Shown here: positions 1 through 64,000 of the stretch, one piece after another
Layout: each line of letters begins with the position of its first letter
Position numbering within the stretch: the first letter of the stretch is position 1
Sequence record: PV357171.2
Source of the DNA: a phage
Reading direction: 5' to 3' (one strand)
DNA length: 64,000 bases
Notes under the pieces: model-generated
Told to the model about the DNA's origin: nothing
The model's database searches: none
The model's input: the letters and a program-made list of their open reading frames with translations, nothing else
Program-made: the position numbers and the translations under genes

Positions 1-323
1 AAACAACTATTAATAACTTGATTGTTAATGGTGATGGTGCTACTAATGCTGTAACCGCAATTACTGTTAAATCTGCTGGTGATGCTACTACAGTAAACAA
101 CTCGGCTACTCTTCAAATGAGTGTTGAAGTTACTCCTCCTTCCGCAAAGAATAAGGAAGTTACTTGGGCTATCACCGCCGGTGATGCAGCCACAATTGAT
201 CCAGAATCTGGCCTATTAACTGCGGACACCACTAAAACTGGTGAAGTAACTGTAGAAGCTACTGCTAAAGATGGTTCTGGAGTTAAAGGTACTAAACAGA
301 TTACTGTAGCAGCAGGTGGCTAA
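1..323 (+). CDS. tail tube protein, C-terminal Ig-like (Big_2-type) domain; 5' end lies upstream of window
   Basis: Frame open back to window start; Thr/Ala/Val-rich beta-strand pattern typical of bacterial Ig-like domains; position just upstream of chaperones and tape measure gene. Confidence 0.55.
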   Translation, partial: TTINNLIVNGDGATNAVTAITVKSAGDATTVNNSATLQMSVEVTPPSAKNKEVTWAITAGDAATIDPESGLLTADTTKTGEVTVEATAKDGSGVKGTKQITVAAGG

Positions 324-327
324 TTAA

Positions 328-1227
328 ATGTACTACTCTCTAATGAGAGAGTCAAAAGTTATAGTTGAGTATGATGGTAGGGCATTTCATTTTGATGCCC
401 TATCAAACTATGATATACAGACTTCCTACGAGGAATTCAAGACTCTTCGTAGGACTGTTCATCGTAGAACTAACTATGCAGACTCTATTATAAATGCTCA
501 AACCCCCTCTTCTATCTCTCTAGCAGTAAATTTCAGTAATACTCTTACTGAGGCTAACTTCTTTGAATGGTTAGGTTTTGATAGAAAAGGTAATACTTTC
601 TTACTCCCGCTATATAGTAGTAATATTGAACCTATTATGTTCAATATCTATATAGTAAATAAAGATAATAACTGTGTATATTTTGAAAACTGTTATGTAT
701 CTACAGTAGATTTTTCTTTAGATAAGAACATACCAATTCTTAATGTTGGTATTGAGTCTGGGAAATTCTCAGAAGTATCTACGTATAGAGAAGCAGCTTC
801 TATTATACAGGGTGAAGTAATGTCTTACAGCCCAGTAATAGCTTCTACTAATGGCAGCATCTTACCCGGTCTTATTTCTGCCTCTTTATCTTTCCAGCAG
901 CAGTGCTCCTGGAGAGAGGATAAGAGTGTTTTTGATATAAATAAAATTTATAATAATAAAAGAGCCTATGTAACTGAAATGAATGCTTCGGCAACCATTT
1001 CTCTGTACTACTTAAAACGTTTTGCAGGAGATATGGTTTATAATATAGAACCGGAGACAGATGTACCTTTAATGATAAGAAATAATAATATTTCTATAGA
1101 TTTTCCTTCAGCACGTATTACAAAACGCCTAGAGTTCTCAGATGTGTATAGAGTTGAGTGGGATATTATACCTATTGCTTCTTCAGACCCAGTGAGAATA
1201 GATTTCTTTGGAGAAATTAAAAAATGA
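328..1227 (+). CDS. putative tail structural protein (p140-like position)
   Basis: 299-aa ORF between tail tube and chaperone-like genes; call is by synteny only. Confidence 0.4.
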   Translation: MYYSLMRESKVIVEYDGRAFHFDALSNYDIQTSYEEFKTLRRTVHRRTNYADSIINAQTPSSISLAVNFSNTLTEANFFEWLGFDRKGNTFLLPLYSSNIEPIMFNIYIVNKDNNCVYFENCYVSTVDFSLDKNIPILNVGIESGKFSEVSTYREAASIIQGEVMSYSPVIASTNGSILPGLISASLSFQQQCSWREDKSVFDINKIYNNKRAYVTEMNASATISLYYLKRFAGDMVYNIEPETDVPLMIRNNNISIDFPSARITKRLEFSDVYRVEWDIIPIASSDPVRIDFFGEIKK

Positions 1228-1628
1228 TTAATTTAAAAGATATTACTCTTGATACTCGTACTATTACTCTTTCCTACCCAGGTATGCCGAACTTTAAACT
1301 AGAACTTAACTATATGTCTCGTGCTACCTCTAAACGTGTTATTTCTTCTGCTAAACGCGATGAATGGGTTAATGGTACTTTGGTTCAGGTACAGGATGAT
1401 GATAAGTTCATTGAAGCCTTTGTTGACGCAGCTATTAAAGGTTGGACTGGTTTGACTGTAGGTGACGTTGAAAAACTGATGCTGATTGAAACAGACGCTG
1501 ATCCTGCTACTGAAGTTCCATTTAGTCGTGATAATGCTGTAATGCTTATGCAGAACTCTGCTGCGTTTGATTCTTGGATCAACCAGACAGTGTTCCATTT
1601 AGACACTTTTCGTAGCTCAAAAGCGTAA
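1224..1628 (+). CDS. putative tail assembly chaperone
   Basis: 134-aa ORF, start overlaps upstream stop (ATGA), sits just upstream of tape measure gene. Confidence 0.4.
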   Translation: MINLKDITLDTRTITLSYPGMPNFKLELNYMSRATSKRVISSAKRDEWVNGTLVQVQDDDKFIEAFVDAAIKGWTGLTVGDVEKLMLIETDADPATEVPFSRDNAVMLMQNSAAFDSWINQTVFHLDTFRSSKA

Positions 1629-1689
1629 AGAATTACTAGATGCTGTTGCTGACTTTGCTGATAAATGTATTAAAAGCTCAGCATCTAAA

Positions 1690-2058
1690 ATGACTAAACA
1701 ACAATATTTAATACTTTGTGAATCAATGGGTATAGAACCTGATCCTAAGGCTATGCCTGTTGAACTTGAAGACTTTCCACCTATTGTAGCTATTAGTATG
1801 AATATTTATAATAGTCTAGTTGACTGTTTCATACCTGGCGACTTTCCTATATTTATAGGTAAAGACAAGGCTGCTTTAGGTGTTTTATTCGATATTTATG
1901 GGATTACTGATCCCATAGAAAAAGAATTTGTTCTACACATTATCAATATATTTGATTCTAAAGCTGTAGACGCTGCACGTAAACGTGCTGAGAAGCATAA
2001 GCCGCAAAACGGTAGAATACCTAACGTTAAGCCACATGCTAAATCTCGAGCACGGTAA
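1690..2058 (+). CDS. putative tail assembly chaperone
   Basis: 122-aa ORF directly upstream of tape measure gene, followed by terminator hairpin. Confidence 0.4.
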   Translation: MTKQQYLILCESMGIEPDPKAMPVELEDFPPIVAISMNIYNSLVDCFIPGDFPIFIGKDKAALGVLFDIYGITDPIEKEFVLHIINIFDSKAVDAARKRAEKHKPQNGRIPNVKPHAKSRAR

Positions 2059-2093
2059 AAGTTTCCTCCAATGGGCGTTCCACGATGAGGCTT

Positions 2094-2124
2094 GGCTCTG
2101 GGTGATTTGCCCAGAGCCTTTTTT
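2094..2124 (+). terminator. rho-independent terminator
   Basis: 9-bp stem GGCTCTGGG / CCCAGAGCC, 7-nt loop, then TTTTTT. Confidence 0.7.
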
Positions 2125-2141
2125 ATTGGGAAAAATAAAAT

Positions 2142-5100
2142 ATGACTGATAAGCTAATACGAGAATTACTAATAGACGTTAAACAGAAGGGGGCAACCCG
2201 TACTGCAAAGTCTATTGAAAACGTATCTGATGCATTAGAGAACGCTGCTGCTGCTTCTGAACTAACAAATGAACAGTTAGGTAAAATGCCCAAAACTCTA
2301 TACTCCATTGAGAGGGCAGCAGATAGAGCAGCGAAAAGTCTTACTAAAATGCAAGCTAGCAGAGGTATGCTTAGTATTACTAAATCTATTAATGATATAG
2401 GAGCTAAGTTAGATGATCTCGCTATTACAATGATTGAAGTAGCAGATAAATTAGAAATCGGATTTGATGGAGTTTCTAGATCTGTTAAAACAATGGGCAA
2501 TGATGTTGCAGCTGCAACAGAGAAAGTTCAAGATAGGCTGTATGATACTAATAGAGCCTTAGGTGGTACAGCTAGAGGTTTTAATGATACTACTGGTGCC
2601 GCTGGTAGAGCTTCTAGAGCTATCGGTAATACCTCTGGCTCAGCACGCGGTGCAACTCGTGATTTCGCGGCAATGGCTAAGATAGGGGGTGGTTTACCTA
2701 TCCTGTATGCTGCAATTGCATCTAATATATTTGTTCTTCAGTCCGCTTTTGAGGGCCTAAAAGTAGGTGATCAATTAAACAGACTGGAACATTTTGGCAC
2801 TATCGTTGGGACTATAACGGGTACACCAGTACAGACGTTAGCTCTGGCACTACAAAACGCTACTAACGGTGCTGTATCCTTTGAAGAAGCTATGAGACAA
2901 GCGTCTTCTGCTTCAGCTTATGGATTTGATAGTAAACAATTAGAACAGTTCGGACTAGTAGCCCGTCGTGCTGCTGCTGTTCTTGGTGTTGACATGACCG
3001 ACGCACTTAACCGTGTAATTAAAGGCGTATCTAAGCAAGAAATAGAACTTCTAGACGAACTTGGTGTTACTATTCGCCTTAACGATGCGTATGCAAATTA
3101 TGTTAAACAGCTAAATGCTACCAGTACAGGCATTAAATATACTGTAGATAGCCTGACTACCTACCAGAGACAACAAGCATATGCAAATGAAGTTATAGCA
3201 GAATCTACTAGACGTTTCGGATACCTAGATGATGCTCTTAAGTCAACTTCTTGGGAGCTATTTGCTGCTAATGCTAACTCTGCCCTAAGAAGCCTACAAC
3301 AAAGCGCAGCAACATACTTAACCCCTGTTGTAGACACCATCAATGCTTTCTTATATCAAACTAAATCTTCTCAGATGAGGATTTCCGCAATGGCACGCAG
3401 TGCCTCTGCTAAAACCACTCCTACTGAAAATGTTACGGCTCTCATAGAAAACGCTGTAGGTGCACAAGAAGATCTAGATACTTACCTTAAAGAAAGTGAT
3501 GCTCGTGTTAAGAAAGCTCAAGAGATTAAACAGCAGTTAGATGATCTCAAGGCAAAACAAGCTGTTACTGCTCCAGTAGCTAACGCACTTACTGCTGTGG
3601 GCATTGGAGGCGATGAAAGTAATAAATTAGTAGTACAACTTACTAATGAACTGGCTCGTCAAAACCAAGAAATAGCAGAACGCGCTAAAACCGAAAAAGT
3701 TCTCAAACAAGCAGTGGAAGATACTGGGCAAGCCTTACTGCGTAATAGTAATCTAGCTAAGCAATTAGGAGCCAATATGCAGTATGCTGCCACTGCTATT
3801 CCTGGAGAGACCGGGGTATTTAAGATTGATCCTAATAATCTTAAAGCGGCTGCAGAGGTACAGAAGAACTATGACCAGCTAAAGAAAAGCTCTAGTGATA
3901 CTGCAAATAATATAAAAATGGCAGCTACTAACATTACCACTGCCAAAAAAGCATCAGGTGACTTAGTTAGCATTATAAAAGCAGTAGGAGATACTGCTAA
4001 GGTAACAGGGCAAAATACAGATACTCTAGTTAAAAATCTGAATCTAGGCTTTGAAAATCTAGATCAAATGAAGGCTGCGCAGAAAGGTCTATCAGAATAT
4101 GTAACTGCTATGGATAAGAATGAGCAGAATGCACTGGAAGTAGCTAAACGTAAAGACGAGGTTTATAACCAGACTAAAGACAAAGCTAAAGCGGAGGCAG
4201 CAGCTAGAGAGGTGCTACTACGTCAGCAACAGGAACAGCTCACAGCAGCAAAAGCACTACTGGCTGTTAATCCAAACGATCCAGAGGCTCTAAAGCAGGT
4301 AGCTAAGATAGAAACAGAGATTCTTAATACTAAAGCTCAGGGATTTGAGAACGCTAAGAAAACTAAAGATCTGACAGATAAAATTCTTGGTGTAGATCGT
4401 GAGATAGCTCTCCTGAATGACCGCACTATGACGAGTACTCAGTATCGTCTAGCACAATTAAGGCTAGAGCTACAATTAGAGCAGGAAAAAACGGAATTAT
4501 ATTCTAAACAAGCGGATGGCCAAGCTAAAGCAGAACAGTCTAGACGTGCCCAAGCACAAATAAGTAGAGAACTGTGGGAAGCAGAGAAACAAGCTACTGC
4601 CTCGCATGTGTCAGCTCTCATGGATGCCTTAGAAGTTAACCAAACTCAGAGAAATGTCACTGGTCAATCCCAGATTCTTACTGAAAGGTTATCCATTCTG
4701 CAACAACAGCTGGAGTTGTCTAAAGGTAATACTGAAGAAGAAATTAAATATCGTAATGAGATTTATAAAACTTCAGCAGCCTTAGAACAGCTTAAAAAGC
4801 AAAGAGAGAGTCAGATGCAGCAACAGGTAGGATCTTCATTAGGTGCTGTGTACACTCCTACAACTGGTCTATCTGGGGCAGATAAAGATTTTGCTGATAT
4901 GCAGAATAAGATGGCTTCTTATGACCAGGCTATTTCTAAGCTGTCTGAGTTAAATTCCGAAGCAACAGCTGTAGGTCAAAGCCTTGGTAATTTAACTAAT
5001 GCTATGATTCATTTCTCACGGGGATCTCTAGATACTACGTCTATGATTGCGGCAGGTATGCAAGCTGTATCTTCCGTAATTCAGTATAGTACTAGCCAGC

Positions 5101-5801
5101 AGGTAAGTGCTATTGATGCAGCTATTGCAGCAGAGCAAAAACGTGATGGTAAATCCGAGGAGTCTAAAGCTAAACTCAAGAAACTGGAAGCGGAAAAGGT
5201 TAAGATCCAGCAGGATGCAGCTAAGAAGCAAATCATTATTCAGACGGCAGTAGCAGTAATGCAAGCGGCAACAGCTGTACCATACCCGTTCTCTATTCCT
5301 TTGATGGTGGCGGCAGGTTTGGCAGGTGCGTTGTCTCTTGCTCAAGCATCTTCTGCATCGAGTATGTCAAGTATTGCTGATTCTGGAGCGGATACAACAA
5401 GTTATTTAACCTTAGGAGAGCGTCAAAAGAATATAGATGTGTCCATGTCTGCTAATGCAGGTGAACTATCTTATATCCGAGGCGATAAAGGAATAGGCGG
5501 TGCTAACTCTTTCGTTCCTCGTGCTGAGGGTGGTAATATGTACCCAGGGGTTAGTTACCAAATGGGTGAACATGGTACAGAAGTAGTTACCCCTATGGTT
5601 CCTATGAAAGCTACACCTAATGATGAGCTAAAAACCTCATCTAACTCAACTTCAGGAAGACCTATCATCTTGAATATTAGTGCTATGGATGCTGCAAGTT
5701 TCAGAGAGTTTGCTTCTAGTAATAGTAGTGCTCTAAGAGACGCAGTAGAATTAGCTCTGAATGAGAACGGTGCTAGTCTGAAAACATTAGGAAATTCTTA
5801 A
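2142..5801 (+). CDS. tail tape measure protein (pb2-like, 1219 aa)
   Basis: Very long Ala/Gln/Lys-rich coiled-coil ORF with hydrophobic segment and C-terminal Gly-rich region; length matches T5 pb2. Confidence 0.85.
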   Translation: MTDKLIRELLIDVKQKGATRTAKSIENVSDALENAAAASELTNEQLGKMPKTLYSIERAADRAAKSLTKMQASRGMLSITKSINDIGAKLDDLAITMIEVADKLEIGFDGVSRSVKTMGNDVAAATEKVQDRLYDTNRALGGTARGFNDTTGAAGRASRAIGNTSGSARGATRDFAAMAKIGGGLPILYAAIASNIFVLQSAFEGLKVGDQLNRLEHFGTIVGTITGTPVQTLALALQNATNGAVSFEEAMRQASSASAYGFDSKQLEQFGLVARRAAAVLGVDMTDALNRVIKGVSKQEIELLDELGVTIRLNDAYANYVKQLNATSTGIKYTVDSLTTYQRQQAYANEVIAESTRRFGYLDDALKSTSWELFAANANSALRSLQQSAATYLTPVVDTINAFLYQTKSSQMRISAMARSASAKTTPTENVTALIENAVGAQEDLDTYLKESDARVKKAQEIKQQLDDLKAKQAVTAPVANALTAVGIGGDESNKLVVQLTNELARQNQEIAERAKTEKVLKQAVEDTGQALLRNSNLAKQLGANMQYAATAIPGETGVFKIDPNNLKAAAEVQKNYDQLKKSSSDTANNIKMAATNITTAKKASGDLVSIIKAVGDTAKVTGQNTDTLVKNLNLGFENLDQMKAAQKGLSEYVTAMDKNEQNALEVAKRKDEVYNQTKDKAKAEAAAREVLLRQQQEQLTAAKALLAVNPNDPEALKQVAKIETEILNTKAQGFENAKKTKDLTDKILGVDREIALLNDRTMTSTQYRLAQLRLELQLEQEKTELYSKQADGQAKAEQSRRAQAQISRELWEAEKQATASHVSALMDALEVNQTQRNVTGQSQILTERLSILQQQLELSKGNTEEEIKYRNEIYKTSAALEQLKKQRESQMQQQVGSSLGAVYTPTTGLSGADKDFADMQNKMASYDQAISKLSELNSEATAVGQSLGNLTNAMIHFSRGSLDTTSMIAAGMQAVSSVIQYSTSQQVSAIDAAIAAEQKRDGKSEESKAKLKKLEAEKVKIQQDAAKKQIIIQTAVAVMQAATAVPYPFSIPLMVAAGLAGALSLAQASSASSMSSIADSGADTTSYLTLGERQKNIDVSMSANAGELSYIRGDKGIGGANSFVPRAEGGNMYPGVSYQMGEHGTEVVTPMVPMKATPNDELKTSSNSTSGRPIILNISAMDAASFREFASSNSSALRDAVELALNENGASLKTLGNS

Positions 5802-5808
5802 AACTGGA

Positions 5809-5835
5809 GGAGGACTTTGAGTCCTCCTTTTCTTT
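5809..5835 (+). terminator. rho-independent terminator after tape measure gene
   Basis: Stem GGAGGAC / GTCCTCC, loop TTTGA, then T-run. Confidence 0.65.
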
Positions 5836-5854
5836 ATGGAAAAATAAAAATTTC

Positions 5855-5883
5855 TTGATAAAATTTTCTAATACTATTATAAT
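5855..5883 (+). promoter_or_regulatory. sigma70-like promoter (TTGATA, 17 bp, TATAAT)
   Basis: Near-consensus -35 and -10 hexamers with 17-bp spacer upstream of Dit gene. Confidence 0.5.
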
Positions 5884-5910
5884 ATTGTTATTAAAGAGGA
5901 GAAATTAACT

Positions 5911-6525
5911 ATGAGATTACCAGACCCATACACGAATCCAGAACTTTCAGGCTTAGGATTCGAAAGTGTTAACCTGATTGATAATGACCCAGTAATTCGT
6001 GATGAGTTACCAAATGGTAAAGTTAACGAAGTTAAGGTATCTGCTCAATACTGGGGTATAAATATTTCTTATCCAGAATTATTTCCAGATGAATATAGTG
6101 TTCTAGATGCTTTTATTCTAGAATACAAAAGGACTGGTGGTTATATAGATGTTATATTACCCCAATACGAAGCTTTTAGAGTTAGAGGTAATACTAGTCT
6201 AGTAAATATACCTGCTGGACAGAAGGGTTCTAATATAACTATGGATACAAAAGGGCTTCTTACAGGTACTCCAAAACCGGGGGATCTATTTAAGCTGTCT
6301 AGCCACCCAAAAGTATATAAAATAACATCATTTAACAAATCAGGTAATACATGGTCTATAAACTTATACCCTGATTTATTTATAACTACTACTGGAGCGG
6401 AGAAGCCAGTATTCAATGGAATACTATTTAGAACAAAACTCATGAATGGTGATGCTTTTGGATCTACACTAAATAATAACGGAACATACTCCAACATCTC
6501 ATTAAATTTACGGGAAAGTCTATGA
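5911..6525 (+). CDS. distal tail protein Dit (pb9-like, 204 aa)
   Basis: 204-aa ORF immediately after tape measure gene; canonical Dit position and size. Confidence 0.6.
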   Translation: MRLPDPYTNPELSGLGFESVNLIDNDPVIRDELPNGKVNEVKVSAQYWGINISYPELFPDEYSVLDAFILEYKRTGGYIDVILPQYEAFRVRGNTSLVNIPAGQKGSNITMDTKGLLTGTPKPGDLFKLSSHPKVYKITSFNKSGNTWSINLYPDLFITTTGAEKPVFNGILFRTKLMNGDAFGSTLNNNGTYSNISLNLRESL

Positions 6526-9371
6526 AAAAAATATTAGATAGTGCTAGAAACTACTTAAAAAATAATAGCAGAATAAAAACTGCTAGTCTAATTTCTCTAG
6601 AATTACCCGGCTCTACTGGTACTAGTACTGCTTTTATTTACTTAACTGACTATTTTAGAGATGTACTATATAATGGTATTTTGTACCAGGCCGGTAAAGT
6701 TAAGTCTATTAGCACACATAAACAAAATAGAGATTTATCTATTGGCAGCCTATCTTTTACTATTACAGGTACAGCGCAGGATGAAGTACTGAAATTAGTG
6801 CAGAATGGTGTGTCTTTTTTAGATAGATTAGTATCAATTCACCAAGCAATTATTACAGAAGATGGTTCTATTTTACCTGTAGACCCAGACACAAATGGGC
6901 CTTTATTATACTTTAGAGGTAGAATTACTGGTGGAGGTATTAAGGATAATATTAGCACTTCGGGAGTTGGAACCTCCACAATTACTTGGAATTGTTCTAA
7001 CCAATTCTATGATTTTGATAGGGTTAATGGTAGATTTACTGATGATGCTTCTCATAGAGGGCTTGAAGTTGTAGCAGGGCAATTAGTTCCATCTAACGGG
7101 GCTAAAAGACTTGAGTATCAAGAAGATTATGGGTTCTTTCATGCCAATAAAAGTATCTCTATTCTAGCAAAATATCAGGTACAGGAAGAAAGATACAAGC
7201 TAAAGTCTAAGAAAAAGCTATTTGGCCTATCTAGAAGTTATAGTCTTAAAAAGTATTATGAGACTGTTACTAAAGAAGTAGATATAGATTTTAACCTTGC
7301 TGCTAAGTATCTACCAGTAGTTTATGGTGTACAGAAAATACCGGGAATACCTATTTTTGCGGATACGGAATTACACAATCCTAATATAGTTTACGTAGTA
7401 TATGCTTTTGCTGAAGGAGAGATAGACGGTTTTCTTGACTTTTCCTTTGGGGATAACCCTATGATTTGTATGGACTCTAATGATAGCTCTGCTAGAACCT
7501 GTTTCGGTGTTAAAAAAGTAGCCGGAGACACCATGCAAAGAATAGCATCAGGAACACCTTCTAGTAGTCCTTCCGTGCATGGGCAGGAGTATAAGTATAA
7601 TGATGGGAATGGTGACATAAGAATTTGGACGTATCATGGAAAACCTGACCAAACGGCTTCTGAAGTACTAGTAGATATAGCTAAAGAACGTGGGTTCTAC
7701 CTTCAGAATATGAATGGCAATGGACCGGAGTACTGGGATGCTAGGTATAAACTACTAGATACTGCATACGCAGTGGTGCGCTTCACTATTAATGAAAATA
7801 GGACTGAGATTCCTGAAGTTAGTGCTGAAATTCAAGGTAAAAAAGTAAAAGTCTATCATTCTGATGGTAGAGTAACTGCTAATAGTACTAGTTTAAATGG
7901 TATTTGGCAAACACTTGATTACTTAACCTCTGATAGATATGGCGCTAATATTACCATTGATCAGTTCCCCCTTCAGCAATTAATACAGGAAGCAGATATT
8001 TTAGATATTATAGATGAATCCTATCAGGTATCTTGGCAGCCATATTGGAGATACGTTGGGTGGACTGATCCACTAGCAGAAAATAGACAAATAGTACAAA
8101 TGAATACTATTCTGGATACATCTGAATCAGTATTTAAAAATGTGCAAGGTTTGTTAGAGTCCTATGGTGGGGCTATTAACAATTTATCTGGCCAGTATAG
8201 GGTTACTGTAGAAAAATACTCTAATACTCCATTAGAGATTAATTTTCTAGACACTTACGGTGATTTGGAGCTATCTGATACTACCGGTAGAAATAAATTC
8301 AACTCAGTTCAAGCATCTATTGTGGATCCCGCCCTTAGCTGGAAAACTAATTCCATTACCTTCTATAATTCCAAGTATAAGGAACAGGACAAAAACCTGG
8401 ATAAAAAACTACAATTATCTTTTGCAAATATAACTAACTACTATACTGCTAGAAGTTTTGCAGACAGAGAACTTAAGAAATCTAGGTATTCTAGAACCCT
8501 CTCATTCTCTTTACCATATCAATTCATTGGTATTGAGCCTAACGATGCTATTGCATTTACATACGACCGTTACGGATGGGATAAGAAGTACTTTTTAGTA
8601 GATGAAGTAGAAAACTCTAGAGAAGGAAAGATAAATGTTACTCTACAGGAATATGGTGAAGATGTATTTATCAACTCTGATCAAGTAGATAATAGTGGTA
8701 ATGATATACCAGATATTAGTAACAACGTTCTTCCTCCTAGGGATTTTAAATATACTCCTACACCCGGTGGTTTAGTTGGTTCTATAGGAAAAAATGGTGA
8801 GTTATCTTGGCTTCCAAGCTTAACTAATAACGTAGTTTATTATTCTATCGTACATTCCGGTCATGCTGAGCCTTATACTGTGCAGCAACTAGAAACAAAT
8901 CCCAATGAACGCATGATCCAAGAGATAATTGGAGAGCCTGCAGGCTTAGCGATATTTGAAATAAGAGCTGTGGATATAAACGGTAGAAGAAGTTCTCCAG
9001 TAACATTATCTATAGAACTTAACTCTGCTAAAAACCTAAGTGTAGTATCTAATTTTAGGGTAACTAATACGGCTTCCGGGGATGTAACTGAATTTGTAGG
9101 CCCAGATGTAAAACTAGCTTGGGATAGGATACCGGAAGAAGATATAATAGAAAGTATATTCTATACTCTGGAAATCTATGATTCCCAGAATAGAATGCTA
9201 AGAAGTGTACGTATTGAAAATCAGTATACTTATGACTATTTATTAATGTATAATAAGGCAGATTTTGCTCTTCATAACAGTGATGCTCTAGGAATCAATA
9301 GAAAACTATATTTTCGTATTAGAGCAGAAGGAGATGATGGGGAACAGTCTGTGGAGTGGGCATCCATTTAA
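6522..9371 (+). CDS. baseplate hub / Tal-like protein (pb3-like, 949 aa)
   Basis: 949-aa ORF following Dit, start overlaps Dit stop; synteny and size match T5 pb3. Confidence 0.6.
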   Translation: MKKILDSARNYLKNNSRIKTASLISLELPGSTGTSTAFIYLTDYFRDVLYNGILYQAGKVKSISTHKQNRDLSIGSLSFTITGTAQDEVLKLVQNGVSFLDRLVSIHQAIITEDGSILPVDPDTNGPLLYFRGRITGGGIKDNISTSGVGTSTITWNCSNQFYDFDRVNGRFTDDASHRGLEVVAGQLVPSNGAKRLEYQEDYGFFHANKSISILAKYQVQEERYKLKSKKKLFGLSRSYSLKKYYETVTKEVDIDFNLAAKYLPVVYGVQKIPGIPIFADTELHNPNIVYVVYAFAEGEIDGFLDFSFGDNPMICMDSNDSSARTCFGVKKVAGDTMQRIASGTPSSSPSVHGQEYKYNDGNGDIRIWTYHGKPDQTASEVLVDIAKERGFYLQNMNGNGPEYWDARYKLLDTAYAVVRFTINENRTEIPEVSAEIQGKKVKVYHSDGRVTANSTSLNGIWQTLDYLTSDRYGANITIDQFPLQQLIQEADILDIIDESYQVSWQPYWRYVGWTDPLAENRQIVQMNTILDTSESVFKNVQGLLESYGGAINNLSGQYRVTVEKYSNTPLEINFLDTYGDLELSDTTGRNKFNSVQASIVDPALSWKTNSITFYNSKYKEQDKNLDKKLQLSFANITNYYTARSFADRELKKSRYSRTLSFSLPYQFIGIEPNDAIAFTYDRYGWDKKYFLVDEVENSREGKINVTLQEYGEDVFINSDQVDNSGNDIPDISNNVLPPRDFKYTPTPGGLVGSIGKNGELSWLPSLTNNVVYYSIVHSGHAEPYTVQQLETNPNERMIQEIIGEPAGLAIFEIRAVDINGRRSSPVTLSIELNSAKNLSVVSNFRVTNTASGDVTEFVGPDVKLAWDRIPEEDIIESIFYTLEIYDSQNRMLRSVRIENQYTYDYLLMYNKADFALHNSDALGINRKLYFRIRAEGDDGEQSVEWASI

Positions 9372-11428
9372 TGATTTCGAATAATGCACCAGCCAAAATG
9401 GTCTTAAATAGTATAATGACTGGATATACAATGGCATATGTCCAGCACTCTATATATACTGACTATGACGTTATTGGTAGATCTTTTTGGTTAAAAACAG
9501 GGGAAAGTATAGATAGACGTGATTATACTGGTATAGATACTTTCTTCGTAATGATTAATAACCTGACCCCTTCAACCTCTTACGAGATTCAAGGGGCTTT
9601 TTATGATTCTATTATAGACTCTGAGCTATTAGAGGCTAAGATCGGTATAAATTTATCTAATAAAACTACCTTTAGTACTAAGAGAAAACCTACTATTACT
9701 GCTGCTCGATCAGAAGCAGATCCAGTAGATGTGGGTGTTGGTGCTCCAATAGTAGTTATAGAAACTACGGGAGAAGCTAGTTATTGTACTATTGAGCTAA
9801 AGAGTACTCAACCTTCAAATAGCCCGTGGGTAAAGCATTATATAGGTCCACTATCCCCCACTATTAGATTTGGTGGTGTTCCTGTTGGGGATTACAAAGT
9901 ACGCATATCAGGGCAAGTTACTATGCCTGATGGTGTAACGGTAGACTCCTCTGGGTACTTTGAATTTTCCAAAGTTCTTACTGTAGAATATAACTTTGTA
10001 CCTCCTACTGCTCCTAATAACATTACCTTCAAAGCTGCAAGAATAGCGGATGGTAAAGAGAGATATGACCTTCGTGTACAGTGGGAGTGGAATAGGGGAT
10101 CTGGAGCCAATGTTCGAGAATTTGTCGTTTCTTATATAGATTCCACAGAATTTGCAAGAACTGGATGGACTAAAGCTCAAAAAATTAACGTAGGTGCTGC
10201 ACAAGCGGCAACTATTATATCGTTCCCGTGGAAAATTGAGCATAAATTTAAAGTCTCCTCTATAGCGTGGGGGCCAGATGCTCAAGATGTAACAGATTCT
10301 GTAGTACAGACTTTTATACTAAATGAGGATACCCCTCTTGATAATAGTTTTGTTAATGAAACTGGTATAGAAGTAAACTATGCGTATATTAAAGGTAAGA
10401 TTAAAGATGGCTCCACGTGGAAGCAAACATTTTTAATCGATGCTACTACTGGTGCTATTAATATAGGTCTTCTAGATGCTGAAGGAAAAGCACCAATATC
10501 TTTTGATCCGATTAAAAAGATAGTTAACGTTGATGGTAGTGTTATAACTAAAACTATCAATGCTGCTAACTTTGTAATGACCAATCTAACTGGCCAAGAT
10601 AACCCTGCAATCTATACTCAAGGTAAAACTTGGGGGGATACAAAATCTGGTATCTGGATGGGAATGGATAACACTTCTGCTAAGCCAAAGCTAGATATAG
10701 GTAATGCTACTCAGTGGATACGCTATGATGGCGATGTGCTACGTATTTCTAGTGGAGTTGTTATTGGAACTCCTAATGGTGATGTAGATATTGGTACTGG
10801 GATGCAGGGTAAGCAAACAGTATTTGTTTATAAGTTAGCAACATCTCTACCCGCTAAACCACTAGAACAAGATTATCCGCCTCCTGGTTGGTCAAAAACT
10901 CCACCTAATCGTACAGATATGACACAAAATATCTATGCGACTACTGGTACACTTGATCCAGTTACTAACAAACTTCTTGAAGGTACTAGCTGGTCTGATG
11001 TAGTTCAATGGAGCGGTACTGAAGGTACTATTGGTGCAGATGGTCAAAGGGGTCCTGGCATGTATTCCTTAGGTATTCCAGGTCTTGGTGGTTGGGATGA
11101 TGGGCAAGCTAATACCTTCTTCCAGAATAACTTTGGTAGTCCACCCGTTAGATATGATGTATTGACTGAGTTTAATAGTAATGCTCCGCAATCTGCATTT
11201 ACTCGTCAATGGAATGGTTCCGGTTGGGTTAATCCAGCAATGGTACTGCATGGCGATATGATAGTTAACGGTACGGTAACCGCCAGTAAGATTGTAGCAA
11301 ATAATGCCTTCTTATCTCAGATCGGTGTTAACGTTATTTATGATAGAAACGCTGCATTATCTGATAATCCGGAAGCCTATTACAGAATGAAGATAGACCT
11401 GCAAAACGGGTACATCCATATAAGGTAA
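9356..11428 (+). CDS. tail tip central fibre protein (pb4-like, 690 aa)
   Basis: 690-aa ORF following hub gene; synteny with T5 pb4. Confidence 0.5.
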   Translation: MGIHLMISNNAPAKMVLNSIMTGYTMAYVQHSIYTDYDVIGRSFWLKTGESIDRRDYTGIDTFFVMINNLTPSTSYEIQGAFYDSIIDSELLEAKIGINLSNKTTFSTKRKPTITAARSEADPVDVGVGAPIVVIETTGEASYCTIELKSTQPSNSPWVKHYIGPLSPTIRFGGVPVGDYKVRISGQVTMPDGVTVDSSGYFEFSKVLTVEYNFVPPTAPNNITFKAARIADGKERYDLRVQWEWNRGSGANVREFVVSYIDSTEFARTGWTKAQKINVGAAQAATIISFPWKIEHKFKVSSIAWGPDAQDVTDSVVQTFILNEDTPLDNSFVNETGIEVNYAYIKGKIKDGSTWKQTFLIDATTGAINIGLLDAEGKAPISFDPIKKIVNVDGSVITKTINAANFVMTNLTGQDNPAIYTQGKTWGDTKSGIWMGMDNTSAKPKLDIGNATQWIRYDGDVLRISSGVVIGTPNGDVDIGTGMQGKQTVFVYKLATSLPAKPLEQDYPPPGWSKTPPNRTDMTQNIYATTGTLDPVTNKLLEGTSWSDVVQWSGTEGTIGADGQRGPGMYSLGIPGLGGWDDGQANTFFQNNFGSPPVRYDVLTEFNSNAPQSAFTRQWNGSGWVNPAMVLHGDMIVNGTVTASKIVANNAFLSQIGVNVIYDRNAALSDNPEAYYRMKIDLQNGYIHIR

Positions 11429-11431
11429 ATA

Positions 11432-11854
11432 ATGAGTACTGAAAATAGAGTTATAGACTTAGTAATAGATGAGAAAGTACCATATGGTTTAATGATGCAG
11501 TTCTTAGATGTTGATGATAGTACTTATCCACCTACAAGTACCCCTGTTAACTTAACTGGGTATTCTCTAAGGGGTACTATAAAAAATAGCCTAGATGAGA
11601 ATGCGGAGATATTGGCATCCTTTACTACTAATATTATTGATGCTGCTCAAGGGGCTGTAGCTATAAGTTTACCAGTAGAATCTGTGGAGAATATAGGAGC
11701 TAAAGCATCTAAAGATAGAGATAAATATAATCCTCGTCAGCGATTCGCAGGATACTATGATATAATTATGACTAGAGATGTTATAGGATCTGCAATTAGC
11801 TCCTTTCGTATAATGGAGGGTAAAGTATTTATCAGTGATGGGGTAACTAAATAA
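11432..11854 (+). CDS. collar protein (p132-like, 140 aa)
   Basis: 140-aa ORF immediately upstream of tail-fibre gene. Confidence 0.45.
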
Positions 11855-14202
11855 TGGCAGTAACTACTAAGATTATTGTACAACAGATACTAAATATTGA
11901 TGATACTAAAGCTACTGCTAGTAAATTTCCTAGATATACAGTAACTCTTGGTAACTCTATTAGCTCTATTACTGCAAGTGAGTTAGTATCATCTATTGAG
12001 GCCGCAGCTAAGTCTGCTGCAGCTGCAAAAGACTCTGAAATAGCTGCTAAGACTTCAGAGCTTAATGCTAAGAACTCTGAACAGGAAGCTGCTATTTCTG
12101 CTGGAGCTTCTGAAGCCTCTGCCACTCAGTCCGCTACATCTGCTACTCAATCTGCAGAATCAGCGGATAGATCTGCAGAATCAGCCGCAGCAGCTAAAGT
12201 ATCAGAGACTAATGCGAAAGCTAGTGAAACTAAAGCTAAAACATCCGAGACTAATGCAAAAGCCTCAGAAACTAATGCAAAGTCTAGTGAAACCAAAGCT
12301 AAAACCTCGGAAACTAATGCTAAAACTAGTGAAACCAACGCTGCTGCTTCCGCTGCTGCTGCAAAAATTAGTGAGACTAATGCTAAGACTAGTGAGACTA
12401 ATGCTGCTGAGTCTGCTGCGTCTGCTGCCGATTCTAAAGGTTTTAGGGATGAAGCAGAAACATTTGCTGCACAAGCGGCTGCCTCTGCTGCGGCTGCTAA
12501 AGTATCCGAGACTAAGGCAAAAACATCAGAAACTAATGCAAAGTCTAGCGAAACTAAAGCTAAGGCTAGTGAAACAAATGCTGCTAGTTCTGCAACTTCA
12601 GCTAGTCAATCAGTAACCACTATTCAAGGTCTAAAATCTGACGTTGAGGAATTAAAATCTGATACTCAAACCATAAAGAATAGTGCTGTAACTGAGACAA
12701 CAGCTTTAAAAAATCAAGCGGCTACTTCTGCAACTAATGCTGCTGCATCTGCTACTGAAGCGGGAAAACAAGCTACTAATGCTGCTAATAGTGCTAATAG
12801 TGCTAAAACTGAGGCTGACCGTTCAAAAACTGAAGCTGATCGTGCTAAAGCTGAGGCAGATAGATCTGAAGCCGCTATTAATGATACTCCTGAGCTGCAG
12901 CCGTTACCTGATGTATGGATACCTTTTAATGACTCCTTAGATATGATTACCGGCTTCTCACCTAGCTATAAAAAGATTATAATTGGTGACGATGAAATTA
13001 CAATGCCTGGTGACAAGATTGTTAAGTTTAAACGTGCATCAACTGCGACATATATTAATAAATCCGGCGTTTTCACTGTTGCGGGAATTGATGAACCACG
13101 TTTTGAACGTGATGGTCTGCTTATTGAGGGGCAAAGAACAAACTATATTCTTAACTCCCTTACTGTTTCTAAATGGGGTGCATCTTCGTGGTTGACAATC
13201 TCATCAAGCGGAGTTGATAGCTTTGGTTTTACATATGGCCGATTTGATGTTCAGTCTAGTAATGTTGGAAGCACAACATCCGGTAATATTGCTGTGGCTC
13301 CTTCACCAAGAGCTTTTGACGTTACTGGTGATGAGAAGTATTGCACTATATCTTGCCGATGCAAATGTGAATCAGACATAGATATTCGATGCAGACTCCG
13401 ATTTGAGAACTACGACGGGACTGCCACATCCTTCATTGGCGATGCGTACATGAATATGCAGACTTTAGATATAACAACTACAGGTGGAGCAGCAGGTAGA
13501 ATTACAGCTAAAGCGGTCAAGGATAATGCTACAGGATGGATATTTTTTGAAGCGACAATAAAAGCACTAGATACCGAAAATATGATTGGTGGCCAAGTTC
13601 AGATAGCACCATCTCAAAGAGTTGGATCTTTTGCAGATGGCGATCATATTATTGTTGCAACGCCGCAATTTGAAGGTGGGGCGACTGCATCGTCATTCAT
13701 CATATCTGATACAGTTGCAGCGACAAGGGCTAGCGATATGGTGACAGTGCCAATTAAAAACAATCTTTATAGCTTACCTTTTACGGTTCTTTGTGAGGTA
13801 CATAAGAATTGGTACAAAACACCGAATGCAGCACCGCGAGTTTTTGATACTGCAGGTCATCAAACTGGAGCAGCAATCATTCTTGGATTTGGTTCTTCAA
13901 CAAATTACGATGGGTTTCCATATTGCGATATTGGTGGGTCTAACCGACGTGTTAACGAAAACGCATCGCTTGAAAAAATGGTTATGGGGATGCGTGTGAA
14001 AGAAGATCAGATGACATGTGCGATAAGTAATGGGCGTATATCTAGTGAGACAAAGACAACTTGGACTTATATTCAAAGCTCTGCAACCATTCGTATAGGT
14101 GGTCAGACAACAACAGGGCAGCGTCATTTATTCGGGCATGTCAGAAATTTTCGAGTATGGCATAAAGCATTGACTGACCGTGAATTGAAGGAGTCGGTAT
14201 GA
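11854..14202 (+). CDS. L-shaped tail fibre protein (LtfA-like, 782 aa)
   Basis: Long N-terminal Ala-rich region with tandem heptad repeats SETNAK(A/T/S) and TEADR repeats; C-terminal globular domain; tail-fibre locus. Confidence 0.65.
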   Translation: MAVTTKIIVQQILNIDDTKATASKFPRYTVTLGNSISSITASELVSSIEAAAKSAAAAKDSEIAAKTSELNAKNSEQEAAISAGASEASATQSATSATQSAESADRSAESAAAAKVSETNAKASETKAKTSETNAKASETNAKSSETKAKTSETNAKTSETNAAASAAAAKISETNAKTSETNAAESAASAADSKGFRDEAETFAAQAAASAAAAKVSETKAKTSETNAKSSETKAKASETNAASSATSASQSVTTIQGLKSDVEELKSDTQTIKNSAVTETTALKNQAATSATNAAASATEAGKQATNAANSANSAKTEADRSKTEADRAKAEADRSEAAINDTPELQPLPDVWIPFNDSLDMITGFSPSYKKIIIGDDEITMPGDKIVKFKRASTATYINKSGVFTVAGIDEPRFERDGLLIEGQRTNYILNSLTVSKWGASSWLTISSSGVDSFGFTYGRFDVQSSNVGSTTSGNIAVAPSPRAFDVTGDEKYCTISCRCKCESDIDIRCRLRFENYDGTATSFIGDAYMNMQTLDITTTGGAAGRITAKAVKDNATGWIFFEATIKALDTENMIGGQVQIAPSQRVGSFADGDHIIVATPQFEGGATASSFIISDTVAATRASDMVTVPIKNNLYSLPFTVLCEVHKNWYKTPNAAPRVFDTAGHQTGAAIILGFGSSTNYDGFPYCDIGGSNRRVNENASLEKMVMGMRVKEDQMTCAISNGRISSETKTTWTYIQSSATIRIGGQTTTGQRHLFGHVRNFRVWHKALTDRELKESV
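12186..12600 (+). repeat. imperfect 21-bp tandem repeats inside tail-fibre gene
   Basis: Repeated units of the form AGTGAAACTAATGCTAAAGCT and variants visible directly; in-frame heptad repeats. Confidence 0.7.
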
Positions 14203-14474
14203 AAGACTTAACTATGAAATTTAAGGACAAGAAAGCATTTGAGGATTTTCTTGTGGTTATTGATTGGGAAGGTAATGAAACTTTGCAAAATCAAATAATA
14301 CTTGATGTTATCGGATATACTTATACACAAACTGGTGGCTCAGAGGAAGAGCCCATATATACCCAGAATGGGGGATATTATGTGAACGTAAGGGTTATTG
14401 ATGATTCAATTGACTTCACTCAATACAGTGATCATAGTGTTATTCTTGAACAGTCTCTTAGAGAGTGGGCATAA
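14199..14474 (+). CDS. hypothetical protein
   Basis: 91-aa ORF, ATG overlaps ltfA stop (ATGA). Confidence 0.4.
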   Translation: MKDLTMKFKDKKAFEDFLVVIDWEGNETLQNQIILDVIGYTYTQTGGSEEEPIYTQNGGYYVNVRVIDDSIDFTQYSDHSVILEQSLREWA

Positions 14475-14483
14475 GGTTTTATA

Positions 14484-14648
14484 ATGGTAACTAAAACAGT
14501 AATTCCTACGGATATTACAAAACTTAAAAATGAGTCACTTAATAAAAATAATAACCTGAGTGACTTAGCAGACCGTGCAGCAGCCTGGCTAAATGTGCGT
14601 CCTATTGGGTCCACCCCTCTTGCGGGGGATCCTGTTGGGGGACTATGA
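14484..14648 (+). other. out-of-frame N-terminal segment of second tail-fibre gene; frame break at G5 run 14637-14641
   Basis: ATG at 14484 after AAGG; 54-codon ORF stops at 14646-14648; removing one G from the run fuses it in frame with the 14593..16227 ORF. Confidence 0.6.
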
Positions 14649-16227
14649 TGCCGCAACTAAACGTTGGGTAGAGAATAAGATTAACACTGGTACAGTTGGA
14701 CCCACTATGAATGGTGTTATGAACTACGGTGTTGGTGATTTCCACCTTCGAGATAGCCGTGCATACATTCAACCATACGAGGTGGTTTCTGATGGGCAGC
14801 TCCTTAATAGGGCTGACTGGCCGGAGCTTTGGTCTTACGCTCAAATGGTGGGGGCAATTAGTGATGCAAAATGGTTAGCAGATCCACATGAGAGAGGCAA
14901 ATACTCAGTTGGTGATGGTCGAACAACCTTCCGTGTTCCTGATCGAAATGGTGTTCAATCTGGCTCCTTTAAAGGTCTTTTTGGACGTGGTGATAGTGGG
15001 GTAACTTCTAACCTCGGTAGAACGAATGAGTCTTCTGCTCCTAACTTAACTGCCTACTTCAGAACCGTAACTGATACGTCAATTATTGAAAATGATGCTG
15101 CAAGTGGTGCTGGATACCCATCCGAGGCATACCAAAAATATGCTCGGCTAAGCGCTATTAAAGAAGAGGCTGCACTAGAAATATACCCACGTAGATGGAA
15201 CTTTGATGCTTCTCGCCAATCTAGTGTATATGGGCGTTATGGTAATACAGATGAGATTACACCTAATAACTTCACCGGTGTATGGGTAATCCGGGCGTCT
15301 GGTGGTTTCGTTGCAGCAAATACATCTTGGAGTGTTATTAACGGCGATGCGACCAGACCAACAGACAGCACAAGAGTTGAATCAGGGAAAGTAAGCGTAG
15401 AATATAAGATTGGAACGGCTATTGAGGCGCAGGGTAAAGTCTATACTGCTGCAACAATGGGCGGGACATATTCTACCCAGCTCTCTGTTAAAAATGCCAC
15501 TACGGGTAAAGAGAAAGATATCAGCGTCACAGAAGATGGTGATCTGTGGTCTGACCGCTTTAAGGGTAGATTTGGCACCCGTATGGCTTGGAGTCAGACC
15601 GGCTGGGTCTATGGCACATTTTCCCAAGCCAACCAAGCCATCGGTAACGACTACAGTTTCTACAGTATTCTTAGCGGCTCCCAAAGTTCAAGCTCGGGCT
15701 ATAAAACTCATACCCATATTGGTCAAATCCATAATGACAATGGTTCATTTGCTGATAGCTGCTGGCATGTTGCAGGTGATGATGATAATAAATATGGTGT
15801 ACGTTTAAAAATTCAGCCTAATAATAATAGTATTTATTTCTATTCTTGGTGGCCTAATGGTGCAGCAACCTATACTTTGCAATTAAATGCTATATCTGAT
15901 TCTCGCTTAAAGCATGATATTAAGGCTATAGATGCAACTAAATCCATCGAAATATTAAAAGGATTGGAATTCCAATCCTTTGTATATAATAACGATGAAA
16001 AATCTCGTATCCGACGTGGGGTTATTGCTCAGCAAGTAGAGACTATAGAACCACTTTATGTAAAAACTAGAAGATTTTATAATAATGATGGGGTAGAGCA
16101 AGAACAGAAGGAATTAGATACGACTCCAATGCTTCTTGACACTATGCATGTCGTGCAAGAACTTATAAAACGGATTGAATCTTTGGAAGAAGAACTCAAG
16201 CAATTAAGAGCAAACCTAGTGCAATAA
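14593..16227 (+). CDS. L-shaped tail fibre protein (LtfB-like) with C-terminal S74 intramolecular chaperone domain
   Basis: C-terminal NAISDSRLKHDIKAID motif and coiled-coil tail typical of autoproteolytic chaperone domains of phage fibres; true N-terminus probably at 14484 in another frame. Confidence 0.75.
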   Translation: MCVLLGPPLLRGILLGDYDAATKRWVENKINTGTVGPTMNGVMNYGVGDFHLRDSRAYIQPYEVVSDGQLLNRADWPELWSYAQMVGAISDAKWLADPHERGKYSVGDGRTTFRVPDRNGVQSGSFKGLFGRGDSGVTSNLGRTNESSAPNLTAYFRTVTDTSIIENDAASGAGYPSEAYQKYARLSAIKEEAALEIYPRRWNFDASRQSSVYGRYGNTDEITPNNFTGVWVIRASGGFVAANTSWSVINGDATRPTDSTRVESGKVSVEYKIGTAIEAQGKVYTAATMGGTYSTQLSVKNATTGKEKDISVTEDGDLWSDRFKGRFGTRMAWSQTGWVYGTFSQANQAIGNDYSFYSILSGSQSSSSGYKTHTHIGQIHNDNGSFADSCWHVAGDDDNKYGVRLKIQPNNNSIYFYSWWPNGAATYTLQLNAISDSRLKHDIKAIDATKSIEILKGLEFQSFVYNNDEKSRIRRGVIAQQVETIEPLYVKTRRFYNNDGVEQEQKELDTTPMLLDTMHVVQELIKRIESLEEELKQLRANLVQ

Positions 16228-16237
16228 TGTAAGAAAA

Positions 16238-16270
16238 CCCCAGTGGATTTTGTCCACTGGGGTTTATTAT
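16238..16270. terminator. bidirectional terminator between convergent late and early transcription units
   Basis: 10-bp stem CCCCAGTGGA / TCCACTGGGG, loop TTTTG, flanked by A-run upstream and T-run downstream. Confidence 0.75.
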
Positions 16271-16286
16271 TTATTTGATATGTAGA

Positions 16287-16733
16287 TTATTTATTTCCCG
16301 AACTTCCAAACCCGCCTTCACCACGATCAGTTTCCCCTAGTTCATCAACAATTTCAAAATTATGTGTTGAGTAGTGTGGTACTACTACCAACTGACAAAG
16401 TCTTTCAAAATTCTCCAGAGTTTGCATTTCAGAACCGTAATTATAGAGGTTCATCTTAATAGTACCACGATAGTCTGAGTCGATCACCCCTGCGGTGTTT
16501 GCGATCATCAGATGACGCTTACCTAAAGAGCTGCGAGGAACTACCAAACCGAACCAACCTCGCGGAATTTCTACCGCGACACCGGTGTCAATCATTAAGG
16601 ATTTGCCTGGTGCAATAGCACGTAAATCTGCAGCAGGGTTAGTACCAAAGAATGCTCGCAGATCCATACCTGCGGCATCTTCGGAACCAATCTTAGGCAT
16701 ACAATCTGGATGAGTTAATTTAATTTTAATCAT
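16287..16733 (-). CDS. dut: dUTP pyrophosphatase (dUTPase)
   Basis: 148 aa; motifs RSSLG and GVIDSDYRG characteristic of trimeric dUTPases. Confidence 0.85.
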   Translation of the reverse strand: MIKIKLTHPDCMPKIGSEDAAGMDLRAFFGTNPAADLRAIAPGKSLMIDTGVAVEIPRGWFGLVVPRSSLGKRHLMIANTAGVIDSDYRGTIKMNLYNYGSEMQTLENFERLCQLVVVPHYSTHNFEIVDELGETDRGEGGFGSSGNK

Positions 16734-17605
16734 TGTTCTGCAATCTCCAAAATATCTTTTGTAAACTTATCTAATACATCTTGACCTACAGCAGCAATAG
16801 CGTCCACACAGTAGGTAGGTAAATCAACTAAAATTAGGTTTCGATAAAGCAATTCTTCCGAAGCATTTAAATTCTGTATATATTTCTGTTTTCCAGGTAG
16901 TGGAAGCTGATCAATAATATCCAGAACGTTACCAAATTCACGAATAATATTATATCCGCGTTTTGCCCCAATACCTTCAACACCTCGGATATTATCCCCT
17001 AAATCACCCATAATTGCTTTCAGAGAGATAAACTGCTCTACATCGTCAACATTATGATGCTCGTACATATCACGAAGATGATATTCACGATGTGTTGTGA
17101 AAGAGAAGCGAGAAACTTTATCAGTTAATAAAGTATCCCAGTCACCATCGGTAGAAATTAGCCAAACATGATCATATAGATGCCCAATCAACTTAACAAT
17201 ATAAGCTGCCATATCATCTGCTTCTACGCCACGAATAGTGAAGGTTGGGAATGTAGTTTCACATAGTTCGAAAGCATCTTTCAAATACTCGAAGAACTGC
17301 TCATCTAACGCTTTCTCCTCTTCCGTACGCTGAGAGTATTTCTCATCTCGATTCCCTTTATACTCAGGGAGATGCTCTAAGCGGAATGCAGACTTCCCTT
17401 TATCTCCTAAAACTATTGTAGTTCTAGCGGAATAAGATTTTGCTAGAGACTGAATAGTGGAAACATAACTTGAGGCAAATGGTTTTTTACTATTGTTATG
17501 TTTGAAGCGAAAGCCTAAGTTAGTTCCATCGACAATCATTAGGTTACGACGGGAAGCCATTTCAGCTTCCTCTTCTTCAATAAATTTTCCCCAGGATTTA
17601 CTCAT
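16730..17605 (-). CDS. flap endonuclease / 5'-3' exonuclease (T5 D15-like, 291 aa)
   Basis: 291 aa; acidic metal-binding clusters and helix-3-turn-helix region of the FEN family; size identical to T5 FEN. Confidence 0.8.
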   Translation of the reverse strand: MSKSWGKFIEEEEAEMASRRNLMIVDGTNLGFRFKHNNSKKPFASSYVSTIQSLAKSYSARTTIVLGDKGKSAFRLEHLPEYKGNRDEKYSQRTEEEKALDEQFFEYLKDAFELCETTFPTFTIRGVEADDMAAYIVKLIGHLYDHVWLISTDGDWDTLLTDKVSRFSFTTHREYHLRDMYEHHNVDDVEQFISLKAIMGDLGDNIRGVEGIGAKRGYNIIREFGNVLDIIDQLPLPGKQKYIQNLNASEELLYRNLILVDLPTYCVDAIAAVGQDVLDKFTKDILEIAEQ

Positions 17606-18087
17606 TATTTAATTAAGTCCTCAACAGATGCATGATGTAGCCACGGCTCAAATAAACCAATTACGATTTCCATGTCTTTCTTATTTAACACCATATGGGT
17701 ACGACTCATTAAGTTGTCAACCATCGGGTCTGAGCTATCCAAAGCTATTAACCACTGTCCTCTGTCTTTTTTGAATATTAATGCAGGTTTGGAGTTCATC
17801 TGCTCACCTTCACGTGAGCACTGCTGCCACCACTTCTCTAGGGTGGATTCACCAACATTAAATAAATTACTTGATAATGCGTCGTCTTTATAATGTTTTA
17901 CTTCAAAACAGTACTTACTGATTTTGCCTGTTTGTGGTGGAAGGTAGATGTCACCTTTCAGTCCGTGGCTCTGGCCAAAAGCACCAGAGCCAGGCACTCT
18001 CTCCCACTCTAGCTTTGTTCGCTCTCTAAGAATATCTCTTACTTGATACTCAGCTCTTTTTCCTTTTTCTCTACTATCTACAGCCAT
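17605..18087 (-). CDS. hypothetical protein, possible PD-(D/E)xK nuclease fold
   Basis: 160 aa; D..E.K-like spacing (GDIYLP...FEVKHYK); weak call. Confidence 0.4.
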   Translation of the reverse strand: MAVDSREKGKRAEYQVRDILRERTKLEWERVPGSGAFGQSHGLKGDIYLPPQTGKISKYCFEVKHYKDDALSSNLFNVGESTLEKWWQQCSREGEQMNSKPALIFKKDRGQWLIALDSSDPMVDNLMSRTHMVLNKKDMEIVIGLFEPWLHHASVEDLIK

Positions 18088-18578
18088 TATTCCTCTGGGA
18101 AATTTAATACTGCGAAATCTCCGAAGTATTCTTTTGCTTTAATATCATAGGCTTTTGCCGCAATTTCTTCAGTTGGGTAGCTACCAATATACTCAGTTTT
18201 TCTGCTGAAAGGATTGCCAATTCTAGCGATATAGCTCCTACCATTAAAATGGACTCCTCTAACTGTATTTGGGCTAGACCTATTAGCCATATTCTGGGAT
18301 CTAGAACAGTCTCTCAGATTTTCTATTCTATTATTACTAACATCTCTATCTATATGGTCTATTTCCTTTGGCCAATAATTATTGAACATAAAAAATATCA
18401 GTCTATGAACATACTCTTGCCTCTGGAACAAAGTAACCCTTAGATACCCGGCCTTATTAGGAGTACCTGCAGGTACTCCTGCCTTCATCCTACCCCTAGT
18501 CTGCTTATTTATTAGCAGTCCATCCCTATAATTATATCTATTCCAAAGGTATTCTACAGTAACTCTTGGATCAGCCAT
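18087..18578 (-). CDS. HNH homing endonuclease
   Basis: Motif YL..HRL.F........IDH.D....N...NLR......N shared with five other ORFs in this window. Confidence 0.7.
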   Translation of the reverse strand: MADPRVTVEYLWNRYNYRDGLLINKQTRGRMKAGVPAGTPNKAGYLRVTLFQRQEYVHRLIFFMFNNYWPKEIDHIDRDVSNNRIENLRDCSRSQNMANRSSPNTVRGVHFNGRSYIARIGNPFSRKTEYIGSYPTEEIAAKAYDIKAKEYFGDFAVLNFPEE

Positions 18579-18581
18579 GTT

Positions 18582-20420
18582 TTATTCTAAGTAGGAAAAT
18601 CCTTCTGCATCTTTTTTGACAGTAATCTTATGGGCTAATGGATGCGTATGCCCATGAGAAACAATGATAGAATTCAGACTATCTTCCTCATTTAATAATT
18701 CAACGAGAGTATCAAGTCCTTTCGTATCAATAAAGCTAATAACTTCGTCAAGGAACAGAAGATTAATATTAACTTTACTAATAGATGTTAACAGCATTCT
18801 AATAGCTAACAGAGTTGCTAGGTTAATTCTACTCTGCTGACCAGTAGAGCAGTTCTCCATGCTGGTACGGTTTCCGTCATTGAAGATTACTACTTGTAAT
18901 TTAGTTTCATCAAGTTCAAATCCAAGTGCGAACTTACCACCAGTCATAATAGAAAGATATTTATTAATCAATTCCTCAAATACTTTCACACTATGTTCTA
19001 GTTTATATCCTACCAGATTTTTCAATGCAGCGATCAGAATATCAAGATCAGCAACAGCTTCTGATACTCCATCCAGTTTGGACGTTATCTCAGACATTTC
19101 TGCCTCAGCTTTCTCAATCTGTTCTAATTTCGCTTTATATTTTGCATTGGCTAATTCGACATTTGCATTATGCTCTTTGGCAATTGCAACTTTAGAACGT
19201 CCATCAGCGATTTCCTGTTCTAATTGTCGGATTTGCACCTGTAGGATTTGCACATTGAGTTCTTCAAAAGAAGCGTCACTCATTGAATTTTTGAACTCGT
19301 CTCTAGCTGCTACTGCCTTATCTAAAGCATCTTTAGCTCTAGTATACACAGTGTACTCGACTTGTTCTTTCTTCAACTGCTCCAATGTAGCTTCAAGAGA
19401 TTGTTTCTCTTTAAACATAGGATCATATTCTGTTCTAGCCATATCCATTGCTTTTTGAGCAGCAGTTGTATCAAGATGCGTACCACAAGTAGGACATTCA
19501 GTATTTGAAGCCTCTTGCTTAAACTTCTGATAACGTTTCTTGACTTCTCCCGCACGTGAGGTAACAATCGTTAAGTCACGCGTAACACTTGAGATCTCTT
19601 CAGATTGGTCAGTGGGCGCAGGCAAATTTTTGAAAGGCTCGAAAGATTGTTCGGCAACTTGTACAGCTTTGTCCAAATTACGCAATTTAGTAATATTAGC
19701 CTCTTGAGACTTGGCTAATGCCGCCTTAATTTTCGATTCAGTAAGTTCTTGCGCTAATGGTTCTTCATCAAACTCGGGCACTTCTACTGGTTCTTGCAAA
19801 GTTCCCAAGTTATTCTTTCCATTAAGGATTTTCGTAATTACAGCCATTTGGCCCTGCAAATTATTTAAGGTATTTGCTATTTCTTTACGGTCAGCCTTAA
19901 TAGTTTCCGACATTTCTTTGTACTGTTCTTGGTTGAACAAGTTAACAAGAAAAGCCTTACGTGTTGCATCTGTTGCTTTTAGAAAGTCTAGATTGGAACC
20001 CACTGATTGATAAATTAGTTTGGTGAATGTTTGGAAGTCACCGCCCATAATCTCCTCAATCCTCTTGTATGTTTGGGTTGCCGTGTGCCCACTAATATCT
20101 TCCCCATTCTTAATAAGAGTTACTTTAGCAGTTGACTTAACTACTTTATGCAATTCATACTCATCTTCATCTTTTGAGAAGTAAGCGTGCATATCATACT
20201 CTTTTTTCGGAGAAGACCAAGAGAACAGAGCATCTTTCTTAATACCACGTGAGTTCTTATTATAGAACAGCTCTTCTATAACCGTGGCGATGGTAGATTT
20301 CCCTAGCCCATTGCCACCAATTAGTTGAGTAACTGGATTCTTATCGAAATGAATTACGATGTCCTTACCGTAAGACATAACGTTACTAAATTTTAGTGTC
20401 TTAATTGTAATCTTTGACAT
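18582..20420 (-). CDS. SbcC/Rad50-like recombination ATPase (D13-like)
   Basis: Walker A GGNGLGKS, long coiled coil with CPTCG zinc hook, C-terminal signature and D-loop; start moved to ATG at 20420 (ORF track start at 20501 is GTG). Confidence 0.7.
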   Translation of the reverse strand: MSKITIKTLKFSNVMSYGKDIVIHFDKNPVTQLIGGNGLGKSTIATVIEELFYNKNSRGIKKDALFSWSSPKKEYDMHAYFSKDEDEYELHKVVKSTAKVTLIKNGEDISGHTATQTYKRIEEIMGGDFQTFTKLIYQSVGSNLDFLKATDATRKAFLVNLFNQEQYKEMSETIKADRKEIANTLNNLQGQMAVITKILNGKNNLGTLQEPVEVPEFDEEPLAQELTESKIKAALAKSQEANITKLRNLDKAVQVAEQSFEPFKNLPAPTDQSEEISSVTRDLTIVTSRAGEVKKRYQKFKQEASNTECPTCGTHLDTTAAQKAMDMARTEYDPMFKEKQSLEATLEQLKKEQVEYTVYTRAKDALDKAVAARDEFKNSMSDASFEELNVQILQVQIRQLEQEIADGRSKVAIAKEHNANVELANAKYKAKLEQIEKAEAEMSEITSKLDGVSEAVADLDILIAALKNLVGYKLEHSVKVFEELINKYLSIMTGGKFALGFELDETKLQVVIFNDGNRTSMENCSTGQQSRINLATLLAIRMLLTSISKVNINLLFLDEVISFIDTKGLDTLVELLNEEDSLNSIIVSHGHTHPLAHKITVKKDAEGFSYLE

Positions 20421-21378
20421 ATTTCGCAGCTCTAGCCAAGATTCTATCAATGTCGCCTTGAGATAGCTTCTCGACTTCACGAAAGTAAAGTTCAAGTTCA
20501 CCTAGCATATCAAGATCAACAAGATTTAACTTAGCATCTTTAGTAACTCGATGGTTAATCTTCTTATCTAATAAATCAGAGTCTTTGATAGACTTTAATT
20601 GAACAACGTCACCAGTAACTTCATAGACTACACGATCATAATCACTAGGTTCCATCTCTTCACCAGCTCCGATTGTTTTACGAATCAGTTGTGGCAAATC
20701 ACCAAGTTCAATCCACTCTACTTTTAATGTATCGGTATCAATGATAAAGCAACCATTTGTACCTTTTGTGCGTTCTCTATGGAACGATGTAGTTAATGGA
20801 GACCCTGGGTAGAGGAGTCTAGTAGATCCGATAGTCTGGCTATTAGTATAAGAATGTAAATCGCCAGCAATTACAGTATCATAACAGTTGTACTTAGTTA
20901 GATCAATTTCTGGTTTTACATGTGGAGGGATTTCACCACGAACATGCGTGAAACATAGTTTTGATTCAGATGGTTTCCACTTAGACTTATGGATTTCATC
21001 ATATGGAACAATATCAAATTCAGGGGAACGATATGGTTTGGTAATTACTTCCCACTTACCACTCGTTACTTTATTAATAACTCCTGCATAATGATATAAA
21101 CATGAAATGGTTTTAGTTAACATTTCATGATTTCCAGTAAAGATTTTGCCTGGGTGGTCAAGTCTTGACATGAACTGTTCAAGCAGTTCTATTTCTTCTG
21201 ACGACGGGTCGGCAACATCAAGTATATCACCACCAGCAATATGAAGATCACAGTTATGATTATGGAATATATCATTTAACCGTTCTCCTAGCATTAGGAA
21301 GCGACGCTTCTGCCATTCCTTTGGAACTTTATCTTGTCCTAGTTTGATATGATGATCAGCACTAAATAATATTCTCAT
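20401..21378 (-). CDS. SbcD/Mre11-like nuclease (D12-like)
   Basis: N-terminal calcineurin-like phosphoesterase motifs (DHH, GNHE); paired with SbcC-like gene. Confidence 0.7.
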   Translation of the reverse strand: MRILFSADHHIKLGQDKVPKEWQKRRFLMLGERLNDIFHNHNCDLHIAGGDILDVADPSSEEIELLEQFMSRLDHPGKIFTGNHEMLTKTISCLYHYAGVINKVTSGKWEVITKPYRSPEFDIVPYDEIHKSKWKPSESKLCFTHVRGEIPPHVKPEIDLTKYNCYDTVIAGDLHSYTNSQTIGSTRLLYPGSPLTTSFHRERTKGTNGCFIIDTDTLKVEWIELGDLPQLIRKTIGAGEEMEPSDYDRVVYEVTGDVVQLKSIKDSDLLDKKINHRVTKDAKLNLVDLDMLGELELYFREVEKLSQGDIDRILARAAKYVKDYN

Positions 21379-21383
21379 TGGTT

Positions 21384-21406
21384 AAAAAGAAAGGGGCCGA
21401 AGCCCC
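21384..21406 (-). terminator. tetraloop hairpin terminator on minus strand
   Basis: GGGGC-UUCG-GCCCC on the minus-strand RNA followed by U-run, between two minus-strand genes. Confidence 0.5.
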
Positions 21407-21414
21407 TCTATTTA

Positions 21415-22188
21415 TTAGTCGTCCAGATCGCTTGCAGCTTCTGTGTCAATACCTTTCTGGGAGCCTGCATTGCTATTACCAGATTTGGCATCATCATCTT
21501 TATTCTCACGACCCTCCATGAAGGCTAGAATTGCTTCTTTCTGCTCTTCATAGGTAGGGACCGGATAGGTTTGTTCCAGAGAAGGAACTTTTTCGAACTT
21601 AATGATGTCGCCATCTTCGTCACACATAGCTTCACCGATCAGATCTACATCCGCAGCATATTGCTTAGATTCCGCACTGTTAGGATCTTGCAACTTAATC
21701 TGGAACTGCATAGCAGCAATCTGCTGTACATCATACTCAGTATCGAAACCTTTACCTTTTTTCTCGATAGAAATATCAATATCAAACGGAGTTGCCAGGC
21801 TCAACTGCTTCATGATAGACTGGATGCCTTTCAGAATAGTAGCCTTGACTTCCATTACTTTCAGTTTGTTATCAGAACGGTCAATAACAAAAGCGATATA
21901 GTTTTTCTTCGGTTTCAGCGGAACACGATTACCATCTTTATCCAGCTCTTTCTCGAAGAAGCCCATCTCATGAACCGGATCAGCTTTACCACGAACAAAG
22001 CTCTCTTTGTCACGGTTAAAACGGAGACATTCGAAAGGAGCTACGCTACCCTCTTTATTAGTCAGCCAATAGACATAACGTGGAAGAACACCAGAAACGA
22101 TACGAACACGAGTGATACCGTTGTTGAACTTCAGGAATTCGATTTTATCGTTAGAACCGCCAGTAGTTTCGCCCCAAGACTTAGCCAT
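21415..22188 (-). CDS. hypothetical protein; possible ssDNA-binding protein
   Basis: 257 aa with strongly acidic C-terminal tail (…ASDLDD) as seen in phage SSBs; inference only. Confidence 0.35.
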   Translation of the reverse strand: MAKSWGETTGGSNDKIEFLKFNNGITRVRIVSGVLPRYVYWLTNKEGSVAPFECLRFNRDKESFVRGKADPVHEMGFFEKELDKDGNRVPLKPKKNYIAFVIDRSDNKLKVMEVKATILKGIQSIMKQLSLATPFDIDISIEKKGKGFDTEYDVQQIAAMQFQIKLQDPNSAESKQYAADVDLIGEAMCDEDGDIIKFEKVPSLEQTYPVPTYEEQKEAILAFMEGRENKDDDAKSGNSNAGSQKGIDTEAASDLDD

Positions 22189-22465
22189 ATTTTATTTCCT
22201 CTTTAAAGATTAATTTCGATTTGTTAATTGCGATTAGTGGGTTAGTGTCGATTACTAAACGTGGTATCCATACTGGAACATATTGCATGTCCAAGCTAGG
22301 ATCGTTTGTAAACTTGTATTCGGCATAATTTCGTAGACTTAAAATTCCTAGATATTCTGCCAGTTGTCTATTAGACAATTTATTTGGATTATCAACTATC
22401 GTTGATTCATTCAAAATGAATGAGGAACCTACCAATAATTGGTGAGCATCAGGCTCTGTAAGCAT
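22181..22465 (-). CDS. hypothetical protein
   Basis: 94-aa ORF downstream of two tandem early promoters. Confidence 0.4.
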   Translation of the reverse strand: MLTEPDAHQLLVGSSFILNESTIVDNPNKLSNRQLAEYLGILSLRNYAEYKFTNDPSLDMQYVPVWIPRLVIDTNPLIAINKSKLIFKEEIKYG

Positions 22466-22572
22466 TCTTTTGAATAGCTTAATAATTAGGTCGGAATTTC
22501 CTCTAGCTAGTAAGTATAGCTTTTCATAATCGAAGAATTTAATTTTTGTTTTCTCCTCGAATTTATGTATAT

Positions 22573-22602
22573 ATTATACTAGATTTCGAGAGAATTTAGC
22601 AA
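22573..22602 (-). promoter_or_regulatory. early promoter (TTGCTA, 18 bp, TATAAT)
   Basis: Reverse complement gives TTGCTAAAT...TATAATATATACATAAATT matching the window-wide early promoter consensus. Confidence 0.65.
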
Positions 22603-22673
22603 CTAAAATTTTTATTTTTCTGCTTCGGACTTTCTTATCAATCCGAAACTTTCTCTCTCAAATTTATGTATAT

Positions 22674-22702
22674 ATTATACATCATTTATGAGCTGTTGCC
22701 AA
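22674..22702 (-). promoter_or_regulatory. early promoter, second copy (TTGGCA, 17 bp, TATAAT), overlapping 3' end of helicase gene
   Basis: Same -10 and downstream ATAAATTTGAGAGAG cassette about 100 bp upstream of the first copy. Confidence 0.55.
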
Positions 22703-24038
22703 ATGCAATTTTAGCTAATTGAACTGCTTTCTCCGGAGTCATGGTAATAGTTTTCCACCCGTTGTTACGATATACTGCCATACGTCCAGAAGCCTGTCTT
22801 AGTCCAGTACCACCTTTCATAATTAGATCTACAACAATAGGGTCGAGTTTACCCTCGACAATACGTTGAACACGTCCTGCAAGCTGTTCAATAAGAGATT
22901 CATTATTAATAAGACTTCCCATTATTAAACAAGATAGCTCATTAAGGGAAATACCTTCAGAGAAGATACTCTGAGCTGCTGCAAGTACACAAGGTCCACC
23001 TTTTGCTATATCTTCCTGGATTTTTAATCGGTCATCCAAGTGGGTTGCCCCTATAATTTCATATGTTGTAACACCACGCTGTGTAAGAGCTTCTAGTACT
23101 GTTTGGATTAACTCTGTTCTATCACTTACAATGAGTACTTTATGTCCCATATTCACGTATAAATGTGCCAGGTTTATAATGGTCTCTCGATATTCAGGAT
23201 GGTTGTACACATCATTAGCACGTAACGCCCATGGTACGTTTTGGTTTCCTGATAATTCAACAGGCACGGAGTACCTATGGATTGTAGGTGCAACAGTATT
23301 ATTAACCGGCGGACTAAATATCTTATATCCAAAGAAATCTTTGAACATAACTTGTAGACCATCTTTACGTTTTAATGTTCCAGATAGTCCAATCTTATAG
23401 CGAGCACATGATATTTCTAGGAAGTTAGTGAAAGTTGTAGCCACACAATGGTGAACTTCATCAACTATAACAGTACCGAATACTTTAGAAAGATTATTCG
23501 CATGTTTATTCACTGTTTGAATATTACTGACCACAATTGGTGGATCAATATTGTATTTCCCAGAACCTATGATACCCGGTTCAAACCCAAACCATTTACG
23601 AACTTCTGCCGCCCACATTTCACGAATAGATGTGTTAGTACAAATTACTAAAGTTTTCTGGCCAAATTTATACGCAAGTGCAAGGGCTAGGATAGTTTTA
23701 CCAAATCCAGGTTTACCATTAATAATACAGGTATCATCGCATTCTTCGTATATTGGAAGCTGATCTTCTTCACGCAGTTTGAACTTAGGTTTTGGTATAT
23801 CTACCGGAGCTAGTGTGCGTTTATCAACTAATTCGTATTTTACTCCTTTAGCATCTAGTAAGTCTAGACGTGTAATAGGAATCCACTTAATCTCTTTGGC
23901 AACAACACCACTATTCTTATACATAATAGGGTATTTACTAGTCATTGTCTCAATGTGATAAGTAGTTTGCTTACTACAATAATCCCAAAGTTCATCATCG
24001 GGCTTGAAATAGGCTTTATTAGATATAACAACCTTCAT
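22686..24038 (-). CDS. SF2 DNA helicase (D10-like, 450 aa)
   Basis: Walker A GKPGFGKT, DEVH box (VIVDEVHH), helicase C-terminal motifs. Confidence 0.7.
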   Translation of the reverse strand: MKVVISNKAYFKPDDELWDYCSKQTTYHIETMTSKYPIMYKNSGVVAKEIKWIPITRLDLLDAKGVKYELVDKRTLAPVDIPKPKFKLREEDQLPIYEECDDTCIINGKPGFGKTILALALAYKFGQKTLVICTNTSIREMWAAEVRKWFGFEPGIIGSGKYNIDPPIVVSNIQTVNKHANNLSKVFGTVIVDEVHHCVATTFTNFLEISCARYKIGLSGTLKRKDGLQVMFKDFFGYKIFSPPVNNTVAPTIHRYSVPVELSGNQNVPWALRANDVYNHPEYRETIINLAHLYVNMGHKVLIVSDRTELIQTVLEALTQRGVTTYEIIGATHLDDRLKIQEDIAKGGPCVLAAAQSIFSEGISLNELSCLIMGSLINNESLIEQLAGRVQRIVEGKLDPIVVDLIMKGGTGLRQASGRMAVYRNNGWKTITMTPEKAVQLAKIAFGNSS

Positions 24039-24532
24039 AATTTTATTCTAAGTCTAGGAATTTCAGGCTCCTCTTGATGGACTTGATAAATAACAGGGCT
24101 ATTATTTACCAGAATATAGCTTATATAAGCTGGAACATAGGATAATACAAATGGATAAGGGACTTTAGCCACATAGCATTGGTATTTTCCGTTATAAATT
24201 CTAGCTGAATGCAAAACTTTAGAGGTGACAACATCATAGAACGTAGTTTTCTTCCAGTTAATAAGATTTCCATCAGAATCTATAAATTGGCTACGCTTTG
24301 ACCCAACTAATTGAGACAACATTGATATTCTGCCCCTAATAGGATAGAGCTTGTAGGGTAATTCCTTCCGTTTCTCAAATAGAATAAGCCTACGTTGAGA
24401 AAACGTGCCAGGCAACTTCCTGTTATCTAGCACATATTTATTATACCTTGTTGTAATTACGGAATAATCACCTTCTTGCTCAATTGATACAAACGCCCGT
24501 AAAGCATATACGGGCAATTTGAAATCAAGCAC
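24035..24532 (-). CDS. hypothetical protein
   Basis: 165-aa ORF translationally coupled between polymerase and helicase genes. Confidence 0.4.
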   Translation of the reverse strand: MLDFKLPVYALRAFVSIEQEGDYSVITTRYNKYVLDNRKLPGTFSQRRLILFEKRKELPYKLYPIRGRISMLSQLVGSKRSQFIDSDGNLINWKKTTFYDVVTSKVLHSARIYNGKYQCYVAKVPYPFVLSYVPAYISYILVNNSPVIYQVHQEEPEIPRLRIKL

Positions 24533-27092
24533 CGAGAATCCTTCTCACGTTATCCAAATCTTTACATACAGCAATAAACTTATCATCCTTGTATTTGCTA
24601 TGATCTGGATGCTCTTTATCCATTGCAGCTAGTTTCTTATACTCGAATTCTGCATCAAGTAATACACCCTTGACATAACGAGTATATTCATCATCATCAA
24701 TACAAGCGATTGATGGATGCTGCTTCTTCATCTTACCACAGGAGTAGTCACGAGAACCTCCAGCCTCAGAATCAGAATCAATACCAATCGGACAGCCAGG
24801 AATACTGATACCACGGTCTTTCTGAATATTACGAATCAGGATTTCATTGTATTGGTCGATCAAATCCTCACGAACAATAGCAACTACGGAGTCATGAACC
24901 AGCATAACAATCTTCATCTCGTGTTCTAAGCCAAGAGAAATGATCTCATTATCTGCATCTACAGCACCTAAAAGGAGACTATCAGAAGAAGCAGACTGAA
25001 TGATTGCGTTAAATCCAGAACGAATTTCTTCACCCTGAACGCCACGGTCTTCGGAGTGGATATTATGCAGACGACGTTTACGACCAAAGTGACTATAGAT
25101 AAATCCATGATTCTTGATCTGATCGTGGCACTTATCAATCCAACGCTTAAGCTGTGGGAATTGACCAAAGTAAGTCTCAATGTACTCTTTAGCATCTGCA
25201 ACAGTACATTCAACAAACGGTTCCCCCGTTTTGGCTGCTTGTTCGAGCAATGCTTCGTTAACAGAATGTGCTACTTTAGCCGGGCCAGAACCGTACAAAA
25301 TACCAAAGGTAATTGCCTTAGCTGCCTGACGCAGAGCTGGGAACAGCTTCTTAACATCACGAGGTTCACATTGCAATTTAAATACCATGTGGGCGATGTT
25401 AGAGTGGAAGTCAGGGTATTTATCAGGTTCATTTCTCATGTTGATAAATACTTGTTGCATATTTCTATCACCAGATAGAACAGCAGCATAATAAACTTCC
25501 GCAGTTGTTAAGTCCCATGCGATTACACGGTATCCAGGTGGTGCAACTACACAACCCTTAATGATAGATTCATCACGAGGTAACTGTTGCAGGTTCAGTT
25601 TACCAGAAGAACTCAGACGACCAGAAGTAGTCATATGCTCATGGAAGCCAGTACGAATGCAACCATCAGCATCAATGCTCAGAAGAATCTTCTCAACGTA
25701 AGTAGAGATCAGCTTAGTCAGCTTACGAATCTCTAGTAGGGTCTTAGCAATTGGATGCTGCGTAGACAATTCGTTCAGAGCTTCTGCATCTGTAGAGTCC
25801 GCTCCAGTATCTGTCAATTTACCTGTTGGAGTTAACCCAACATAATCAAACAGAAGAACACGTAGCTGCTTAACAGAGTTTGGGTTAAACGCTTCGTTCT
25901 GGTCTTTCTCTAGCTGAACGACTTCTGGATAAGTATACAGTTTCTCACGAGCTTTATTCAGATTATGGGTTAACTGGTACTGAGCTTCTTTTAAACGATC
26001 AATAGAAATAGGTACACCACGATCCTCAACACGTTGCAGGAACACGCAACCAGGCATTAGAACATCATAATACAGACTGCAAAGTTTTTCATTCTTCTCA
26101 ATTTTTGGTAAGAAGAAGTTGTGCAAACGTATGGTGGCATCGGTATCTTTTGCAGCGTAAGGCCACATAATATCAAACGGAATTAAATCATAGGTGAAAT
26201 CTTCTTTCTTGATTTTATGTGCTTTGCAATAATCCTCCTTGAACTTATCTAGTTCAAAATCATAGTCACCCATATCGGTATACTTCATTGCTAGAGATTT
26301 CAAGCCATGAGTACCACGACGCTCATCTAGAACATAATGCTGCAACATTGTATCATGGAGCCTGCGTTCTTTATGTGCTTTATCAAAAGTAAGTCCCAGA
26401 TGGTACTTATAAAAGTGCATATCAAACTTCAGGTTGTGAAAAACAATAGTGTGGTTTTCACTATCCAGAATTTTCTGGAGATAATATACTGCAACCTCTG
26501 TGAGACAATCAGAATCGATATATACACCCTGATATTCTTGGTGAGACATAGAAACACCAAGCAGATAACCATCTCGACAGTATAGTGCTGAGGTTTCGGA
26601 GTCAAATGCTACAGGTCCGATAACCATATTATACACCATCTTGATATATTCTTCCGCCTCGTCAGGGTCAGTAATAGGACGGTAATCACCAGCTTTTGCA
26701 ATCTTCTCACGACCATTGATAATATCGTGGATATTCTCTACTGTTGCATCGAAAACTGGTTTCATTTCAGGTTTAAAGTGTAACTGGGCTGGGCTGATGC
26801 TCGCAATCCAGTTAGCATATCCATTATGCTCTACACGTTTACCAGTATAGTCACCAATGCCTTTCTTACCAGCAAAGTACAGGAAAGGTTCGGCACCTAC
26901 CAGTATAACAAAATCATAATCATTCGGATCAAATGGGTTTTCCGGAGTCCCGATAGTAATATGCTTTTTGAGCAAACGACCGGATAACTTCTCATTACAC
27001 ATATGGAATACATCAACTTCCTCGCCGTATAGCTGGAAATGTTTATCGTAACGAGTGTTATTTAGAGCTTTATCAACTACTGCGATTTTCAA
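24525..27092 (-). CDS. DNA polymerase, family A, with 3'-5' exonuclease domain (855 aa)
   Basis: Exo I motif FDSETSAL, polymerase motif B (K...FGILYGSG) and motif C (VHDS); start codon is TTG at 27092 preceded by GAGGA. Confidence 0.9.
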   Translation of the reverse strand: MKIAVVDKALNNTRYDKHFQLYGEEVDVFHMCNEKLSGRLLKKHITIGTPENPFDPNDYDFVILVGAEPFLYFAGKKGIGDYTGKRVEHNGYANWIASISPAQLHFKPEMKPVFDATVENIHDIINGREKIAKAGDYRPITDPDEAEEYIKMVYNMVIGPVAFDSETSALYCRDGYLLGVSMSHQEYQGVYIDSDCLTEVAVYYLQKILDSENHTIVFHNLKFDMHFYKYHLGLTFDKAHKERRLHDTMLQHYVLDERRGTHGLKSLAMKYTDMGDYDFELDKFKEDYCKAHKIKKEDFTYDLIPFDIMWPYAAKDTDATIRLHNFFLPKIEKNEKLCSLYYDVLMPGCVFLQRVEDRGVPISIDRLKEAQYQLTHNLNKAREKLYTYPEVVQLEKDQNEAFNPNSVKQLRVLLFDYVGLTPTGKLTDTGADSTDAEALNELSTQHPIAKTLLEIRKLTKLISTYVEKILLSIDADGCIRTGFHEHMTTSGRLSSSGKLNLQQLPRDESIIKGCVVAPPGYRVIAWDLTTAEVYYAAVLSGDRNMQQVFINMRNEPDKYPDFHSNIAHMVFKLQCEPRDVKKLFPALRQAAKAITFGILYGSGPAKVAHSVNEALLEQAAKTGEPFVECTVADAKEYIETYFGQFPQLKRWIDKCHDQIKNHGFIYSHFGRKRRLHNIHSEDRGVQGEEIRSGFNAIIQSASSDSLLLGAVDADNEIISLGLEHEMKIVMLVHDSVVAIVREDLIDQYNEILIRNIQKDRGISIPGCPIGIDSDSEAGGSRDYSCGKMKKQHPSIACIDDDEYTRYVKGVLLDAEFEYKKLAAMDKEHPDHSKYKDDKFIAVCKDLDNVRRILGA

Positions 27093-27153
27093 ATTTAATC
27101 TCCTCTTGGTAAGTAAGTATAACTTCAGTGTTTCTTCTCTAACTTACCAATAT

Positions 27154-27183
27154 ATTATACCAAATCTTTAAGCGATTCAGCAA
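27154..27183 (-). promoter_or_regulatory. early promoter upstream of DNA polymerase gene
   Basis: Reverse complement TTGCTGAAT, 18 bp, TATAATATATT. Confidence 0.65.
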
Positions 27184-28045
27184 CTAAAATTTCAATACGT
27201 TTTGCTAACATATCAATTTCATCTTTGTTTAAATCACCCGGATCTTTGCCTTCGGGCAGAAGAAAGTTAGCAACTACAGGTGTTAAACGCGTTTTTGTAC
27301 GAATTAACTTGGCCAATGCTTGTGCAGCTTTATTACCAGAAGCATCATTATCTAGTAAGATAACAACAACTTTTACACCGGCAATAATATAAGGACTGAA
27401 CTTATCTGCAATGTTATCCGAAGTAAACTGATGTGTACCAAAGCAGCAAGAAGCATAGTCTATACCATTATCCTCTAGGTTCAGCATATCAAAGATACCT
27501 TCAACTAGAATAAGAACTGGAGTATTATATCGTACAGGGAAAATCGGTGGTGAAACTTGTTTTGGTTTTACTAAGTATTTAGGAGGGGCAGAACTGTTTA
27601 TAGAACGACCCAAAAATAGGATATTGCGTCCAACAGCATCTGTGATTGGGAATACAATTCTGCCTTCCCAGTCTGCTTGATGTTGGAAAGCAAAATATTT
27701 CTTCAAGGTCTTAGAACTTATACCTCGGAAATCACCTTCGAAAAGGCAAGCAGATTCAGGAATTGCAAGATTCGTTGATCCATTCCTAATCTCTGAAATC
27801 TTTTTACGTACTTGCGATAGTCTTGGGGACTGTCGGTACTGAGTCTCATTAAAATAATGGTAAATGCTCGGTATACCTTTACCGAAGCCACAACTCAAGC
27901 AGTGCATAATACCTGTTTCAGGATCAATACGCAAACTTGGGTGTTTATCGTCATGATCTGGATTGAGACAACAGATGAGGATGTCCCCACCTGTGTCTTT
28001 ATATTCAATGCCTTTCAGATCAAGTAGTTCTGTTATTCTACTCAT
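27155..28045 (-). CDS. DNA primase (DnaG-like zinc-binding and Toprim domains)
   Basis: CxxH...C..C zinc ribbon (CLNPDHDDKHPS...HCLSCG) and Toprim EGxxD (LVEGIFDM). Confidence 0.75.
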   Translation of the reverse strand: MSRITELLDLKGIEYKDTGGDILICCLNPDHDDKHPSLRIDPETGIMHCLSCGFGKGIPSIYHYFNETQYRQSPRLSQVRKKISEIRNGSTNLAIPESACLFEGDFRGISSKTLKKYFAFQHQADWEGRIVFPITDAVGRNILFLGRSINSSAPPKYLVKPKQVSPPIFPVRYNTPVLILVEGIFDMLNLEDNGIDYASCCFGTHQFTSDNIADKFSPYIIAGVKVVVILLDNDASGNKAAQALAKLIRTKTRLTPVVANFLLPEGKDPGDLNKDEIDMLAKRIEILVAESLKDLV

Positions 28046-29565
28046 ATATCGCTGGCCTGTTCACCTGTTGAATTTTCAGCTTTGTCTTTCTTAGCACGTT
28101 TAGGTTGAGCCGGCTTATCCTTCTCAATAGGGATAACGAACTCAGCTTCCATTTGAGATATATCTTCCATTGCTAGGTTGGTAGTGTTATCCATCTGCAG
28201 GGTTTCCCAGTTCATCTTAGGCATAAACTTCACGCTATCAGAAGAACGGGTCTTAACGAAGTCAAACATAATAGCACCTTGACCATTATCAGCTTTTGCA
28301 GCATTAAGATTAGCAGCCATGTCTGCGGAATCAAGAATCCCCTTTGACATACGTGTTCTACCATCTTGATCGATCTGGTAAGGAGCTACTCCAGCCACGT
28401 TATGTTTCTGGCAGATGGATTTGAAAGATGAACTAACAACCATCTGTTCTTTCCAGTCATACATATCAATGGTCTTTGAATCTGGAAGTCTTGTTTGGTT
28501 AATATAGTCTAGAAGAGCTACAGTAACCTTATCACCATATTTAGCAACTAGTTTATTTAATTCTACGTCAACCGTCGTAATAGACAGTTCAGGATCGTAA
28601 ACGATGATCATAGGAGTGTGAAGCTCATAGCCTTCAAGGAGTTTACTTTCCATATCATAGAAGTCACTCATTTTAGCCATAGTGTATTGCTTAACGAAGT
28701 TATCGAAAAGCTCTTCACCACCATTAAACATTCTAGCCCTAGTTCTGGCTAATCTCAACAGAGCAGCACCTTCAAGAGTGTTATTACGCATTGCTAATGC
28801 AGATACTCCAGCTAACATAGCCAGATTACGTCTAAACACTTCGTGCTCTTTCATCTCAATTGAGAAATATGGAGCAATGTCTCCATTCAAATATTGCTGA
28901 ACCTGTATGTTTGAACAGATAATGGATTTACCAGTACCACGCCAACCACCAAGCAGTAACGTTTCTGTGCGAGCTAAACCAATTTGAGCGTCGAACTCAT
29001 TACAAATACCAAGAGCGATTAAGTTCAGTTTGGTATCTTCTTCTCTCTGGAAAATACGCATTGTGTCTGCGTTGAATACCTTTCCAGTATTCGTTACTTT
29101 CTCTTCTAATTTTAAGTGAAGGGAGGCAACTCGGTTGAGAATTTCTCCCTGATCCAGCATTGTTAAATCTTGAAGCACGTCTGTTTCTAGAAGCTTCAGG
29201 AATAAATCCTGTGTATATTCGGCCTCTAGGACTTCAAGTGCCTGTTCCATGCTAACTTCTGGAATTTGAGTGTTAGCTAAAACGACTAGAGCTTGAGAAA
29301 GGCGGGCGTTCCTATTAGCCTCAAGCATCAGTGCGTCAATGGATGGCATTGTGTTATATTTTTTATAATAATTCTGGACGGCTTGGTAAATTGAGGAGAA
29401 AGCGTCATTAAAATGATCTTTATGCAGTTTTGAGAATGTTTCCAATGCTATTTGCTTCTGTTCGGAAGCTAGAAGCATCTTCAACACTACAGCTTGCACG
29501 TTAAACAAGGTCATTCTCCTTTGCACGCTTTCGTGCCTTCTAAATGCAAAAAGGGGAAGGAGCAT
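28042..29565 (-). CDS. replicative DNA helicase (DnaB-like RecA-fold ATPase)
   Basis: Walker A GGWRGTGKS and Walker B-like hydrophobic-D motif; position beside primase. Confidence 0.6.
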   Translation of the reverse strand: MLLPLFAFRRHESVQRRMTLFNVQAVVLKMLLASEQKQIALETFSKLHKDHFNDAFSSIYQAVQNYYKKYNTMPSIDALMLEANRNARLSQALVVLANTQIPEVSMEQALEVLEAEYTQDLFLKLLETDVLQDLTMLDQGEILNRVASLHLKLEEKVTNTGKVFNADTMRIFQREEDTKLNLIALGICNEFDAQIGLARTETLLLGGWRGTGKSIICSNIQVQQYLNGDIAPYFSIEMKEHEVFRRNLAMLAGVSALAMRNNTLEGAALLRLARTRARMFNGGEELFDNFVKQYTMAKMSDFYDMESKLLEGYELHTPMIIVYDPELSITTVDVELNKLVAKYGDKVTVALLDYINQTRLPDSKTIDMYDWKEQMVVSSSFKSICQKHNVAGVAPYQIDQDGRTRMSKGILDSADMAANLNAAKADNGQGAIMFDFVKTRSSDSVKFMPKMNWETLQMDNTTNLAMEDISQMEAEFVIPIEKDKPAQPKRAKKDKAENSTGEQASDI

Positions 29566-29580
29566 AGCCCCCTCCCCTTA
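29548..29580 (-). terminator. hairpin terminator (minus strand)
   Basis: GGGGAGG..CCTTCCCC stem with bulge followed by T-run on minus strand. Confidence 0.45.
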
Positions 29581-29596
29581 GGTTTAATTTACCAGA

Positions 29597-30364
29597 TTAT
29601 TCAGCAGCCGCAGCTTTTGCATCCAGTTTAGCACGCTTAGCGGCACCATCATAGTCCTTAGCAACCAGACCACGACGAGACAGCATAGATTTAACACCGC
29701 GCTCAGATTTACCAGTTTTCTCAGCGATCTCAGCAACAGTCATGTTAACCAGATCCAGACCTTCTAACAGATCTTCACGAGTTTTAGCACTCGAGGTTTC
29801 CTGTACCGGCATAGCGGCGATACGACCTTCACGAAGCAGACTCAGAGCTTTACCACGGATCTGCTTGATATTACGACCGAAGTGAGCAGCGATAGCTTCA
29901 ATAGTAGCACCAGCAACAACCTGATTAACAAAATCAGTTTCTTCATCCGGAGTGAAGGAACGAACAGCAGCAGCTTTTTCAGTTGGTTTAACAGAAGCGG
30001 TCATTTCCAGACTCAGGATCTTACCCTGTACCTGCTTAGCACCGAACTGACCACCAGCTACAGCAGCAGCGATTTCAGCATAGGTATACTGACCAGCATG
30101 AGCGTTCAGGAAATCAACCAGTTCAGCTTCCTGCTCAGGAGTCCACGGAGATTTCTGCACTTCGTTAGCTTTCTGTACTTCAAAACCTTCTTTACGCAGT
30201 TTAGAGCCAACAGAGCGGGCAGTAACATCTTTGCCAGTTTCAGCAGCCAGTTCAGCAGCAATAGCAGCTACTTGTTCTTGAGAGATTACAGCAACACCCA
30301 GAGCAGTGGCTTTTGCTTTCAGAGACTCGGTTACACCTTCTACGTTCCAGTTCAGTTTAGACAT
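29597..30364 (-). CDS. putative DNA-binding protein (D5-like position)
   Basis: 255-aa Ala/Lys-rich ORF with internally repeated helix-rich segments; call by synteny. Confidence 0.4.
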   Translation of the reverse strand: MSKLNWNVEGVTESLKAKATALGVAVISQEQVAAIAAELAAETGKDVTARSVGSKLRKEGFEVQKANEVQKSPWTPEQEAELVDFLNAHAGQYTYAEIAAAVAGGQFGAKQVQGKILSLEMTASVKPTEKAAAVRSFTPDEETDFVNQVVAGATIEAIAAHFGRNIKQIRGKALSLLREGRIAAMPVQETSSAKTREDLLEGLDLVNMTVAEIAEKTGKSERGVKSMLSRRGLVAKDYDGAAKRAKLDAKAAAAE

Positions 30365-31136
30365 TATTATTTTTCTCCAATAGTTCTTTAATCGACAGGA
30401 TTTCTATCCCATTCGTTTCGGCTTTCTTATAAGATGAGGAAGAACGTTTTGATTCATCCTCACAGATCAGGTATTTGACGTCTTTGGTAACGGATTTCTT
30501 AACCGTATATCCTAGACCTTCTAAATAGTTTGTTGCATCCGTTCTATTTGCAAAATCTTGCAAAGATCCGGTAATACATACCGTTATTCCGTTTGGTTGG
30601 GCTACTAGACCATCAGTGATGATGACCTCAGCTTTAGCACCTTTAATACCAGTTGTGAATTTCCACGGTAATTCGATAACATCCTTGCCTTGTGGGGAAT
30701 TTAGCCAGGCTTTATAATTTTCTCCAGCCTTGCCGTCAGCCTTCACATCATGGAAGCTAGTGCAATTTTGGGATAATTTCTTTGCTGCAACCTCTCCGAT
30801 TAGAGGGATTCCTAAAGAACCGAGAACTGAACCAAAGTCAATGTCTCCGCGAACTTTAGTATTTAATTCGCTAATTAACTTAGCGGCAACCTTGCTACCC
30901 ACGGCTCTAACCAAATCTTCTTCGGTTAGGTAAAATAGTTCTGAAATCTTCGTCAGCTCCAGCTTCTCAATAGTTTTTGGACCAAAGCCCTTTAACTTCA
31001 TTTTTGAACAGAAGTTCTCAATTAACTTACTTGATTGCGCTGGACAGTTGGACTTATTCCGACAAAATAATTGTCCGTTGACAAGATCTAGCTTAGAACC
31101 ACAAGAGGGACATTGTGTTGGAATTTCGATTTTCAT
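30357..31136 (-). CDS. NAD-dependent DNA ligase, C-terminal subunit (Zn-finger and HhH domains)
   Basis: CPSCGSKL...FCRN...C Zn-finger typical of LigA plus helix-hairpin-helix region; ATG at 31136 one codon inside the TTG of the ORF track. Confidence 0.7.
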   Translation of the reverse strand: MKIEIPTQCPSCGSKLDLVNGQLFCRNKSNCPAQSSKLIENFCSKMKLKGFGPKTIEKLELTKISELFYLTEEDLVRAVGSKVAAKLISELNTKVRGDIDFGSVLGSLGIPLIGEVAAKKLSQNCTSFHDVKADGKAGENYKAWLNSPQGKDVIELPWKFTTGIKGAKAEVIITDGLVAQPNGITVCITGSLQDFANRTDATNYLEGLGYTVKKSVTKDVKYLICEDESKRSSSSYKKAETNGIEILSIKELLEKNNNV

Positions 31137-31166
31137 CAAATTTCTTCCTTATCAATTTATATAAAT

Positions 31167-31195
31167 ATTATAGCAAGTATTTAAGCATTTAGCAA
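31167..31195 (-). promoter_or_regulatory. early promoter for ligase C-terminal subunit
   Basis: Reverse complement TTGCTAAATGC, 17 bp, TATAATATTTATATAAATT. Confidence 0.65.
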
Positions 31196-31259
31196 CTACA
31201 ATTTTAACTAACTTTGCTTACCCTCGCCATAACTTTCTATCCCTCAACTGAATGATAAT

Positions 31260-31288
31260 AGTATATACCTAAGCGGCGAAAATGTCAA
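31260..31288 (-). promoter_or_regulatory. consensus sigma70 promoter (TTGACA, 17 bp, TATACT)
   Basis: Reverse complement TTGACATTTTCGCCGCTTAGGTATATACT in the spacer between the ligase halves. Confidence 0.5.
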
Positions 31289-31340
31289 TAACCACTTTAT
31301 AATTCCGATATGGTAGATGGGTAGCAAAGGGTTACATATA

Positions 31341-32315
31341 TTAATCGTATACTCGCTCTACTATGCACGGGATTACACCACCAGCACGAATCACTCGAAT
31401 CTGGCAACCGATCTCTAGATCAAGAGAGTTAATATAATCAACGTTATTAAGAGTCGCTTTAACAATTGTAGCGTCATCAATAATTACCGGTTCGAAATAT
31501 CCAACAGGAGTTACTTTACCAGAAGCCCCTACCTGCCACTCAACTTTGAGAAGAGTTGTAATTTCGCCTTCTTCATCTTGTTTAATTGCATAAGCACCGC
31601 GAGGATGTTTATTCGTCCAACCTTCACGGAAGAATTTATTGTTGTCATTAATACGAACAACTTTACCATCCGTTGGATACCAGTTGAAGTAGTTTTTAAT
31701 GTTCATTACAGTGATGAAATCTTCGTTAGCCAACCAAGACATATCATCTAAATAAGAACCTGTAATACCTACAGAATCTTCTGAACACTGAATACCATAA
31801 GCTACAAAGATTAATCCACCTTCCGCAATACGTTCGATGAAATCATCTTCTTCTTTTAAGTTAATAGCACCTGAAGCGTAGTTACGTTTGTTTTCTACTT
31901 CTTTAGTGATAAGAACTTCACCCGTGATTTGAGTTGGTACTTTTTGGGAAATCTTTTTCGGGATGTTCAGCAATCTAACGTTGCTTGTGACATCATTCCC
32001 TAGAATACCATTACCACGAGTTAACGCTTGAACAAACGTTCCGTCGATGTACAACAGAGAAATTGCGCAACCGTCTAGCTTATCAGTTTCTACGTCTTCA
32101 AGAGTAGTGAAGGGGGCTTTATCACCACGATCGAAGTAAACTTTTTGTAAAGAATACATACGATACAGATGTGGGATATCACCTTTCGGGCCGATAGCAT
32201 CTTCCGCCGTTGGGAAACGTTTTAACAGACGGTCATATTCTTCATCAGATATTAAAGACATACCCTGATAATATGCTTCTTGACAGCGTTTAATAAAGTC
32301 TTTTACATTAGTCAT
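31341..32315 (-). CDS. NAD-dependent DNA ligase, N-terminal adenylation/OB subunit
   Basis: KxDG adenylation motif (TDKLDGCAISL) and downstream nucleotidyltransferase motifs; ends with a stop before the Zn-finger part. Confidence 0.8.
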   Translation of the reverse strand: MTNVKDFIKRCQEAYYQGMSLISDEEYDRLLKRFPTAEDAIGPKGDIPHLYRMYSLQKVYFDRGDKAPFTTLEDVETDKLDGCAISLLYIDGTFVQALTRGNGILGNDVTSNVRLLNIPKKISQKVPTQITGEVLITKEVENKRNYASGAINLKEEDDFIERIAEGGLIFVAYGIQCSEDSVGITGSYLDDMSWLANEDFITVMNIKNYFNWYPTDGKVVRINDNNKFFREGWTNKHPRGAYAIKQDEEGEITTLLKVEWQVGASGKVTPVGYFEPVIIDDATIVKATLNNVDYINSLDLEIGCQIRVIRAGGVIPCIVERVYD

Positions 32316-32588
32316 TTATTCTGCCTCATAGTACGTGGGCTGTCTAGTGGACCCGTGCCATGTATAATTTTTGCAAAGATGCAAATATGTAGTTTTTACT
32401 AGCCTATCTGACAACGGAGAGTATATTTCAGCTGTTAATACTTCTTTTTCGTAATGAAGTGAAATCAGCTTATACCCACTTCTAGTTTTAGTATACTTTT
32501 CTCCATTAATCTTCTCCTCCCACATAAGTATAAGAGGCTGTCCGATACATGGGAAAGGTTTAAGTGTACTTATATTTATCTTTTTCAC
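32316..32588 (-). CDS. hypothetical protein
   Basis: 90-aa ORF with GTG start 8 nt after GAGAGG; own promoter. Confidence 0.4.
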   Translation of the reverse strand: MKKINISTLKPFPCIGQPLILMWEEKINGEKYTKTRSGYKLISLHYEKEVLTAEIYSPLSDRLVKTTYLHLCKNYTWHGSTRQPTYYEAE

Positions 32589-32618
32589 TTTGCAACCCTC
32601 TCATTAATTTATATAAAT

Positions 32619-32647
32619 ATTATATAACAAAACTGAGTTGAAAGCAA
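32619..32647 (-). promoter_or_regulatory. early promoter
   Basis: Reverse complement TTGCTT, 17 bp, TATAATATTTATATAAATT. Confidence 0.6.
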
Positions 32648-32660
32648 ATACATTTATAAA

Positions 32661-32689
32661 GAAAAAGCCAAGAACTAGGCATTCTTGGC
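32661..32689 (-). terminator. rho-independent terminator (minus strand)
   Basis: 8-bp stem GCCAAGAA / TTCTTGGC plus T-run on minus strand. Confidence 0.55.
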
Positions 32690-32983
32690 TTTGAGTTCTT
32701 CAGCTCGTTTCTGTACTTCATGTAAAACCTCAGATTCGCTAAGAATCTGTGTAAACGCATAGAAAAGCTGTGATGTTGTTTCTAGAGTGTAAGGAAAAGA
32801 GAAGCCAGATTTCGTTGGAAACCATTCATCATTAATATCAAGAAGCCAGTAACGAATACCCATGTATAGATTCCCACGAAATTCAGATACTGTTAATCTT
32901 ACTTGTTCTCCCTCCTTCTCCCAAAGTATGATGGACTGGTCATCAACGTGTCCTTCATAGTTTTGATTTACCTGTTCGCTCAT
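32675..32983 (-). CDS. hypothetical protein
   Basis: 102-aa ORF. Confidence 0.4.
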   Translation of the reverse strand: MSEQVNQNYEGHVDDQSIILWEKEGEQVRLTVSEFRGNLYMGIRYWLLDINDEWFPTKSGFSFPYTLETTSQLFYAFTQILSESEVLHEVQKRAEELKAKNA

Positions 32984-33033
32984 TTACATATCCCAAATAC
33001 ACAAAAAGCCCCATATAGGGGCTAATTGGTTTC

Positions 33034-33330
33034 TTATCGGCCTACTGGAGAAGCACGATCTAACTCTGATTGGAGGCTAGTCACACGACGGACTTTCTCG
33101 ACAGGAATAAAACGGAAGCTATCATTAGTGCGAGAGAAGACAAGGATTTCATCATCTTTCGCTTTACGAATACGTTCACGTTTAATACGCTCAGCTAGAT
33201 ATTTATCTTGGGCTGGGTCAAATTCCATCGTACCCTGAAGGTACGTGGTTCCTTTCTGACGAAGTTTCTCGTAATGAAGATAAAACTCACCAAATTTTTC
33301 ACATTGTGCGATAATTTCAGCTTTGGTCAT
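33034..33330 (-). CDS. hypothetical protein
   Basis: 98-aa ORF followed by GCCCC-ATATA-GGGGC hairpin terminator at 33003-33022. Confidence 0.4.
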   Translation of the reverse strand: MTKAEIIAQCEKFGEFYLHYEKLRQKGTTYLQGTMEFDPAQDKYLAERIKRERIRKAKDDEILVFSRTNDSFRFIPVEKVRRVTSLQSELDRASPVGR

Positions 33331-33366
33331 AACTGTGTTCCTTTTGTTGGTGGATTTATCTAAAAA

Positions 33367-33777
33367 TTACTTAGTGATAGCTCGGATTGCTTCTGCCAGA
33401 TGAGCAGCCGCTTTACCGGTCAGTTTGTCGATAATTGCATCATCCAGAAAATCTGGTGCTAAGCCAGCGTCAGAGAATGCTGCGCGAAGGTCGGCATGGG
33501 CTTGAGCTTTGGAGGTACGAGAACCACCGGAAGCTTTTTCTCCAGTAGATGCGCTAGATTTAGAAGTAGAACCAGCAGCTTTCTTGATATACAAACCTGC
33601 TTTAGTCAGCTTCATACGAAAACCGTTCGGAGTTACACCATTTTCCTGGGCAATTTCGCTAACAATTTCCATGCTAACACCCGGACGTTCATCCTCTGGG
33701 AATTGCTCCATACGAGCAACATATTCGGAAGACATTTTTTCAAACAGTTCATCAGTCCACTGAGTTGGAGTAGTCAT
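33367..33777 (-). CDS. hypothetical protein
   Basis: 136-aa ORF with own promoter. Confidence 0.4.
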   Translation of the reverse strand: MTTPTQWTDELFEKMSSEYVARMEQFPEDERPGVSMEIVSEIAQENGVTPNGFRMKLTKAGLYIKKAAGSTSKSSASTGEKASGGSRTSKAQAHADLRAAFSDAGLAPDFLDDAIIDKLTGKAAAHLAEAIRAITK

Positions 33778-33834
33778 ATTTTATATTTCCTTAATTAAGA
33801 ATTAAACAGAATAGTTCTTTCAAACTATGAGAAT

Positions 33835-33863
33835 ATTATATCAAGAATTATAGGATTAAGCAA
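33835..33863 (-). promoter_or_regulatory. early promoter
   Basis: Reverse complement TTGCTT, 17 bp, TATAAT. Confidence 0.6.
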
Positions 33864-33883
33864 CTGAAATTTTTCGGTAACTG

Positions 33884-34144
33884 CTACACATCTAGCTCAA
33901 CAATCTCCCAATCATCCGCTAGAGCTTCGTCTAGAGTTAATTCAACCTCTTCATCACTAGGCAGCAGCGTAGTATCTGAAGGCATCCACACATATTGGCG
34001 TACAGTATTGCTGTCTACATCAAATTTCAATAGTACAGTATACTCTTTATTATTTTCCCAGCTATCCCGCTGGAGATACTTTACATCTCCATCTTTAAGC
34101 AAGTCTGTTAGCTTACTCACGGCGTTTTCCTTTTTCTTTATCAA
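33884..34144 (-). CDS. hypothetical protein
   Basis: 86-aa acidic ORF. Confidence 0.35.
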   Translation of the reverse strand: MIKKKENAVSKLTDLLKDGDVKYLQRDSWENNKEYTVLLKFDVDSNTVRQYVWMPSDTTLLPSDEEVELTLDEALADDWEIVELDV

Positions 34145-34817
34145 GTTTCAGGGCAGCCTTAACAGCTTCGTTAATCAACGAAATTACTTCTTCCCGGGTC
34201 CATTTATACCCTAGAGATTTTACATCAACCCCCAGCTTTTCCAGATGTTTAACAGAGGCCAACTCGTAATTCATATAATGGACGTTCTGTTGTTTGCCTT
34301 CTGATAGGAGCCATACACGGTAACAACCAACAGGATTATCCATTGCTTTTTTGATTTCACCGATACACTGGTATCCAGGAACCCAAACAAGTTCACCAAC
34401 TGCAAATTCTTCTGCTACAGCATCATCAGGAATAATTGGAGGATTCAATGGATCTACAATATCGTTCAAACGAAGCAGAGCACCATATCGTTCCAGAACA
34501 GATTTAACCATTGCTACAGAGCGGTAATTACGATCGGCAATTTCTTCAAAAGAATCACCAGATAAATACTGCTCAATAACGTTAGCTAACTCAATACCTT
34601 CAATGAGTGTGCCACGTTTCTTTTTCTTCATTTCGGCAACTTGAATCTGGCGGTCTTGCCATTCTTCAATCATCCTTTCCATAGTTGGATTGGATGATAC
34701 GCCGAGCATTTCACATGCTGCTTTCTTAGTACCACCGTTCTCCAGATGCTCTATAACTTTTTTAAAGACTTCATCCGGGATTTCATGGATATGTTTCTTT
34801 CTGCGAGAACCAGCCAT
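34113..34817 (-). CDS. hypothetical protein with helix-turn-helix-like segment
   Basis: 234-aa ORF; ATG preceded by GAGGAG; C-terminal basic tail. Confidence 0.4.
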   Translation of the reverse strand: MAGSRRKKHIHEIPDEVFKKVIEHLENGGTKKAACEMLGVSSNPTMERMIEEWQDRQIQVAEMKKKKRGTLIEGIELANVIEQYLSGDSFEEIADRNYRSVAMVKSVLERYGALLRLNDIVDPLNPPIIPDDAVAEEFAVGELVWVPGYQCIGEIKKAMDNPVGCYRVWLLSEGKQQNVHYMNYELASVKHLEKLGVDVKSLGYKWTREEVISLINEAVKAALKLDKEKGKRRE

Positions 34818-34848
34818 ATTTAAACTCCTCTCTCAAATTTATGAATCT

Positions 34849-34877
34849 ATTATACAGAAAAATTTTCCTGAAAGCAA
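34849..34877 (-). promoter_or_regulatory. early promoter
   Basis: Reverse complement TTGCTT, 17 bp, TATAATAGATTCATAAATTTGAGAGAGGAG. Confidence 0.6.
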
Positions 34878-34885
34878 ATAAATTT

Positions 34886-35344
34886 TTAATTTGGATAGAG
34901 TTCGGACTTAAAATTAGCCCTAACTTTTTTAGCCTCTTCTATAGTATTGCACTGCTGGTACTTACGAATAGATCCTTTCTGCATTAGCACACAATATTTA
35001 TCGCCCCTCATGTAGATATTAGGCTCGCCCAACTTATTGTCTTTACGCACATTAATATTGTGCATTTGCTTAGATCTATTGGAGTCTTCTAAATTCTCTA
35101 TAAAGTTGCAATCTTTAATCCTGTTTTTGTGGTCTATCTCTTCTGGTATGTACCCCTTATGATATAAGAATACCAGCTGATGCTCTCCCCAGTGCCTACG
35201 CTTAAACCCTATTCTTATATACCCTTTATGTTTACCCCCGGCAAACTTACCTACTAGACTCTTCTGTCTTGTTTTCTTCCATTTAAGATGGCCTGTTTCA
35301 GGATCATACTCAAAAGCCTCTCTAACCTCTTCCTGTGTTATCAT
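34886..35344 (-). CDS. HNH homing endonuclease
   Basis: GYIRIGF...HQLVFLYHKGYIP..IDHKNRIKDCNFIENLE motif. Confidence 0.7.
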   Translation of the reverse strand: MITQEEVREAFEYDPETGHLKWKKTRQKSLVGKFAGGKHKGYIRIGFKRRHWGEHQLVFLYHKGYIPEEIDHKNRIKDCNFIENLEDSNRSKQMHNINVRKDNKLGEPNIYMRGDKYCVLMQKGSIRKYQQCNTIEEAKKVRANFKSELYPN

Positions 35345-35582
35345 TTTCTTTAATCAATTCTCCTAATTCTCTATAGATTTGATCTAACTCAAAAGATATA
35401 CGTAGTGATATGCTTTGCTTTCTCTGCTTTAGCAACCATGCGCCTATGCCATTTATGGATGCTAGTCTAGCAGGAACCACCCTACATAGCTTCTCCGAAG
35501 TATCATAAACAGGAACTTTGCGTTCTTTTACTGGAAACTTCCTTGTTTCCCATTTTTTATTCTTCACTGTCATTTCTAGCAC
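35322..35582 (-). CDS. hypothetical protein
   Basis: 86-aa ORF overlapping neighbours. Confidence 0.35.
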   Translation of the reverse strand: MLEMTVKNKKWETRKFPVKERKVPVYDTSEKLCRVVPARLASINGIGAWLLKQRKQSISLRISFELDQIYRELGELIKENDNTGRG

Positions 35583-38346
35583 CTAGCTCTGACATTGCTT
35601 CCTCGTGCATCTGACGTTCTTCCTCTGTCATGAATTTGAAAGGAATTGGCATACACTCGATTTTACAATAGGTTCTGTACCAGTCTACGATATTCTCCGT
35701 GTTCATATCTTTACCAATACCCATCATACCAAGATACATTCTAGCATATTTTGGGTTAGCACTCTGACCTGTTTTAAGGAAGAAATCTTTCTTCTTACCT
35801 TTCAGAGCTTCTATGAAAGGTTTGATAGTGACATTTGAACACTTCTTAATATCTTCCCAGAACATCTCATGCATCTTATGGAAGAATGCAGCTCGATCAT
35901 TCGGCTTATCTTTGATATATTGTTCAACATGCTCAACGGTTACATCTTTAATAGACTCCAGATGATAATAGCGAACAAGAAGTAGTTTAGCTTCATACGC
36001 ATCCGCATGACGTGGAGCACAATAATCAGGAGTTGAGTGCAGAATAGCTTTGATTCGCTCTTCTGTATACTCTTTACCAGCACCTTCAATAGTTCCCCAG
36101 CTTTCACTGAAAATATCAATAGTTGCACCCTGATCAAGTAAGTAATAACGTAAAGTACTAGTATAGTTCCTAGATTCCAGCTCCCTGCGACGTGCGTATA
36201 ATTGCTGTGCTAACTCCAGCCAACCCTCATCAATATTATATTGTTCAGAACCTGCGGAGAATCCACTAGTGGATTTATCAATAAAATAATAGATATTCTG
36301 AGCACCACGGTCGCGCCTGATTGCTTGGAAACGCATGTTTGGCGCTTGATTACTGGTTCTAGTAATAACAAATACGTTATCAAAATAGTTGAAGTCAACT
36401 CCACTCGTTACGGATGGACTACATAATAAGCAATCAATTTGTTGATCAATTAGCTCATTAGTTGTATAATCCAGAATACGTCGAATATCCACATCTGAGG
36501 TAGAGTTTGAATGGATTTCCTTAACTAACGCACCCGTATTACGACGCAGTGCCATACCCTTCTCATTCAGTTCATCCGGTCCACAGTCAGATACTAGGAT
36601 AGATTTTTCACCCATCTCTAGAGATGTCTGAAGTGCAACCCAAATACTGGATTCATCCGGGAACTCATAAGCATGAGCTTTTGATAGCATTTTACGGTGA
36701 TGATTATAGAATGCAACTGGTTTATCGAACTCAATCAAAGAACCATATGCTTCAATTGTTTCAGCACTAATATCACCATCTGATAGTATAATGATTTTTG
36801 CAGTTGCAAGAATATCACGAAGAACCTGAATACACTCACGACGTTGTTTAACAACCGGGGCGAATAATAGGTCATTCATTACTGCATCACATTCATCGAT
36901 AAAGATTGCATCAATTTGACCAATAAAACTCTTGAACTTATGCAAAGAGTGAATAGTTGTGGACATACGGTCAATAGCACCACGCTTAAAATTAAGCATA
37001 TCTACAGACTTATCATATTGTCCTGCACTAAATTTCTTGGCATTTGAAGACACCAGTGCTCTAGTATTGGTAATTGCTAAGAAATTACCTTTAATAACTC
37101 CTGAATCCAGCCAACGAACAACAGCCGTTGTTTTACCTGTGCCTAGACTTGCTTTTACAAAAGTCATATAGCCTTCTGGTGGTACAGTATTTAATTTCAA
37201 GAAGTTGTCGGTCTCTAGTGAATTAGTTTCTAGCTTTTTAAGTGGAATACCTTTTAAAATATCCGGTATATCACGTTTAGAATTATTAACAAACGCTTTC
37301 AGAGCCTGCTTACGACCGTTGTTAAAGTAATCTTGAATATTACGACTATTATCTTTAGTTGCAATATATTCTGATAAGGCTGGACGGATTTCTTTTTCTA
37401 GCCATGCGAAGTCAACACCATCCTCTAAAGCTCTGTGATAGAGTTTAGGTATGATACGTAGGTACACTCCATCCTCAGCTTCTTCTAGTTCGCTGATAGT
37501 TTCCTCTACTTTATCAGAGGCAGCTTTTTTACCTTTAATTTGATCGAGTAAAGAGTAAAACTCCTCTTTAAACTCACCTCTAGTTGTTTCATAATCAACT
37601 AGATTATTGGGTAAGTTTACCTTAGAACCCTTAACAAATACCAGACGTGAAGCACCCTCCGCTTTAAACGGATCTACTATACCATCATTAAATAACGGAT
37701 CTGCAAAATAATGGAGCTGTACGGAAGAGTAATAAGCTAAGTCGGCAATATCAAAGCCATACTTTTGTCTACTACTTTCGTTGATAGATGTAAATAAGAA
37801 TTTGATTTGACCCTGAGTCACTTTAATATTAGATTCTAGTATTAAGTGCATTCGGATACCTGGTTTTAGCCCGGCCGAAGACGATGCATGAGCGATAAAC
37901 CCTGCATCAAGAGGAAACATATCCTCACTAATACTATTTAACATTCTAATAATATGTCGAGCCATGCCAACAAGATCAAACTTGTTACAACCACCTGTAT
38001 CTACAATACCATCCACGTCCATTGCGATTATATGACTTGGGTTAGATACATTAAAGTTGCCCTTCTTACGTCGCACATTATTTTTAGGTGCAAGACATCG
38101 ACCTCGTACCGCAACGATATGAGGGTCAGACGTTAAACGTCTCATAAGAGGAAGCATTTCTACTAGGGTTTGAGGATCAACTTCATCAATTACATCAAAC
38201 TTGAAGGGCATTGAAGCTGGTTTACCTTCAGGATGCTTTGAGGAAAATCTTTTAGCAAAAAGATAATCTTCTGCTTTAACTTCTCGCCAATTACCTGTGG
38301 CTAAATCGCGATGAAATCCTGCATGACCTTGTAGGATTGAGAACAC
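35557..38346 (-). CDS. replication origin-binding-protein-like SF2 helicase/ATPase
   Basis: Walker A (ASLGTGKTTAV), DExx-like box (FIDECDA), about 930 aa; probable GTG start at 38346 seven nt after AGGAG (ORF track extends to 38424 with TTG). Confidence 0.55.
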   Translation of the reverse strand: MFSILQGHAGFHRDLATGNWREVKAEDYLFAKRFSSKHPEGKPASMPFKFDVIDEVDPQTLVEMLPLMRRLTSDPHIVAVRGRCLAPKNNVRRKKGNFNVSNPSHIIAMDVDGIVDTGGCNKFDLVGMARHIIRMLNSISEDMFPLDAGFIAHASSSAGLKPGIRMHLILESNIKVTQGQIKFLFTSINESSRQKYGFDIADLAYYSSVQLHYFADPLFNDGIVDPFKAEGASRLVFVKGSKVNLPNNLVDYETTRGEFKEEFYSLLDQIKGKKAASDKVEETISELEEAEDGVYLRIIPKLYHRALEDGVDFAWLEKEIRPALSEYIATKDNSRNIQDYFNNGRKQALKAFVNNSKRDIPDILKGIPLKKLETNSLETDNFLKLNTVPPEGYMTFVKASLGTGKTTAVVRWLDSGVIKGNFLAITNTRALVSSNAKKFSAGQYDKSVDMLNFKRGAIDRMSTTIHSLHKFKSFIGQIDAIFIDECDAVMNDLLFAPVVKQRRECIQVLRDILATAKIIILSDGDISAETIEAYGSLIEFDKPVAFYNHHRKMLSKAHAYEFPDESSIWVALQTSLEMGEKSILVSDCGPDELNEKGMALRRNTGALVKEIHSNSTSDVDIRRILDYTTNELIDQQIDCLLCSPSVTSGVDFNYFDNVFVITRTSNQAPNMRFQAIRRDRGAQNIYYFIDKSTSGFSAGSEQYNIDEGWLELAQQLYARRRELESRNYTSTLRYYLLDQGATIDIFSESWGTIEGAGKEYTEERIKAILHSTPDYCAPRHADAYEAKLLLVRYYHLESIKDVTVEHVEQYIKDKPNDRAAFFHKMHEMFWEDIKKCSNVTIKPFIEALKGKKKDFFLKTGQSANPKYARMYLGMMGIGKDMNTENIVDWYRTYCKIECMPIPFKFMTEEERQMHEEAMSELGARNDSEE

Positions 38347-38843
38347 AACAATACTCCTGTGTTGGAAATGAAATAAGTTTTCTTTAGGACTATTCAGAAA
38401 GAATAGAACAACTGTTACTGTCAATTTCTCAACAAATTAATCGCAAATACTGAAGTGGGGTGGCAACTTCCACTTTCACGCTACACTGCCGCTTCACTAT
38501 ACCGCACAAATCCTTGAGGATGGCCGCTAAGCCAGATTTGCTCACCTAATGCTTCATGTACTAGCTCATACTAGATGCAGTATACCTTACGTCATCACTT
38601 CTCAGAGTTTTTCACTCTTCCCGTCTCACTTCACAACCACCTCACACTAGGTTGCTTCGAGGCCTTACCAGGGTTCCTACGGGGTGTAGATCGCTAAGTA
38701 TTCTATTAACTATTTGTTTAAAAACTAACACGTAACAGTTAAAACAACCCTTAATGGGGCAGCCTAACTGTTCCGTATCGCGGATTGTAAACAAGAAAAA
38801 TTAGCAAAATCAGTTTTTACTAATGTCTCTCAATTATGGGAAT

Positions 38844-38873
38844 ATTATACTATAAAATAATACTCCCTTGCAA
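38844..38873 (-). promoter_or_regulatory. early promoter directing transcription into ORF-free region 38430-38836
   Basis: Reverse complement TTGCAA, 18 bp, TATAATATTCCCATAATTGAGAGA. Confidence 0.55.
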
Positions 38874-38881
38874 ATGAAATT

Positions 38882-39334
38882 TTACTGGATTGATTCCCTA
38901 CCGTATAATTGACCTCTAAACATCTTGGCCATAGAACATGCAACCTCATAGTTATCATATGTTCCTTTAACTATACGTTTACGGTTAATAGTAAATACTA
39001 CTTGCCAGTTCTTACTACCAGAAGGGTAAACATGCATTCCTTTCTTATACTTGATATTTCTTAGATTACCGGATACTGTCTGCTCTCTAAGATTTTCAAT
39101 ACGATCATCACCTTTTACAGTATTCACATGATCTACTAAATCAGGTAAGTATCCGTGATGCATTAAGAAGATAGCTCTGTGTCGGAGCATAGTTCTACTC
39201 CCTAGAGAAATACGGTAATAACCATTTCCCGTTGAAACACAACATTCCTTGCCTGCATTTCTTCCTGTAGTTCTAAATAATTTTCCATCTTCATATCGGA
39301 AATTATCTAAAAGTTCCTGTTGTGTGAGCGACAT
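38882..39334 (-). CDS. HNH homing endonuclease
   Basis: HNH motif (HRAIFLMHHGYLPDLVDHVN....DDRIENLRE); start at ATG 39334 after GGAGG. Confidence 0.65.
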   Translation of the reverse strand: MSLTQQELLDNFRYEDGKLFRTTGRNAGKECCVSTGNGYYRISLGSRTMLRHRAIFLMHHGYLPDLVDHVNTVKGDDRIENLREQTVSGNLRNIKYKKGMHVYPSGSKNWQVVFTINRKRIVKGTYDNYEVACSMAKMFRGQLYGRESIQ

Positions 39335-39473
39335 CTTTACCTCCAATACATATATTATTACATAATCCACCCAATTTGTCAATGACAATTTATTCATACT
39401 GTCAATTAACTGGAAAGATTATATAATAATCCGAGCCAAAATGACTCGGTAGTCAGAGTTCAGCTAATAAAAA

Positions 39474-39866
39474 TCATTCATCATTCAGACCTGGAACATA
39501 GATCCCAACATGGTTTAACTGTTCTTTAGCTTCTTTGAGAATATCTGGAGTGTACTCCCAAATATCATCTTCCACCTGTAAAAGATGGGGCGAACAACCA
39601 TCATCAGGCATACGACATATAGCCAAACCACGTGGATGGAACAAAGAGAAATTTAGGGCAACAATTAAACCCATAGCAGACAACTCATTCCAATCCAATT
39701 CCCATTCCCTAGCGTAGCCTGATAGGAAAACACCAATACAGGGATCGTCTATTTGCTGCTCCGGAAAAGTGAAGGAGGCTTGTCTTACCCCCAACCAACG
39801 TTGTAGCAGCTTCTCCGCACGCTTCACCAAACTAGGATCAATCTGACGCCAATATACTTGTTCCAT
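39474..39866 (-). CDS. hypothetical protein (paralog of adjacent ORF)
   Basis: Shares PCIG...W.EL.EMGL..ALN..LF.P block with 39876..40304. Confidence 0.45.
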   Translation of the reverse strand: MEQVYWRQIDPSLVKRAEKLLQRWLGVRQASFTFPEQQIDDPCIGVFLSGYAREWELDWNELSAMGLIVALNFSLFHPRGLAICRMPDDGCSPHLLQVEDDIWEYTPDILKEAKEQLNHVGIYVPGLNDE

Positions 39867-39875
39867 TCTGCCTCC

Positions 39876-40304
39876 TTAAGCAGTTAAATCTGGGATCATA
39901 TACCCGAAACGTCGAAGTTTCTGAATCCCCTCATTTACTTCTTCCGGTGAATAAGACCAACCATAACGTTCATTAACCTGAAAACCAGGAGATTCACTAG
40001 TTTTATAGTTAACAACTAGGCGATGCTTAGCAGGCATAAACAGCTTATAATTTAACGCAAAAACTAAGCCCATTTCATCTAACTCTTTCCAGCCTACAAT
40101 CTCTTCAAGACCCTCCTCTACCTGAACAATTAAACCAATACAGGGGGCCTCATCAATATCATCTTTAAAAGCAAAGGAGATTTCATTATTCTCACACCAT
40201 ATTTTCAAGGAGTTAATAGCCTCATTATACAGGCTAGCTGGGAGAGTACGCCAAAAGTTAATCAAAATTGGATTAGCTTCTTTAGAGAATACATTATTGA
40301 ACAT
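39876..40304 (-). CDS. hypothetical protein (paralog of adjacent ORF)
   Basis: Tandem paralog of 39474..39866. Confidence 0.45.
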   Translation of the reverse strand: MFNNVFSKEANPILINFWRTLPASLYNEAINSLKIWCENNEISFAFKDDIDEAPCIGLIVQVEEGLEEIVGWKELDEMGLVFALNYKLFMPAKHRLVVNYKTSESPGFQVNERYGWSYSPEEVNEGIQKLRRFGYMIPDLTA

Positions 40305-40306
40305 AT

Positions 40307-40813
40307 TTACACCTTAAATTGTTGTAAGGATTTACACATTTCAAGATCTGGGCTAAATTCTAGCATATAGCTAACAGCTTTTAAATCTTGAAGATTTATC
40401 CCAGTCCTACCGTTGACTATAACCGTTGGATACTGATACATCATAGCACCCGCATCATCAAGCACACACCAATGTTTGAGCTTATGCTTTTCAACGAAAC
40501 GAAGAACAGAATTACCCCTAGATAATCCACCCCCCGTAAAATCCGTTGTACCAAGAAAACGATCGATAAGACCTAATCCGGTCATAATCTGAACGTTCTC
40601 CATCTCATTTCTAACAGAGAACCAAGATGATACCCCAACAATCATTATCGGAGAAGGACGAATAAAATCCTGAAAAGCCTTGAGAAGCGGTTTGAAAACC
40701 CAGTCACTTCCAAAGAAAATCTTTTCATTATCAGGTGCATGATGGTGGGAGATGCTCGAATTGAGCACCCCATCAATATCTAGAAAAATAATTGGAGTAT
40801 TACTTATTTCCAT
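40307..40813 (-). CDS. HAD-superfamily phosphatase-like protein
   Basis: N-terminal motif I FLDIDGVLN (DxDGxL-type). Confidence 0.5.
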   Translation of the reverse strand: MEISNTPIIFLDIDGVLNSSISHHHAPDNEKIFFGSDWVFKPLLKAFQDFIRPSPIMIVGVSSWFSVRNEMENVQIMTGLGLIDRFLGTTDFTGGGLSRGNSVLRFVEKHKLKHWCVLDDAGAMMYQYPTVIVNGRTGINLQDLKAVSYMLEFSPDLEMCKSLQQFKV

Positions 40814-40982
40814 TTTTGTTCCTTTCTAAGAACGTATCATACTCAACCGTATCAACATATATGACGCCATAGTCATCGGATTTATAGTCCATTTCCCATA
40901 ACTCACATCGATAGCACCAACTACCATCTGCCCATACAAATATATCATCGGGATGTGTATATACAGATTTAACTATGGACAT
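40800..40982 (-). CDS. hypothetical protein
   Basis: 60-aa ORF overlapping neighbours. Confidence 0.3.
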   Translation of the reverse strand: MSIVKSVYTHPDDIFVWADGSWCYRCELWEMDYKSDDYGVIYVDTVEYDTFLERNKNGNK

Positions 40983-41805
40983 ATCTGTTTACCTTGCTTC
41001 TCGACACATAAGGTCTACCCTCTAAATGAGCTTCTACACGAGCAATAAAATCAGGATCACTGAAAGCATCTACCGCACCTTTACTCCAGTAAGGGATACC
41101 ACGTTCTTCCAGCTGGTACATCTCACTACGAGTCATACCTTGATAGCCCGGTTCTGCCGCTAGGCCACTATCATAGTAGTTAACAACCATAAGTTTCGCA
41201 GCAGTCAAATTAAGAACAGGAAATAATTCCCAGTAGAAGTTAATTACTTGGTTAGAGCAACCAACCACAATGATCATATCTTGACTGGTAATACCATCAA
41301 AAACATTATACATTTCTGCGTATGCAGGAGCATGTTCTCCAAAGAAGATTACATTAGGTTTAACCCATTTATAATCATCTGGATCAATAGAATTATACCC
41401 TACATCAATAATCCGTTTATTGCTACTATTGTAGCTATCAGCTACAACAACCTCTTTTAAATATCCGTGAATGTGCAGAATGTCACTATGTGGAACACCA
41501 GCACGCTCAATAAGGTCATCAACGTTGGTAGTCAAGTTTACTACTTGACCTGGGTATTGTTTATACCATTCACCAATACGCAAATGCGCAAGATTGGGTT
41601 CAACAGTTTTTAGCTCTTCACGACGCTTGTTGTAAAACATATGGGTTTTATGATAAAAATTACCACGAAAGGCATGAATATTACATACTTCTTCTAGATC
41701 ATAATCATCCCACAATGCTTTACCACTAGCAGTATCAGTACGGAAGGCTCGTACACCACTTTCAACGCTCAAACCTGCACCGCTAATAATAATTAATCTA
41801 CGCAC
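40969..41805 (-). CDS. Sir2-family (sirtuin-like) NAD-dependent protein
   Basis: GAGLSVESGVRAFR (sirtuin GAGIS..SGIP.FR), TTNVDDLIERAG, HIHG catalytic His, VIFFGE and VVGCS blocks; no Zn-ribbon cysteines. Confidence 0.65.
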   Translation of the reverse strand: MRRLIIISGAGLSVESGVRAFRTDTASGKALWDDYDLEEVCNIHAFRGNFYHKTHMFYNKRREELKTVEPNLAHLRIGEWYKQYPGQVVNLTTNVDDLIERAGVPHSDILHIHGYLKEVVVADSYNSSNKRIIDVGYNSIDPDDYKWVKPNVIFFGEHAPAYAEMYNVFDGITSQDMIIVVGCSNQVINFYWELFPVLNLTAAKLMVVNYYDSGLAAEPGYQGMTRSEMYQLEERGIPYWSKGAVDAFSDPDFIARVEAHLEGRPYVSRSKVNRYVHS

Positions 41806-41999
41806 TATACGATTCCTCGCTTAAATCCTTCGATAATATTTCGGAGTAAAATTGCTTCCTCCGGGCGTACCTTTTCTTGCTTAATAAGCATATCCAATCC
41901 AGCAATACAACTAGTTACACCAGCATTATAACCAGAGTTCCATTGCTCAATGAGCATGTTTTCTAGATTACTTTTTAGATTCTGATTCAAGAAGTCCAT
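41805..41999 (-). CDS. hypothetical protein
   Basis: 64-aa ORF. Confidence 0.3.
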   Translation of the reverse strand: MDFLNQNLKSNLENMLIEQWNSGYNAGVTSCIAGLDMLIKQEKVRPEEAILLRNIIEGFKRGIV

Positions 42000-42171
42000 A
42001 AAGTCTCTCCTCTAATTCCATAATACGATTTTCATAAGAGGCACGCAACTTTTCAATTGCCAGCGCACGCACTGTAACCTCATTAGAGTTAATAGCTAAT
42101 TGGGCCAGATCTTCTGTTTCCATACGTCCGTTGTAAATTAAGCGATATTTAAGATGTTTTACGTTTTTCAT
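41968..42171 (-). CDS. hypothetical protein
   Basis: 67-aa ORF. Confidence 0.3.
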   Translation of the reverse strand: MKNVKHLKYRLIYNGRMETEDLAQLAINSNEVTVRALAIEKLRASYENRIMELEERLYGLLESESKK

Positions 42172-42180
42172 TCTTGTTCC

Positions 42181-42462
42181 TTAGTTCTGTACTGTAAATT
42201 CATTCTTATCACAGTGAGCGTAATAATACCCATACATGCGATAAATTTTCACAGCCTTAGTAGACCCCTTCGATTCTTCATAATCAATCCAGAGCCACTT
42301 GTCTTTACCTACATAATGTACCCGAAACTTCTTAACTTTCTTATCATTCCATGTTGCAACAACACGACGATAATCAAATCCACCCAACCAATCTAGAGCC
42401 TTACGTTCTTCACTAGGCCCTCCAAGATGGGAGACATCTACTTTAGGAAGCAACTCGCTCAT
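42181..42462 (-). CDS. hypothetical protein
   Basis: 93-aa ORF with own promoter. Confidence 0.4.
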   Translation of the reverse strand: MSELLPKVDVSHLGGPSEERKALDWLGGFDYRRVVATWNDKKVKKFRVHYVGKDKWLWIDYEESKGSTKAVKIYRMYGYYYAHCDKNEFTVQN

Positions 42463-42490
42463 AGCTTTCTCCTCTCAAATTTATAAATCA

Positions 42491-42519
42491 ATTATACATA
42501 AATTTTTGGCTGAAAGCAA
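42491..42519 (-). promoter_or_regulatory. early promoter
   Basis: Reverse complement TTGCTT, 17 bp, TATAATTGATTTATAAATTTGAGAGGAG. Confidence 0.6.
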
Positions 42520-42520
42520 A

Positions 42521-42553
42521 TAAAATAAAAGCCAGGTCGACTAGCAACCTGGC
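42521..42553 (-). terminator. rho-independent terminator after nrdD (minus strand)
   Basis: Stem GCCAGGT / ACCTGGC followed by T-rich run on minus strand. Confidence 0.55.
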
Positions 42554-42561
42554 TGATTAGC

Positions 42562-44388
42562 TTACTTAAGATTTAAGTGTTTTACTCTACCAAGTACTTC
42601 TTTTTGTTTCCCAGAATTGAAAGGCCTACTGCCCGGGGATCCCAGGTACCCGCAAACCCTACGTGTAACCTCTATTTCTTCAGATCCACAACTCGGACAT
42701 ACAAACCCACGTTCAGAGGCAACAGATTCACCCATATACCCACAGTTGAAGCACTCATCAATTGGTATATTAACACCAATATAATGACTACATTCTAGTC
42801 CCTTATCTACTACGTATTCAAGAGCTTTATGGAACTTTTTCATTTGTGGTAGTTCCACAAACGATATATTACCACCATTAGCTATTTTGGTGAAATGAGC
42901 TTCATACTCAAATTTAGTATCCGGAGCTACCTTCTCCCTTACGTCCAAATGATGACTATTAGTGAGATAGCCTTTATCTGTTAGCCAAGAATACTCAGGG
43001 AACCTACGTTCCAGTAGTTTATTAAAGCGATTACATAGAGACTCACTAGGAGTAGCATACAAGCTAAACCCAAGATTAGTCTCATTAGCTTTAACTTCGC
43101 AACGATTTTTTAGGTGAGTAAGAACTTCCTCTGTAAATTCAATACAGTCCCTATGAGTCTGCGGTAAACTAAACATTATTTGGCACATCTCATAGACCCC
43201 AATATACCCAAGAGATACAGAAGATCTACCCTCAAAAATTGGCCATACATACTCTTCCCTATCTAAACGCACACCAAAACCACCGTGCATATAAAGAATA
43301 GGGGCTTGTTTAGCCTTCACTTTCTTAAGTCTATCCAAGAAAAAATCATGAGCTTCAAAAGCCTCATCCACATATTTGTCCAGAATATCCCAGAAATCTT
43401 CAAAAACCCCATCTGCCTCAGCAGCAACCATAGGTAGATTAATAGACACTACACCTAAATTATTGCGCCCTGCAATTTCTCCGGAGGGGATAGCAGATAA
43501 AAAGCTACGACAACCCATAGGGGCTTTAAAATCACCAGTAACAGCTATAACTTTCTCATAGCTTAAATAGTCTGGGTACATACGGGTAGCAGAACACTCA
43601 AGTGCTAGCTGTTTTATATCATAGTTAGGATCGCCTGGATTTTTATTTAACCCTTCTTTAACTGAGAATACTAGTTTAGGGAAGATAGGGGTTGACTCGG
43701 CAGCACCTAAACCTTTAATACGATTTTGGAGGATGGCTTTCTGAATCATCCTTTCCTCCCACTCCTGACCTAATCCAAAGCCAAGCGTAACAAAAGGGGT
43801 CTGCCCGTTAGAGTTAAATAATGAATTAGTTTCATACTCTAGAGCTTGGAATGCATCATAACACTCTTTTTCAGTAAGCTCAGTAGCATACACAGCAGCT
43901 TTTCTTTCATCCTTGAGCCAACGTAGCCCACGACCCAGATGTTTATTGTAAGACTTTCTGACATACGGGGCTAGAACCTCGTCGATACGATCAATAGAGG
44001 TACCACCATACTGAGCACCAGATACTTGGGCAATAATCTGAGCAGTGATTGCACATGCAGTAGTTATGGATTTAGGAGTTTCAATATTTGCATTACCGAT
44101 TTTAGTACCATTCTTCAGCATGCCCCCCAGATCTACTAAACAACAGTTGGTGTACCCTTGTGCTCTGTAGTCCATGTCATGAATGTGTATTTTACCTAGA
44201 TTATGCGCGTCTAACAGGTGTTTAGGTAATTCTTGCGATACTAAATACTTGTTAATTTCCCCAGCTAATAAGTCCCTTTGAGTATGGAACATCTCACTAG
44301 GCTTATTAGCATTATTATGTTGTAAGTCTTTATCCGCAGTTAGAGTGAGCAGACCTTTGCAATTTTCAATTAATTCATTCTCTGTCAT
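42562..44388 (-). CDS. nrdD: anaerobic ribonucleoside-triphosphate reductase (class III)
   Basis: C-terminal CxxC...CxxC zinc site (CFNC...CPSC) and glycyl-radical motif RVCGYLGS. Confidence 0.8.
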   Translation of the reverse strand: MTENELIENCKGLLTLTADKDLQHNNANKPSEMFHTQRDLLAGEINKYLVSQELPKHLLDAHNLGKIHIHDMDYRAQGYTNCCLVDLGGMLKNGTKIGNANIETPKSITTACAITAQIIAQVSGAQYGGTSIDRIDEVLAPYVRKSYNKHLGRGLRWLKDERKAAVYATELTEKECYDAFQALEYETNSLFNSNGQTPFVTLGFGLGQEWEERMIQKAILQNRIKGLGAAESTPIFPKLVFSVKEGLNKNPGDPNYDIKQLALECSATRMYPDYLSYEKVIAVTGDFKAPMGCRSFLSAIPSGEIAGRNNLGVVSINLPMVAAEADGVFEDFWDILDKYVDEAFEAHDFFLDRLKKVKAKQAPILYMHGGFGVRLDREEYVWPIFEGRSSVSLGYIGVYEMCQIMFSLPQTHRDCIEFTEEVLTHLKNRCEVKANETNLGFSLYATPSESLCNRFNKLLERRFPEYSWLTDKGYLTNSHHLDVREKVAPDTKFEYEAHFTKIANGGNISFVELPQMKKFHKALEYVVDKGLECSHYIGVNIPIDECFNCGYMGESVASERGFVCPSCGSEEIEVTRRVCGYLGSPGSRPFNSGKQKEVLGRVKHLNLK

Positions 44389-45046
44389 TGATTATTTCCT
44401 CGATAAACCTTGCTACTATTTCTGGCTCAATACTAAAAAATTCTGTAGCACCATCAAAATCTTTGTACTGACAATTATATTCCTTAAACTGTAAATGGGC
44501 CTCTCTTTCAATACGCATAGCTTTTGATCTATCTGAAAAGCTATATTCCTTAAATATTTTTAAATCATGTATGTTAGAAGAAGTTTTAATATCTCTGAGT
44601 CTATCTTTAGTTCTGCTAGACACCCCTATTTTGGTTCCCACACTACTTATTAAAATATATACGTTAGTAGGATAATTATCCTTCTCTAATAAACATATAG
44701 GACAACCAGAATTATGATTTCTAACACTATCAAGTGTAGACTCCCATCTATGATTATTCTCACAGCTGAACATAATTTTACTCTTAGAATTGATGTATTT
44801 ACCTTCCATCTTTATTCCACGAGCAGCTAAGGATTCATTTACCTCTTTAAGATCTAAAGTACGACTAGCACAATAAGGGCAACCTCTCCCACCTTTTACA
44901 TTATCTACTCTAGCCTCCCAGATATGTCCATTAGAGCACTTAAATACAGCATTGGATTTAGCTGATATATACGTGCTTAGCATAATTATTCCTCTGGGAG
45001 CAAGTGTTAAGTTCACATCTTCTGTAGTTATTTTCTTTCTTACCAT
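44375..45046 (-). CDS. T5orf172/GIY-YIG-like domain protein with N-terminal duplicated zinc ribbons
   Basis: Two C..H...C..C repeats, then NVYILISSVGTKIGVS..R block resembling the T5orf172 (GIY-YIG superfamily) domain. Confidence 0.5.
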   Translation of the reverse strand: MVRKKITTEDVNLTLAPRGIIMLSTYISAKSNAVFKCSNGHIWEARVDNVKGGRGCPYCASRTLDLKEVNESLAARGIKMEGKYINSKSKIMFSCENNHRWESTLDSVRNHNSGCPICLLEKDNYPTNVYILISSVGTKIGVSSRTKDRLRDIKTSSNIHDLKIFKEYSFSDRSKAMRIEREAHLQFKEYNCQYKDFDGATEFFSIEPEIVARFIEEIINDRE

Positions 45047-45067
45047 TAAATTCTCCTTAATTCACAT

Positions 45068-45096
45068 ATTATACACAATTCCACCCCATAAGTCAA
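45068..45096 (-). promoter_or_regulatory. consensus sigma70 promoter (TTGACT, 17 bp, TATAAT)
   Basis: Reverse complement TTGACTTATGGGGTGGAATTGTGTATAAT, then AAGGAG RBS. Confidence 0.6.
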
Positions 45097-45268
45097 CTAC
45101 ATTTTTCTAATACTATTTGACTTTTGATTTTTATCAATTTTTATTGATGCTATACAGCATAATATCTTTACATATAAATAAATGATTATCTAGTATCATA
45201 TTTTTACCTTTATAAGCAAGTAAATTTTTTACTTAAAAGCAATATCATAGGTTTATTTAAAATTATAC

Positions 45269-45297
45269 TTGCTTTTTGCTGTAAACCTTGTTATAAT
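45269..45297 (+). promoter_or_regulatory. early promoter (TTGCTT, 17 bp, TATAAT)
   Basis: Divergent promoter region between minus- and plus-strand early gene blocks. Confidence 0.6.
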
Positions 45298-45373
45298 ATA
45301 TTTGTAAGTTGATAAACAAGATCTCTTTGTTGATCCTCTGTTAGAAGCGAAGTACACTATAGGAGTGTTATTT

Positions 45374-46126
45374 ATGGGAAAAGCACGTCAAAAAAGAGAG
45401 AACCGCAATGGTTCAAGAAAGCGTGGCAACAAATATGAGAATAACGTAATTCAGGCTGATTTTTCTAATGATTACGCTAACCCAGTTGCTAAATCCCTAG
45501 TAGGTAAAAACCGCGAGCAAAAATCATATATCAATATGATCAAGAACAACACAGTGACTGTGGGTATCGGTGAGCCAGGTACTGGTAAAACCTTTATTCC
45601 GTCCGTTCTTGCAGCTCAGGAACTCGTAGACATTCACTCAGATATTGAGCAAGTGATTCTCGTACGTCCTAATGAACCTCTAGGTAAGTCTCTTGGTATG
45701 CTTCCTGGTGATCTGGCGGAAAAGCTAGAGCCTTGGTTAGAGCCAATAGCTGATGGTATGAAATGGGCCATCGGCGATCATGCCTATAAGGGATATGTCG
45801 AACGTCAGAAAATTAAATTTTTGGCTGTCGAACATGCTCGTGGCAGAACTTTCAACAACTCCTATGTAATTGTCGATGAAGCTCAGAATATTTCCGTTGA
45901 GGCAATGATTTGTCTCCTAACTCGTGTAGGGCAAGACTGCCGTTTAATTATCTGCGGAGATATAGCTCAGAAAGACATTAAAGGTGACTCAGGTCTAGCA
46001 CTCCTTATGGAAGTCTATGAGAAATATGAAAATGCCCCATTCTCAATGATCGAATTGATTGATAACGTTCGTTCTGTTGAGTCTAAAGCATTCTATGATA
46101 TTTTTAAAGATATGGGAAAGGTGTAA
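45374..46126 (+). CDS. phoH: PhoH-like ATPase
   Basis: Walker A GEPGTGKT and Walker B VIVDEAQN; ATG at 45374 after GGAG. Confidence 0.75.
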   Translation: MGKARQKRENRNGSRKRGNKYENNVIQADFSNDYANPVAKSLVGKNREQKSYINMIKNNTVTVGIGEPGTGKTFIPSVLAAQELVDIHSDIEQVILVRPNEPLGKSLGMLPGDLAEKLEPWLEPIADGMKWAIGDHAYKGYVERQKIKFLAVEHARGRTFNNSYVIVDEAQNISVEAMICLLTRVGQDCRLIICGDIAQKDIKGDSGLALLMEVYEKYENAPFSMIELIDNVRSVESKAFYDIFKDMGKV

Positions 46127-46127
46127 T

Positions 46128-46370
46128 ATGGGAAACGTCGTTCATCTGAGCCGTAAAACTAAAATACATCGTACTTCACTGAGTGCTGCTAATATGATTA
46201 CACGTAAGGAAGGGGAAGAAAGTCCTAAGACAGCCCTAGCGTGGAAAATTGTAACCTCAAATCCAAATAAACCATTCAATTATAACGAGCTGAGCACCTC
46301 TATAGATATTCTATTAAAAGAAGTAGCTAGAGCTAAAGTAATTGAACAAGCTAAAAAGCTAGACTGGTAA
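46128..46370 (+). CDS. hypothetical protein
   Basis: 80-aa ORF from ATG at 46128 overlapping phoH stop; ORF track extends upstream in same frame. Confidence 0.4.
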   Translation: MGNVVHLSRKTKIHRTSLSAANMITRKEGEESPKTALAWKIVTSNPNKPFNYNELSTSIDILLKEVARAKVIEQAKKLDW

Positions 46371-46379
46371 TATACAGGG

Positions 46380-46409
46380 CCTGGGTATGAAAATACTCGG
46401 GCCTTTTCT
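46380..46409 (+). terminator. rho-independent terminator with GAAA tetraloop
   Basis: 9-bp stem (two G-U pairs) CCTGGGTAT / ATACTCGGG, GAAA loop, then CCTTTTCT. Confidence 0.5.
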
Positions 46410-46424
46410 ATCAGAAAATTTTAT

Positions 46425-46453
46425 TTGCCTAATGACAGATAATAAAGTAGAAT
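46425..46453 (+). promoter_or_regulatory. candidate promoter (TTGCCT, 17 bp, TAGAAT) upstream of nrdA
   Basis: Hexamers with 17-bp spacer; weaker match than the main family. Confidence 0.35.
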
Positions 46454-46491
46454 ATTCCTTAAATCCTGATAACTATAAAAAGGAAAGCCAA

Positions 46492-48822
46492 ATGAGCCAT
46501 CGCATTGAAAAAGTAATTAAACGTGACGGTACTGTAGAAGACTTTGCTCCTGAAAAACTCAATGGTTGGGCAGAGTATGGTTGCAAAACAGTTGATGTAA
46601 GTTGGTCAGCCATTACTATGGCTGCTCAAAAAACTCTGCCTAAGGGGGTTGTAGATTCCGACACTCTGATGGACGCATTAATTAAAGCTGCTGAAAGTCT
46701 TATCAAAGATAACCCAGCATACGATGTGCCAGCAAAGGAATTACGTCTTGCGCAAATGCGTAAACGCCTTTACGACTCTTTCGAACCACCTTCTCTACGC
46801 TTCTTCCATGACCATATGGTTAGCGTAGGTGCATGGGAAGACATGAGTGCATGGATTACCGATGAGCAGTTCGAAGCTCTGAATCAGGTTATCGACCATG
46901 ATCGTGACCGTCTTTTTACTAGTGGTGGACTGAAACAGTTCTTTGATAAGTATTCCCGTCGTAACATAGCCACTGGTGAAATTTATGAAACTCCGCAGTT
47001 TGCCTACATGGGTATGGCAATGGCGATGTTATCTCAACCTAACTGGACAATTCTAGATGCAATCGACCTCTACAACGCAATGTCACTCCACAAAATCAAC
47101 GTTCCTACGCCGCCACTGGTTGGTCTGCGCTCTAGTGACCGTGGATTTGCTAGTTGCTGCCTCGTGGATTCCACTGACACGTTGGATTCAATCGACACCG
47201 CCGAGCACATCGTCTTCAAAATGGTCGCAGCCAGAGCGGGAATCGGGTATCATCTTGAAAGCCGATCAATTGCTGATCCGGTGCGAAATGGGGCATTCCC
47301 GCATTCCGGAAAACTGCCATATTATCGACACATTGACCGCTCAGTAAAGGCCAATACTCAGCAAACTCGTGGTGGTTCTGCCACAGTGTCTTATCCGTAC
47401 TTCGACCCTGAAATCATTCAATTGATGCAGGTTAAGCAACAACGTGCTACAGATGAGAATAAAATCGATAAGATGGATTATTCTCTGAGCTTCAACAATC
47501 TTTTGTTAAAACGTTATCTGAAAAATGAAGATATTACGCTAATGTCATACTTCTATGCTCCAGAAGTTCATGAAGCGTTTTATAGTGATGACGAGGCTAA
47601 ATTTGAAGAAATCTATGTGGCAGCGGAGAAACGTGTGGCATCTCTTACAAAGATCGACCATGAAGGAAAAACAGTTCCAGCAGCTCCTAAAGTCTCTGCA
47701 AAAGAAATCCTAGATACTTGGCTACGTATCCGAATGGAAACAGGACGTATGTATGCCCACCACATCGGGGAATCTAATCGTCACGGTAACTTCCTTGATC
47801 CGATCCGTATGACAAACCTTTGTGTTGAAATTACTCAGCCTACGCGCCCGTTCCACCACATTACAGAGTTGTATAAGACAAAAGAACAACTTGATCAAAT
47901 GAAGCCGGAGGATATTGGTGAAGTATCTCTGTGTAACTTAGGTGGTGTTGTACTTGGACGCATGGAATCTCTGGCTGAGTGGGAAAAAACTTGCTACATC
48001 CTCCTGAAATTCGTTGATACAATTATTGAAATTCAGGATTACCCATTCCCAACTATGGAATATACGGCTAAGAAACGTCGTAATGTTGGTATTGGTCTGA
48101 TGAACGCAGCAGGTGCAATGGCAGCAGAAGGTCTGGCTTACGAAGGTATTGAAGCACGTAACTGGATTCATCGTGAAGCTGAAAAATTGTCCTACTTCCT
48201 GCATAAAGCCTCTGTACGTCTAGCCAAAGAGCAAGGTGCATGTGAGTGGTTTGATCGTACTAAACCATCTAAAGGAATTCTGGTAATCGACACGTACAAG
48301 AAAACTGTTGATGAACTGGTATCCGTAGGTCTAGAAATGGATTGGGAGTCTCTGCGTGCAGATATTCTGAAATACGGTATGCGTAACTCTGTTCTGACTG
48401 CGCAGATGCCGGGAGAAAGTTCTTCCGTTCTATTAGGGGTTACTAACTCTATTGAACCACCTCGTAAGATTGTATCTATCAAGGGTAGTGCAGTGAATAA
48501 AGTAATTGCAATTGCTCCAGGTGCAACCGACTGGGAAACGTTAATGAGCTATAAACTGGCTTATGATATTGATCGCACTGAGTGGATCAAGTGGAATGCC
48601 GTTTACCAAAAATTCTTGAGTCAGTCATCAAGTTTCCAGATGTATTATGATTACTCTAAATTCGAGAATGAAATCATCCCTGGCCCAGTAGTAATTCGTG
48701 ATTTTATGACTGCGGTTAAGTATGGCATAAAAACCTGGTATTATGCTAACTTTAACACTGCGAATGGTGGAGGAGCTGGTGAGGAAGCAGCGGGTTGTGC
48801 TTCTGGTGGTTGCCAGTTATAA
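46492..48822 (+). CDS. nrdA: ribonucleoside-diphosphate reductase large subunit (class Ia)
   Basis: ATP-cone N-terminus, active-site NLCVEI, C-terminal Cys pair (CASGGC); ATG at 46492 after AAAGGAAAG. Confidence 0.85.
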   Translation: MSHRIEKVIKRDGTVEDFAPEKLNGWAEYGCKTVDVSWSAITMAAQKTLPKGVVDSDTLMDALIKAAESLIKDNPAYDVPAKELRLAQMRKRLYDSFEPPSLRFFHDHMVSVGAWEDMSAWITDEQFEALNQVIDHDRDRLFTSGGLKQFFDKYSRRNIATGEIYETPQFAYMGMAMAMLSQPNWTILDAIDLYNAMSLHKINVPTPPLVGLRSSDRGFASCCLVDSTDTLDSIDTAEHIVFKMVAARAGIGYHLESRSIADPVRNGAFPHSGKLPYYRHIDRSVKANTQQTRGGSATVSYPYFDPEIIQLMQVKQQRATDENKIDKMDYSLSFNNLLLKRYLKNEDITLMSYFYAPEVHEAFYSDDEAKFEEIYVAAEKRVASLTKIDHEGKTVPAAPKVSAKEILDTWLRIRMETGRMYAHHIGESNRHGNFLDPIRMTNLCVEITQPTRPFHHITELYKTKEQLDQMKPEDIGEVSLCNLGGVVLGRMESLAEWEKTCYILLKFVDTIIEIQDYPFPTMEYTAKKRRNVGIGLMNAAGAMAAEGLAYEGIEARNWIHREAEKLSYFLHKASVRLAKEQGACEWFDRTKPSKGILVIDTYKKTVDELVSVGLEMDWESLRADILKYGMRNSVLTAQMPGESSSVLLGVTNSIEPPRKIVSIKGSAVNKVIAIAPGATDWETLMSYKLAYDIDRTEWIKWNAVYQKFLSQSSSFQMYYDYSKFENEIIPGPVVIRDFMTAVKYGIKTWYYANFNTANGGGAGEEAAGCASGGCQL

Positions 48823-48830
48823 TAAAAACA

Positions 48831-48858
48831 AGGAGATCTTCGGGTCTCCTTTTTCTTT
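48831..48858 (+). terminator. rho-independent terminator with UUCG tetraloop
   Basis: AGGAGATC-TTCG-GGTCTCCT followed by TTTTCTTT. Confidence 0.7.
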
Positions 48859-48868
48859 GAAATTTTAC

Positions 48869-48897
48869 TTGCTAATCGCTACCTGATTTGCTATAAT
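48869..48897 (+). promoter_or_regulatory. early promoter for HNH gene between nrdA and nrdB
   Basis: TTGCTA, 17 bp, TATAAT. Confidence 0.6.
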
Positions 48898-48903
48898 ATC
48901 TAT

Positions 48904-49401
48904 ATGAAATTAACACAGAGTAGATTAAAAGAGCTAATCTCCTATGACCCTGAAACTGGCGAATTTACCTGGCTCCCAAGAAAAACTTTAGCAAAGCATT
49001 TATGGAATGCTAAAGCAGGAACCTACGATAAATTAGGGTATCTTCGTATAAAAGTTGAAGGAGTTCAATATTTAGCTCATCGCCTAGCCTTCTTGTATAT
49101 GACTGGAGAAATACCGGAAGGAAAAATCGACCATAAAGATACTAATCCGTCTAATTGTGCCTGGGATAATCTCCGTGAAGCCACGAGTTCTCAAAATTCT
49201 ATGAACTCGTGTGCAAGATCGGATAACCAGCTTGGAATGAAAAATATTCGTGTAAAAGGCACTTCATTTCAGGTTAGGATAGGCAAAGACGGCAAATCTT
49301 ATACAAAAACTTTTAAAACCCTAGAAGAAGCTATAGAATGGAGAGACACCAAACTACTAGAACTTCATGGGGACTTTGCAAACAACGGAGAAGCTAAATG
49401 A
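48904..49401 (+). CDS. HNH homing endonuclease inserted between nrdA and nrdB
   Basis: GYLRIKVEGVQYLAHRLAFLYMTGEIPEGKIDHKDTNPSNCAWDNLRE motif. Confidence 0.7.
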   Translation: MKLTQSRLKELISYDPETGEFTWLPRKTLAKHLWNAKAGTYDKLGYLRIKVEGVQYLAHRLAFLYMTGEIPEGKIDHKDTNPSNCAWDNLREATSSQNSMNSCARSDNQLGMKNIRVKGTSFQVRIGKDGKSYTKTFKTLEEAIEWRDTKLLELHGDFANNGEAK

Positions 49402-50543
49402 CTACTTTACTTAACTTAGAATGGGATCATACTAACGCTGACCTTTTCCTGGGAGATTCTCTTGGTATCGCAGACTATGTTCGTGTTGCTCATCCCGAGC
49501 TAGAACGACTCGCCCTACTGCAGAGGAGCCAGTTTTGGACTGAGACAGAAATCAGTTTAGAAGCTGATAAAAAGCAGTGGGGTAATCTCCCGCGTGAAAT
49601 TCAGGAAATTACACTCCTGAACTTAGCATGGCAAACTCAAACTGATTCCTTTATCAGTCGTGCTCCTGAAGCAGCTATTATGCCACTTGTAAGTCGCCCA
49701 GAATTGGAAGGTATGCTCAAGCAGTGGAGCTACTTCGAAGATCTGCATAGCCGTGCATATAGTAATATTATTCGTAATGTGCTGACTGATCCAGCAGAAT
49801 TTATTGATTCTGTAACCAAAAACCAGGAAGCATTCGCACGCATCGCTGATTCTGTTGAGCTATTTGATGAGCTATATCAGTTAGGTCAGTATTTCCTAGC
49901 AGTACGTGATCATCGTGGCGATAATACTTACCCAGAAACCGAGTTTCCTGAAGTTAAACGTGAAACTCAGGCTAAGCTATTAGACGCTTACTTTGCAATC
50001 TACGGTCTGGAAGCAATGCAGTTTTACGCATCCTTTGCATGTACCTTTGCATTAGCGGAGAACGATATTCTGCAAGGTATTGCTAAAAACCTGCAATTAA
50101 TCGCTAAAGATGAAGCTCTGCACACTCAGATGTCCAAAGCAATCATCCAGATTATGTTTCAGCAATTTGACAAAGATCTGGTAGATGAAGCAGTGGCTAA
50201 AGCACCAGCACAGCTCCTGAAAACTCTGAAAACTGAAATTGAATGGGGTCATTTCATTTTCAAAGGTCGTAGTCTGATTGGTTTAAATGCAGAACTTCTA
50301 GAAGAATATCTGTATTTTGTGGGACGTAATGCATTTATGCACATCGGTGTAGAATGGCCTAGTCATTTACCAGTAATCACCAAAAACCCTATTCCGTGGA
50401 TCATGAACTGGTTGGATACCACTTCTTTACAGCCTGCTCCACAAGAAATCCAGATTGGTGCAGCATATCGTGTAGGTCAAGTCACCGAAACCTCTACTGA
50501 TACTCTGAAAGATCTGGGTAATGAATTTGGAGATTTCTTATGA
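49398..50543 (+). CDS. nrdB: ribonucleoside-diphosphate reductase small subunit
   Basis: Di-iron ligand helices (E..H pairs) and C-terminal acidic tail; follows nrdA. Confidence 0.8.
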   Translation: MTTLLNLEWDHTNADLFLGDSLGIADYVRVAHPELERLALLQRSQFWTETEISLEADKKQWGNLPREIQEITLLNLAWQTQTDSFISRAPEAAIMPLVSRPELEGMLKQWSYFEDLHSRAYSNIIRNVLTDPAEFIDSVTKNQEAFARIADSVELFDELYQLGQYFLAVRDHRGDNTYPETEFPEVKRETQAKLLDAYFAIYGLEAMQFYASFACTFALAENDILQGIAKNLQLIAKDEALHTQMSKAIIQIMFQQFDKDLVDEAVAKAPAQLLKTLKTEIEWGHFIFKGRSLIGLNAELLEEYLYFVGRNAFMHIGVEWPSHLPVITKNPIPWIMNWLDTTSLQPAPQEIQIGAAYRVGQVTETSTDTLKDLGNEFGDFL

Positions 50544-51073
50544 TTACAGCAATGTATGCAGTTGGGCCGAATGGGGAGTTCGGCCTCCGCGGTAAACTTC
50601 CATGGGGTTCCTTCAAAGAAGAACTAGATGCTTTCTATTCTCAACTGGACGTGTTGAATCCAGATAACATCATCATTGGTGCGGGTACTTATTTAGCACT
50701 TCCAGAAGTTGTTCGGCAACGTATGATTGGAGAATCAGACCTCTTTATTCGTGCGGATCGTCCTCTGCCTGATGATATTAAACAGGGTATCTATACCCCA
50801 ATTTCAAAGATTGGGGATACATTACCTACATTCTTAAAAGATCAGCAAACAGTAGTTCTAGGCGGTGCAACATTACTGTACGAAATGTATATTCATGGGC
50901 ATATTGAAAGCGCTTTTGTATCCACAATCTTTAGTAATCAAAAACTAGAGGCAGATGTACATCTGGATAATACGATTCTAGATTACAACTATGAATCTAC
51001 TCGTTTAGTTTACGCAACTGGCGCAAACAGTGATAACAGCCTGCGATTTGTACAGGAATTGGTTACTTATTAA
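50540..51073 (+). CDS. dihydrofolate reductase
   Basis: N-terminal IxAM..N..IG...LPW motif of DHFR; 177 aa; beside thymidylate synthase. Confidence 0.7.
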
Positions 51074-51927
51074 TGGATCAGTATATCGAAGTTGGAAAAC
51101 GTATTCTATCAGAGGGTCAGTGGGTAACGAATCCCAGAACAGGGGTTCGTTGCCTCACCATTATTAACGCAGATTTTACTTTTAATGTAGGTGCAGGTGA
51201 ATTTCCACTTATTACTACCCGTAAGGCGTTTGCAAAACAAGCAATAATGGAAATGATTGGGTATCTACGTGGGTATGATTCAGCAGCACAATTCCGCGCT
51301 ATTGGTGTTAACACATGGAATGCTAATGCAAATGAAAACTTAGCTTGGCTAGACAATCCATACCGTAAAGGTGAGGATGATATGGGACGAGTCTATGGTG
51401 TTCAAGGACGTCAGTGGACTAATTCCGATGGTCTTATGTTTGACCAACTAGCCAAGATTTATCATAACCTGAAGAAGGGCATTGATGATCGTGGGGAAAT
51501 TCTAACGTTCTGGAATCCTGGAGAGTTCTCGAAAGGTTGCTTACGTCCATGTATGCACACTCATCAGTTCTCTATTTTGGGGGATACATTATACCTGAAC
51601 TCTTTCCAGAGATCTAATGACTTCCTGTTAGGCCAAGTATTTAACATGGTTCAGTGCTACACGCTTCTAGCATTAATGGCACAGATTACAGGCCTTAAAC
51701 CAGGGATTGCACGCCAGAAGATTATCAATCTTCATATCTATGAGGATCAGTATAATGTTTTGATGGAGCATAAGCAATTCGATCGTGAACCTTTTGCACC
51801 TCCTACTCTAGAAATCAACCCAAATATCCGAACTCTAGAGGATGTATTGACCTGGGTAAGCAAGGATGACTTTACTGTTCGTGGTTACGAGCACCACCCT
51901 GCTATTGCATATCCATTCACTGTGTAA
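51073..51927 (+). CDS. thyA: thymidylate synthase
   Basis: Active-site region [10 protein letters not shown] and conserved ThyA blocks; 284 aa, uninterrupted. Confidence 0.8.
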
Positions 51928-51944
51928 TTCAAATAAAATATTAC

Positions 51945-51973
51945 TTGCTTGATGTCTAAATTTATAATATAAT
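51945..51973 (+). promoter_or_regulatory. early promoter
   Basis: TTGCTT, 17 bp, TATAAT. Confidence 0.55.
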
Positions 51974-52006
51974 ATTTCCTATATGTATATTATAGGGGAT
52001 TTACTT

Positions 52007-52561
52007 ATGATTATAAAAGAAGGATGGACAAAAGAGTCCGCACGAGCTAGATTTATATACAACCCTGATACAGGGGAGATTTTTAACAGAGTAAATAGCG
52101 GACGTGCTAGAAAAGGAGAATTAGCCGGGTATATTGATAAATCTACGGGGTATGTTAGACTAGTATTATCTGGTAAAAGGATTAAAGGACATCAGCTAGC
52201 CTTCTTATATATGGAAGGCTATATACCTGATACCATAGACCATATTAATAGAATAAAATCAGATAATAAATGGACTAATCTAAGGGAATCATCGGCTCAA
52301 GAAAATGCTAGAAATATTAGGGCAAGAAGTAAATCGGGCTATTTAGGTGTTGGTTGGTATAAGCCAACCCAAAACTGGTGTGTTTATACTAAGGATAAAG
52401 ATGGAGTCCAAGTTAACGGAGGCTACTTTGCATACAAAGAACTAGAGTTAGCAGTTCAAAAGGCTAATGAACTTCGCTTACAGTTACATGGAGAAAACGC
52501 TGTTATAGAAGCTTTTGATTCCACAAAACCACTTCCCACATTAGAGGATCTTAATAAATGA
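52007..52561 (+). CDS. HNH homing endonuclease
   Basis: GYVRLVLSGKRIKGHQLAFLYMEGYIPDTIDHINRIKSDNKWTNLRE; ATG at 52007. Confidence 0.7.
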   Translation: MIIKEGWTKESARARFIYNPDTGEIFNRVNSGRARKGELAGYIDKSTGYVRLVLSGKRIKGHQLAFLYMEGYIPDTIDHINRIKSDNKWTNLRESSAQENARNIRARSKSGYLGVGWYKPTQNWCVYTKDKDGVQVNGGYFAYKELELAVQKANELRLQLHGENAVIEAFDSTKPLPTLEDLNK

Positions 52562-53037
52562 GTACATTCCACGTTTACACAGATGGTGCTTGTAAGTCTA
52601 ATCCGGGTTTAGGTGCTTGGGGATTTATTGTCTATGATGATAATGATGATCGTTTAGGTTCTAAATCTGGCTATAACCCTAAAACCACAAATAACGAGAT
52701 GGAACTCACGGCTATTGTAGAGGCTCTTCGCTGGTCTGTTAAAAAAGATAATAGACCAATTGCTATCTATACTGATTCTGCTTATTGCAAAAATGGTATG
52801 GAAAGTTGGATGTTTTCTTGGCAAAGGAAAGGCTGGAAGAAAGCAGATGGTGAAGTTCCTCTTAATCTAGAACTTTGGCAGGAAGCATTTAAATTAACAC
52901 AGCAGTATATCAACTTTCATAATACTAATCCTACCTTTATTAAGGTTAAAGGACATTCTGGTATTAGTGGTAATGAAGCTGTAGACGCCTTATGTAATAC
53001 AGTTATTACTGAAGCTGAAATGGCTGAGATGTTATAA
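52558..53037 (+). CDS. ribonuclease H
   Basis: YTDGAC...G.GAWG, TNNEMEL, YTDS motifs of RNase H1. Confidence 0.75.
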   Translation: MSTFHVYTDGACKSNPGLGAWGFIVYDDNDDRLGSKSGYNPKTTNNEMELTAIVEALRWSVKKDNRPIAIYTDSAYCKNGMESWMFSWQRKGWKKADGEVPLNLELWQEAFKLTQQYINFHNTNPTFIKVKGHSGISGNEAVDALCNTVITEAEMAEML

Positions 53038-53054
53038 ATAAATTAAAAATTTTC

Positions 53055-53083
53055 TTGCTTAAAGCCCTCTAATTTAGTATAAT
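53055..53083 (+). promoter_or_regulatory. early promoter with palindrome arm in its spacer
   Basis: TTGCTT, 17 bp, TATAAT; spacer AAAGCCCTC is the inverted repeat of GAGGGCTTT at 53102-53110. Confidence 0.6.
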
Positions 53084-53110
53084 ATTCGTATTGAAAGTGA
53101 GGAGGGCTTT

Positions 53111-53389
53111 ATGCGAATTTATAACTCAAATTCATTAGGATTTAAACCATTGAGAAAACGTGCACAATCACCTCGTCAAATAAGAAAGGCTAATATTGGT
53201 GAGCCAGAGACACGCCTTCCACCTCCTCCAGAACAACGTTTAGTTTATCTGGACGAAGAATTAGCTGAACGCGAAAGAAAAGCTCAAGAAGAGATTGAGC
53301 GTAAGAAAATGTGTACTGCTCCAGCGTATAATAAAGGGGCGTATCAATACGTCTCAGATGCCGAACAAGCTAAGATGGTTGGTAGATAA
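53111..53389 (+). CDS. hypothetical protein
   Basis: 92-aa ORF. Confidence 0.4.
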   Translation: MRIYNSNSLGFKPLRKRAQSPRQIRKANIGEPETRLPPPPEQRLVYLDEELAERERKAQEEIERKKMCTAPAYNKGAYQYVSDAEQAKMVGR

Positions 53390-53405
53390 TTTTTAAAAAA
53401 TTCAT

Positions 53406-53434
53406 TTGCTAAACGCTTCAAATTCTTGTATAAT
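53406..53434 (+). promoter_or_regulatory. early promoter
   Basis: TTGCTA, 17 bp, TATAATATACTTCATAAATT. Confidence 0.65.
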
Positions 53435-53472
53435 ATACTTCATAAATTGATAAACAAAAAGGAAAACAAATA

Positions 53473-53988
53473 ATGGCTAAGCAGAAAAACGCAAAAACTC
53501 AAGCAGCTCCGGCAGTTAAAACTTTCCCGAAGACTGAGGCTAATCGCAAAGCTCGGCTGGAACGTCACCTGCGTAAGCATCCTACCGATGCTCAGGCTGC
53601 GCAAGCACTGAATAATCCGGCTCCGATTCGTAAGAAGCCTAAAGCTAAAAATGCCACCCGTAAATCCTACAAAATGGTTATGTATGTAGAAAATTACGGC
53701 CACAAATCTGTCCCAGTTTCCCTGAGCTTCAACGCTGGAGCTGAATTGTTCTCTCGTAATGGTATGTCTATGAAAGACTATGAGAAGGCAGTTAACCAGA
53801 AGCGTAAACCAACAGCAGATGTATTGCGTGATACTCGTGGACAGTTTGGTTCTGTTAAGCCAAATATCTTTGGCGTAGAGTATAGTAAAGATAATGTTCG
53901 TGCTCTGTGTTACGGTGTAGGCATTAAGTTCACGGGTGATTCTGCTCGTAAATCTGCTAAACCAGCTCGTAAACGTAAAGCGAAGTAA
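53473..53988 (+). CDS. hypothetical basic protein
   Basis: 171-aa Lys/Arg/Ala-rich ORF. Confidence 0.4.
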   Translation: MAKQKNAKTQAAPAVKTFPKTEANRKARLERHLRKHPTDAQAAQALNNPAPIRKKPKAKNATRKSYKMVMYVENYGHKSVPVSLSFNAGAELFSRNGMSMKDYEKAVNQKRKPTADVLRDTRGQFGSVKPNIFGVEYSKDNVRALCYGVGIKFTGDSARKSAKPARKRKAK

Positions 53989-54052
53989 TAGATAAATAGG
54001 GGCAGAAGCCCCTACAATCTACTAATTCTCTAACTAATCAAGGATATTTTTT

Positions 54053-54268
54053 ATGTTCTCTAAGAAACCACGTTCCGTTACTGAAATCGTTGCTTCCTTT
54101 ACCACTATCACTGATGAGCTTCAAGCTCGTATTGAGGCTGATCAAAAAATTGCGGCGGATATTCAGAAACAGCAGGAAGAACTCGCTTTAAAGTTGGCTG
54201 AAACCAACAAGAGTGAAAAATCTGCCCAAACTATTATGGAAAATATTCTTAAACTGCTGGGCGAGTAA
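54053..54268 (+). CDS. hypothetical protein
   Basis: 71-aa ORF flanked by GGGGC-NNNN-GCCCC tetraloop hairpins. Confidence 0.35.
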   Translation: MFSKKPRSVTEIVASFTTITDELQARIEADQKIAADIQKQQEELALKLAETNKSEKSAQTIMENILKLLGE

Positions 54269-54310
54269 TTTAAGTTAGGGGGCGAAAGCCCCTCTTAGTT
54301 TGGAGAAACT

Positions 54311-54547
54311 ATGCGTAATTTTGTAGCAAAGAATGATTTTAACCGTGCTAGCACTCATAAGTCCGCTAGAGATTATACACGACTTTCTAGTCACGAGGTA
54401 ATGGATACCTGTTATGAAGAGCTGGAAGGTAGCTGGGATGAATGGCCCGACTTCTCTATGGAAGAGAACTGGGATGTCAGTGAGGATATGCTTCCTGGTT
54501 TTAAAGACCCCAAGAAGTGGGAGTCTATTAAAGAGACAGCTCTTTAA
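54311..54547 (+). CDS. hypothetical protein
   Basis: 78-aa acidic ORF. Confidence 0.35.
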   Translation: MRNFVAKNDFNRASTHKSARDYTRLSSHEVMDTCYEELEGSWDEWPDFSMEENWDVSEDMLPGFKDPKKWESIKETAL

Positions 54548-54575
54548 TAGTTTTCTACACAGTAAAGGATAAGTT

Positions 54576-55277
54576 ATGAAAGTAAAACCATTTGGTATGC
54601 TAGATATTGAATCTCTAGGAACTCCAGGAGATTGTGGTACTACTCATATCGTAATGCCTTCTTTCGCTTTTGTGGCTATGCATGGGGTTGATAAAGACCC
54701 TGATCTAGTATTTGTTACTTTGGATGTGCAGGATCAGCTTAATTCTGGTGCCAAAGTTACAGCATCTACTCTAGCATTCTGGATGGATCAAGCTAAAAAT
54801 AGCCCGTCTGCTATCCACATTATGGAAGCTATGAAGGAACGTAATCCAAAACTGATTGCCTTCCAAAATGGTAAACATCATTGCACTAATAAATTAGGCT
54901 CAAACTATGCTGCCTTCTCTATGGCTCAAAATATTATGGAGTTGGCTCTAGGCGAAAATGCTTTGTATTATGGCAATGGCCCAGAGTTTGATATGACTAT
55001 CTACTCTGCAAATACGTTCCATGCTGGAACCAATGAAGAGGTAGTTCCGTGGAAATTCTGGAATTTGGGCAATGTTCGATCTCTTCGTAATCTCTGGATG
55101 CAAGCTGGATACAGTTATAAGGCTCTAGAGACCGAAGGTATTAGCTGGGCAATAGCTAAAATGGAGAAGATGGACACTATTCGTTATGGGATATATCCGG
55201 TTAAGCACGACCCAGCATTCGATGCCTTAGTTGAGAGCTATTGTGTTGCGGCTATGATCGAAAAAATGAAAATTTGA
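54576..55277 (+). CDS. putative DEDDh-type 3'-5' exonuclease
   Basis: Exo I-like MLDIESLG near N-terminus and H-x4-D (HDPAFDA) near C-terminus. Confidence 0.4.
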   Translation: MKVKPFGMLDIESLGTPGDCGTTHIVMPSFAFVAMHGVDKDPDLVFVTLDVQDQLNSGAKVTASTLAFWMDQAKNSPSAIHIMEAMKERNPKLIAFQNGKHHCTNKLGSNYAAFSMAQNIMELALGENALYYGNGPEFDMTIYSANTFHAGTNEEVVPWKFWNLGNVRSLRNLWMQAGYSYKALETEGISWAIAKMEKMDTIRYGIYPVKHDPAFDALVESYCVAAMIEKMKI

Positions 55278-55278
55278 T

Positions 55279-55307
55279 TTGCTTCCGGCTCCAAAATTCT
55301 GTATAAT
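55279..55307 (+). promoter_or_regulatory. early promoter
   Basis: TTGCTT, 17 bp, TATAATATATTCATAAATTTGAGA. Confidence 0.65.
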
Positions 55308-55347
55308 ATATTCATAAATTTGAGAAAACAATAAAAGGAAAACAAAT

Positions 55348-55530
55348 ATGCCAGTATCTAAAAATGTTCGTAAAAATGGTAAGAAAGCTACTCGTAATCT
55401 GGGTATCCGTCGTATGGCTGAACGTCAATCAGGTATCCAGAAAATCTTTGATCTGTTAAATCGTGCTAATCCTAAAATTGATAACAGTAAAGATACTGTT
55501 CTGCGTACCTTACTGGCAATGGGTCTGTAA
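55348..55530 (+). CDS. hypothetical protein
   Basis: 60-aa basic ORF 20 nt after AAAGGAAAAC. Confidence 0.35.
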   Translation: MPVSKNVRKNGKKATRNLGIRRMAERQSGIQKIFDLLNRANPKIDNSKDTVLRTLLAMGL

Positions 55531-55582
55531 TAGACCAACTTTAAACAAATTCAAATCTTAAACTTCATATAAGGAAGAAACA

Positions 55583-56221
55583 ATGACTACTCGTATTTCT
55601 AAAACTCGCGATCTGGCAACTATCAAATCTCTGGAAGCTAAAATCCGTAAAGCTACTGAACAACAGCTTCTGATCGCTGTTGGTGAAGGTAAGGATAAAA
55701 ATAAGGTTGTAGTTGGCGCTGCAATCGAAGTAGACGATCTGTCTGCTCGTATTAAGGCAGATTTCCAATCTCTCCTAGATATGATGTCCCAGCGTGATCG
55801 TATCAAAGCTGCTCTGATTAAGAGCAATGCGGAAACAGTAGTTGAGATTGGTTCTCGTAAAATGACTGTTGCAGAAGCAATTGAAGCTAAGCGTTCTATG
55901 GAGCTTAAAGCTCAGTTGCTGGCTAATATGCGTAAGCAGTTCCATGCCGCTACGGTTAAGTTTAATACGCAGAAAGCACAGTTTGATGCTAAATATGAGC
56001 GTTTGCAGGATAGCATGGCTACCCGCGATAAGAAAACTTCCGAAGATGAAGTTAAAATGCAGCTCAACCTGCTGGAACTCAAGAATACTCCATTCTTGAT
56101 TGATCCGCTGGAGCTGGAGAAGCTGATCAAGCAGCACGACGAAGAATATCAGGACTTTGCAACTAATGTTGACTTTGTTCTGTCTGAGTCTAATGCCTCT
56201 ACTTTCATTGAAGTAGAGTAA
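55583..56221 (+). CDS. hypothetical protein
   Basis: 212-aa ORF. Confidence 0.4.
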   Translation: MTTRISKTRDLATIKSLEAKIRKATEQQLLIAVGEGKDKNKVVVGAAIEVDDLSARIKADFQSLLDMMSQRDRIKAALIKSNAETVVEIGSRKMTVAEAIEAKRSMELKAQLLANMRKQFHAATVKFNTQKAQFDAKYERLQDSMATRDKKTSEDEVKMQLNLLELKNTPFLIDPLELEKLIKQHDEEYQDFATNVDFVLSESNASTFIEVE

Positions 56222-56604
56222 TAATTTAAAAGCTAGTAAATCGGTAGACGAAAGCCCAAGCATCTTACCTCGCAGCAGCGGTTGAAATACGAGGTTAAAT
56301 AAGACCGCTGACCATACTATAAAGTATAATCTATTGGAGATTATGTTTATTACATCAGACATTTAATCTGACACGTAAAAACAAAGAGTCGTTGATATTA
56401 CCGACACAACTTCAAAGATCAACATTTAAGTATGAAAGCTGAAAAGTTTAAAGAACTCAAACTTCTAAACTTCTAAAGCTAAAAGATGCAAAGTATTCGT
56501 TGATGATTCAAACCCTAGATCAAAGGTACATGGCTCATAAGATATGGCCTGTGGCGCCTCTAGGCTGTTTATCGGTTTACTAGTTTCACAATTTAAAAAT
56601 GTAT

Positions 56605-56633
56605 TTGCTAATCTACTAAATTATATGTATAAT
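56605..56633 (+). promoter_or_regulatory. early promoter
   Basis: TTGCTA, 17 bp, TATAATATATTT. Confidence 0.65.
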
Positions 56634-56663
56634 ATATTTTTAAATTGATGAAACGAGGCTATT

Positions 56664-57485
56664 ATGGGTAAATTACAAAAACAAATACTACCACATATAG
56701 ATTATATTCGAGAAATTATAGAGTATAATCCTTATACTGGTAAATTATTTTATAAGCCTAATAAATACAAGAATAAAACTTGGCACACCCTATATGCTGG
56801 GAGAGAAATATGTAGTAAGAACTCTGATGGGTATATCAGAGTTAGTTTGCTCTTAGATAATAAACCCACAATTATTTATGGACACCGAATAGCGTGGTTG
56901 CTCCATTATGGTGAAGAGCCTCCTTATATGATCGACCATATAAATACCATACCGTGGGATAACAGAATTGTTAATCTAAGAGAGACAAATTTTAAGTTAA
57001 ATAGGATTAATACTAATAAAACCGTAGGTGTAGAACTCCTCCCCGAGGGTTTTGTGTATAGCATTACATTAGGTGGAAAGTTTTTCGTATCTCCTGGCTT
57101 CACCACTTTCGAACAAGCTAAAGGGGAAAGAGAAAAACTAGTAAATGGTTTATGTAATGCAGAAATTGGGAAGCAGACCAATATTCTAATAGACGATGTT
57201 AGAGATCTACCTGAAATGTCCATTATTTGTCGTACAGTTATAGGTGCGCTGGAACTATCAGATATGTTTAGTTTTACTGGTTCCTACCTATTTATGGACT
57301 CAGATCTAGGAGACCCAGAAGTACAAGGAAAAGACTTATTAGATTATATACTCTTTTTAGGTCAAAGACCTTTGAAAGTAGTTCTAGTAACATCCAACCC
57401 TGTTGACGCAGAGTACATGAGAGGTACTCTTACGTCTTATGGTTATCGAGAAAATCCCAATAGGTTAGAATATGACCTATTTTAA
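56664..57485 (+). CDS. HNH homing endonuclease with C-terminal extension
   Basis: GYIRVSLLLDNKPTIIYGHRIAWLLHYGEEPPYMIDHINTIPWDNRIVNLRE. Confidence 0.65.
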   Translation: MGKLQKQILPHIDYIREIIEYNPYTGKLFYKPNKYKNKTWHTLYAGREICSKNSDGYIRVSLLLDNKPTIIYGHRIAWLLHYGEEPPYMIDHINTIPWDNRIVNLRETNFKLNRINTNKTVGVELLPEGFVYSITLGGKFFVSPGFTTFEQAKGEREKLVNGLCNAEIGKQTNILIDDVRDLPEMSIICRTVIGALELSDMFSFTGSYLFMDSDLGDPEVQGKDLLDYILFLGQRPLKVVLVTSNPVDAEYMRGTLTSYGYRENPNRLEYDLF

Positions 57486-57497
57486 GGAGTAAAAAGA

Positions 57498-57947
57498 ATG
57501 AAGGCAGCTTTGCTTTTAGTAGCTGCCCTTACCTTCAGCTTTAGTAGTCAGGCATCGCACGATGCAAAAGAAATAGATTGCATTGCTAAAAATATCTATT
57601 TTGAAAGTCGTGGTGAGGGCATAAATGGAATGATGGCGATTGCACATGTTACTAAAAACCGTGTAAACTCCGGTAAATTCCCAGATTCCTACTGTAAAGT
57701 AGTATATCAGTCTACCCAGTTCTCTTGGGTATCTAAGAGACCAAAAGTTGATAAAACGGATGAGGCTTGGCAAACCGCTAAGAATTTAGCTAGAGTGATA
57801 TACTACGTTGATTTACCACAAGATCCAACACATGGAGCACTATACTTCCATAGTGGTAAAGATAAACCTTACTGGACAAAGAAGTTTAAGAAAACAACGA
57901 AGATTCAAGGCCATACGTTCTACAAGCCTGCGGTCACTAAAACTTAA
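57498..57947 (+). CDS. secreted SleB/CwlJ-like cell wall hydrolase
   Basis: Signal peptide MKAALLLVAALTFSFSSQA, then NIYFESRGEG...MMAIAHVTKNR block typical of the SleB/CwlJ (Hydrolase_2) family. Confidence 0.5.
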   Translation: MKAALLLVAALTFSFSSQASHDAKEIDCIAKNIYFESRGEGINGMMAIAHVTKNRVNSGKFPDSYCKVVYQSTQFSWVSKRPKVDKTDEAWQTAKNLARVIYYVDLPQDPTHGALYFHSGKDKPYWTKKFKKTTKIQGHTFYKPAVTKT

Positions 57948-57955
57948 AAATTTAT

Positions 57956-57984
57956 TTGCTTAAATACTTAAACTTCTGTATAAT
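57956..57984 (+). promoter_or_regulatory. early promoter
   Basis: TTGCTT, 17 bp, TATAATACTTTCATAAATTAATGAGAGGAAG. Confidence 0.65.
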
Positions 57985-58015
57985 ACTTTCATAAATTAAT
58001 GAGAGGAAGCGAAAT

Positions 58016-58186
58016 ATGAAGAACTTGATCGTCATTGGTGTTAACACTCGCGGTATTCGTACTACGAAAACTATTAAAACTTCTAACGTTGCTGAAATCA
58101 CTACGAACCCTAAAAAGTTTGATTTCGCCAAAGTCTCAGCAGTTATGACGGAGCAATCTTTTAACCAAGCGTTAGGACTGAAATAA
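58016..58186 (+). CDS. small hypothetical protein (56 aa), below ORF-track threshold
   Basis: ATG 7 nt after GAGAGGAAG and directly behind a family promoter; stop overlaps next ATG (TAATG). Confidence 0.45.
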   Translation: MKNLIVIGVNTRGIRTTKTIKTSNVAEITTNPKKFDFAKVSAVMTEQSFNQALGLK

Positions 58187-58629
58187 TGGAAGAGAATATT
58201 TTAGATGTTTTGCGTAGAGCTTTGCAGGATTCTAAGTTTAATGGTTCTGATAAAGAAGTCGCTAAAAGCTATCAGACCATAATCGGGGATCTTCAGCGTA
58301 TTGATAAAGATTTCATCACTTCTGAACAATTTGTGTCTTATCTCAAAGCTCAACTAAAAAGCATTAACCAGATGAAAGCTAAACTTCATGGTCAAGATCT
58401 TGATAGTTATAGCTTGCAGTCCGCTCAGTATGAATACATTCTAAATAAGTGGTTGCAGGAGTATCTGCCTCCTCAGTTATCTGATACTGAGATTCGTAAA
58501 TACTTTGCAGAATTAGTTAAGCTAAACCCTGGAATTACAAAAGGTATGCTGATGAAAGCGATTAAGGAAGAATTTCCTGGGCGTTATGATGGTGGTACTG
58601 CTGCTCAGATTGCTGGCGAATTTAATTAA
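58186..58629 (+). CDS. hypothetical protein
   Basis: 147-aa ORF. Confidence 0.45.
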   Translation: MEENILDVLRRALQDSKFNGSDKEVAKSYQTIIGDLQRIDKDFITSEQFVSYLKAQLKSINQMKAKLHGQDLDSYSLQSAQYEYILNKWLQEYLPPQLSDTEIRKYFAELVKLNPGITKGMLMKAIKEEFPGRYDGGTAAQIAGEFN

Positions 58630-58637
58630 AAATTTAC

Positions 58638-58666
58638 TTGCTAAATGCTTATAAATTCTGTATAAT
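58638..58666 (+). promoter_or_regulatory. early promoter driving ORF-free RNA region
   Basis: TTGCTA, 17 bp, TATAATATATTCATAAATT. Confidence 0.65.
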
Positions 58667-59463
58667 ATATTCATAAATTAGGGAACAGCGAGCCGATTAC
58701 GCTGAGTGCAGAATCCCAACCGGAGCGCATTGAATAGAGTCGGTGGGTTAGTTGTAAAACTAGTACACAGGGGGCGGCAATCCCGGTTAGTGGCTAGAAC
58801 GTGTAAAATGAGGCGTCTGAAACCTCTCCCCTAAACTCTTCTCTAATTTATAAATAGTGGGGTGTGGAAATCACTTATGTAGTAACACTGCCGTCCTAGT
58901 ATAATTGGTATTATCAAGCCGTAACTGGTGGAAGATGTAGGTTCGAATCCTACGGTCGGTAAGAACTGGATAACTGATGCTTTTAACGTAAAAGCTTCCG
59001 AGGTTAGTTGCGCACTGCCTAAACCACGCGGTAGTTGGTTCCAGACTAACCAACCAGTCTGCTGAATAGTTTTATTACGATTTAACTATGCCCAGGCTAA
59101 AGAAGAACTTTAGAAGGTATTCTAGGATAGTGAAGTTCTTTCTCCATATCGGAGTAGTTTTTCAAGCTATCCACAAAGTGGGAAATGCTGACATGAGAGA
59201 TGTCACTAATGGTGCACAATAGCACAGGTAATTCGCGATAACCCCTGTTGAGTAGCAGCAAAAGGCGGGAAGTCATGACCCCAAGCCTAACCGAGTCCTC
59301 AATATACCGCAGGACATAACCACTAAGTCCCCCTGACTTAAACTGGAAAATAATAGACGTTACTGTATTTTGTCTTGAAATACTTAATGAGTGAGACTTA
59401 TGACTCTCCCGGTATCGTCTGTATTTTTAAGAGTTTTTACGAGAGTTCTTAAAAATACTTAAA

Positions 59464-59535
59464 CGGGGTGTAGTCTAAGGGAGAGGCAGGAGTCTTCTAA
59501 ATTCCTTTATGCAGGTTCGAATCCTGTCACCTCGG
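59464..59535 (+). tRNA. tRNA-Arg (anticodon UCU)
   Basis: Hand-folded cloverleaf: acceptor CGGGGTG / CACCTCG, D-stem GTCT / AGGC, anticodon stem GGAGT / ATTCC with loop CTTCTAA, T-arm GCAGG-TTCGAAT-CCTGT, CCA encoded. Confidence 0.75.
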
Positions 59536-59572
59536 CCAATTTTATTAACTGTAGCTAAAACAAAGGAAATAT

Positions 59573-60520
59573 ATGTTTAATACTAAAAATATGAAAGAAC
59601 TGACTTCTGAGCAGAAAGTAATTCGTACTATTAAACGTTGGGGTATTGGTGCTGTAGTTGGTTTAGCAGGTTTAATCCTAGCTTTTAATTCATATACTGT
59701 TGTTCAAGACGGTACTGTTAAAACCCAGACTTTCCTGGGTAAAGTTGACCCTAGCCCAGTATTACCCGGCTTTCATATTGTAAATCCTTTTGCTTCTTTC
59801 GATACTTTTAGTACTAAAGATATTGCCCTAAAATTAGATAAACTTCAGGTTCCTAGCCAGGATAAGTTTAAATCCACTGTTGACCTGACTGTTATGTTGC
59901 AGTTTGATGGTTCTAAGGCACCAATTAACCGTATTAACGCAGGTACTCAGGATCAGGCGTTAGACAAGTATGTAACTGAAAAATTACTGTCTACTATTCG
60001 TGAGTTTGGTAAGTCTGTACCTAAAGCACAAGATTTGTTTGATGCTAAAATTCAGGCTCAATTGCAAACTGCAATTCAACAGGAAGTTGAAGAGTATGCA
60101 CGCCCATATGGTTACACAGTTAAGCAGGTATTCCTTCAGGATATTACTTTGCCACCGGTAATCATGGAACAGGTACAGAATACCAAAGTTCGTGAAGAGC
60201 AAGTTAATGCTGCGAAAGCTGAACTGGCCCGCGTTGAACAAGAAGCGCAGCAAAAGGTTAAACAAGCAGAAGCAGACCGTGAAGCTCGCAACAACCAAGC
60301 TATTGCTAATGAACGTGACGCAGATGCTAAACTGTACGCAGCTAAGAAAGAAGCTGAAGCTAACGCCGCATTGCAACGTACCATTACTCCTGAGATGATT
60401 CGCTGGAAGCAACTGGAAGTTGAAATGCTTCGTGCTGAAAAATACCAAGGTGGTGTACCGCAAACAGTAGTGGGAACTGGTTACGATGGCCAGATGATCA
60501 TGGATATGCGTAATAAGTAA
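59573..60520 (+). CDS. SPFH/band-7 (HflK/C-like) domain membrane protein
   Basis: N-terminal TM helix, then SPFH-type core and Ala/Glu/Gln-rich coiled coil; 315 aa. Confidence 0.5.
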   Translation: MFNTKNMKELTSEQKVIRTIKRWGIGAVVGLAGLILAFNSYTVVQDGTVKTQTFLGKVDPSPVLPGFHIVNPFASFDTFSTKDIALKLDKLQVPSQDKFKSTVDLTVMLQFDGSKAPINRINAGTQDQALDKYVTEKLLSTIREFGKSVPKAQDLFDAKIQAQLQTAIQQEVEEYARPYGYTVKQVFLQDITLPPVIMEQVQNTKVREEQVNAAKAELARVEQEAQQKVKQAEADREARNNQAIANERDADAKLYAAKKEAEANAALQRTITPEMIRWKQLEVEMLRAEKYQGGVPQTVVGTGYDGQMIMDMRNK

Positions 60521-60544
60521 TATCCGCATGTAATCTCTGAAGTA

Positions 60545-60582
60545 AGCCCTGTGTTCCCTGGAGAGCGCAGGGCTTTTCTGTA
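60545..60582 (+). terminator. rho-independent terminator
   Basis: Stem AGCCCTG / CAGGGCT with structured loop, then TTTTCTGTATTT. Confidence 0.55.
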
Positions 60583-60725
60583 TTTAAGGCAAAAGAAAAA
60601 GCCCATAAGTTATTCAACTAAGGTCTTTAGTATTTAATTCTTTAGAATCATATAATATTATTGCAGCAACAACGTGCTAACCTTAAGTGCCCTGCAATTT
60701 TCCTCTAAAAAGTTAAAAAATTCGA

Positions 60726-60754
60726 TTGCTTGAATGCTAAATTCTCTGTATAAT
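60726..60754 (+). promoter_or_regulatory. early promoter
   Basis: TTGCTT, 17 bp, TATAATATATTTATAAATTTGAGAGAGG. Confidence 0.65.
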
Positions 60755-60784
60755 ATATTTATAAATTTGAGAGAGGAATCAAAT

Positions 60785-61840
60785 ATGATTAAGACTGGTC
60801 TAGTAATTGGTAAGTTCGCACCATTAACGCGTGGTCATATTAACCTAATAAACACAGCAGCAACTATGTGTGAACGAGTTATTGTTGTAGTTAGTCATGA
60901 TAATCGTTGGCTGGATAAGCAGAACACACGTGATCAGGAAGTATTACAGTTAAAGAATCGACTTCGTTGGTTAGAACAAACTTACGCGGATATTGAGCAC
61001 ATTTCGGTAGAGTACATTATTGAAGATGATATTCCTGAATATCCGAATGGTTGGCCGGAATATGCTAGAATCCTTAATGAAAATTACGGACATTTGCCTG
61101 AGATCACCGTTTTCTCTAGCGAACTAGACTATGATGCAGAATATAAGAAATATCTGCCGAAGTTTGGTCATTATATTGTAGATTCTGATCGGACTCGTGT
61201 TCCAATCTCAGCTACAATGATTCGTAATGATCTTATGAAGTATTGGGAGTTTCTTCCTAGCTTAGTTCGTAAAGATTACGTGCGTAAGGTTGTAATCATT
61301 GGGACTGAAAGCTCGGGAAAGACTACTTTAACAAAATACCTTGCGAAGCTATACAACACTTCGTGGGTAGAAGAATATGGCCGAACGTATTGTGAAGTTG
61401 ATCTAGTTGGTAACGAAAATCTACTTACCAGTGAAGATTACAGTAAAATTGCGTTCAGACACAAAGAGCTAGAGTTTGAAGCAGAACGTACTGCAAATAA
61501 GATCATGTTTGTGGATACAAATGCTTTTATTACTGAGTTCTACCACAGACTTTATGAACATAGTAAGAACCCTGTGGTTACAGCAATTGCAAAAGTAGAA
61601 CATTACGATTTAGTAATTGTTCTAGCGCCTACTGTCAAGTGGGTAGATGATGATTTACGTATTAACTCCGATCGTTCAATTACTTCTGAACTGTTCGAGC
61701 AGATGAAGAAAGAATTTCCAAATCAGTTCCCTGAAGGGCGTACTGTTTACATCGACTCTCCGGACTACAAAGTTCGTATGGACGAAGCAGTAAACGCAGT
61801 AGACTGGCTGATTCATCACTTTAACGTTGGAGAGTTTTAA
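60785..61840 (+). CDS. nadR: NadR-like bifunctional NMN adenylyltransferase / ribosylnicotinamide kinase
   Basis: N-terminal GKFAPLTRGH (nucleotidyltransferase H/T-x-G-H) and C-terminal P-loop IGTESSGKTTL; ATG at 60785 after GAGAGG. Confidence 0.6.
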   Translation: MIKTGLVIGKFAPLTRGHINLINTAATMCERVIVVVSHDNRWLDKQNTRDQEVLQLKNRLRWLEQTYADIEHISVEYIIEDDIPEYPNGWPEYARILNENYGHLPEITVFSSELDYDAEYKKYLPKFGHYIVDSDRTRVPISATMIRNDLMKYWEFLPSLVRKDYVRKVVIIGTESSGKTTLTKYLAKLYNTSWVEEYGRTYCEVDLVGNENLLTSEDYSKIAFRHKELEFEAERTANKIMFVDTNAFITEFYHRLYEHSKNPVVTAIAKVEHYDLVIVLAPTVKWVDDDLRINSDRSITSELFEQMKKEFPNQFPEGRTVYIDSPDYKVRMDEAVNAVDWLIHHFNVGEF

Positions 61841-61841
61841 T

Positions 61842-62519
61842 ATGACTAACTATCTCGTAAATGACTTTAAAAACTGGAAACCTCTGGAATATCTGTGGCT
61901 GCTCATAGCGGTTGTCTTCATTAGTTTAGCAAACTATAATGGTACAGCTCTAGATTGGGCTACTGCAATAACCAATGTGGTTTGTGTTATTCTGGTTGCA
62001 AAAGGACGTGTTTCCAACTATATTTGGGGCTTAGTGGGTGTTCTTACATATGGTATTACAGCTTTAAACGCAGATCTTTATGGTAACGCTGCACTAAACC
62101 TGCTATACTACGTTCCTATGCAGTTTTATGGAATGTACTTATGGCATAAAAATAAACCAAGTAATCTGCCAGACGTTCCAACTAAGGTTCTGACTAAAGC
62201 TCAGGCTTTATTAACTCTTGGGATTCTAGCAGTAGCTACTCTAGGCTATGGCAGCTTCCTCGCTACCACAGCAGATCCGTTCCCAATGCTCGATGCATTT
62301 ACTGCGGTTGGTAGTGTAATTGCTATGTGGCTTATGGTCAAGCAGTATGCTGAACAATGGCTAATCTGGATTGCCATTAATATTGGTACTGTATACATTT
62401 GGTTTGTAACTGCTCAGTCTACAGGTGCTTCTTATGCAATCCTAGCAATGTGGCTGGTATTCTTTGGTAACTCTGTACTTGGAGCCTATAAAGGGTACTT
62501 TGTACGCGTTAACAAATAA
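61842..62519 (+). CDS. pnuC: PnuC-like nicotinamide riboside transporter
   Basis: About 226 aa, multiple predicted TM helices, Trp-rich motifs; immediately after NadR-like gene; ATG at 61842 after GGAGAG. Confidence 0.55.
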   Translation: MTNYLVNDFKNWKPLEYLWLLIAVVFISLANYNGTALDWATAITNVVCVILVAKGRVSNYIWGLVGVLTYGITALNADLYGNAALNLLYYVPMQFYGMYLWHKNKPSNLPDVPTKVLTKAQALLTLGILAVATLGYGSFLATTADPFPMLDAFTAVGSVIAMWLMVKQYAEQWLIWIAINIGTVYIWFVTAQSTGASYAILAMWLVFFGNSVLGAYKGYFVRVNK

Positions 62520-62526
62520 AATAGTT

Positions 62527-62552
62527 ATAGCCCTCAAAGCGAGGGCTATTAT
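62527..62552 (+). terminator. hairpin, terminator-like
   Basis: 9-bp stem ATAGCCCTC / GAGGGCTAT, loop AAAGC; weak U-run. Confidence 0.4.
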
Positions 62553-62566
62553 CCAGAAAATTTCAC

Positions 62567-62595
62567 TTGCTAAATGCCGAGATTTTCTGTATAAT
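62567..62595 (+). promoter_or_regulatory. early promoter driving tRNA pair
   Basis: TTGCTA, 17 bp, TATAATATATTTATAAATT. Confidence 0.65.
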
Positions 62596-62609
62596 ATATT
62601 TATAAATTC

Positions 62610-62701
62610 GGAAGATTAACCCTAATTGGTAAGGGAGCATCTTGCTAAGTTGCCAGTAGCTGTGGAAACACGGTGTATCGGTTCAAGTCCGATATCTTCC
62701 T
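62610..62701 (+). tRNA. type II tRNA, probably tRNA-Ser (anticodon GCU)
   Basis: Perfect 7-bp acceptor GGAAGAT / ATCTTCC, T-arm ATCGG-TTCAAGT-CCGAT, anticodon loop TTGCTAA, long variable arm with GAAA-capped stem, CCA encoded. Confidence 0.55.
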
Positions 62702-62709
62702 CCAAATTT

Positions 62710-62784
62710 GGTTCTCAAGCTCATTTGGTATGAGCCGTCGCCTCATAAGCGAAAGGTAGGTAGGTTCGAATCCTCCGGGAGCCA
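62710..62784 (+). tRNA. tRNA with CAU anticodon (Met, or Ile if lysidine-modified)
   Basis: Acceptor GGTTCTC / GGGAGCC (two G-U), D-stem GCTC / GAGC, anticodon loop CTCATAA, T-loop TTCGAAT, CCA encoded. Confidence 0.65.
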
Positions 62785-62804
62785 CCAGATAACTAGGAGA
62801 CTTT

Positions 62805-62993
62805 ATGTCACGCTTTCACGAAATTAAGCAAGAACTGGAAGAACTCGCCTGTCCTGAATGCTTTGGGACAGGTGAATGGAATGATGCTGAACCCGGGGAT
62901 ACGCGGTTTAACACTTACGTTTGCACTCACTGTGAAGGTACTGGTGTAAACCCTCTTTACACTATTTCTCTTTTTGTAGGGGTTGCTAAATAA
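62805..62993 (+). CDS. small zinc-ribbon protein
   Basis: 62 aa with CPEC...CTHC. Confidence 0.4.
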   Translation: MSRFHEIKQELEELACPECFGTGEWNDAEPGDTRFNTYVCTHCEGTGVNPLYTISLFVGVAK

Positions 62994-62999
62994 TGCACT

Positions 63000-63347
63000 T
63001 TGAAGATGATGAAAAAAGAAGCGTTCTACACTGTCCCAGCAATTAATCTGCTCGGTACTGTACTATTTCAGATTAAGTTCTACCTGCGAGACGACTACAC
63101 TGAAGTGGTAAACGCTATTGTACCTGAGTTCTTCGTAAATAATTTCCAAAAGGACTTTAAGTTCTTTATTGATGATGTTTACGATGGTGTGGTTGATCCG
63201 GCAGTAGCTCCAGCTATATACAATGTATTTAATTCTCTGCCAGATCTAGATTTTGATCTAGGACTTATTGAGTCTGGTGAGATTATCTGGGCACTTAATG
63301 TTCCAGTGACTGGATTCCCTGGTTGGCTGCAAGGTTACGAACTCTAA
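63000..63347 (+). CDS. hypothetical protein
   Basis: 115-aa ORF. Confidence 0.4.
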   Translation: MKMMKKEAFYTVPAINLLGTVLFQIKFYLRDDYTEVVNAIVPEFFVNNFQKDFKFFIDDVYDGVVDPAVAPAIYNVFNSLPDLDFDLGLIESGEIIWALNVPVTGFPGWLQGYEL

Positions 63348-63355
63348 CAAAATTT

Positions 63356-63438
63356 GGATCTGTGGTGGAATTGGCAATACACACCATGCTTAAAACGTGG
63401 CGCTTAAATGATTGAGGGTTCGAGCCCCTCCAGATCCA
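63356..63438 (+). tRNA. type II tRNA-Leu (anticodon UAA)
   Basis: Perfect 7-bp acceptor GGATCTG / CAGATCC, anticodon stem CCATG / CGTGG with loop CTTAAAA, T-arm GAGGG-TTCGAGC-CCCTC, CCA encoded. Confidence 0.75.
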
Positions 63439-63457
63439 CCAAATTAAGGAAGTAAAA

Positions 63458-63580
63458 ATGAAATCTATTAAGAAAGCACTGCGTAAATTTATGTATTGTC
63501 GTTTTCATAGCATCAAGGCTTCAACTAATGGTACTACTTACGATCGCTATGATCCTAAGTTTGGCTTACATTCTAAATAA
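63458..63580 (+). CDS. small hypothetical protein (40 aa), below ORF-track threshold
   Basis: ATG 6 nt after AAGGAAG directly after tRNA-Leu. Confidence 0.3.
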   Translation: MKSIKKALRKFMYCRFHSIKASTNGTTYDRYDPKFGLHSK

Positions 63581-63593
63581 CTGGAGAAAACAA

Positions 63594-63800
63594 ATGGCTA
63601 ATCCTGAAATTACGGCACAACGCTTTATGCTGAAAGGAATTATTGCTGAAGCAGGCATGACAGAAGAAGTTGCAGATTTTCAAAAGCAATTCCTCAATAT
63701 TCTCACTCAAGCCAAAGAGCTAGGAGAGAAAGAACATGGCGCGGCTATTATGGCAATCACATTGGTTGGGCTTGATCTGGCTGAAGAATCAGGAGTTTAA
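63594..63800 (+). CDS. hypothetical protein
   Basis: 68-aa ORF from ATG at 63594 after GGAGA; ORF track extends upstream across a hydrophobic stretch. Confidence 0.4.
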   Translation: MANPEITAQRFMLKGIIAEAGMTEEVADFQKQFLNILTQAKELGEKEHGAAIMAITLVGLDLAEESGV

Positions 63801-63830
63801 CTCCTCCAAGCAGAAATTTTAAAAATGTAC

Positions 63831-63860
63831 TTGCTTTTTACTTAAGATTTCTGCTATAAT
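63831..63860 (+). promoter_or_regulatory. early promoter
   Basis: TTGCTT, 18 bp, TATAAT. Confidence 0.6.
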
Positions 63861-63889
63861 AGTTATATAAGTTGATGAGAGGAATCAGA

Positions 63890-64000
63890 ATGTTAAAACG
63901 TTTTGCAGCAACTGGTATTGAAAGCTCAGTATGTAAATCCTGGGGTGGTTGGGAAGGTGAGATCGAGTGGCTTTATTTCTACAATGTAGAACTTCTTCCA
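63890..64000 (+). CDS. hypothetical protein, 3' end beyond window
   Basis: ATG 8 nt after GAGAGGAATC; ORF open to window end. Confidence 0.4.
   Translation, partial: MLKRFAATGIESSVCKSWGGWEGEIEWLYFYNVELLP

Follow-up and report, generated by a model that had tools for sequence, protein, structure and literature searches.

The second L-shaped tail-fibre gene of this Tequintavirus (a T5-like phage; sequence record PV357171.2, 64,000 nt, hereafter the window) is a single gene broken by a one-base frame change at a run of G, as comparison with related sequences confirmed. The probable cause, in our assessment, is a real and recent loss-of-function insertion of one G into GGGG, with no decoding signal. 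The features of the broken gene are as follows.

14473..14476, + strand: AAGG, a Shine-Dalgarno-like motif 7 nt 5' of the true start ATG at 14484
14484..16227, + strand: whole second fibre gene (ltfB position), 1744 nt, one base in excess; 580 aa when repaired
14484..14648, + strand: 5' fragment, 51 native N-terminal residues and G-G-L, then TGA at 14646-14648
14593..16227, + strand: 544-codon ORF as called mechanically; its first 16 codons (14593-14640) are the native N-terminal region read out of frame
14637..14641, + strand: G5 run with the one-base insertion (alignments, blastn indel list and a regex check on seven loci)
15895..16053, + strand: Peptidase_S74 intramolecular chaperone domain (Pfam PF13884, E = 9.8e-13; residues 471-523 of the repaired protein)

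The shorter ORF runs for 54 codons from the ATG at 14484, which is also the start annotated in Salmonella phage SIA3lw and in FGS017, to the TGA, with the translation MVTKTVIPTDITKLKNESLNKNNNLSDLADRAAAWLNVRPIGSTPLAGDPVGGL*. The longer ORF (544 codons) lies in the +1 frame, overlaps the shorter one and is back in the native frame from GAC 14641 (Asp53). When one G was deleted from 14637-14641, the two merged into a single ORF of 580 aa (...PLAGDPVGDYDAATKRW...), in which the codons at the run were GTT GGG GAC, encoding Val-Gly-Asp 51-53. The junction of the full-length protein corresponds to the peptide DPVGDYDAATK, and the spanning sequence is ...AGDPVGDYDAATK. A sequence-only reading of the window had described both ORFs and their overlap, the G-run, the AAGG motif and a repaired length of about 580 aa, and all its coordinates were correct.

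That reading had also taken the two ORFs to be halves of one fibre gene, and the homology searches bore this out. The 54-aa ORF alone matched the tail-fibre family phrog_6921 (E = 2.8e-9), its first 51 residues were identical to the N-terminus of the intact SIA3lw orthologue, and alignment of the gene revealed one extra base. The family match and the identity together indicate that the pair of ORFs is not a chance one. The repaired 580-aa protein matched phrog_6921 over residues 3-577 (E = 1.2e-183). Among the 120 homologues retrieved, 119 matched the first 90 residues, and all 119 were free of gaps across the junction. The same Met start was found in 53 of these 119, whereas in the others the block was internal to a longer fibre. 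Residues 24-90 (NLSDLADRAAAWLNVRPIGSTPLAGDPV-DYDA-TKRWV...) were almost invariant across homologues, the only variable position in the block being the Gly encoded by the G-run (G/N/S/R/E), and the junction falls inside this block.

These alignments also bear on the notion that the gene is split, with the 54-aa peptide and a 544-aa protein both made and assembling as two subunits. Both ORFs do begin with ATG, so that gene callers will annotate both, and RefSeq calls a fragment in the related phage VSe12 from the same internal ATG. Yet no homologue was split at the junction, the block interrupted by the break is almost invariant, and for its first 16 codons (MCVLLGPP...) the long ORF is conserved coding sequence read out of frame. 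Inspection of the sequence upstream of 14593 (GCAGCAGCCTGGCTAA) revealed no Shine-Dalgarno motif. The sequence-only reading had suggested looking for homologues with a contiguous N-terminus, and this N-terminus proved contiguous and highly conserved; a homologue starting near the junction, at the equivalent of 14593, was found in only one record, which is labelled partial. The comparison of homologues effectively refutes a split gene.

We then compared the run itself across relatives. SIA3lw and three records without annotation matched the region 14200-16300 at 99.8% identity, each time with one base fewer than the window. In alignments against SIA3lw, FGS017 and S.Hadar 4-5-1, the window carried exactly one extra base, located inside the G-run; the flanking 230 nt were identical to all three apart from one substitution within the run in FGS017. 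The codons at the run were GTT-GGG-GAC in SIA3lw and S.Hadar 4-5-1, and GTT-GAG-GAC in FGS017. A single intact CDS began at the same ATG in SIA3lw (580 aa) and FGS017 (581 aa). GGGG and an intact gene of 580 aa were present in SIA3lw, two IMG/VR contigs and four Logan contigs, all seven of them independent and nearly identical to the window, and the eighth near-identical genome, FGS017, carried GAGG, also with the gene intact. Phage records that fully covered 14484-14760 measured 276 nt over this segment versus 277 nt in the window; the exceptions were VSe12 (277 nt, owing to a separate insertion) and one record of 272 nt. Searches of viral, metagenome and genome contigs with exact and degenerate patterns yielded no match to the G5 allele. 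The G4 allele, used for comparison, matched three viral and four metagenome contigs. On these comparisons, the insertion is lineage-specific and probably recent.

The sequence-only reading had offered three explanations for the frame change. A sequencing error and a real inactivating indel are both possible; programmed +1 frameshifting and phase variation found no support, since none of the relatives carried G5 and the run is short, at 5 nt.

Programmed or otherwise useful +1 frameshifting would require the P-site tRNA-Gly, before decoding of GGA, to slip from GGG onto the GGG that overlaps it, so that the full-length fibre is made at a set ratio beside the 54-aa peptide. At GGG-GGA the tRNA could indeed re-pair perfectly after a +1 slip, which would yield exactly the wild-type protein, and upstream, at 14624-14629, there is a G-rich stretch that resembles a Shine-Dalgarno motif (GGGGGA). 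However, none of the relatives showed the shifted arrangement, and those with 99.8% identity are in frame: the seven close genomes and contigs, the 119 proteins and the phage records with full coverage all lack the two-frame arrangement and are in frame at the run. A recoding signal would be conserved, so the missing conservation counts against this explanation. The A site holds neither a stop nor a known hungry codon but a sense codon, with the stop two codons later, and T5-group phages have their own tRNA-Gly(UCC). Between the G-rich stretch and the slip codon there are 8 nt, compared with about 3 nt for the stimulatory stretch in prfB, and the G-rich stretch consists of the conserved Ala-Gly-Asp codons found in every relative. 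No unusual frameshift-stimulating RNA structure was detected downstream of the run (z = -0.92). We regard programmed frameshifting as extremely unlikely.

Phase variation was considered together with another broken gene of this kind, that of VSe12.

2487-4230 of locus L009 (NC_048794, Salmonella phage): second fibre gene of VSe12, a broken orthologue with a C4 to C5 insertion

The VSe12 insertion is independent and lies 24 nt upstream of the site in the window. The VSe12 gene contains two more frame switches, near positions 3375 and 3902 of the locus, and RefSeq annotates two fragments in it, one of them from the ATG equivalent to window 14593. No other gene with a frame switch was found in 50 kb of VSe12. 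The two cases thus share a +1 insertion into a homopolymer of the conserved block, in VSe12 within the sole broken gene of its 50 kb, but differ in that VSe12 combines a C-run with two further frame switches, a multi-hit decay, whereas the window has a single clean insertion. The literature mentioning VSe12 does not discuss its broken fibre gene.

If the gene were phase-variable, the C4, G5 and G4 runs within 30 nt would form a reversible switch of the second fibre, with the window and VSe12 both in the off state. Two independent +1 insertions 24 nt apart (G4 to G5 in the window, C4 to C5 in VSe12) could be read in this way; losing side fibres can be advantageous on permissive hosts, and reversion from G5 to G4 would fully restore the gene. 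Against this, the runs are 4-5 nt long, far short of known hypermutable tracts, which measure roughly 8 nt or more. No length polymorphism was seen among the seven close relatives or in other records, all of which are in frame at this run. The runs are also not kept at synonymous sites: FGS017 has GAG, and in the homologous module of DT57C LtfA the peptide is the same but its codons (GGC, GGT, CCG) form no homopolymers. VSe12 carries two further frameshifts and is therefore not in a reversible state. We consider phase variation very unlikely. A more elaborate proposal, in which populations of T5-like phages would use the C4/G5/G4 cluster, a mutational hot spot in the invariant neck block, to switch reversibly between branched and unbranched side fibres while slippage at GGG-GGA would let a trickle of full-length protein through in the off state, has a similarly slim chance of being correct.

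The remaining alternative to a real insertion is an artefact: the phage DNA would read GGGG, the extra base would be an over-call of the homopolymer in the consensus, and the gene would really be intact. This is possible, though we hold it to be doubtful. The change is a one-base length difference in a homopolymer, a classic type of error, and G5 was seen in no other sequence searched. The gene is otherwise undamaged, with one to three amino-acid differences from intact relatives, and because there is no further damage downstream, a very recent mutation and an artefact fit equally well in this respect. Published records of the T5 group do contain frameshift errors; Ayala et al. flagged one in ltfC of the T5 reference (PMC10713586).

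Against an artefact, no other homopolymer-type frameshift was found in the 64 kb, although an error-prone platform should have broken further genes. The window contains 257 homopolymers of at least 5 bases, including 24 A6, 18 T6 and one A7. We scanned it with 154 stop-to-stop ORFs from three related loci, seeking adjacent matches in different frames, and no other broken coding sequence was found. The one other frame switch in the scan lay upstream of an annotated start, at a variable intergenic G-run. In the blastn indel list, likewise, no further indel within a long CDS was uncompensated; the remaining lone indels relative to the relatives were intergenic or near ribosome-binding sites. As only this gene was broken in the 154-ORF scan, errors at homopolymers are not a general feature of the assembly. 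The affected gene also belongs to a kind that is readily lost in culture. We infer that the extra G is present in the phage DNA, beyond the consensus.

Several differences from relatives were noted elsewhere in the window. At 1214-1219, an A6 run replaces the A5 of SIA3lw, so that the 299-aa tail protein ends in …EIKK* versus …EIKND*; the difference at 1219 also alters the overlap with the ATG of the next gene. Going by the sequences of other T5-like phages, among which both alleles are common, it is a natural polymorphism and no error. At 54270-54300, between two small genes, there is an intergenic G5 (G7 in phage AZ23) with a one-base difference nearby; this looks like a variable terminator or ribosome-binding-site sequence, and no coding region is affected. 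An ORF of 163 aa at 18087-18578 on the - strand, between D14-like and sbcC-like genes, contains an HNH_3 endonuclease domain (E = 2.3e-14). As SIA3lw lacks this segment, the ORF is probably a mobile homing endonuclease.

Around the broken fibre gene, the order is an ltfC-like gene, an ltfA-like gene, a 91-aa ORF, the broken gene, a hairpin and a convergent dUTPase homologue.

11432..11854, + strand: ltfC-like collar protein, 140 aa, intact (PF23926 LtfC, E = 1.7e-14; phrog_34807)
11854..14202, + strand: first L-shaped tail-fibre gene, ltfA-like, 782 aa, intact (phrog_1419, phrog_5481)
14199..14474, + strand: 91-aa ORF between the fibre genes, conserved in relatives (phrog_1361, E = 8.9e-31)
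16235..16265, + strand: terminator-like hairpin, 14 pairs with a T-rich tail, directly 3' of the fibre gene
16287-16733, - strand: dUTPase homologue of SIA3lw_00045 (SIA3lw annotation)

The ltfC-like protein anchors the side fibres to the tail. The N-terminal 190 aa of the LtfA-like protein were 54% identical to DT57C LtfA; a Pfam match, and an S74 chaperone domain in particular, was not found in this 782-aa protein. DT57C lacks the 91-aa ORF, which SIA3lw and FGS017 annotate as a hypothetical protein. The product of this ORF might be an assembly factor of the LtfA-like protein, a candidate role suggested by the lack of an S74 chaperone in the latter. Since the broken gene is the last of its transcription unit and the next gene is on the opposite strand, no polar effect is expected.

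Under a real insertion, ribosomes starting at 14484 would stop after 54 codons, having added G-G-L to the 51 native residues. The downstream 528 native codons, which comprise the fibre body, the receptor-binding region and the S74 chaperone, would have no separate ribosome-binding site. Production of the second fibre protein would essentially cease, presumably except for what rare spontaneous +1 slips at GGG-GGA provide; such a slip of tRNA-Gly would regenerate the wild-type protein, and there is no sign that it is efficient. Reinitiation after the TGA was considered and rejected: the nearby ATGs at 14645 and 14648 are in the third frame, and the first in-frame ATG, Met75 (14707), has no Shine-Dalgarno motif and would give a product lacking the conserved N-terminal block. 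The phage should then bear the LtfA-type fibre only. Hosts with an O-antigen recognised via the second fibre should be lost, and growth should persist on hosts recognised through LtfA or devoid of O-antigen.

We infer this fibre-loss phenotype by analogy with DT57C/DT571-2, T5-like phages that also have two fibre genes downstream of ltfC but whose LtfB has a different N-terminal adaptor. In these phages, when the second gene is truncated early, one receptor specificity is lost and the phage remains viable (PMC4728585): the ltfB Q45opal mutant of DT571/2 lost only the LtfB-dependent host, and on a rough host about 30% of DT571/2 clones spontaneously lost side-fibre function (Golomidova et al. 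2016, PMC4728585). The DT57C order ltfC-ltfA-ltfB-dut likewise places the fibre genes at the end of the tail operon, next to a convergent dut. The proteins themselves differ. DT57C LtfB has 788 aa compared with 580 aa in the window, where a part of about 205 aa at the N-terminus is lacking, and the 782-aa LtfA-like partner in the window has a C-terminal half different from that of DT57C LtfA.

Residues 30-576 of the repaired protein aligned to residues 206-786 of DT57C LtfB with 44% identity (E = 2e-139), and residues 1-29 had no counterpart in the first 205 aa of that protein. By this comparison, the first 29 residues are an adaptor differing from that of DT57C LtfB. The distal half of DT57C LtfA was equally similar to the repaired protein (PDB 8hqz_d residues 526-1073, E = 1e-146). 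The earlier designation of the gene as the second L-shaped tail-fibre gene thus stands; the name LtfB is apt by position, with homology that is only partial (residues 30-576). The conserved block NLSDLADRAAAWLNVRPIGSTPLAGDPV was also observed as an internal segment in many longer fibres of phages of roughly 60-77 kb. This, together with the equal similarity to the LtfA distal half and to LtfB, points to a shared and shuffled fibre module with interchangeable N-terminal adaptors.

The closest counterpart with an intact gene is SIA3lw_00044 (1743 nt, 580 aa), which shares 99.8% DNA identity, the start codon and the locus order with the gene in the window, and differs in having GGGG versus GGGGG and in two amino-acid substitutions (N203T, T462I). 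The SIA3lw orthologue has been detected in purified virions by mass spectrometry, with 20 peptides and 46% coverage (PMC12752171). A precedent for the loss itself is provided by lambda PaPa / lambda-WT, in which, compared with Ur-lambda, a frameshift in stf abolishes the side fibres and leaves the phage viable (PMC12617516). There, too, a frameshift removes a dispensable accessory side fibre in a cultured siphophage, but lambda belongs to another phage family, its fibre is unrelated, and its mutation was confirmed in DNA, whereas the evidence here is a consensus sequence only. Hendrix and Duda are said to have reported in 1992 that the lambda stf change was one base and left two adjacent ORFs. 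In the literature on frameshifts in fibre genes of the T5 group, we found only the note on the T5 ltfC error and the lambda precedent.

The finding is of an ordinary kind, either a knock-out of the type seen in culture or a base-calling error, and involves no new mechanism. Automatic annotation will call a 544-aa fibre protein with 16 nonsense first residues and a 54-aa hypothetical protein; a better treatment is either to mark the gene as a frameshifted pseudogene or to correct the base. Should the insertion be real, the O-antigen-dependent host range of this isolate is probably narrower than that of its 99.8%-identical relatives, which would be relevant to any use in biocontrol of Salmonella or E. 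coli. Revertants should be easily selected, as a change from G5 to G4 restores the gene fully. Together with VSe12, the isolate would then provide a further data point for the known loss of accessory fibres in cultured T5-like phages.

Follow-up and report, generated by a model that had tools for sequence, protein, structure and literature searches.

Why is a small gene, located directly before the gene of a single-strand DNA-binding protein (SSB), preceded by two near-identical promoter elements, and what is the role of the hairpin between them? The window, i.e., the whole stretch of 64,000 nucleotides of phage DNA that was analyzed (PV357171.2), raises this question at around 22.6 kb. The first-pass annotation explained the arrangement as a duplicated promoter-leader cassette or as the remnant of a deleted small gene. 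In our view, the two elements are very probably tandem sigma-70 early promoters, P31A and P31B, which feed the small gene together with the SSB gene.

Judged by its sequence, the window belongs to a T5-like phage of the genus Tequintavirus and represents an isolate distinct from T5. A 1-kb query around the locus matched 442 phage records, the best with 98.9% identity, and the comparison with T5 gave 96.6% identity over 3.5 kb. All genes of interest are encoded on the minus strand in the order DNA polymerase (24525-27092), a 165-aa ORF next to it (24035-24532), helicase D10 (22686..24038, stop codon 22688-22686), the small ORF, SSB D11 (21415..22188), D12 and D13. D11 matches PHROG 1607 (E = 1.9e-105) and bears the same annotation in T5, while D12 and D13, beyond the SSB gene, are SbcCD-like. 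A terminator-like hairpin (TGCCCGTATATGCTTTACGGGCG + TTTGTATC) is found at 24494-24516 on the same strand, just downstream of the polymerase stop codon and within the first codons of the 165-aa ORF.

The repetition of a -10 element together with a downstream element, as claimed in the first-pass annotation, is real. Exact 23-mers of the form TATAATATATACATAAATT(C/T)GAG are present at 22556-22578 and 22657-22679 on the minus strand, identical at 22 of 23 positions and 101 bp apart from start to start, each with a proper -35 element. If up to three mismatches are allowed (<=3), the window comprises six copies of the 23-mer, while 0.01 would be expected from shuffled sequences. The range originally given for the locus, 22573-22702, leaves the proximal copy 17 nt short.

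The distal promoter P31A (22648..22722, minus strand) comprises a -35 element TTGGCA (22702-22697), a 17-bp spacer that holds the helicase stop codon (22688-22686), a -10 element TATAAT (22679-22674), the discriminator ATATAC and an N25-type initial transcribed sequence, ATAAATTTGAGAGAG. The final codons of D10 (..AKIAFGNSS*) encode its UP-like region and its -35 element. The first-pass annotation let the distal copy overlap the helicase stop, but the stop codon itself is located between -35 and -10, 7 nt upstream of the 23-mer and not within it. The proximal promoter P31B (22547..22621, minus strand) consists of an A-rich UP-like region (22621-22603), a -35 element TTGCTA (22602-22597), an 18-bp spacer and a -10 element TATAAT (22578-22573), again with the discriminator ATATAC; its presumed start site is followed by ATAAATTCGAGGAG. 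In a 4-kb scan, both were the top-scoring sigma-70 matches of the minus strand: TTGGCA-17-TATAAT (22702-22674) agrees with the consensus at 11 of 12 positions and obtained the highest score of all, and TTGCTA-18-TATAAT (22602-22573) agrees at 10 of 12.

Both elements are already known. Over 75 of 75 nt each, they are identical to the features 'promoter P31A' (75467-75541) and 'promoter P31B' (75568-75642) of the T5 record NC_005859, which holds a second, shorter set labeled P-31A / P-31B as well. The genomic context is also that of T5, on the same strand and between helicase D10 and T5.125/D11 SSB. By sequence, they are thus the annotated T5 promoters P31A and P31B, ordinary members of the early-promoter family, and they do not differ from their T5 counterparts. 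Annotations of this kind originate from Wang et al. (2005), according to PMC10644984, and the Epseptimavirus record S114 likewise labels the locus 'promoter'. In contrast to the promoters, the hairpin and the ATT start codon discussed below are annotated neither in NC_005859 nor in any other record examined. In the open literature we found no mention of P31A/B, and our search delivered neither a T5 transcriptome nor transcript data for the locus; the in vivo activity of each promoter consequently rests on sequence and database annotation.

How do P31A and P31B relate to the other early promoters of the phage? A loose scan revealed about 12 promoters of the same type in the window, N25 itself among them. 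They have in common a AAAAATTTATTTGCT-like upstream block, a spacer of 17-18 bp that often ends with TTCTG, TATAAT, ATATT(C/T) and then ATAAATT(T)GAGAG. Common features of T5 early promoters, including the ATATT discriminator, have been described previously (Klimuk et al., 2020; PMC7472727). P31A and P31B both possess a TTGCTT-like -35 element, a spacer of 17 +/- 1 bp, TATAAT and, 6 nt past the -10 element, ATAAATT(T)GAGAG. The A/T-rich UP-like block is present as GAAAAATAAAAATTTTAGTTGCT in P31B and, in a weaker form, as TAAAATTGCATTTGGCA in P31A, where it lies within the helicase ORF. Their discriminator ATATA(C) matches ATATT at four of five positions, and other family members in the window deviate as well, such as the N25 copy with AGATT; ATATAC is confined to P31A and P31B within the window family. 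The T5 N25 promoter sequence given in bioRxiv 10.1101/042432 is found unchanged in the copy at 34854; the same paper places the N25 start at the A of ATAAAT, since ApU is the initiating dinucleotide. Homology with T5 N25 would thus place the start sites at A22667 (P31A) and A22566 (P31B). What the first-pass annotation called a downstream element is, by this sequence comparison, the N25-type initial transcribed sequence, a region well known for its effects on promoter escape (PMC12464699).

Downstream of both promoters, the small gene was found as claimed, but its length of 94 aa presupposes a start at ATG. Comparison with relatives points to 120 aa: the homolog of T5.125 (PHROG 4258) spans 22181..22543 on the minus strand and starts with ATT at 22543, which is 23 nt downstream of the start site of P31B, with the Shine-Dalgarno sequence GAGGAG at 22558-22553. 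Its 3' end overlaps the start of the SSB gene by 8 nt. T5-type records, the reference included, annotate a 94-aa protein from the ATG at 22465, which on direct reading has no Shine-Dalgarno sequence, while the frame is open back to 22573. Epseptimavirus genomes carry an ATG at the position of the ATT of the window, and there 120 aa are annotated. In tblastn searches, the small protein aligned from residue 1 in phages of Klebsiella, Serratia, Proteus and Vibrio, and the PHROG 4258 profile was matched over positions 1-120 of 120. All sampled T5-type loci (46 locus files, which correspond to roughly 22 distinct genomes, as contigs are duplicated) show ATT, preceded by GAGGAG and an A-rich spacer of 8-10 nt, without stop codons or frameshifts. 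Codons 2-26 display five synonymous changes and one non-synonymous change (P = 0.002-0.012 under neutrality), similar to the 20:7 in the rest of the gene. On this comparative evidence the small gene is 120 aa long and begins with ATT 22543. It is systematically misannotated in T5-type genomes because gene callers ignore ATT starts; the T5-type protein does not occur in its 120-aa form in a collection of 15 billion proteins, and for T5-type phages only the 94-aa form is found in public databases. A resemblance of the distal leader TTTCGGATTGATAAGAAAG to the initial codons of the gene, TTCTTCGATTATGAAAAG, had suggested a decayed copy, which was rejected based on a local alignment against 2000 dinucleotide shuffles (p = 0.24).

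The extent of the transcription unit follows from the position of terminators. The first strong terminator on the minus strand, at 21409-21390, is located past the SSB gene. This intrinsic terminator (AGAGGGGCTTCGGCCCCTTT + CTTTTT; 21390..21409) was found by the terminator scan and is annotated in T5 as a rho-independent terminator. The scan reported no terminator-like site on the minus strand between 22686 and 22466. P31A and P31B would therefore feed a unit composed of the small gene and, in second position, the SSB gene D11, and read-through from the polymerase-helicase operon can enter this unit, since no terminator follows the helicase gene. A replication origin at the locus, considered by analogy to the tandem promoters at the T7 origin, was rejected based on the cumulative GC skew, which is featureless at 22.6 kb, tracks the direction of transcription and reaches its minimum near 45 kb.

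The hairpin between the promoters, described initially as the TTCGGA/TCCGAA repeat, proved to be present, stable and unique in the window. It is a stem-loop, GUUUCGGAUU-GAUAAGAA-AGUCCGAAGC, at 22622..22649 on the minus strand, with a 10-bp stem that includes G-U pairs and a loop of 8 nt. It occupies positions +19 to +46 of the P31A leader, directly 5' of the UP region of P31B. The sense strand folds with -14 kcal/mol (z = -6.3) while the other strand reaches only -5.3 kcal/mol, because the G-U pairs turn into A-C mismatches. The stem-loop is single-copy in 520 genomes. Compared with three Epseptimaviruses, the P31A leader from +1 to +62 (22606-22667, minus strand) is identical at 61 of 62 positions and the hairpin at all 28, while the flanking coding sequence reaches 89%, the third codon positions of the helicase gene 71% and the region from -35 to -10 of P31B 70%. 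Part of the 62-nt block owes its conservation to the N25-type start region and to the UP element that belongs to P31B, which do not, however, account for the 28 nt of the hairpin. Klebsiella phages possess the same stem with a loop of 3 nt, and in Serratia phage Slocum a stem of 6 bp encloses a loop of 6 nt. In all three cases, the window included, the stem immediately precedes the A-rich UP region of the proximal promoter.

Is the hairpin then an RNA structure? Its variable loop spacing and its strand asymmetry favor a single-strand or RNA structure over a duplex operator. However, RNAalifold detected no compensatory pair changes among 10 variants, in an alignment in which two short-loop sequences were misaligned by MAFFT, and three isolates carry substitutions that break the stem. 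A structural role of the hairpin thus stays putative. Since it lacks a U-tract, the 3' tail being CAGAAAAAUAAAAA, it is not a canonical terminator, and the terminator scan reported nothing there on either strand. An Rfam scan of 21000-24500 (E <= 1) gave chance-level matches only; the best match over the hairpin was SprD, on the wrong strand, with 18.9 bits compared to a gathering score of 100 (E = 0.91). Sequestration of the Shine-Dalgarno sequence in the P31B leader was not significant (z = -1.7). A long-range helix between positions +6..+14 of P31A and the spacer of P31B, seen in the MFE fold, was discarded, as its partner sequence is not kept in Epseptimavirus. The 9-mer AAGTCCGAA from the 3' arm of the hairpin (22624-22632, minus strand) recurs at 34901-34909 (minus strand), approximately 20 nt before the point at which the UP region of the N25 copy begins. 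This second occurrence is probably due to chance, because 6 of 100 shuffles reach the same count (2 matches, 0.37 expected).

Comparison among relatives shows how the locus varies by lineage, with one, two or three promoters, or with the order promoter-gene-promoter. Of 530 related records, about 440 (Tequintavirus and Epseptimavirus) retain the hairpin together with both promoters. Two promoters are also present in Proteus phages, in Vibrio cholerae phage phi 3 and in two metagenomic contigs. The Klebsiella phages (L035/L068/L069) have three tandem early-type promoters between helicase and small gene (~200 nt upstream of the small gene), with the 3-nt-loop stem between the second and the third. 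In Vibrio phages of the Thalassavirus type, a 136-aa gene (PHROG 25412; positions 233-643 of L038, also in L076-L078 and L080), for which the window has no homolog, is found between two promoters. In the Pectobacterium phages My1 and DU_PP_V, the helicase-stop promoter is the sole one, with the small gene directly after it. The first-pass annotation had named absence of the distal copy from all relatives as a point that would refute its reading; the opposite was observed, as the distal promoter is present in every relative examined and it is the proximal one that is missing, namely in My1 and DU_PP_V. Since the helicase-stop promoter (AAAATTGCATTTGGCA...) is universal among the Demerecviridae lineages examined, which have 1-3 promoters per locus, P31A is probably the ancestral promoter and P31B an addition. 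No recombination junction inside a promoter, nor a product of recombination between both promoters, was seen among the compared loci.

Several other aspects of these loci deserve mention. In phiR2-01 (L006, ~1150-1180; TATAATATTG..), Slocum (L036, 690-703; TATAATATATG) and Klebsiella phage SEL21 (L035, 688-703; TATAATAATCATG), the proximal -10 element abuts the start of the small gene. Translation would therefore have to proceed from the distal transcript or, in the Klebsiella case, from a leaderless mRNA. The small gene of phiR2-01 is not annotated and apparently starts with TTG. Some Epseptimaviruses carry an HNH homing endonuclease gene at the extreme 3' end of the helicase gene (L002 768-1298 in Sw2, L003 769-1299 in GreteKellenberger and L005 670-1203 in bobsandoy), which is 5' of the upstream region of P31A and not between the two copies. 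Its ATG overlaps the helicase stop codon (TAAAATG), and the insertion recodes the C-terminus of the helicase from LAKIAFGNCS* to LAQEVFKA*, while the promoter downstream is intact. T5-like sequence (95-97%) is also found at the locus in records labeled as Corynebacterium phage, Campylobacter phage C13 and Listeria phage, among them PQ773600.1 and MG065692.1, which are probably mislabeled or contaminated.

With these data the two initial explanations can be weighed. A recent local tandem duplication of the promoter-leader cassette would make P31A and P31B specific paralogs, as might be expected from cores identical at 22 of 23 positions only 101 bp apart and from a discriminator confined to this pair. 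However, the similarity of their flanks stays at shuffle level (local alignment, p = 0.24 downstream and 0.94 upstream), and among 66 promoter pairs of the window they rank 14th in core identity (0.82), 61st in upstream and 58th in downstream flank identity. P31A resembles the N25 copy and the one at 60749 more than it resembles P31B. Both promoters are already present in Epseptimavirus, phiR2-01 and the Klebsiella, Serratia and Proteus phages; therefore any duplication would be ancient. We thus regard a recent duplication as very improbable: two tandem promoters of the same direction exist, as annotated in T5, but a duplicated cassette is not supported. That the inter-promoter segment is what remains of a deleted small gene once driven by the distal promoter has a structural precedent in the Vibrio phages (Chester and relatives), where the 136-aa gene sits exactly between the helicase-stop and the small-gene promoters. 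A 9-codon ORF in the P31A leader might be seen as a further hint (TTG ATA AGA AAG TCC GAA GCA GAA AAA TAA; 22613-22642, minus strand). It begins in the loop of the hairpin and is kept in Epseptimavirus and phiR2-01, but is absent from Klebsiella phages and consequently probably non-coding. Neither tblastn nor blastn with the Vibrio gene detected a trace of it in the window. Furthermore, the 78-nt inter-promoter segment is the best-conserved part of the locus instead of a decaying one, and in My1 and DU_PP_V the distal promoter directly precedes the small gene. As the precedent is structural and not matched by sequence support, we regard a gene remnant as very unlikely.

Two further scenarios concern the hairpin itself. 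Transcription from P31A might stop at the hairpin after ~46 nt and thereby yield a short non-coding RNA or an attenuated leader, in which case the distal promoter would add nothing to the mRNA. The stable fold at +19 to +46 and the very high conservation of the leader fit to this idea, while the tail CAGAAAAAUAAAAA, without a U-tract, fails the terminator scan and no Rfam family matches. In addition, phiR2-01 and Slocum need the distal transcript to read through, given that their start codon is too near to the proximal -10 element. We consider such a short RNA unlikely. Alternatively, a dimeric regulator of P31B might recognize the TTCGGA..TCCGAA inverted repeat, which is conserved at -56 to -83 of this promoter, as an operator in double-stranded DNA. 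Yet the spacing of the half-sites varies by lineage (loops of 8-12, 6 or 3 nt), and the stem contains G-U pairs, with -5.3 kcal/mol for the other strand compared to -14 kcal/mol. One-sided changes (U-G to C-G and U-A to U-G) preserve the pairing of the RNA, and an operator seems extremely unlikely to us. One might speculate, with considerable doubt, that the stem-loop is a functional RNA element which gives transcripts from P31A and from read-through a fate unlike that of P31B transcripts, so that the promoters would not be redundant. If so, it could act for example as processing or 3'-end stabilizing site, or as operator for SSB or the small protein. Together with the weak, conserved AUU start, translationally coupled to the SSB gene, it would then tune SSB output.

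Returning to the account of P31A and P31B as tandem early promoters, we propose the following working of the locus. Host RNA polymerase most likely starts at A22667 and A22566, and the N25-type initial transcribed sequence of each promoter, ATAAATTTGAGAG, would double as start of the leader and as ribosome-binding region. Both transcripts are expected to cross the small gene and D11 and to end at the terminator 21409-21390. The promoters would thereby feed a short unit of ~1.2 kb, in addition to any read-through from upstream. Their spacing of 101 bp leaves room, in principle, for two polymerases at once, and we infer that the likely role of the arrangement is to provide extra initiations for SSB, a protein needed in large amounts. 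P31B and the adjoining stem-loop would be an addition common to T5-like phages and their Epseptimavirus, Klebsiella and Serratia relatives. The stem-loop would act as sense RNA or as single strand and is not expected to be an efficient intrinsic terminator. Most likely it might form a barrier or 3'-end stabilizer for upstream transcripts, or an insulator before P31B; this is our best guess and the weakest step of the account.

As to the promoters themselves, our analysis is a rediscovery of T5 reference features that belong to one of the best-studied promoter families. Its additions are modest: a universal helicase-stop promoter, downstream of which the number of promoters in Demerecviridae ranges from none to two, a 28-nt stem-loop constrained above its neighboring genes, and the misannotation of the small gene.

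Several known systems resemble the locus. Gentz and Bujard reportedly treated the T5 promoter P-N25 and its initial transcribed sequence in 1985. P31A and P31B share the architecture of N25 and a near-identical core (TATAAT + 6 nt + ATAAATTTGAGAGAG); between -10 and +16, P31A and the N25 copy are 89% identical. In contrast to N25 with AGATTC, the discriminator of P31A and P31B is ATATAC, and the upstream half of P31A is encoded within the helicase reading frame. Past +15, the P31A leader continues into the hairpin whereas N25 continues into a ribosome-binding site and ATG. In E. coli, rrn P1/P2, and in T7, phi1.1A/phi1.1B, are likewise close promoters of the same direction that feed one highly expressed unit; at P31A and P31B, in contrast to these pairs, there is no GC-skew feature, no sign of a role as replication origin and no indication that the two starts are differentially regulated. 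T5 itself has other annotated tandem pairs, namely P-K28b/P-K28a, 93 bp apart and upstream of ligB, and an unnamed pair at 53638/53776. Like P31A and P31B, these are two sigma-70 promoters of the same direction, ~90-140 bp apart before an early gene. In the window, the P-K28b/P-K28a pair is located at 31288-31260 and 31195-31167 on the minus strand, upstream of the ligB homolog. Its distal member P28b, TTGACA-17-TATACT, has no start region of the N25 type, and the two P28 promoters are not separated by a stable hairpin.

The combination of promoter and stem-loop has a parallel in T4-type phages, whose cassettes are termed PeSL, for promoter-early stem-loop (Arbiol et al., 2010, PMC2839356; Comeau et al., 2014, PMC4122927). 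The unit of P31B (22649-22541) follows a PeSL-like order of stem-loop, AT-rich region, -35/-10, Shine-Dalgarno sequence and start codon (compared with PMC4122927). Several other early promoters of the window have their own, different stem-loop directly upstream, at 32664-32692 (minus strand), ~42505-42530 (minus strand) and ~62540-62565 (plus strand). Of these, the ones at 32692-32664 and close to 42496 are genuine terminators that possess U-tracts and are fused to the AT-rich region of the promoter, and the layout of such terminator-promoter composites is like that of PeSL (PMC4122927). A mobile hairpin-promoter cassette was rejected for P31B, since the unit of hairpin and promoter is single-copy in 520 genomes. 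As with PeSL, the slots between the repeated, near-identical early promoters are filled differently from one relative to the next. Unlike PeSL, only the promoter core is repeated here, while the stem-loop is single-copy per genome and without U-tract, and the phage families are unrelated.

Follow-up and report, generated by a model that had tools for sequence, protein, structure and literature searches.

Early promoters in the T5-like segment

Twenty-one promoter sites of one family were located in sequence record PV357171.2 (the window, a stretch of 64 000 nt from a phage). They are very probably the early-class promoters of a T5-like phage, dependent on sigma-70 and recognized by host RNA polymerase in its unmodified form. 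In phage T5 such promoters had been mapped and given names before, which makes the finding an ordinary one. It carries little weight as a discovery; its use lies in annotation, with exact coordinates and T5 names for the early promoters at 21 sites. From the 1980s onwards, T5 early promoters were cloned, sequenced and given names, and they have served in expression vectors (among them P_N25); the groups of Bujard, Hsu and Severinov have worked on them.

The window is a segment of a Tequintavirus (T5-like) genome with 93–96% identity to several sequenced relatives. Its aligned parts are ~88–95% identical to T5. The region from 16.3 to 64 kb is collinear with 81.4–25.8 kb of T5 and syntenic with the T5 early genes. 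All 21 sites lie within this early-region span, upstream of early genes or tRNA genes, and no family site was found by the scan in positions 1–22,000, including the late region (1–16 kb).

The window was scanned with a two-block PWM. Twenty-one sites between 22.5 and 63.9 kb scored 24–60, two others scored ~12 and nothing followed. No score above 10 was obtained with the same PWM in five Markov-random windows. The pattern TTGCTW-N16-19-TATAAT occurred 18 times in the window (0.42 expected) and TATAATnTATTCATAAATT, with up to three mismatches allowed, 14 times (0.38 expected). Generic sigma-70 consensus scans gave 61 and 52 matches for 60.7 and 56.2 expected, which is the background level and provides no discrimination; the family-specific model alone therefore separates signal from background. 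The motif search proposed in the preliminary description was thus run over the window, and family-specific matches were far above chance. A pattern scan of IMG/VR placed the motif mostly on contigs of ~104–128 kb (the size of T5-like genomes), often in several copies.

About 24 sites, 13 on the plus and 11 on the minus strand, had been announced in the preliminary description. The family is real and its coordinates were right, the outermost sites being 22573 and 63860 in both cases, but the counts are 21 sites, 12 plus and 9 minus. Eleven minus-strand sites are reached only by adding two sigma-70 promoters of a different type, listed last below.

Minus strand
22560..22602: P31B orthologue, serving the T5.125-like ORF 22181-22465 and D11; 18-bp spacer, exact ATAAATT box
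22661..22702: P31A orthologue in tandem with P31B; -35 TTGGCA, exact box
27141..27183: Ppol orthologue, serving DNA polymerase (24525-27092); TTGCTG, 18-bp spacer, degenerate box GTAAGTT
31154..31195: P-K28a orthologue; exact box; serves ligB (30357-31139)
32606..32647: early promoter, unnamed T5 feature 65284-65358; exact box; serves a 90-aa ORF and ligA
33822..33863: P-N26 orthologue; box ATAGTTT (2 mismatches); serves D3 (33367-33777)
34836..34877: P-N25 orthologue; T5-identical from the -35 hexamer to +19; serves D2 (34113-34817)
38831..38873: weak family member; TTGCAA, 18-bp spacer, ATAATTG; serves a T5.108-like replication gene (35557-38424)
42478..42519: early promoter, T5 feature 55708-55782; exact box

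Plus strand
45269..45310: phoH early promoter, T5 feature 53638-53712; degenerate box GTAAGTT
48869..48910: resident nrdB promoter (hegH promoter in the T5 annotation); no box
51945..51986: family-like -35/-10; no box; inside an HNH cassette between thy and rnh
53055..53096: early promoter of a T5.090-like ORF, T5 feature 46337-46411; box absent
53406..53448: P-H207 orthologue; exact box, shifted by 1 nt
55279..55320: early promoter, T5 feature 44393-44467; exact box
56605..56646: early promoter of the intein-containing ORF 56664-57485, T5 feature 43067-43141; box TTAAATT
57956..57997: P-D/E33 orthologue; exact box
58638..58679: P16-17 orthologue, driving the non-coding counterpart of T5 RNAX; exact box
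60726..60767: P15a orthologue, serving the NadR-like/PnuC cassette 60782-62519; exact box, then GAGAGAGG
62567..62608: P15b orthologue; exact box; tRNA-Ser starts at +9 (62610)
63831..63873: P15c orthologue; 18-bp spacer, box ATAAGTT

Sigma-70 promoters outside the family
31260-31288, minus strand: P-K28b orthologue; TTGACA..TATACT
45068-45096, minus strand: TTGACT..TATAAT

Fourteen of the 21 sites correspond to 75-bp promoter features named in the T5 record AY543070, and the P-N25 core is identical in both phages. Their earlier assignment to the classical strong early promoters of T5 is thereby upheld. Genome positions, downstream genes and architecture are those of T5, and orthologous sites are nearly or fully identical. 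Some differences were noted in this separate isolate: NadR/PnuC replaces T5.076 behind P15a, the HNH gene behind the nrdB promoter is a different one, and the promoter at 38844 is remodelled. In the T5 early region itself, 30 of the 38 annotated promoter features fit the family core, 21 of them with the box as well. Eight other annotated T5 promoters were checked (pre-early, late, and the T5.134 and lpp promoters at the flanks) and only that of lpp fits both core and box. Seven related genomes were compared, and 19 of the 21 sites were matched to orthologous sequence in one or more of them; none was matched in these genomes for sites 51973 and 62595. The promoters are presumed to be active in the PV357171.2 phage itself. 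In T5, early kinetics in vivo are reported for Ppol and P15A, and primer-extension products were obtained in vivo from only 11 of the 19 in-vitro promoters tested (PMC7472727).

Promoter architecture and conservation

The A/T-rich upstream tract, the TTGCT(A/T)-like -35, the 17–18-bp spacer and TATAAT were seen across the 21 sites, as first described. The -10 hexamer is invariant (21/21). The -35 hexamer is exactly TTGCT(A/T) in 18 sites and TTGCTG, TTGGCA or TTGCAA in the other three; the spacer is 17 bp, or 18 bp in four sites. Directly 5' of the -35, the upstream tract has the consensus AAAAATTT(N)A(C/T) and a high information content. The discriminator follows the A/T-rich pattern AT(A/T)T(T/A)(C/T), with A at -6 in 20/21 sites, T at -5 in 17/21, A or T at -4 in 20/21 and T at -3 in 17/21. 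ATATT was reported in the discriminator of all known T5 early promoters (PMC7472727). It is exact in only 8 of the 21 family sites, and is thus a consensus and not a rule.

The copies had been called near-identical. This was overstated, given a mean pairwise identity between paralogues of 62% over -50..+8 (range 47–78%). Exact runs of at least 23 bp were found in only two paralogue pairs. Between orthologous sites of the seven related genomes, mismatch rates were 0% (-10), 1.0% (-35), 1.1% (+1..+7), 0.8% (+8..+20) and 6.1% (spacer), these rates being taken from ungapped alignments and biased downwards at alignment ends. Purifying selection is strong on the -35, the -10 and +1..+20 relative to the spacer. 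The box at +1..+7 is in this sense an early-class signature under purifying selection.

Several favourable elements are stacked at each site: the upstream tract (~-55 to -38), probably an UP element, then the -35, the spacer, TATAAT and the A/T-rich discriminator. T7 A1 and lambda PL are likewise used by the unmodified host holoenzyme, their output being set by post-binding steps. The T5 early class differs from them in its non-consensus -35 (TTGCTT), its perfect -10 and its class-wide conserved start region.

The box downstream of the -10

A conserved box downstream of the -10 had been described as general. It is real and limited to the family: with at most one mismatch, it followed none of the 86 other TATAAT occurrences in the window. 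It is less general than claimed, being exact in 12/21 sites, present with at most one mismatch in 14/21, and absent or degenerate in the other seven (27154, 33835, 38844, 45297, 48897, 51973 and 53083). The box is therefore dispensable for membership and, presumably, for activity.

The oligonucleotide TATAATAGATTCAT covers -12 to +2 of N25 (PMC7472727). Its numbering fixes +1 at the A of cATAAATT, and the P-N25 orthologue at 34836-34877 has this A as its +1. With a start at this position, the box makes up the first seven transcribed positions (+1 to +7) and opens the initial transcribed sequence (ITS). Changing the N25 ITS (+3 to +20) lowers productive RNA about tenfold (PMC12464699, PMC10911233). 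In the working proposed here, transcription would start at the A of cATAAATT and the ITS would, as in P_N25, set the efficiency with which the polymerase escapes from a very tightly bound promoter. This function of the ITS was demonstrated for P_N25 only; by analogy, the box may act in escape at the other sites. In protein-coding units, the ITS would then be followed by a Shine-Dalgarno sequence of the GAGAGG type and by the start codon.

The run of the box into GAGAGG and ATG, also part of the preliminary description, is present at about half of the sites. Where present, GAGAGG and ATG come 2–10 nt after the box, and +8..+20 is conserved as much as the box. Both observations would suit an RNA-level role, in which the box, being an A/U-rich 5' leader, would improve the loading of ribosomes or make early mRNAs more stable. 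We consider such a role very improbable. The exact box lies 6 nt from the -10 in 11 of 12 cases, but its spacing from the start codon is variable. It is also kept in the P15b orthologue, where there is neither mRNA nor ribosome-binding site and the mature 5' end of tRNA-Ser is at +9, and before the untranslated RNAX-like region. This argues for a transcription role of the box over a translation role.

The box and the A/T-rich discriminator are limited to the early class, and they could instead be mainly a class-specific target for early shutoff by a phage factor. A factor such as the RNA polymerase-binding gpT5.026 or the DNA-binding D5 would recognize or exploit them at the early-to-late switch, a role compatible with that of promoters. 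The gpT5.026 protein weakens polymerase binding to -5/+2, the early ATATT discriminator was proposed as the basis of class specificity, and the switching mechanism is described as unknown (PMC7472727). The T5 record gives D5 a part in early-gene shutoff. However, the effects of gpT5.026 are weak in vitro (PMC7472727), and the box is missing from a third of the early sites, although these are of the same region and class as the others. Shutoff as the main role is thus regarded as possible but doubtful, and an escape function in transcription as the preferred reading. The early-to-late switch of T5 is the question nearest to these data, with the class-specific discriminator and start region as an obvious cis element, already proposed in the literature.

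HNH endonuclease and tRNA genes

Four HNH_3 genes are present in the range: 34886-35344, 38882-39397, 48904-49401 and 51983-52561. Each had been credited with its own promoter copy. This is true for two of the four: only 48904-49401, whose ATG is at the predicted +1 of promoter 48869..48910, and 51983-52561 lie directly behind a family promoter. The gene at 38882-39397 has its own promoter of a different, TTGACA type, and 34886-35344 is not directly behind a family promoter. In ESCO30 and VAH1, the nrdA/nrdB promoter is found with no HNH gene and is used for nrdB, and other genomes have insertions of two unrelated HNH genes immediately behind TATAATAT. Since ESCO30 and VAH1 use it without HNH, this promoter is resident and was not brought by the HNH gene. 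The suggested comparison of related genomes thus showed that, at nrdB, promoter and HNH gene do not move together. At the 51983 HNH gene, a hairpin sequestering the ribosome-binding site was considered and set aside: its arms are compensated in ESCO30, but the folding energy is unremarkable (z = -0.35).

For the tRNA clusters, also said to carry one copy each, the claim stands for site 62595, directly before tRNA-Ser/Met, and fails for tRNA-Leu (63356), which has none. The non-coding stretch behind 58638..58679 contains a tRNA-like element (58890-58961) and tRNA-Arg (59464-59538), the latter ~800 nt downstream of site 58666. An Rfam scan detected only tRNAs.

Promoter copies and cassette exchange

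The repeats had also been put forward as recombination substrates. As such, they would be short homology linkers for cassette exchange, comparable to PeSL of T4-type phages, with HNH cassettes carrying promoter pieces. Against seven relatives, 10 of 46 unique homology breakpoints fell within -60..+35 of family starts, for 4.8% expected under a uniform null (p = 5e-5). Some lay inside the core, at -13 (38850 and 62589) and at -3 (48901). P15a and P15b bound the NadR-PnuC cassette and have a 23-bp exact run in common, each of the thy/rnh cassettes comes with a promoter of its own, and the HNH cassette at 38882 rewrites the upstream half of the adjoining promoter (38831..38873). However, breakpoints were found at 11 of 19 promoter-bearing and 17 of 41 promoter-less gene junctions (odds ratio 1.9, p = 0.28). 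Enrichment thus held in these seven genomes against uniform positions but not against gene junctions, and promoter repeats as recombination hot spots were left unproven once the null was switched from the former to the latter. Exact runs are also no longer than 13 bp in most paralogue pairs, and the nrdB promoter is merely resident. We consider the linker explanation unlikely. There is similarly only a small chance that early-promoter cores (~-15 to +10) double as preferred cassette crossover points, with homing-endonuclease cassettes supplying new promoter halves to maintain expression of the early genes downstream. If true, crossover at these cores would be the T5-family counterpart of the PeSL system of T4.

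In T4-type phages, PeSL are composite cassettes of an early promoter and a stem-loop that mediate modular shuffling (PMC2839356, PMC4122927). The segment differs in that a promoter joined to a terminator stem-loop at variable-gene borders was found at only 3 of the 21 sites, and in the non-significant enrichment of breakpoints against gene junctions. It resembles PeSL in its repeated early-promoter motifs at the edges of variable genes and in some cassette boundaries within the promoter core. The three composite sites, 32619, 42491 and 48897, are fused to an upstream terminator hairpin (32664-32692, 42530-42554 and 48830-48851, respectively), the T-tract of which merges into the A/T-rich region of the promoter.

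Comparison with T5-like phages

Window segments 40-60 kb and 20-44.9 kb were searched against GenBank phages using megablast. More than 550 T5-like records were matched; the best matches had 93-96% identity across 79-94% of the query sequence, the top relatives being ESCO30, ESCO40, VAH1, SP1a, Spc35 and HildyBeyeler (all Demerecviridae, genus Tequintavirus). Window 16.3-64 kb, the early region with replication, nucleotide-metabolism and tRNA genes, was collinear with 81.4-25.8 kb of T5 (AY543070) in reverse orientation. Window 1-16 kb was the counterpart of the late tail genes. OR847496 (Listeria phage LM 4-11-1) and MG065692 (Campylobacter phage C13) were 89-99% identical to this T5-like DNA; the host names are probably wrong, or else the isolates were contaminated.

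Size and identity of the promoter family

TTGCTW-N16-19-TATAAT was matched 18 times in the window (0.42 expected), and the -10 with the downstream ATAAATT box, at up to three mismatches, 14 times (0.38 expected). A position weight matrix was built from sixteen sites with 17-bp spacers and both strands were scanned, spacers of 16-19 bp being permitted. Twenty-one family sites were obtained (scores 24-60; 12 plus, 9 minus). The next-ranked two scored about 12 (45068-45096, minus, TTGACT..TATAAT; 5855-5883, plus); in five Markov-random windows scores did not exceed 10. The TATAAT -10 was unchanged in 21/21 sites and the spacer was 17 bp in 17 of them and 18 bp in 4. ATAAATT was exact at 12 sites and within one mismatch at 14, beginning 6 nt past the -10 (7 nt at P-H207); it accompanied none of the 86 other TATAAT occurrences in the window.

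The preliminary description had listed about 24 near-identical promoters, 13 plus and 11 minus. The family is real over the full span given there, and the end coordinates were exactly those of the outermost sites, but the count was slightly high, and a total of eleven minus sites requires the inclusion of two sigma-70 promoters of another type. 'Near-identical' was an overstatement, as paralogues averaged only 62% identity over -50 to +8. The two non-family promoters are:
31260-31288, minus: P-K28b orthologue, sigma-70 promoter TTGACA..TATACT
45068-45096, minus: sigma-70 promoter TTGACT..TATAAT

The T5 record carries 75-bp 'promoter' features throughout the early region, many historically named. 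These were extracted and compared with the family sites.

Family sites in the window and their T5 counterparts
22573: P31B
22674: P31A
27154: pol promoter
31167: P-K28a
33835: P-N26
34849: P-N25, identical from the -35 hexamer to +19
45297: phoH promoter
48897: hegH/nrdB promoter
53434: P-H207
57984: P-D/E33
58666: P16-17
60754: P15a
62595: P15b
63860: P15c

Most other family sites paired with unnamed features. The family is the classical T5 early promoter class, already annotated; the features at orthologous sites uphold the earlier recognition of strong T5 early promoters. Gentz and Bujard (1985) reportedly saw T5 promoters resemble one another around -43 and within the early transcribed sequence.

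Start region

TATAATAGATTCAT spans -12 to +2 of N25 (Klimuk et al., PMC7472727), which puts +1 at the A of cATAAATT. An ATATT discriminator is reported for every T5 early promoter known to date, and Ppol and P15A of T5 show early kinetics in vivo (Klimuk et al., PMC7472727). On this +1 placement, the '(A/T)TATTC' first noticed corresponds to the discriminator and 'ATAAATT' to +1 to +7.

Among orthologous sites in seven related genomes, the -10 had 0/738 mismatches; mismatch rates were 1.0% in the -35, 1.1% at +1 to +7, 0.8% at +8 to +20 and 6.1% in the spacer, in ungapped alignments whose ends are biased towards low mismatch. The family is real and under selection, and very probably functional. 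One exact box is followed by tRNA-Ser, with its 5' end at +9, and another by the non-coding counterpart of T5 RNAX; translation signals play no part at either.

In T5, 30/38 annotated early-region promoters fit the family core and 21 of these 30 also carry the box. It was absent from P-H22 and two other pre-early promoters, from the late promoters P-G25, P-J5 and oad, and from the promoter of T5.134, next to the late region; the lpp promoter alone had it among the non-early-class T5 promoters compared. The box is class-specific. This keeps alive the proposal, already made by Klimuk et al., that the discriminator/start region is a cis target for the early-to-late switch.

At N25, RNA polymerase binding is extremely fast and stable and promoter escape is rate-limiting; in the antiDSR variant (+3 to +20 replaced), full-length RNA is about tenfold lower (PMC12464699, PMC10911233). 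Thus, the conserved start region would most simply be an escape-optimised initial transcribed sequence common to the early class. A transcription-level role fits the conservation profile, the box before non-coding RNAs and the class specificity.

tRNA and HNH genes

A promoter had been attributed to each tRNA cluster and each HNH gene; both generalisations were largely wrong. Promoter 62595 adjoins tRNA-Ser/Met, and tRNA-Arg is about 800 nt downstream of 58666; tRNA-Leu (63356) lacks a promoter of its own. Rfam gave a tRNA match (35.5 bits; 58890-58961, plus), not called by ARAGORN, within the equivalent of the stable T5 'RNAX', between P16-17 and tRNA-Arg. Only two of the four HNH_3 genes (Pfam) in the promoter range are directly behind a family promoter:
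34886-35344, minus: not directly behind
38882-39397, minus: not directly behind
48904-49401, plus: directly behind
51983-52561: directly behind

HNH 34886 is upstream of P-N25 and lacks its own promoter. The HNH 38882 cassette (38882-39397, within the region 38831-39475, minus) has its own TTGACA-N17-AATAAT promoter (39354-39382) and replaces the upstream half (UP, -35, spacer) of the next resident promoter downstream. This cassette, also present in VAH1, sits immediately past a terminator stem (39431-39449), the T-tract being removed.

In ESCO30 and VAH1 the nrdA/nrdB junction is HNH-free with terminator and promoter unchanged, nrdB being driven directly; T5, HildyBeyeler and phC11 have hegH, and the window and Spc35 an HNH gene unrelated to hegH. 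Both genes are inserted just after TATAATAT. On this comparison, the promoter is evidently resident, captured by the HNH gene rather than brought by it. Within 48897-48960 (plus), the ATG of HNH 48904-49401 coincides with the +1 predicted for the nrdB promoter. The gene has no Shine-Dalgarno sequence, and its N-terminus aligns with that of T5 hegH; its transcript may be leaderless, with low-level expression.

At thy/rnh, the entire intergenic cassette varies among genomes, promoter included, and the promoter of the HNH version has no ATAAATT box. Within 51945-52010 (plus), an inverted repeat (CCTATA..TATAGG) spans the GGGG Shine-Dalgarno sequence of HNH 51983-52561, with the predicted start within its 5' arm; the arms are compensated in ESCO30. 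It resembles the translational control of T4 homing endonucleases, though its fold energy was not exceptional (z = -0.35).

Recombination and neighbouring elements

The window was aligned with seven relatives and 46 unique homology breakpoints were gathered. Ten fell within -60 to +35 of a family start site (4.8% expected, p = 5e-5, uniform null). Breakpoints occurred at 11/19 junctions with a family promoter and at 17/41 without one (odds ratio 1.9, p = 0.28), gene boundaries in general hosting them. Exact runs common to paralogues were mostly ≤13 bp, the longest being 27 bp (55307/58666) and 23 bp (60754/62595, flanking the NadR-PnuC cassette). The suggestion that the repeats are recombination substrates is unsupported, given mostly short runs and no significant excess at promoter-bearing junctions. 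A linker role comparable to that of the T4 PeSL motifs, composites of early promoter and stem-loop (PMC2839356, PMC4122927), is possible but rather unlikely, breakpoints being general at gene boundaries and the runs short.

The cassette (60782-62519, plus) comprises a NadR-like gene (cytidylyltransferase + AAA_28) and a PnuC nicotinamide-riboside transporter gene, in place of T5.076 between P15a and P15b. It is common in T5-like phages of Salmonella and E. coli, with 203 records matching 80% or more of the query length.

Three terminator hairpins abut family promoters, their T-tracts running into the A/T-rich upstream regions as composite terminator-promoter units:
32664-32692: abuts 32619
42530-42554: abuts 42491
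48830-48851: abuts 48897

A T5orf172/DUF4379 (GIY-YIG-like) gene (44375-45046, minus; Pfam) overlaps the nrdD start. T5, HildyBeyeler and Spc35 do not have this gene, whereas the VAH1 annotation lists it as a T5orf172 domain protein; it has a TTGACT-N17-TATAAT promoter (45068-45096) outside the early family. The ORF behind promoter 56633 (56664-57485, plus) exceeds its T5 counterpart in length by about 700-780 bp, from just past the start codon; the homologous insert in HildyBeyeler is annotated as an intein. The orthologue of T5 late promoter P-G25 (5855-5910, plus; TTGATA-N17-TATAAT) has the same leader as T5, ATTAAAGAGGAGAAATTAACTATG, the source of the 'RBSII' ribosome-binding site in pQE/pDS vectors.

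Follow-up and report, generated by a model that had tools for sequence, protein, structure and literature searches.

The window, by which we mean the whole stretch analysed here (64,000 nucleotides of sequence record PV357171.2), comes from a T5-like phage. Since the 62-nt spacer between its primase and DNA polymerase genes is identical to that of phage T5 (NC_005859), the findings concern the T5 pri-pol junction. A 501-nt query across this junction matched 545 phage records, the top one being Escherichia phage phiP4 (99.6%). The genes nearby are all on the minus strand, and the final codons of the primase gene contain both the -35 and the -10 element of the early promoter Ppol. On that strand the order is TTGCTG (-35), 18 nt, TGGTATAAT, ATA, TTGGTAAGT, 27 nt, ACTTACCAA, GAGGAG, ATTAAAT, TTG. 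The individual features are as follows.

27155..28045, minus strand: DNA primase gene (296 aa, DnaG-type; Toprim, CHC2 zinc finger)
27178..27183, minus strand: -35 hexamer TTGCTG of the early promoter Ppol, matching TTGCT(T/A) of T5-type early promoters
27154..27162, minus strand: extended -10 TGGTATAAT, with the hexamer TATAAT at 27159..27154; identical in T5
27155..27157, minus strand: TAA stop codon of primase, lying within the -10 hexamer
27149..27153, minus strand: discriminator ATATT, a T5 early promoter signature; the 5' arm begins with its final two T
27147..27148, minus strand: putative transcription start GG, from the promoter alignment and the RefSeq block (+1 at 27147)
27142..27150, minus strand: 5' arm TTGGTAAGT of the repeat; given the putative start, GGTAAGT or GTAAGT alone would be transcribed from Ppol
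27115..27141, minus strand: 27-nt "loop", itself partly paired in the predicted fold (helix 2, helix 3, apical loop)
27136..27134 with 27117..27115, minus strand: helix 2, AAG with CTT
27132..27130 with 27123..27121, minus strand: helix 3, AAC with GTT
27129..27124, minus strand: apical loop ACTGAA
27106..27114, minus strand: 3' arm ACTTACCAA; its changes in relatives are A to G and give U.G wobble
27100..27105, minus strand: Shine-Dalgarno (SD) sequence GAGGAG, directly 3' of the stem; unpaired in predicted folds of the leader alone
27090..27092, minus strand: TTG start codon of DNA polymerase, as annotated in RefSeq for T5 and S114
24525..27092, minus strand: DNA polymerase gene (855 aa, family A with 3'-5' exonuclease; PF00476, PF01612)

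The locus is the known Ppol promoter together with the annotated TTG start of T5, and the present work is a modest refinement of a well-annotated locus. One difference from T5 lies upstream: a comparison of positions 28042-29565 with T5 (L001:9615-10148) revealed that hegJ (T5.120, an HNH endonuclease gene between the D6 helicase and primase genes in T5) is missing from the window, where a 507-aa helicase ORF directly adjoins primase.

The TTG start codon and the promoter Ppol

An earlier, sequence-only reading of this DNA had the polymerase begin with TTG, eight nucleotides after GAGGA, and both points held: the 855-aa ORF begins with TTG at 27092..27090, and GAGGAG lies at 27105..27100. The start is sound because it is annotated in RefSeq, because residues 1-30 of the polymerase are conserved and other genera have ATG at the homologous position, because all 28 of the T5-type IMG/VR loci (28/28) have TTG, and because it is the sole TTG among 25 neighbouring T5 CDS. 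The ribosome-binding site (RBS), gaggagattaaatTTG, is otherwise a standard T5 early one, such as gagaggagttaaatATG. Database annotations of the start vary: RefSeq starts the polymerase of DaisyDussoix at Met31 (L136:1086) and those of T5 (L001:11098) and S114 at the TTG, and M24354 (1989) gives 829 aa from a downstream ATG. The tblastn alignment of M24354 requires two pieces, which suggests a frameshift in that record. An upstream ORF or N-terminal extension through the leader, (C/U)UG AAG UUA UAC UUA CUU ACC, was rejected by sequence inspection as not conserved. This frame, whose start codon is CUG or UUG, shares the reading frame of the polymerase in T5 and Slocum; in Sugarlandvirus and PR1 a UAA closes it ahead of the SD, and in Novosibvirus it lies in another frame.

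The TTGCT-type -35, the TATAAT and the ATATT of T5 early promoters are all present upstream of the polymerase gene, and TTGCTG-18-TGGTATAAT-ATATT is identical to T5. A promoter is annotated here in the T5 and S114 RefSeq records, and the -35, 18 nt from the -10, lies within the T5 feature. According to Klimuk et al. 2020 (PMC7472727), the ATATT discriminator occurs in all T5 early promoters, and primer extension on T5-infected cells revealed early "Ppol" transcripts that were present at 20 min and gone after 30 min. By inference, the element in the window is the Ppol of that paper. A literature search for a mapped polymerase N-terminus or for T5 transcript 5' ends returned only this paper.

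Two lines of evidence bear on the transcription start. The promoter blocks of the T5 RefSeq record were calibrated on PN25, whose +1 is known from the literature; they span -55..+20, which would put +1 at the second G of TTGG, 27147. When some 20 further T5-type promoters of the window are aligned with this one, they point to the same nucleotide. The early consensus reads TATAAT-ATATT-(C/T)A(+1)TAAATTTGAGAGAGGAG, also seen as TATAAT-ATATT-cA(+1)TAAATT, the polymerase promoter reads TATAAT-ATATT-GGTAAGTTAGAGAAGAAAC, and GGTAAGTT in the 5' arm aligns with the initial transcribed sequence CATAAATT of the consensus. From annotation and consensus we infer that Ppol starts at G 27148 or 27147, inside the 5' arm. 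The alignment makes the 5' arm the discriminator and initial transcribed sequence of Ppol, covering the end of the former and the putative start site. With +1 inside the arm, a Ppol transcript would have GGUAAGU or GUAAGU only, and all 9 bp would form only in read-through RNA from the primase operon.

Thus the sequence-only reading, which had placed the repeat in the leader between the promoter and the RBS, does not stand on this point: 3 nt separate the -10 hexamer (27159..27154) from the start of the 5' arm. The same alignment opens the possibility, in our view rather unlikely, that the repeat is incidental and its pairing functionless, with conservation due to the discriminator and initial transcribed sequence (promoter escape), to the RBS and to some further sequence-level constraint. 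The promoter consensus does fully explain the 5' arm; further evidence on this reading, for and against, is given below.

The other T5 early promoters, PN25 and PN26 among them, share the TTGCT-like -35, TATAAT and ATATT, with (C/T)ATAAATT.GAGAG as initial transcribed sequence. Their typical leaders are 15-34 nt long with the SD within the conserved region; the polymerase leader differs in having about 30 extra nucleotides, which hold the 3' arm and a second, functional SD. Within the window, about 20 early promoters have the form TTGCT(T/A)-17-TATAAT-ATATT with the near-invariant transcribed start (C/T)ATAAATT(T/G)(G/A)AGAGAGGA, for example at 34854(-), 42496(-), 55302(+), 60749(+) and 22679(-); this start contains an SD and, at +2..+7, a -10-like TAAATT. 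A second promoter from the conserved TATACT of the loop was rejected by inspection, as there is no usable -35 and relatives have TTTACT or TGTACT. Inspection of the opposite strand of the leader revealed no second promoter.

Predicted folding of the leader

The repeat itself is as the sequence-only reading described it: on the minus strand, TTGGTAAGT (27150..27142) is perfectly complementary over 9 bp to ACTTACCAA (27114..27106), with 27 nt between, and the 3' arm directly contacts GAGGAG. By itself, the repeat is only marginally beyond chance. There are 27 perfect inverted repeats of this class (9 bp or longer, loops of 3-40 nt) in the window, compared with 11.5 +/- 4 in Markov simulations, and that so many are expected per window favors an incidental repeat. 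In the folding models, the repeat is part of an imperfect stem-loop predicted to fill almost the whole 5' UTR, a 55-nt leader; besides the outer stem it has a 5-nt bulge, two inner helices of 3 bp each and an apical loop of 6 nt. Modelled on RNA started at Ppol, the stem has 6-7 bp and ends 2-3 nt before a free, strong SD.

Minimum free energy (MFE) z-scores depend on the RNA that is folded. The 58-nt RNA with both full arms gave z = -2.7, the 55-nt RNA from the putative +1 gave -0.18, and longer contexts of 86 and 146 nt gave -1.0 and -0.06; from the MFE structure of one 98-nt context the 6-bp stem is absent. These largely unremarkable scores again favor an incidental repeat. Pair probabilities for the stem in a 118-nt model of the mRNA were ~1.0 with +1 at 27148 (7 pairs) and 0.72 with +1 at 27147 (6 pairs), and the first four nucleotides of the Ppol RNA were paired with P = 0.95. 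In read-through RNA the probabilities were 0.64-1.0, and one predicted fold has an outer helix, AUUUGGU/AUUAAAU, that is AU-rich and confined to such RNA.

The strength of the full stem in read-through RNA only (0.64-1.0, z = -2.7) raises a further alternative, namely that the hairpin acts on read-through RNA from the primase operon, as a processing or stability boundary or as a damper of translation, and derives perhaps from a terminator of the type found in Vibrio phages. We consider this reading quite unlikely. In its favor, a search of 26500..28500 for rho-independent terminators found no terminator-like site, so that nothing of this kind separates primase from polymerase. The 3' arm is followed by GAGGAGATTAAAT, without a U-tract, as in the other T5-type leaders, which speaks against a terminator-derived role. 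It also counts against this reading that the modelled opening energy of the RBS, 5.3-5.7 kcal/mol, is the same in Ppol-started and read-through RNA. For the same reason, occlusion or insulation of the SD by the hairpin was rejected.

The leader element occurs as a single copy in the 64-kb window. Searches with Rfam 15 gave no match at the gathering score; the best overlapping model, SpR08, scored 15.6 bits against a required 80 (E = 7.9).

Conservation of the leader among relatives

The feature is credible through its conservation and not through the repeat itself. We compared leader identity with identity at fourfold-degenerate sites in the first 300 polymerase codons, with the T5-type sequence as reference.

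Epseptimavirus-type (L021): fourfold sites 67%; leader 59/61, 45-nt hairpin unchanged
Sugarlandvirus: fourfold sites 42%; leader 80%
Providencia PR1: fourfold sites 48%; leader 76%
Proteus Stubb: fourfold sites 45%; leader 65%

In the phage collection, 150 records were at least 99% identical over the 73-nt leader, compared with one over 501 nt that include the coding flanks. The polymerase leader is under strong purifying selection. Promoter function alone is insufficient to account for this, since positions +21 to +44 lie beyond the footprint of the open complex and yet are as conserved as the promoter, an observation that also argues against an incidental repeat.

Among 28 T5-type loci, the arms are identical in 26; the outermost pair is broken in one, and in another an A to G change gives U.G. 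In Sugarlandvirus, where the start is ATG, the arms are TTGGGTAAGT and GCTTACCTAA, with an extra G.U pair and one U.G. Those of PR1, whose polymerase probably starts with TTG, are TTTTGTAAGT and ACTTACCTAA; six inner pairs are retained and the two outer ones mismatched. Serratia phage Slocum has ATTCA-GGTAAGT/ACTTGCC-ATAGGAG; one of its seven pairs is a U.G, the outer pairs are absent, and the polymerase starts with ATG. Novosibvirus (Proteus Stubb and Proteus phage 1) has GTTGGAT/ATCCAAC, a different sequence at the same place, also with an ATG start. As three stem-bearing genera (Sugarlandvirus, Slocum, Novosibvirus) use ATG, TTG and hairpin are uncoupled.

The transcribed pairs GGTAAGT/ACTTACC are kept in Markadamsvirinae, Sugarlandvirus, PR1 and Slocum with changes that are all U.G-compatible, and every non-Watson-Crick pair within the stem is G.U on the sense strand. 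Upstream of the putative start, Slocum lacks the pairs, PR1 has mismatches in them, and in L005 they are broken. The pairs that persist are thus those downstream of this start, and the upstream ones are dispensable. The latter are the pairs specific to read-through RNA; their conservation is the lowest (none in Slocum, mismatches in PR1), which weighs against a role in such RNA. An incidental repeat is difficult to reconcile with a 3' arm whose complementarity survives three A-to-G changes or with the Novosibvirus stem of other sequence at the same place, although the PR1 stem is weak (z = +0.42), as that reading would have it.

RNAalifold predicted the extended hairpin with its two inner 3-bp helices. 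The innermost of these, helix 3, changes from C-G to U-A in PR1 and Novosibvirus, and neither the apical A.UGA nor the AG of the bulge varies in five genera. In an alignment of eight sequences, 95.2% of cells can pair, compared with 87.8 +/- 1.5 in shuffles (0/500) and 27-42% in slid controls; the covariation score is 0.332 against 0.194 (0/500 shuffles). Four pairs are changed on both sides, which is not significant (57/500), and without Novosibvirus the covariation is not significant (141/500). This last result is what would be expected of an incidental repeat, covariation among the close genera being at chance level. Sequence comparison thus indicates a stem that five genera have kept, in part by wobble and some compensatory changes; the covariation, coming from about five independent lineages, is supportive, not decisive.

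A covariance model of the leader found one copy each in the window, T5 and DaisyDussoix. It gave no match in Pectobacterium phage My1, in a further relative (L031), in Vibrio or Aeromonas relatives or in the leader of T4 gene 43. My1 and L031 carry another leader, and VCPH and D441 have a promoter with a short one. The polymerases of My1 (L026:1140-1200) and L031 (1140-1200) are 78-79% identical to that of T5, and their leaders, unrelated to that of T5, share AAGCCCUGAUAGGCA, flanked by differing outer complements (AUCUG/CAGGU vs UGUG/CACA). Among about 70 IMG/VR contigs with polymerases of 37-48% identity, primase-polymerase overlap or a short unstructured leader is the rule, and these contigs are uninformative about the hairpin; in most marine relatives the two genes overlap. 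A metagenome scan for the loop invariants AGNAGNAANANTGANNTTNTACT found at least 120 stretches; among the matches listed, three were real polymerase leaders, none of them new, and the pattern is too degenerate for collecting stem variants.

In DaisyDussoix, a 109-aa ORF follows primase, and the polymerase has its own copy of the promoter, TTGCTA-17-TGATATAAT-ATATT, with an identical leader. That promoter and leader are intact despite this insertion indicates that promoter and hairpin travel as one module. The promoter at the primase end of DaisyDussoix (L136:547-935) drives the insert, the polymerase promoter copy has a different upstream half, and the same hypothetical ORF is inserted in SESL, SB9 and SA001. 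Some records came up under unexpected names: PP355768.1 (L130; Klebsiella phage vB_Kpn_AM_K6, 261 kb, filed under Straboviridae) has a junction identical to that of Sugarlandvirus (Demerecviridae), which suggests two phage genomes in one assembly, and records labelled as Corynebacterium, Listeria and Campylobacter phages also contain T5-like sequence.

The Vibrio relatives bear on the read-through role once more. In pVp-1 (L036:1093-1165) and JSF12 (L127:295-350) the junction holds a rho-independent terminator, a 13-bp stem with a U-tract that starts 3 nt after the -10 (z = -4.4 and -3.2). Both stems follow a promoter with a good extended -10 (TTGCAA-17-TGATATAAT in pVp-1), and they are completely different from each other. 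These terminators hold the same position relative to the extended -10, with the stem 3 nt after TATAAT, as does the T5 element. Stems start 2-4 nt after the -10 in the lineages examined, with the exception of Slocum, where the stem starts at the putative +1; both observations favor a role in read-through RNA. The Vibrio stems differ in having 13 bp, in being GC-richer and in being followed by a U-tract and a leader of ~40 nt before the polymerase ATG, whereas T5-type stems have no U-tract and adjoin the SD; nor does the covariance model link the Vibrio hairpins to the T5 element. If transcription began about 7 nt past the -10 in the Vibrio phages, the bottom 3-4 pairs, those adjoining the U-tract, would be missing, so that RNA from upstream might terminate there while locally started RNA escapes.

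Possible roles of the leader and known systems

The reading toward which we lean, tentatively, is that a cis-acting, structured leader at the 5' terminus, together with the weak TTG, sets the stability or the translation of the polymerase mRNA. As the 5' arm coincides with the discriminator and initial transcribed sequence of Ppol, its transcripts would begin with the stem and have no unpaired 5' nucleotide. A paired 5' end slows 5'-end-dependent decay in E. coli, and a base-paired terminus on an unusually long leader could in this way protect the polymerase message. The stem-loop may also fix the geometry of the RBS without occluding the SD, and the conserved weak TTG would lower translation independently of the stem, so that the two would jointly set polymerase dosage.

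When the 24 T5-type promoters of the window were compared, clearly paired 5' ends were predicted at Ppol and a PN26-like promoter only; at a third (38849-) the RNA is paired only from the second nucleotide. Both promoters with paired ends have long leaders (55 nt for Ppol, 51 nt for the PN26-like promoter), and the usual leaders of 15-34 nt have free 5' ends, with the SD within about 18 nt of the end. The PN26-type transcript (window 33840(-); T5 L001:4069-4143) has a 5'-terminal hairpin of its own, AUAGUU-UGAAAG-AACUAU, at the head of a 51-nt leader. Against a 5'-terminal stem, no more than 4-5 pairs would remain in Novosibvirus with the likeliest start there (the G eight positions past the -10), and the thermodynamic stability of the 6-bp stem is low (z = -0.18 for the 55-nt RNA).

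The invariant apical loop and bulge fit a bound factor better than a simple protective hairpin, since such a hairpin needs no conserved loop sequence. The element could thus be an operator for some other factor acting in trans, whether a phage or host protein or an RNA that binds the RNA loop, or a DNA-binding regulator that recognises the half-sites on either side of the start and contributes to shutting off Ppol; we regard this as distinctly unlikely. Besides the invariant unpaired positions, the conservation of the leader as a whole exceeds what a plain stem would need, the repeat flanks the start site, and the Ppol transcripts seen at 20 min are gone after 30 min according to PMC7472727. 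However, the window offers neither a candidate factor nor a second copy of the site. For a DNA operator, half-sites 36 bp apart centre to centre would be unusual, and the departures of the stem from Watson-Crick pairing, all G.T on the sense strand, fit pairing in RNA rather than a DNA palindrome.

The sequence-only reading had proposed translational control by analogy with T4. A conserved, structured, gene-specific leader and a conserved TTG make some post-transcriptional tuning of the polymerase plausible, and to that extent the proposal survives; neither the SD nor the start codon is sequestered, though, and TTG and hairpin are uncoupled. The analogy itself is unsupported. T4 gp43 binds the gene 43 operator and represses its own translation through it. 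By extension, the T5 polymerase would bind the leader stem-loop and SD and repress its own translation, with the weak TTG easing shut-off, which we consider very unlikely. Several features would suit it: the layout, with a -10 element, a hairpin near the 5' end and then an SD, resembles that of gene 43; the element is unique to the polymerase leader within the 64 kb; the loop nucleotides do not vary across five genera, as a protein contact would lead one to expect; and the 3' arm adjoins the SD. Yet the polymerases are unrelated (BLASTP E = 0.32), T4 gp43 being of family B (PF00136 and PF03104) and the window polymerase of family A (PF00476 and PF01612), three stem-bearing genera do without TTG, and a literature search on T5 polymerase initiation and T5 transcription, not aimed at autoregulation, returned no report of such control.

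The geometry differs as well. The T4 leader reads TATAAT-8 nt-AGCCU[8 nt]GGGCU-7 nt-AAGGA-7 nt-AUG. Like the T5 element, the operator of T4 and RB69 is a hairpin in the polymerase leader, after the -10, before the SD and specific to the polymerase, but there a 5-bp stem closes an 8-nt loop at a distance of 7 nt from the SD, and in T5 a 9-bp stem encloses 27 nt and adjoins the SD. Only the layout is alike, and the covariance model does not recognize the T4 leader. A T4-type gp43 operator was accordingly rejected, as the family B repressor and the short hairpin are both absent. Autorepression by a family A T5 polymerase, evolved independently of the family B system of T4 and RB69 and conserved across five genera of Demerecviridae, would be a separate matter, and is to our mind highly improbable.

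T5 polymerase is an enzyme in wide use, and promoters from T5 serve as standard tools. In the literature on T5 polymerase and transcription, we found no description of the control of polymerase expression or of a conserved leader hairpin. A conserved structured leader on one gene, along with a conserved weak start on a consensus early RBS, points to control of replicase dosage. If the stem protects the 5' end, it would offer a compact natural element with which to adjust mRNA lifetime behind T5 promoters; binding of the leader by the polymerase, if it occurs, would represent convergent autoregulation in an unrelated polymerase family.

For the cis-acting leader that we tentatively prefer, the nearest known counterparts are 5'-terminal stem-loops such as that of the ompA 5' UTR, which, as Emory, Bouvet and Belasco reportedly found in 1992, stabilise E. 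coli mRNAs. As in ompA-type leaders, the T5 stem would begin at the putative 5' end or within one nucleotide of it, provided that +1 is G 27148 or 27147, and the RBS is free and the leader long. The T5 leader differs from them in that its stem is weak and AU-rich, its interior is large and partly structured, and the sequence of its loop is conserved.
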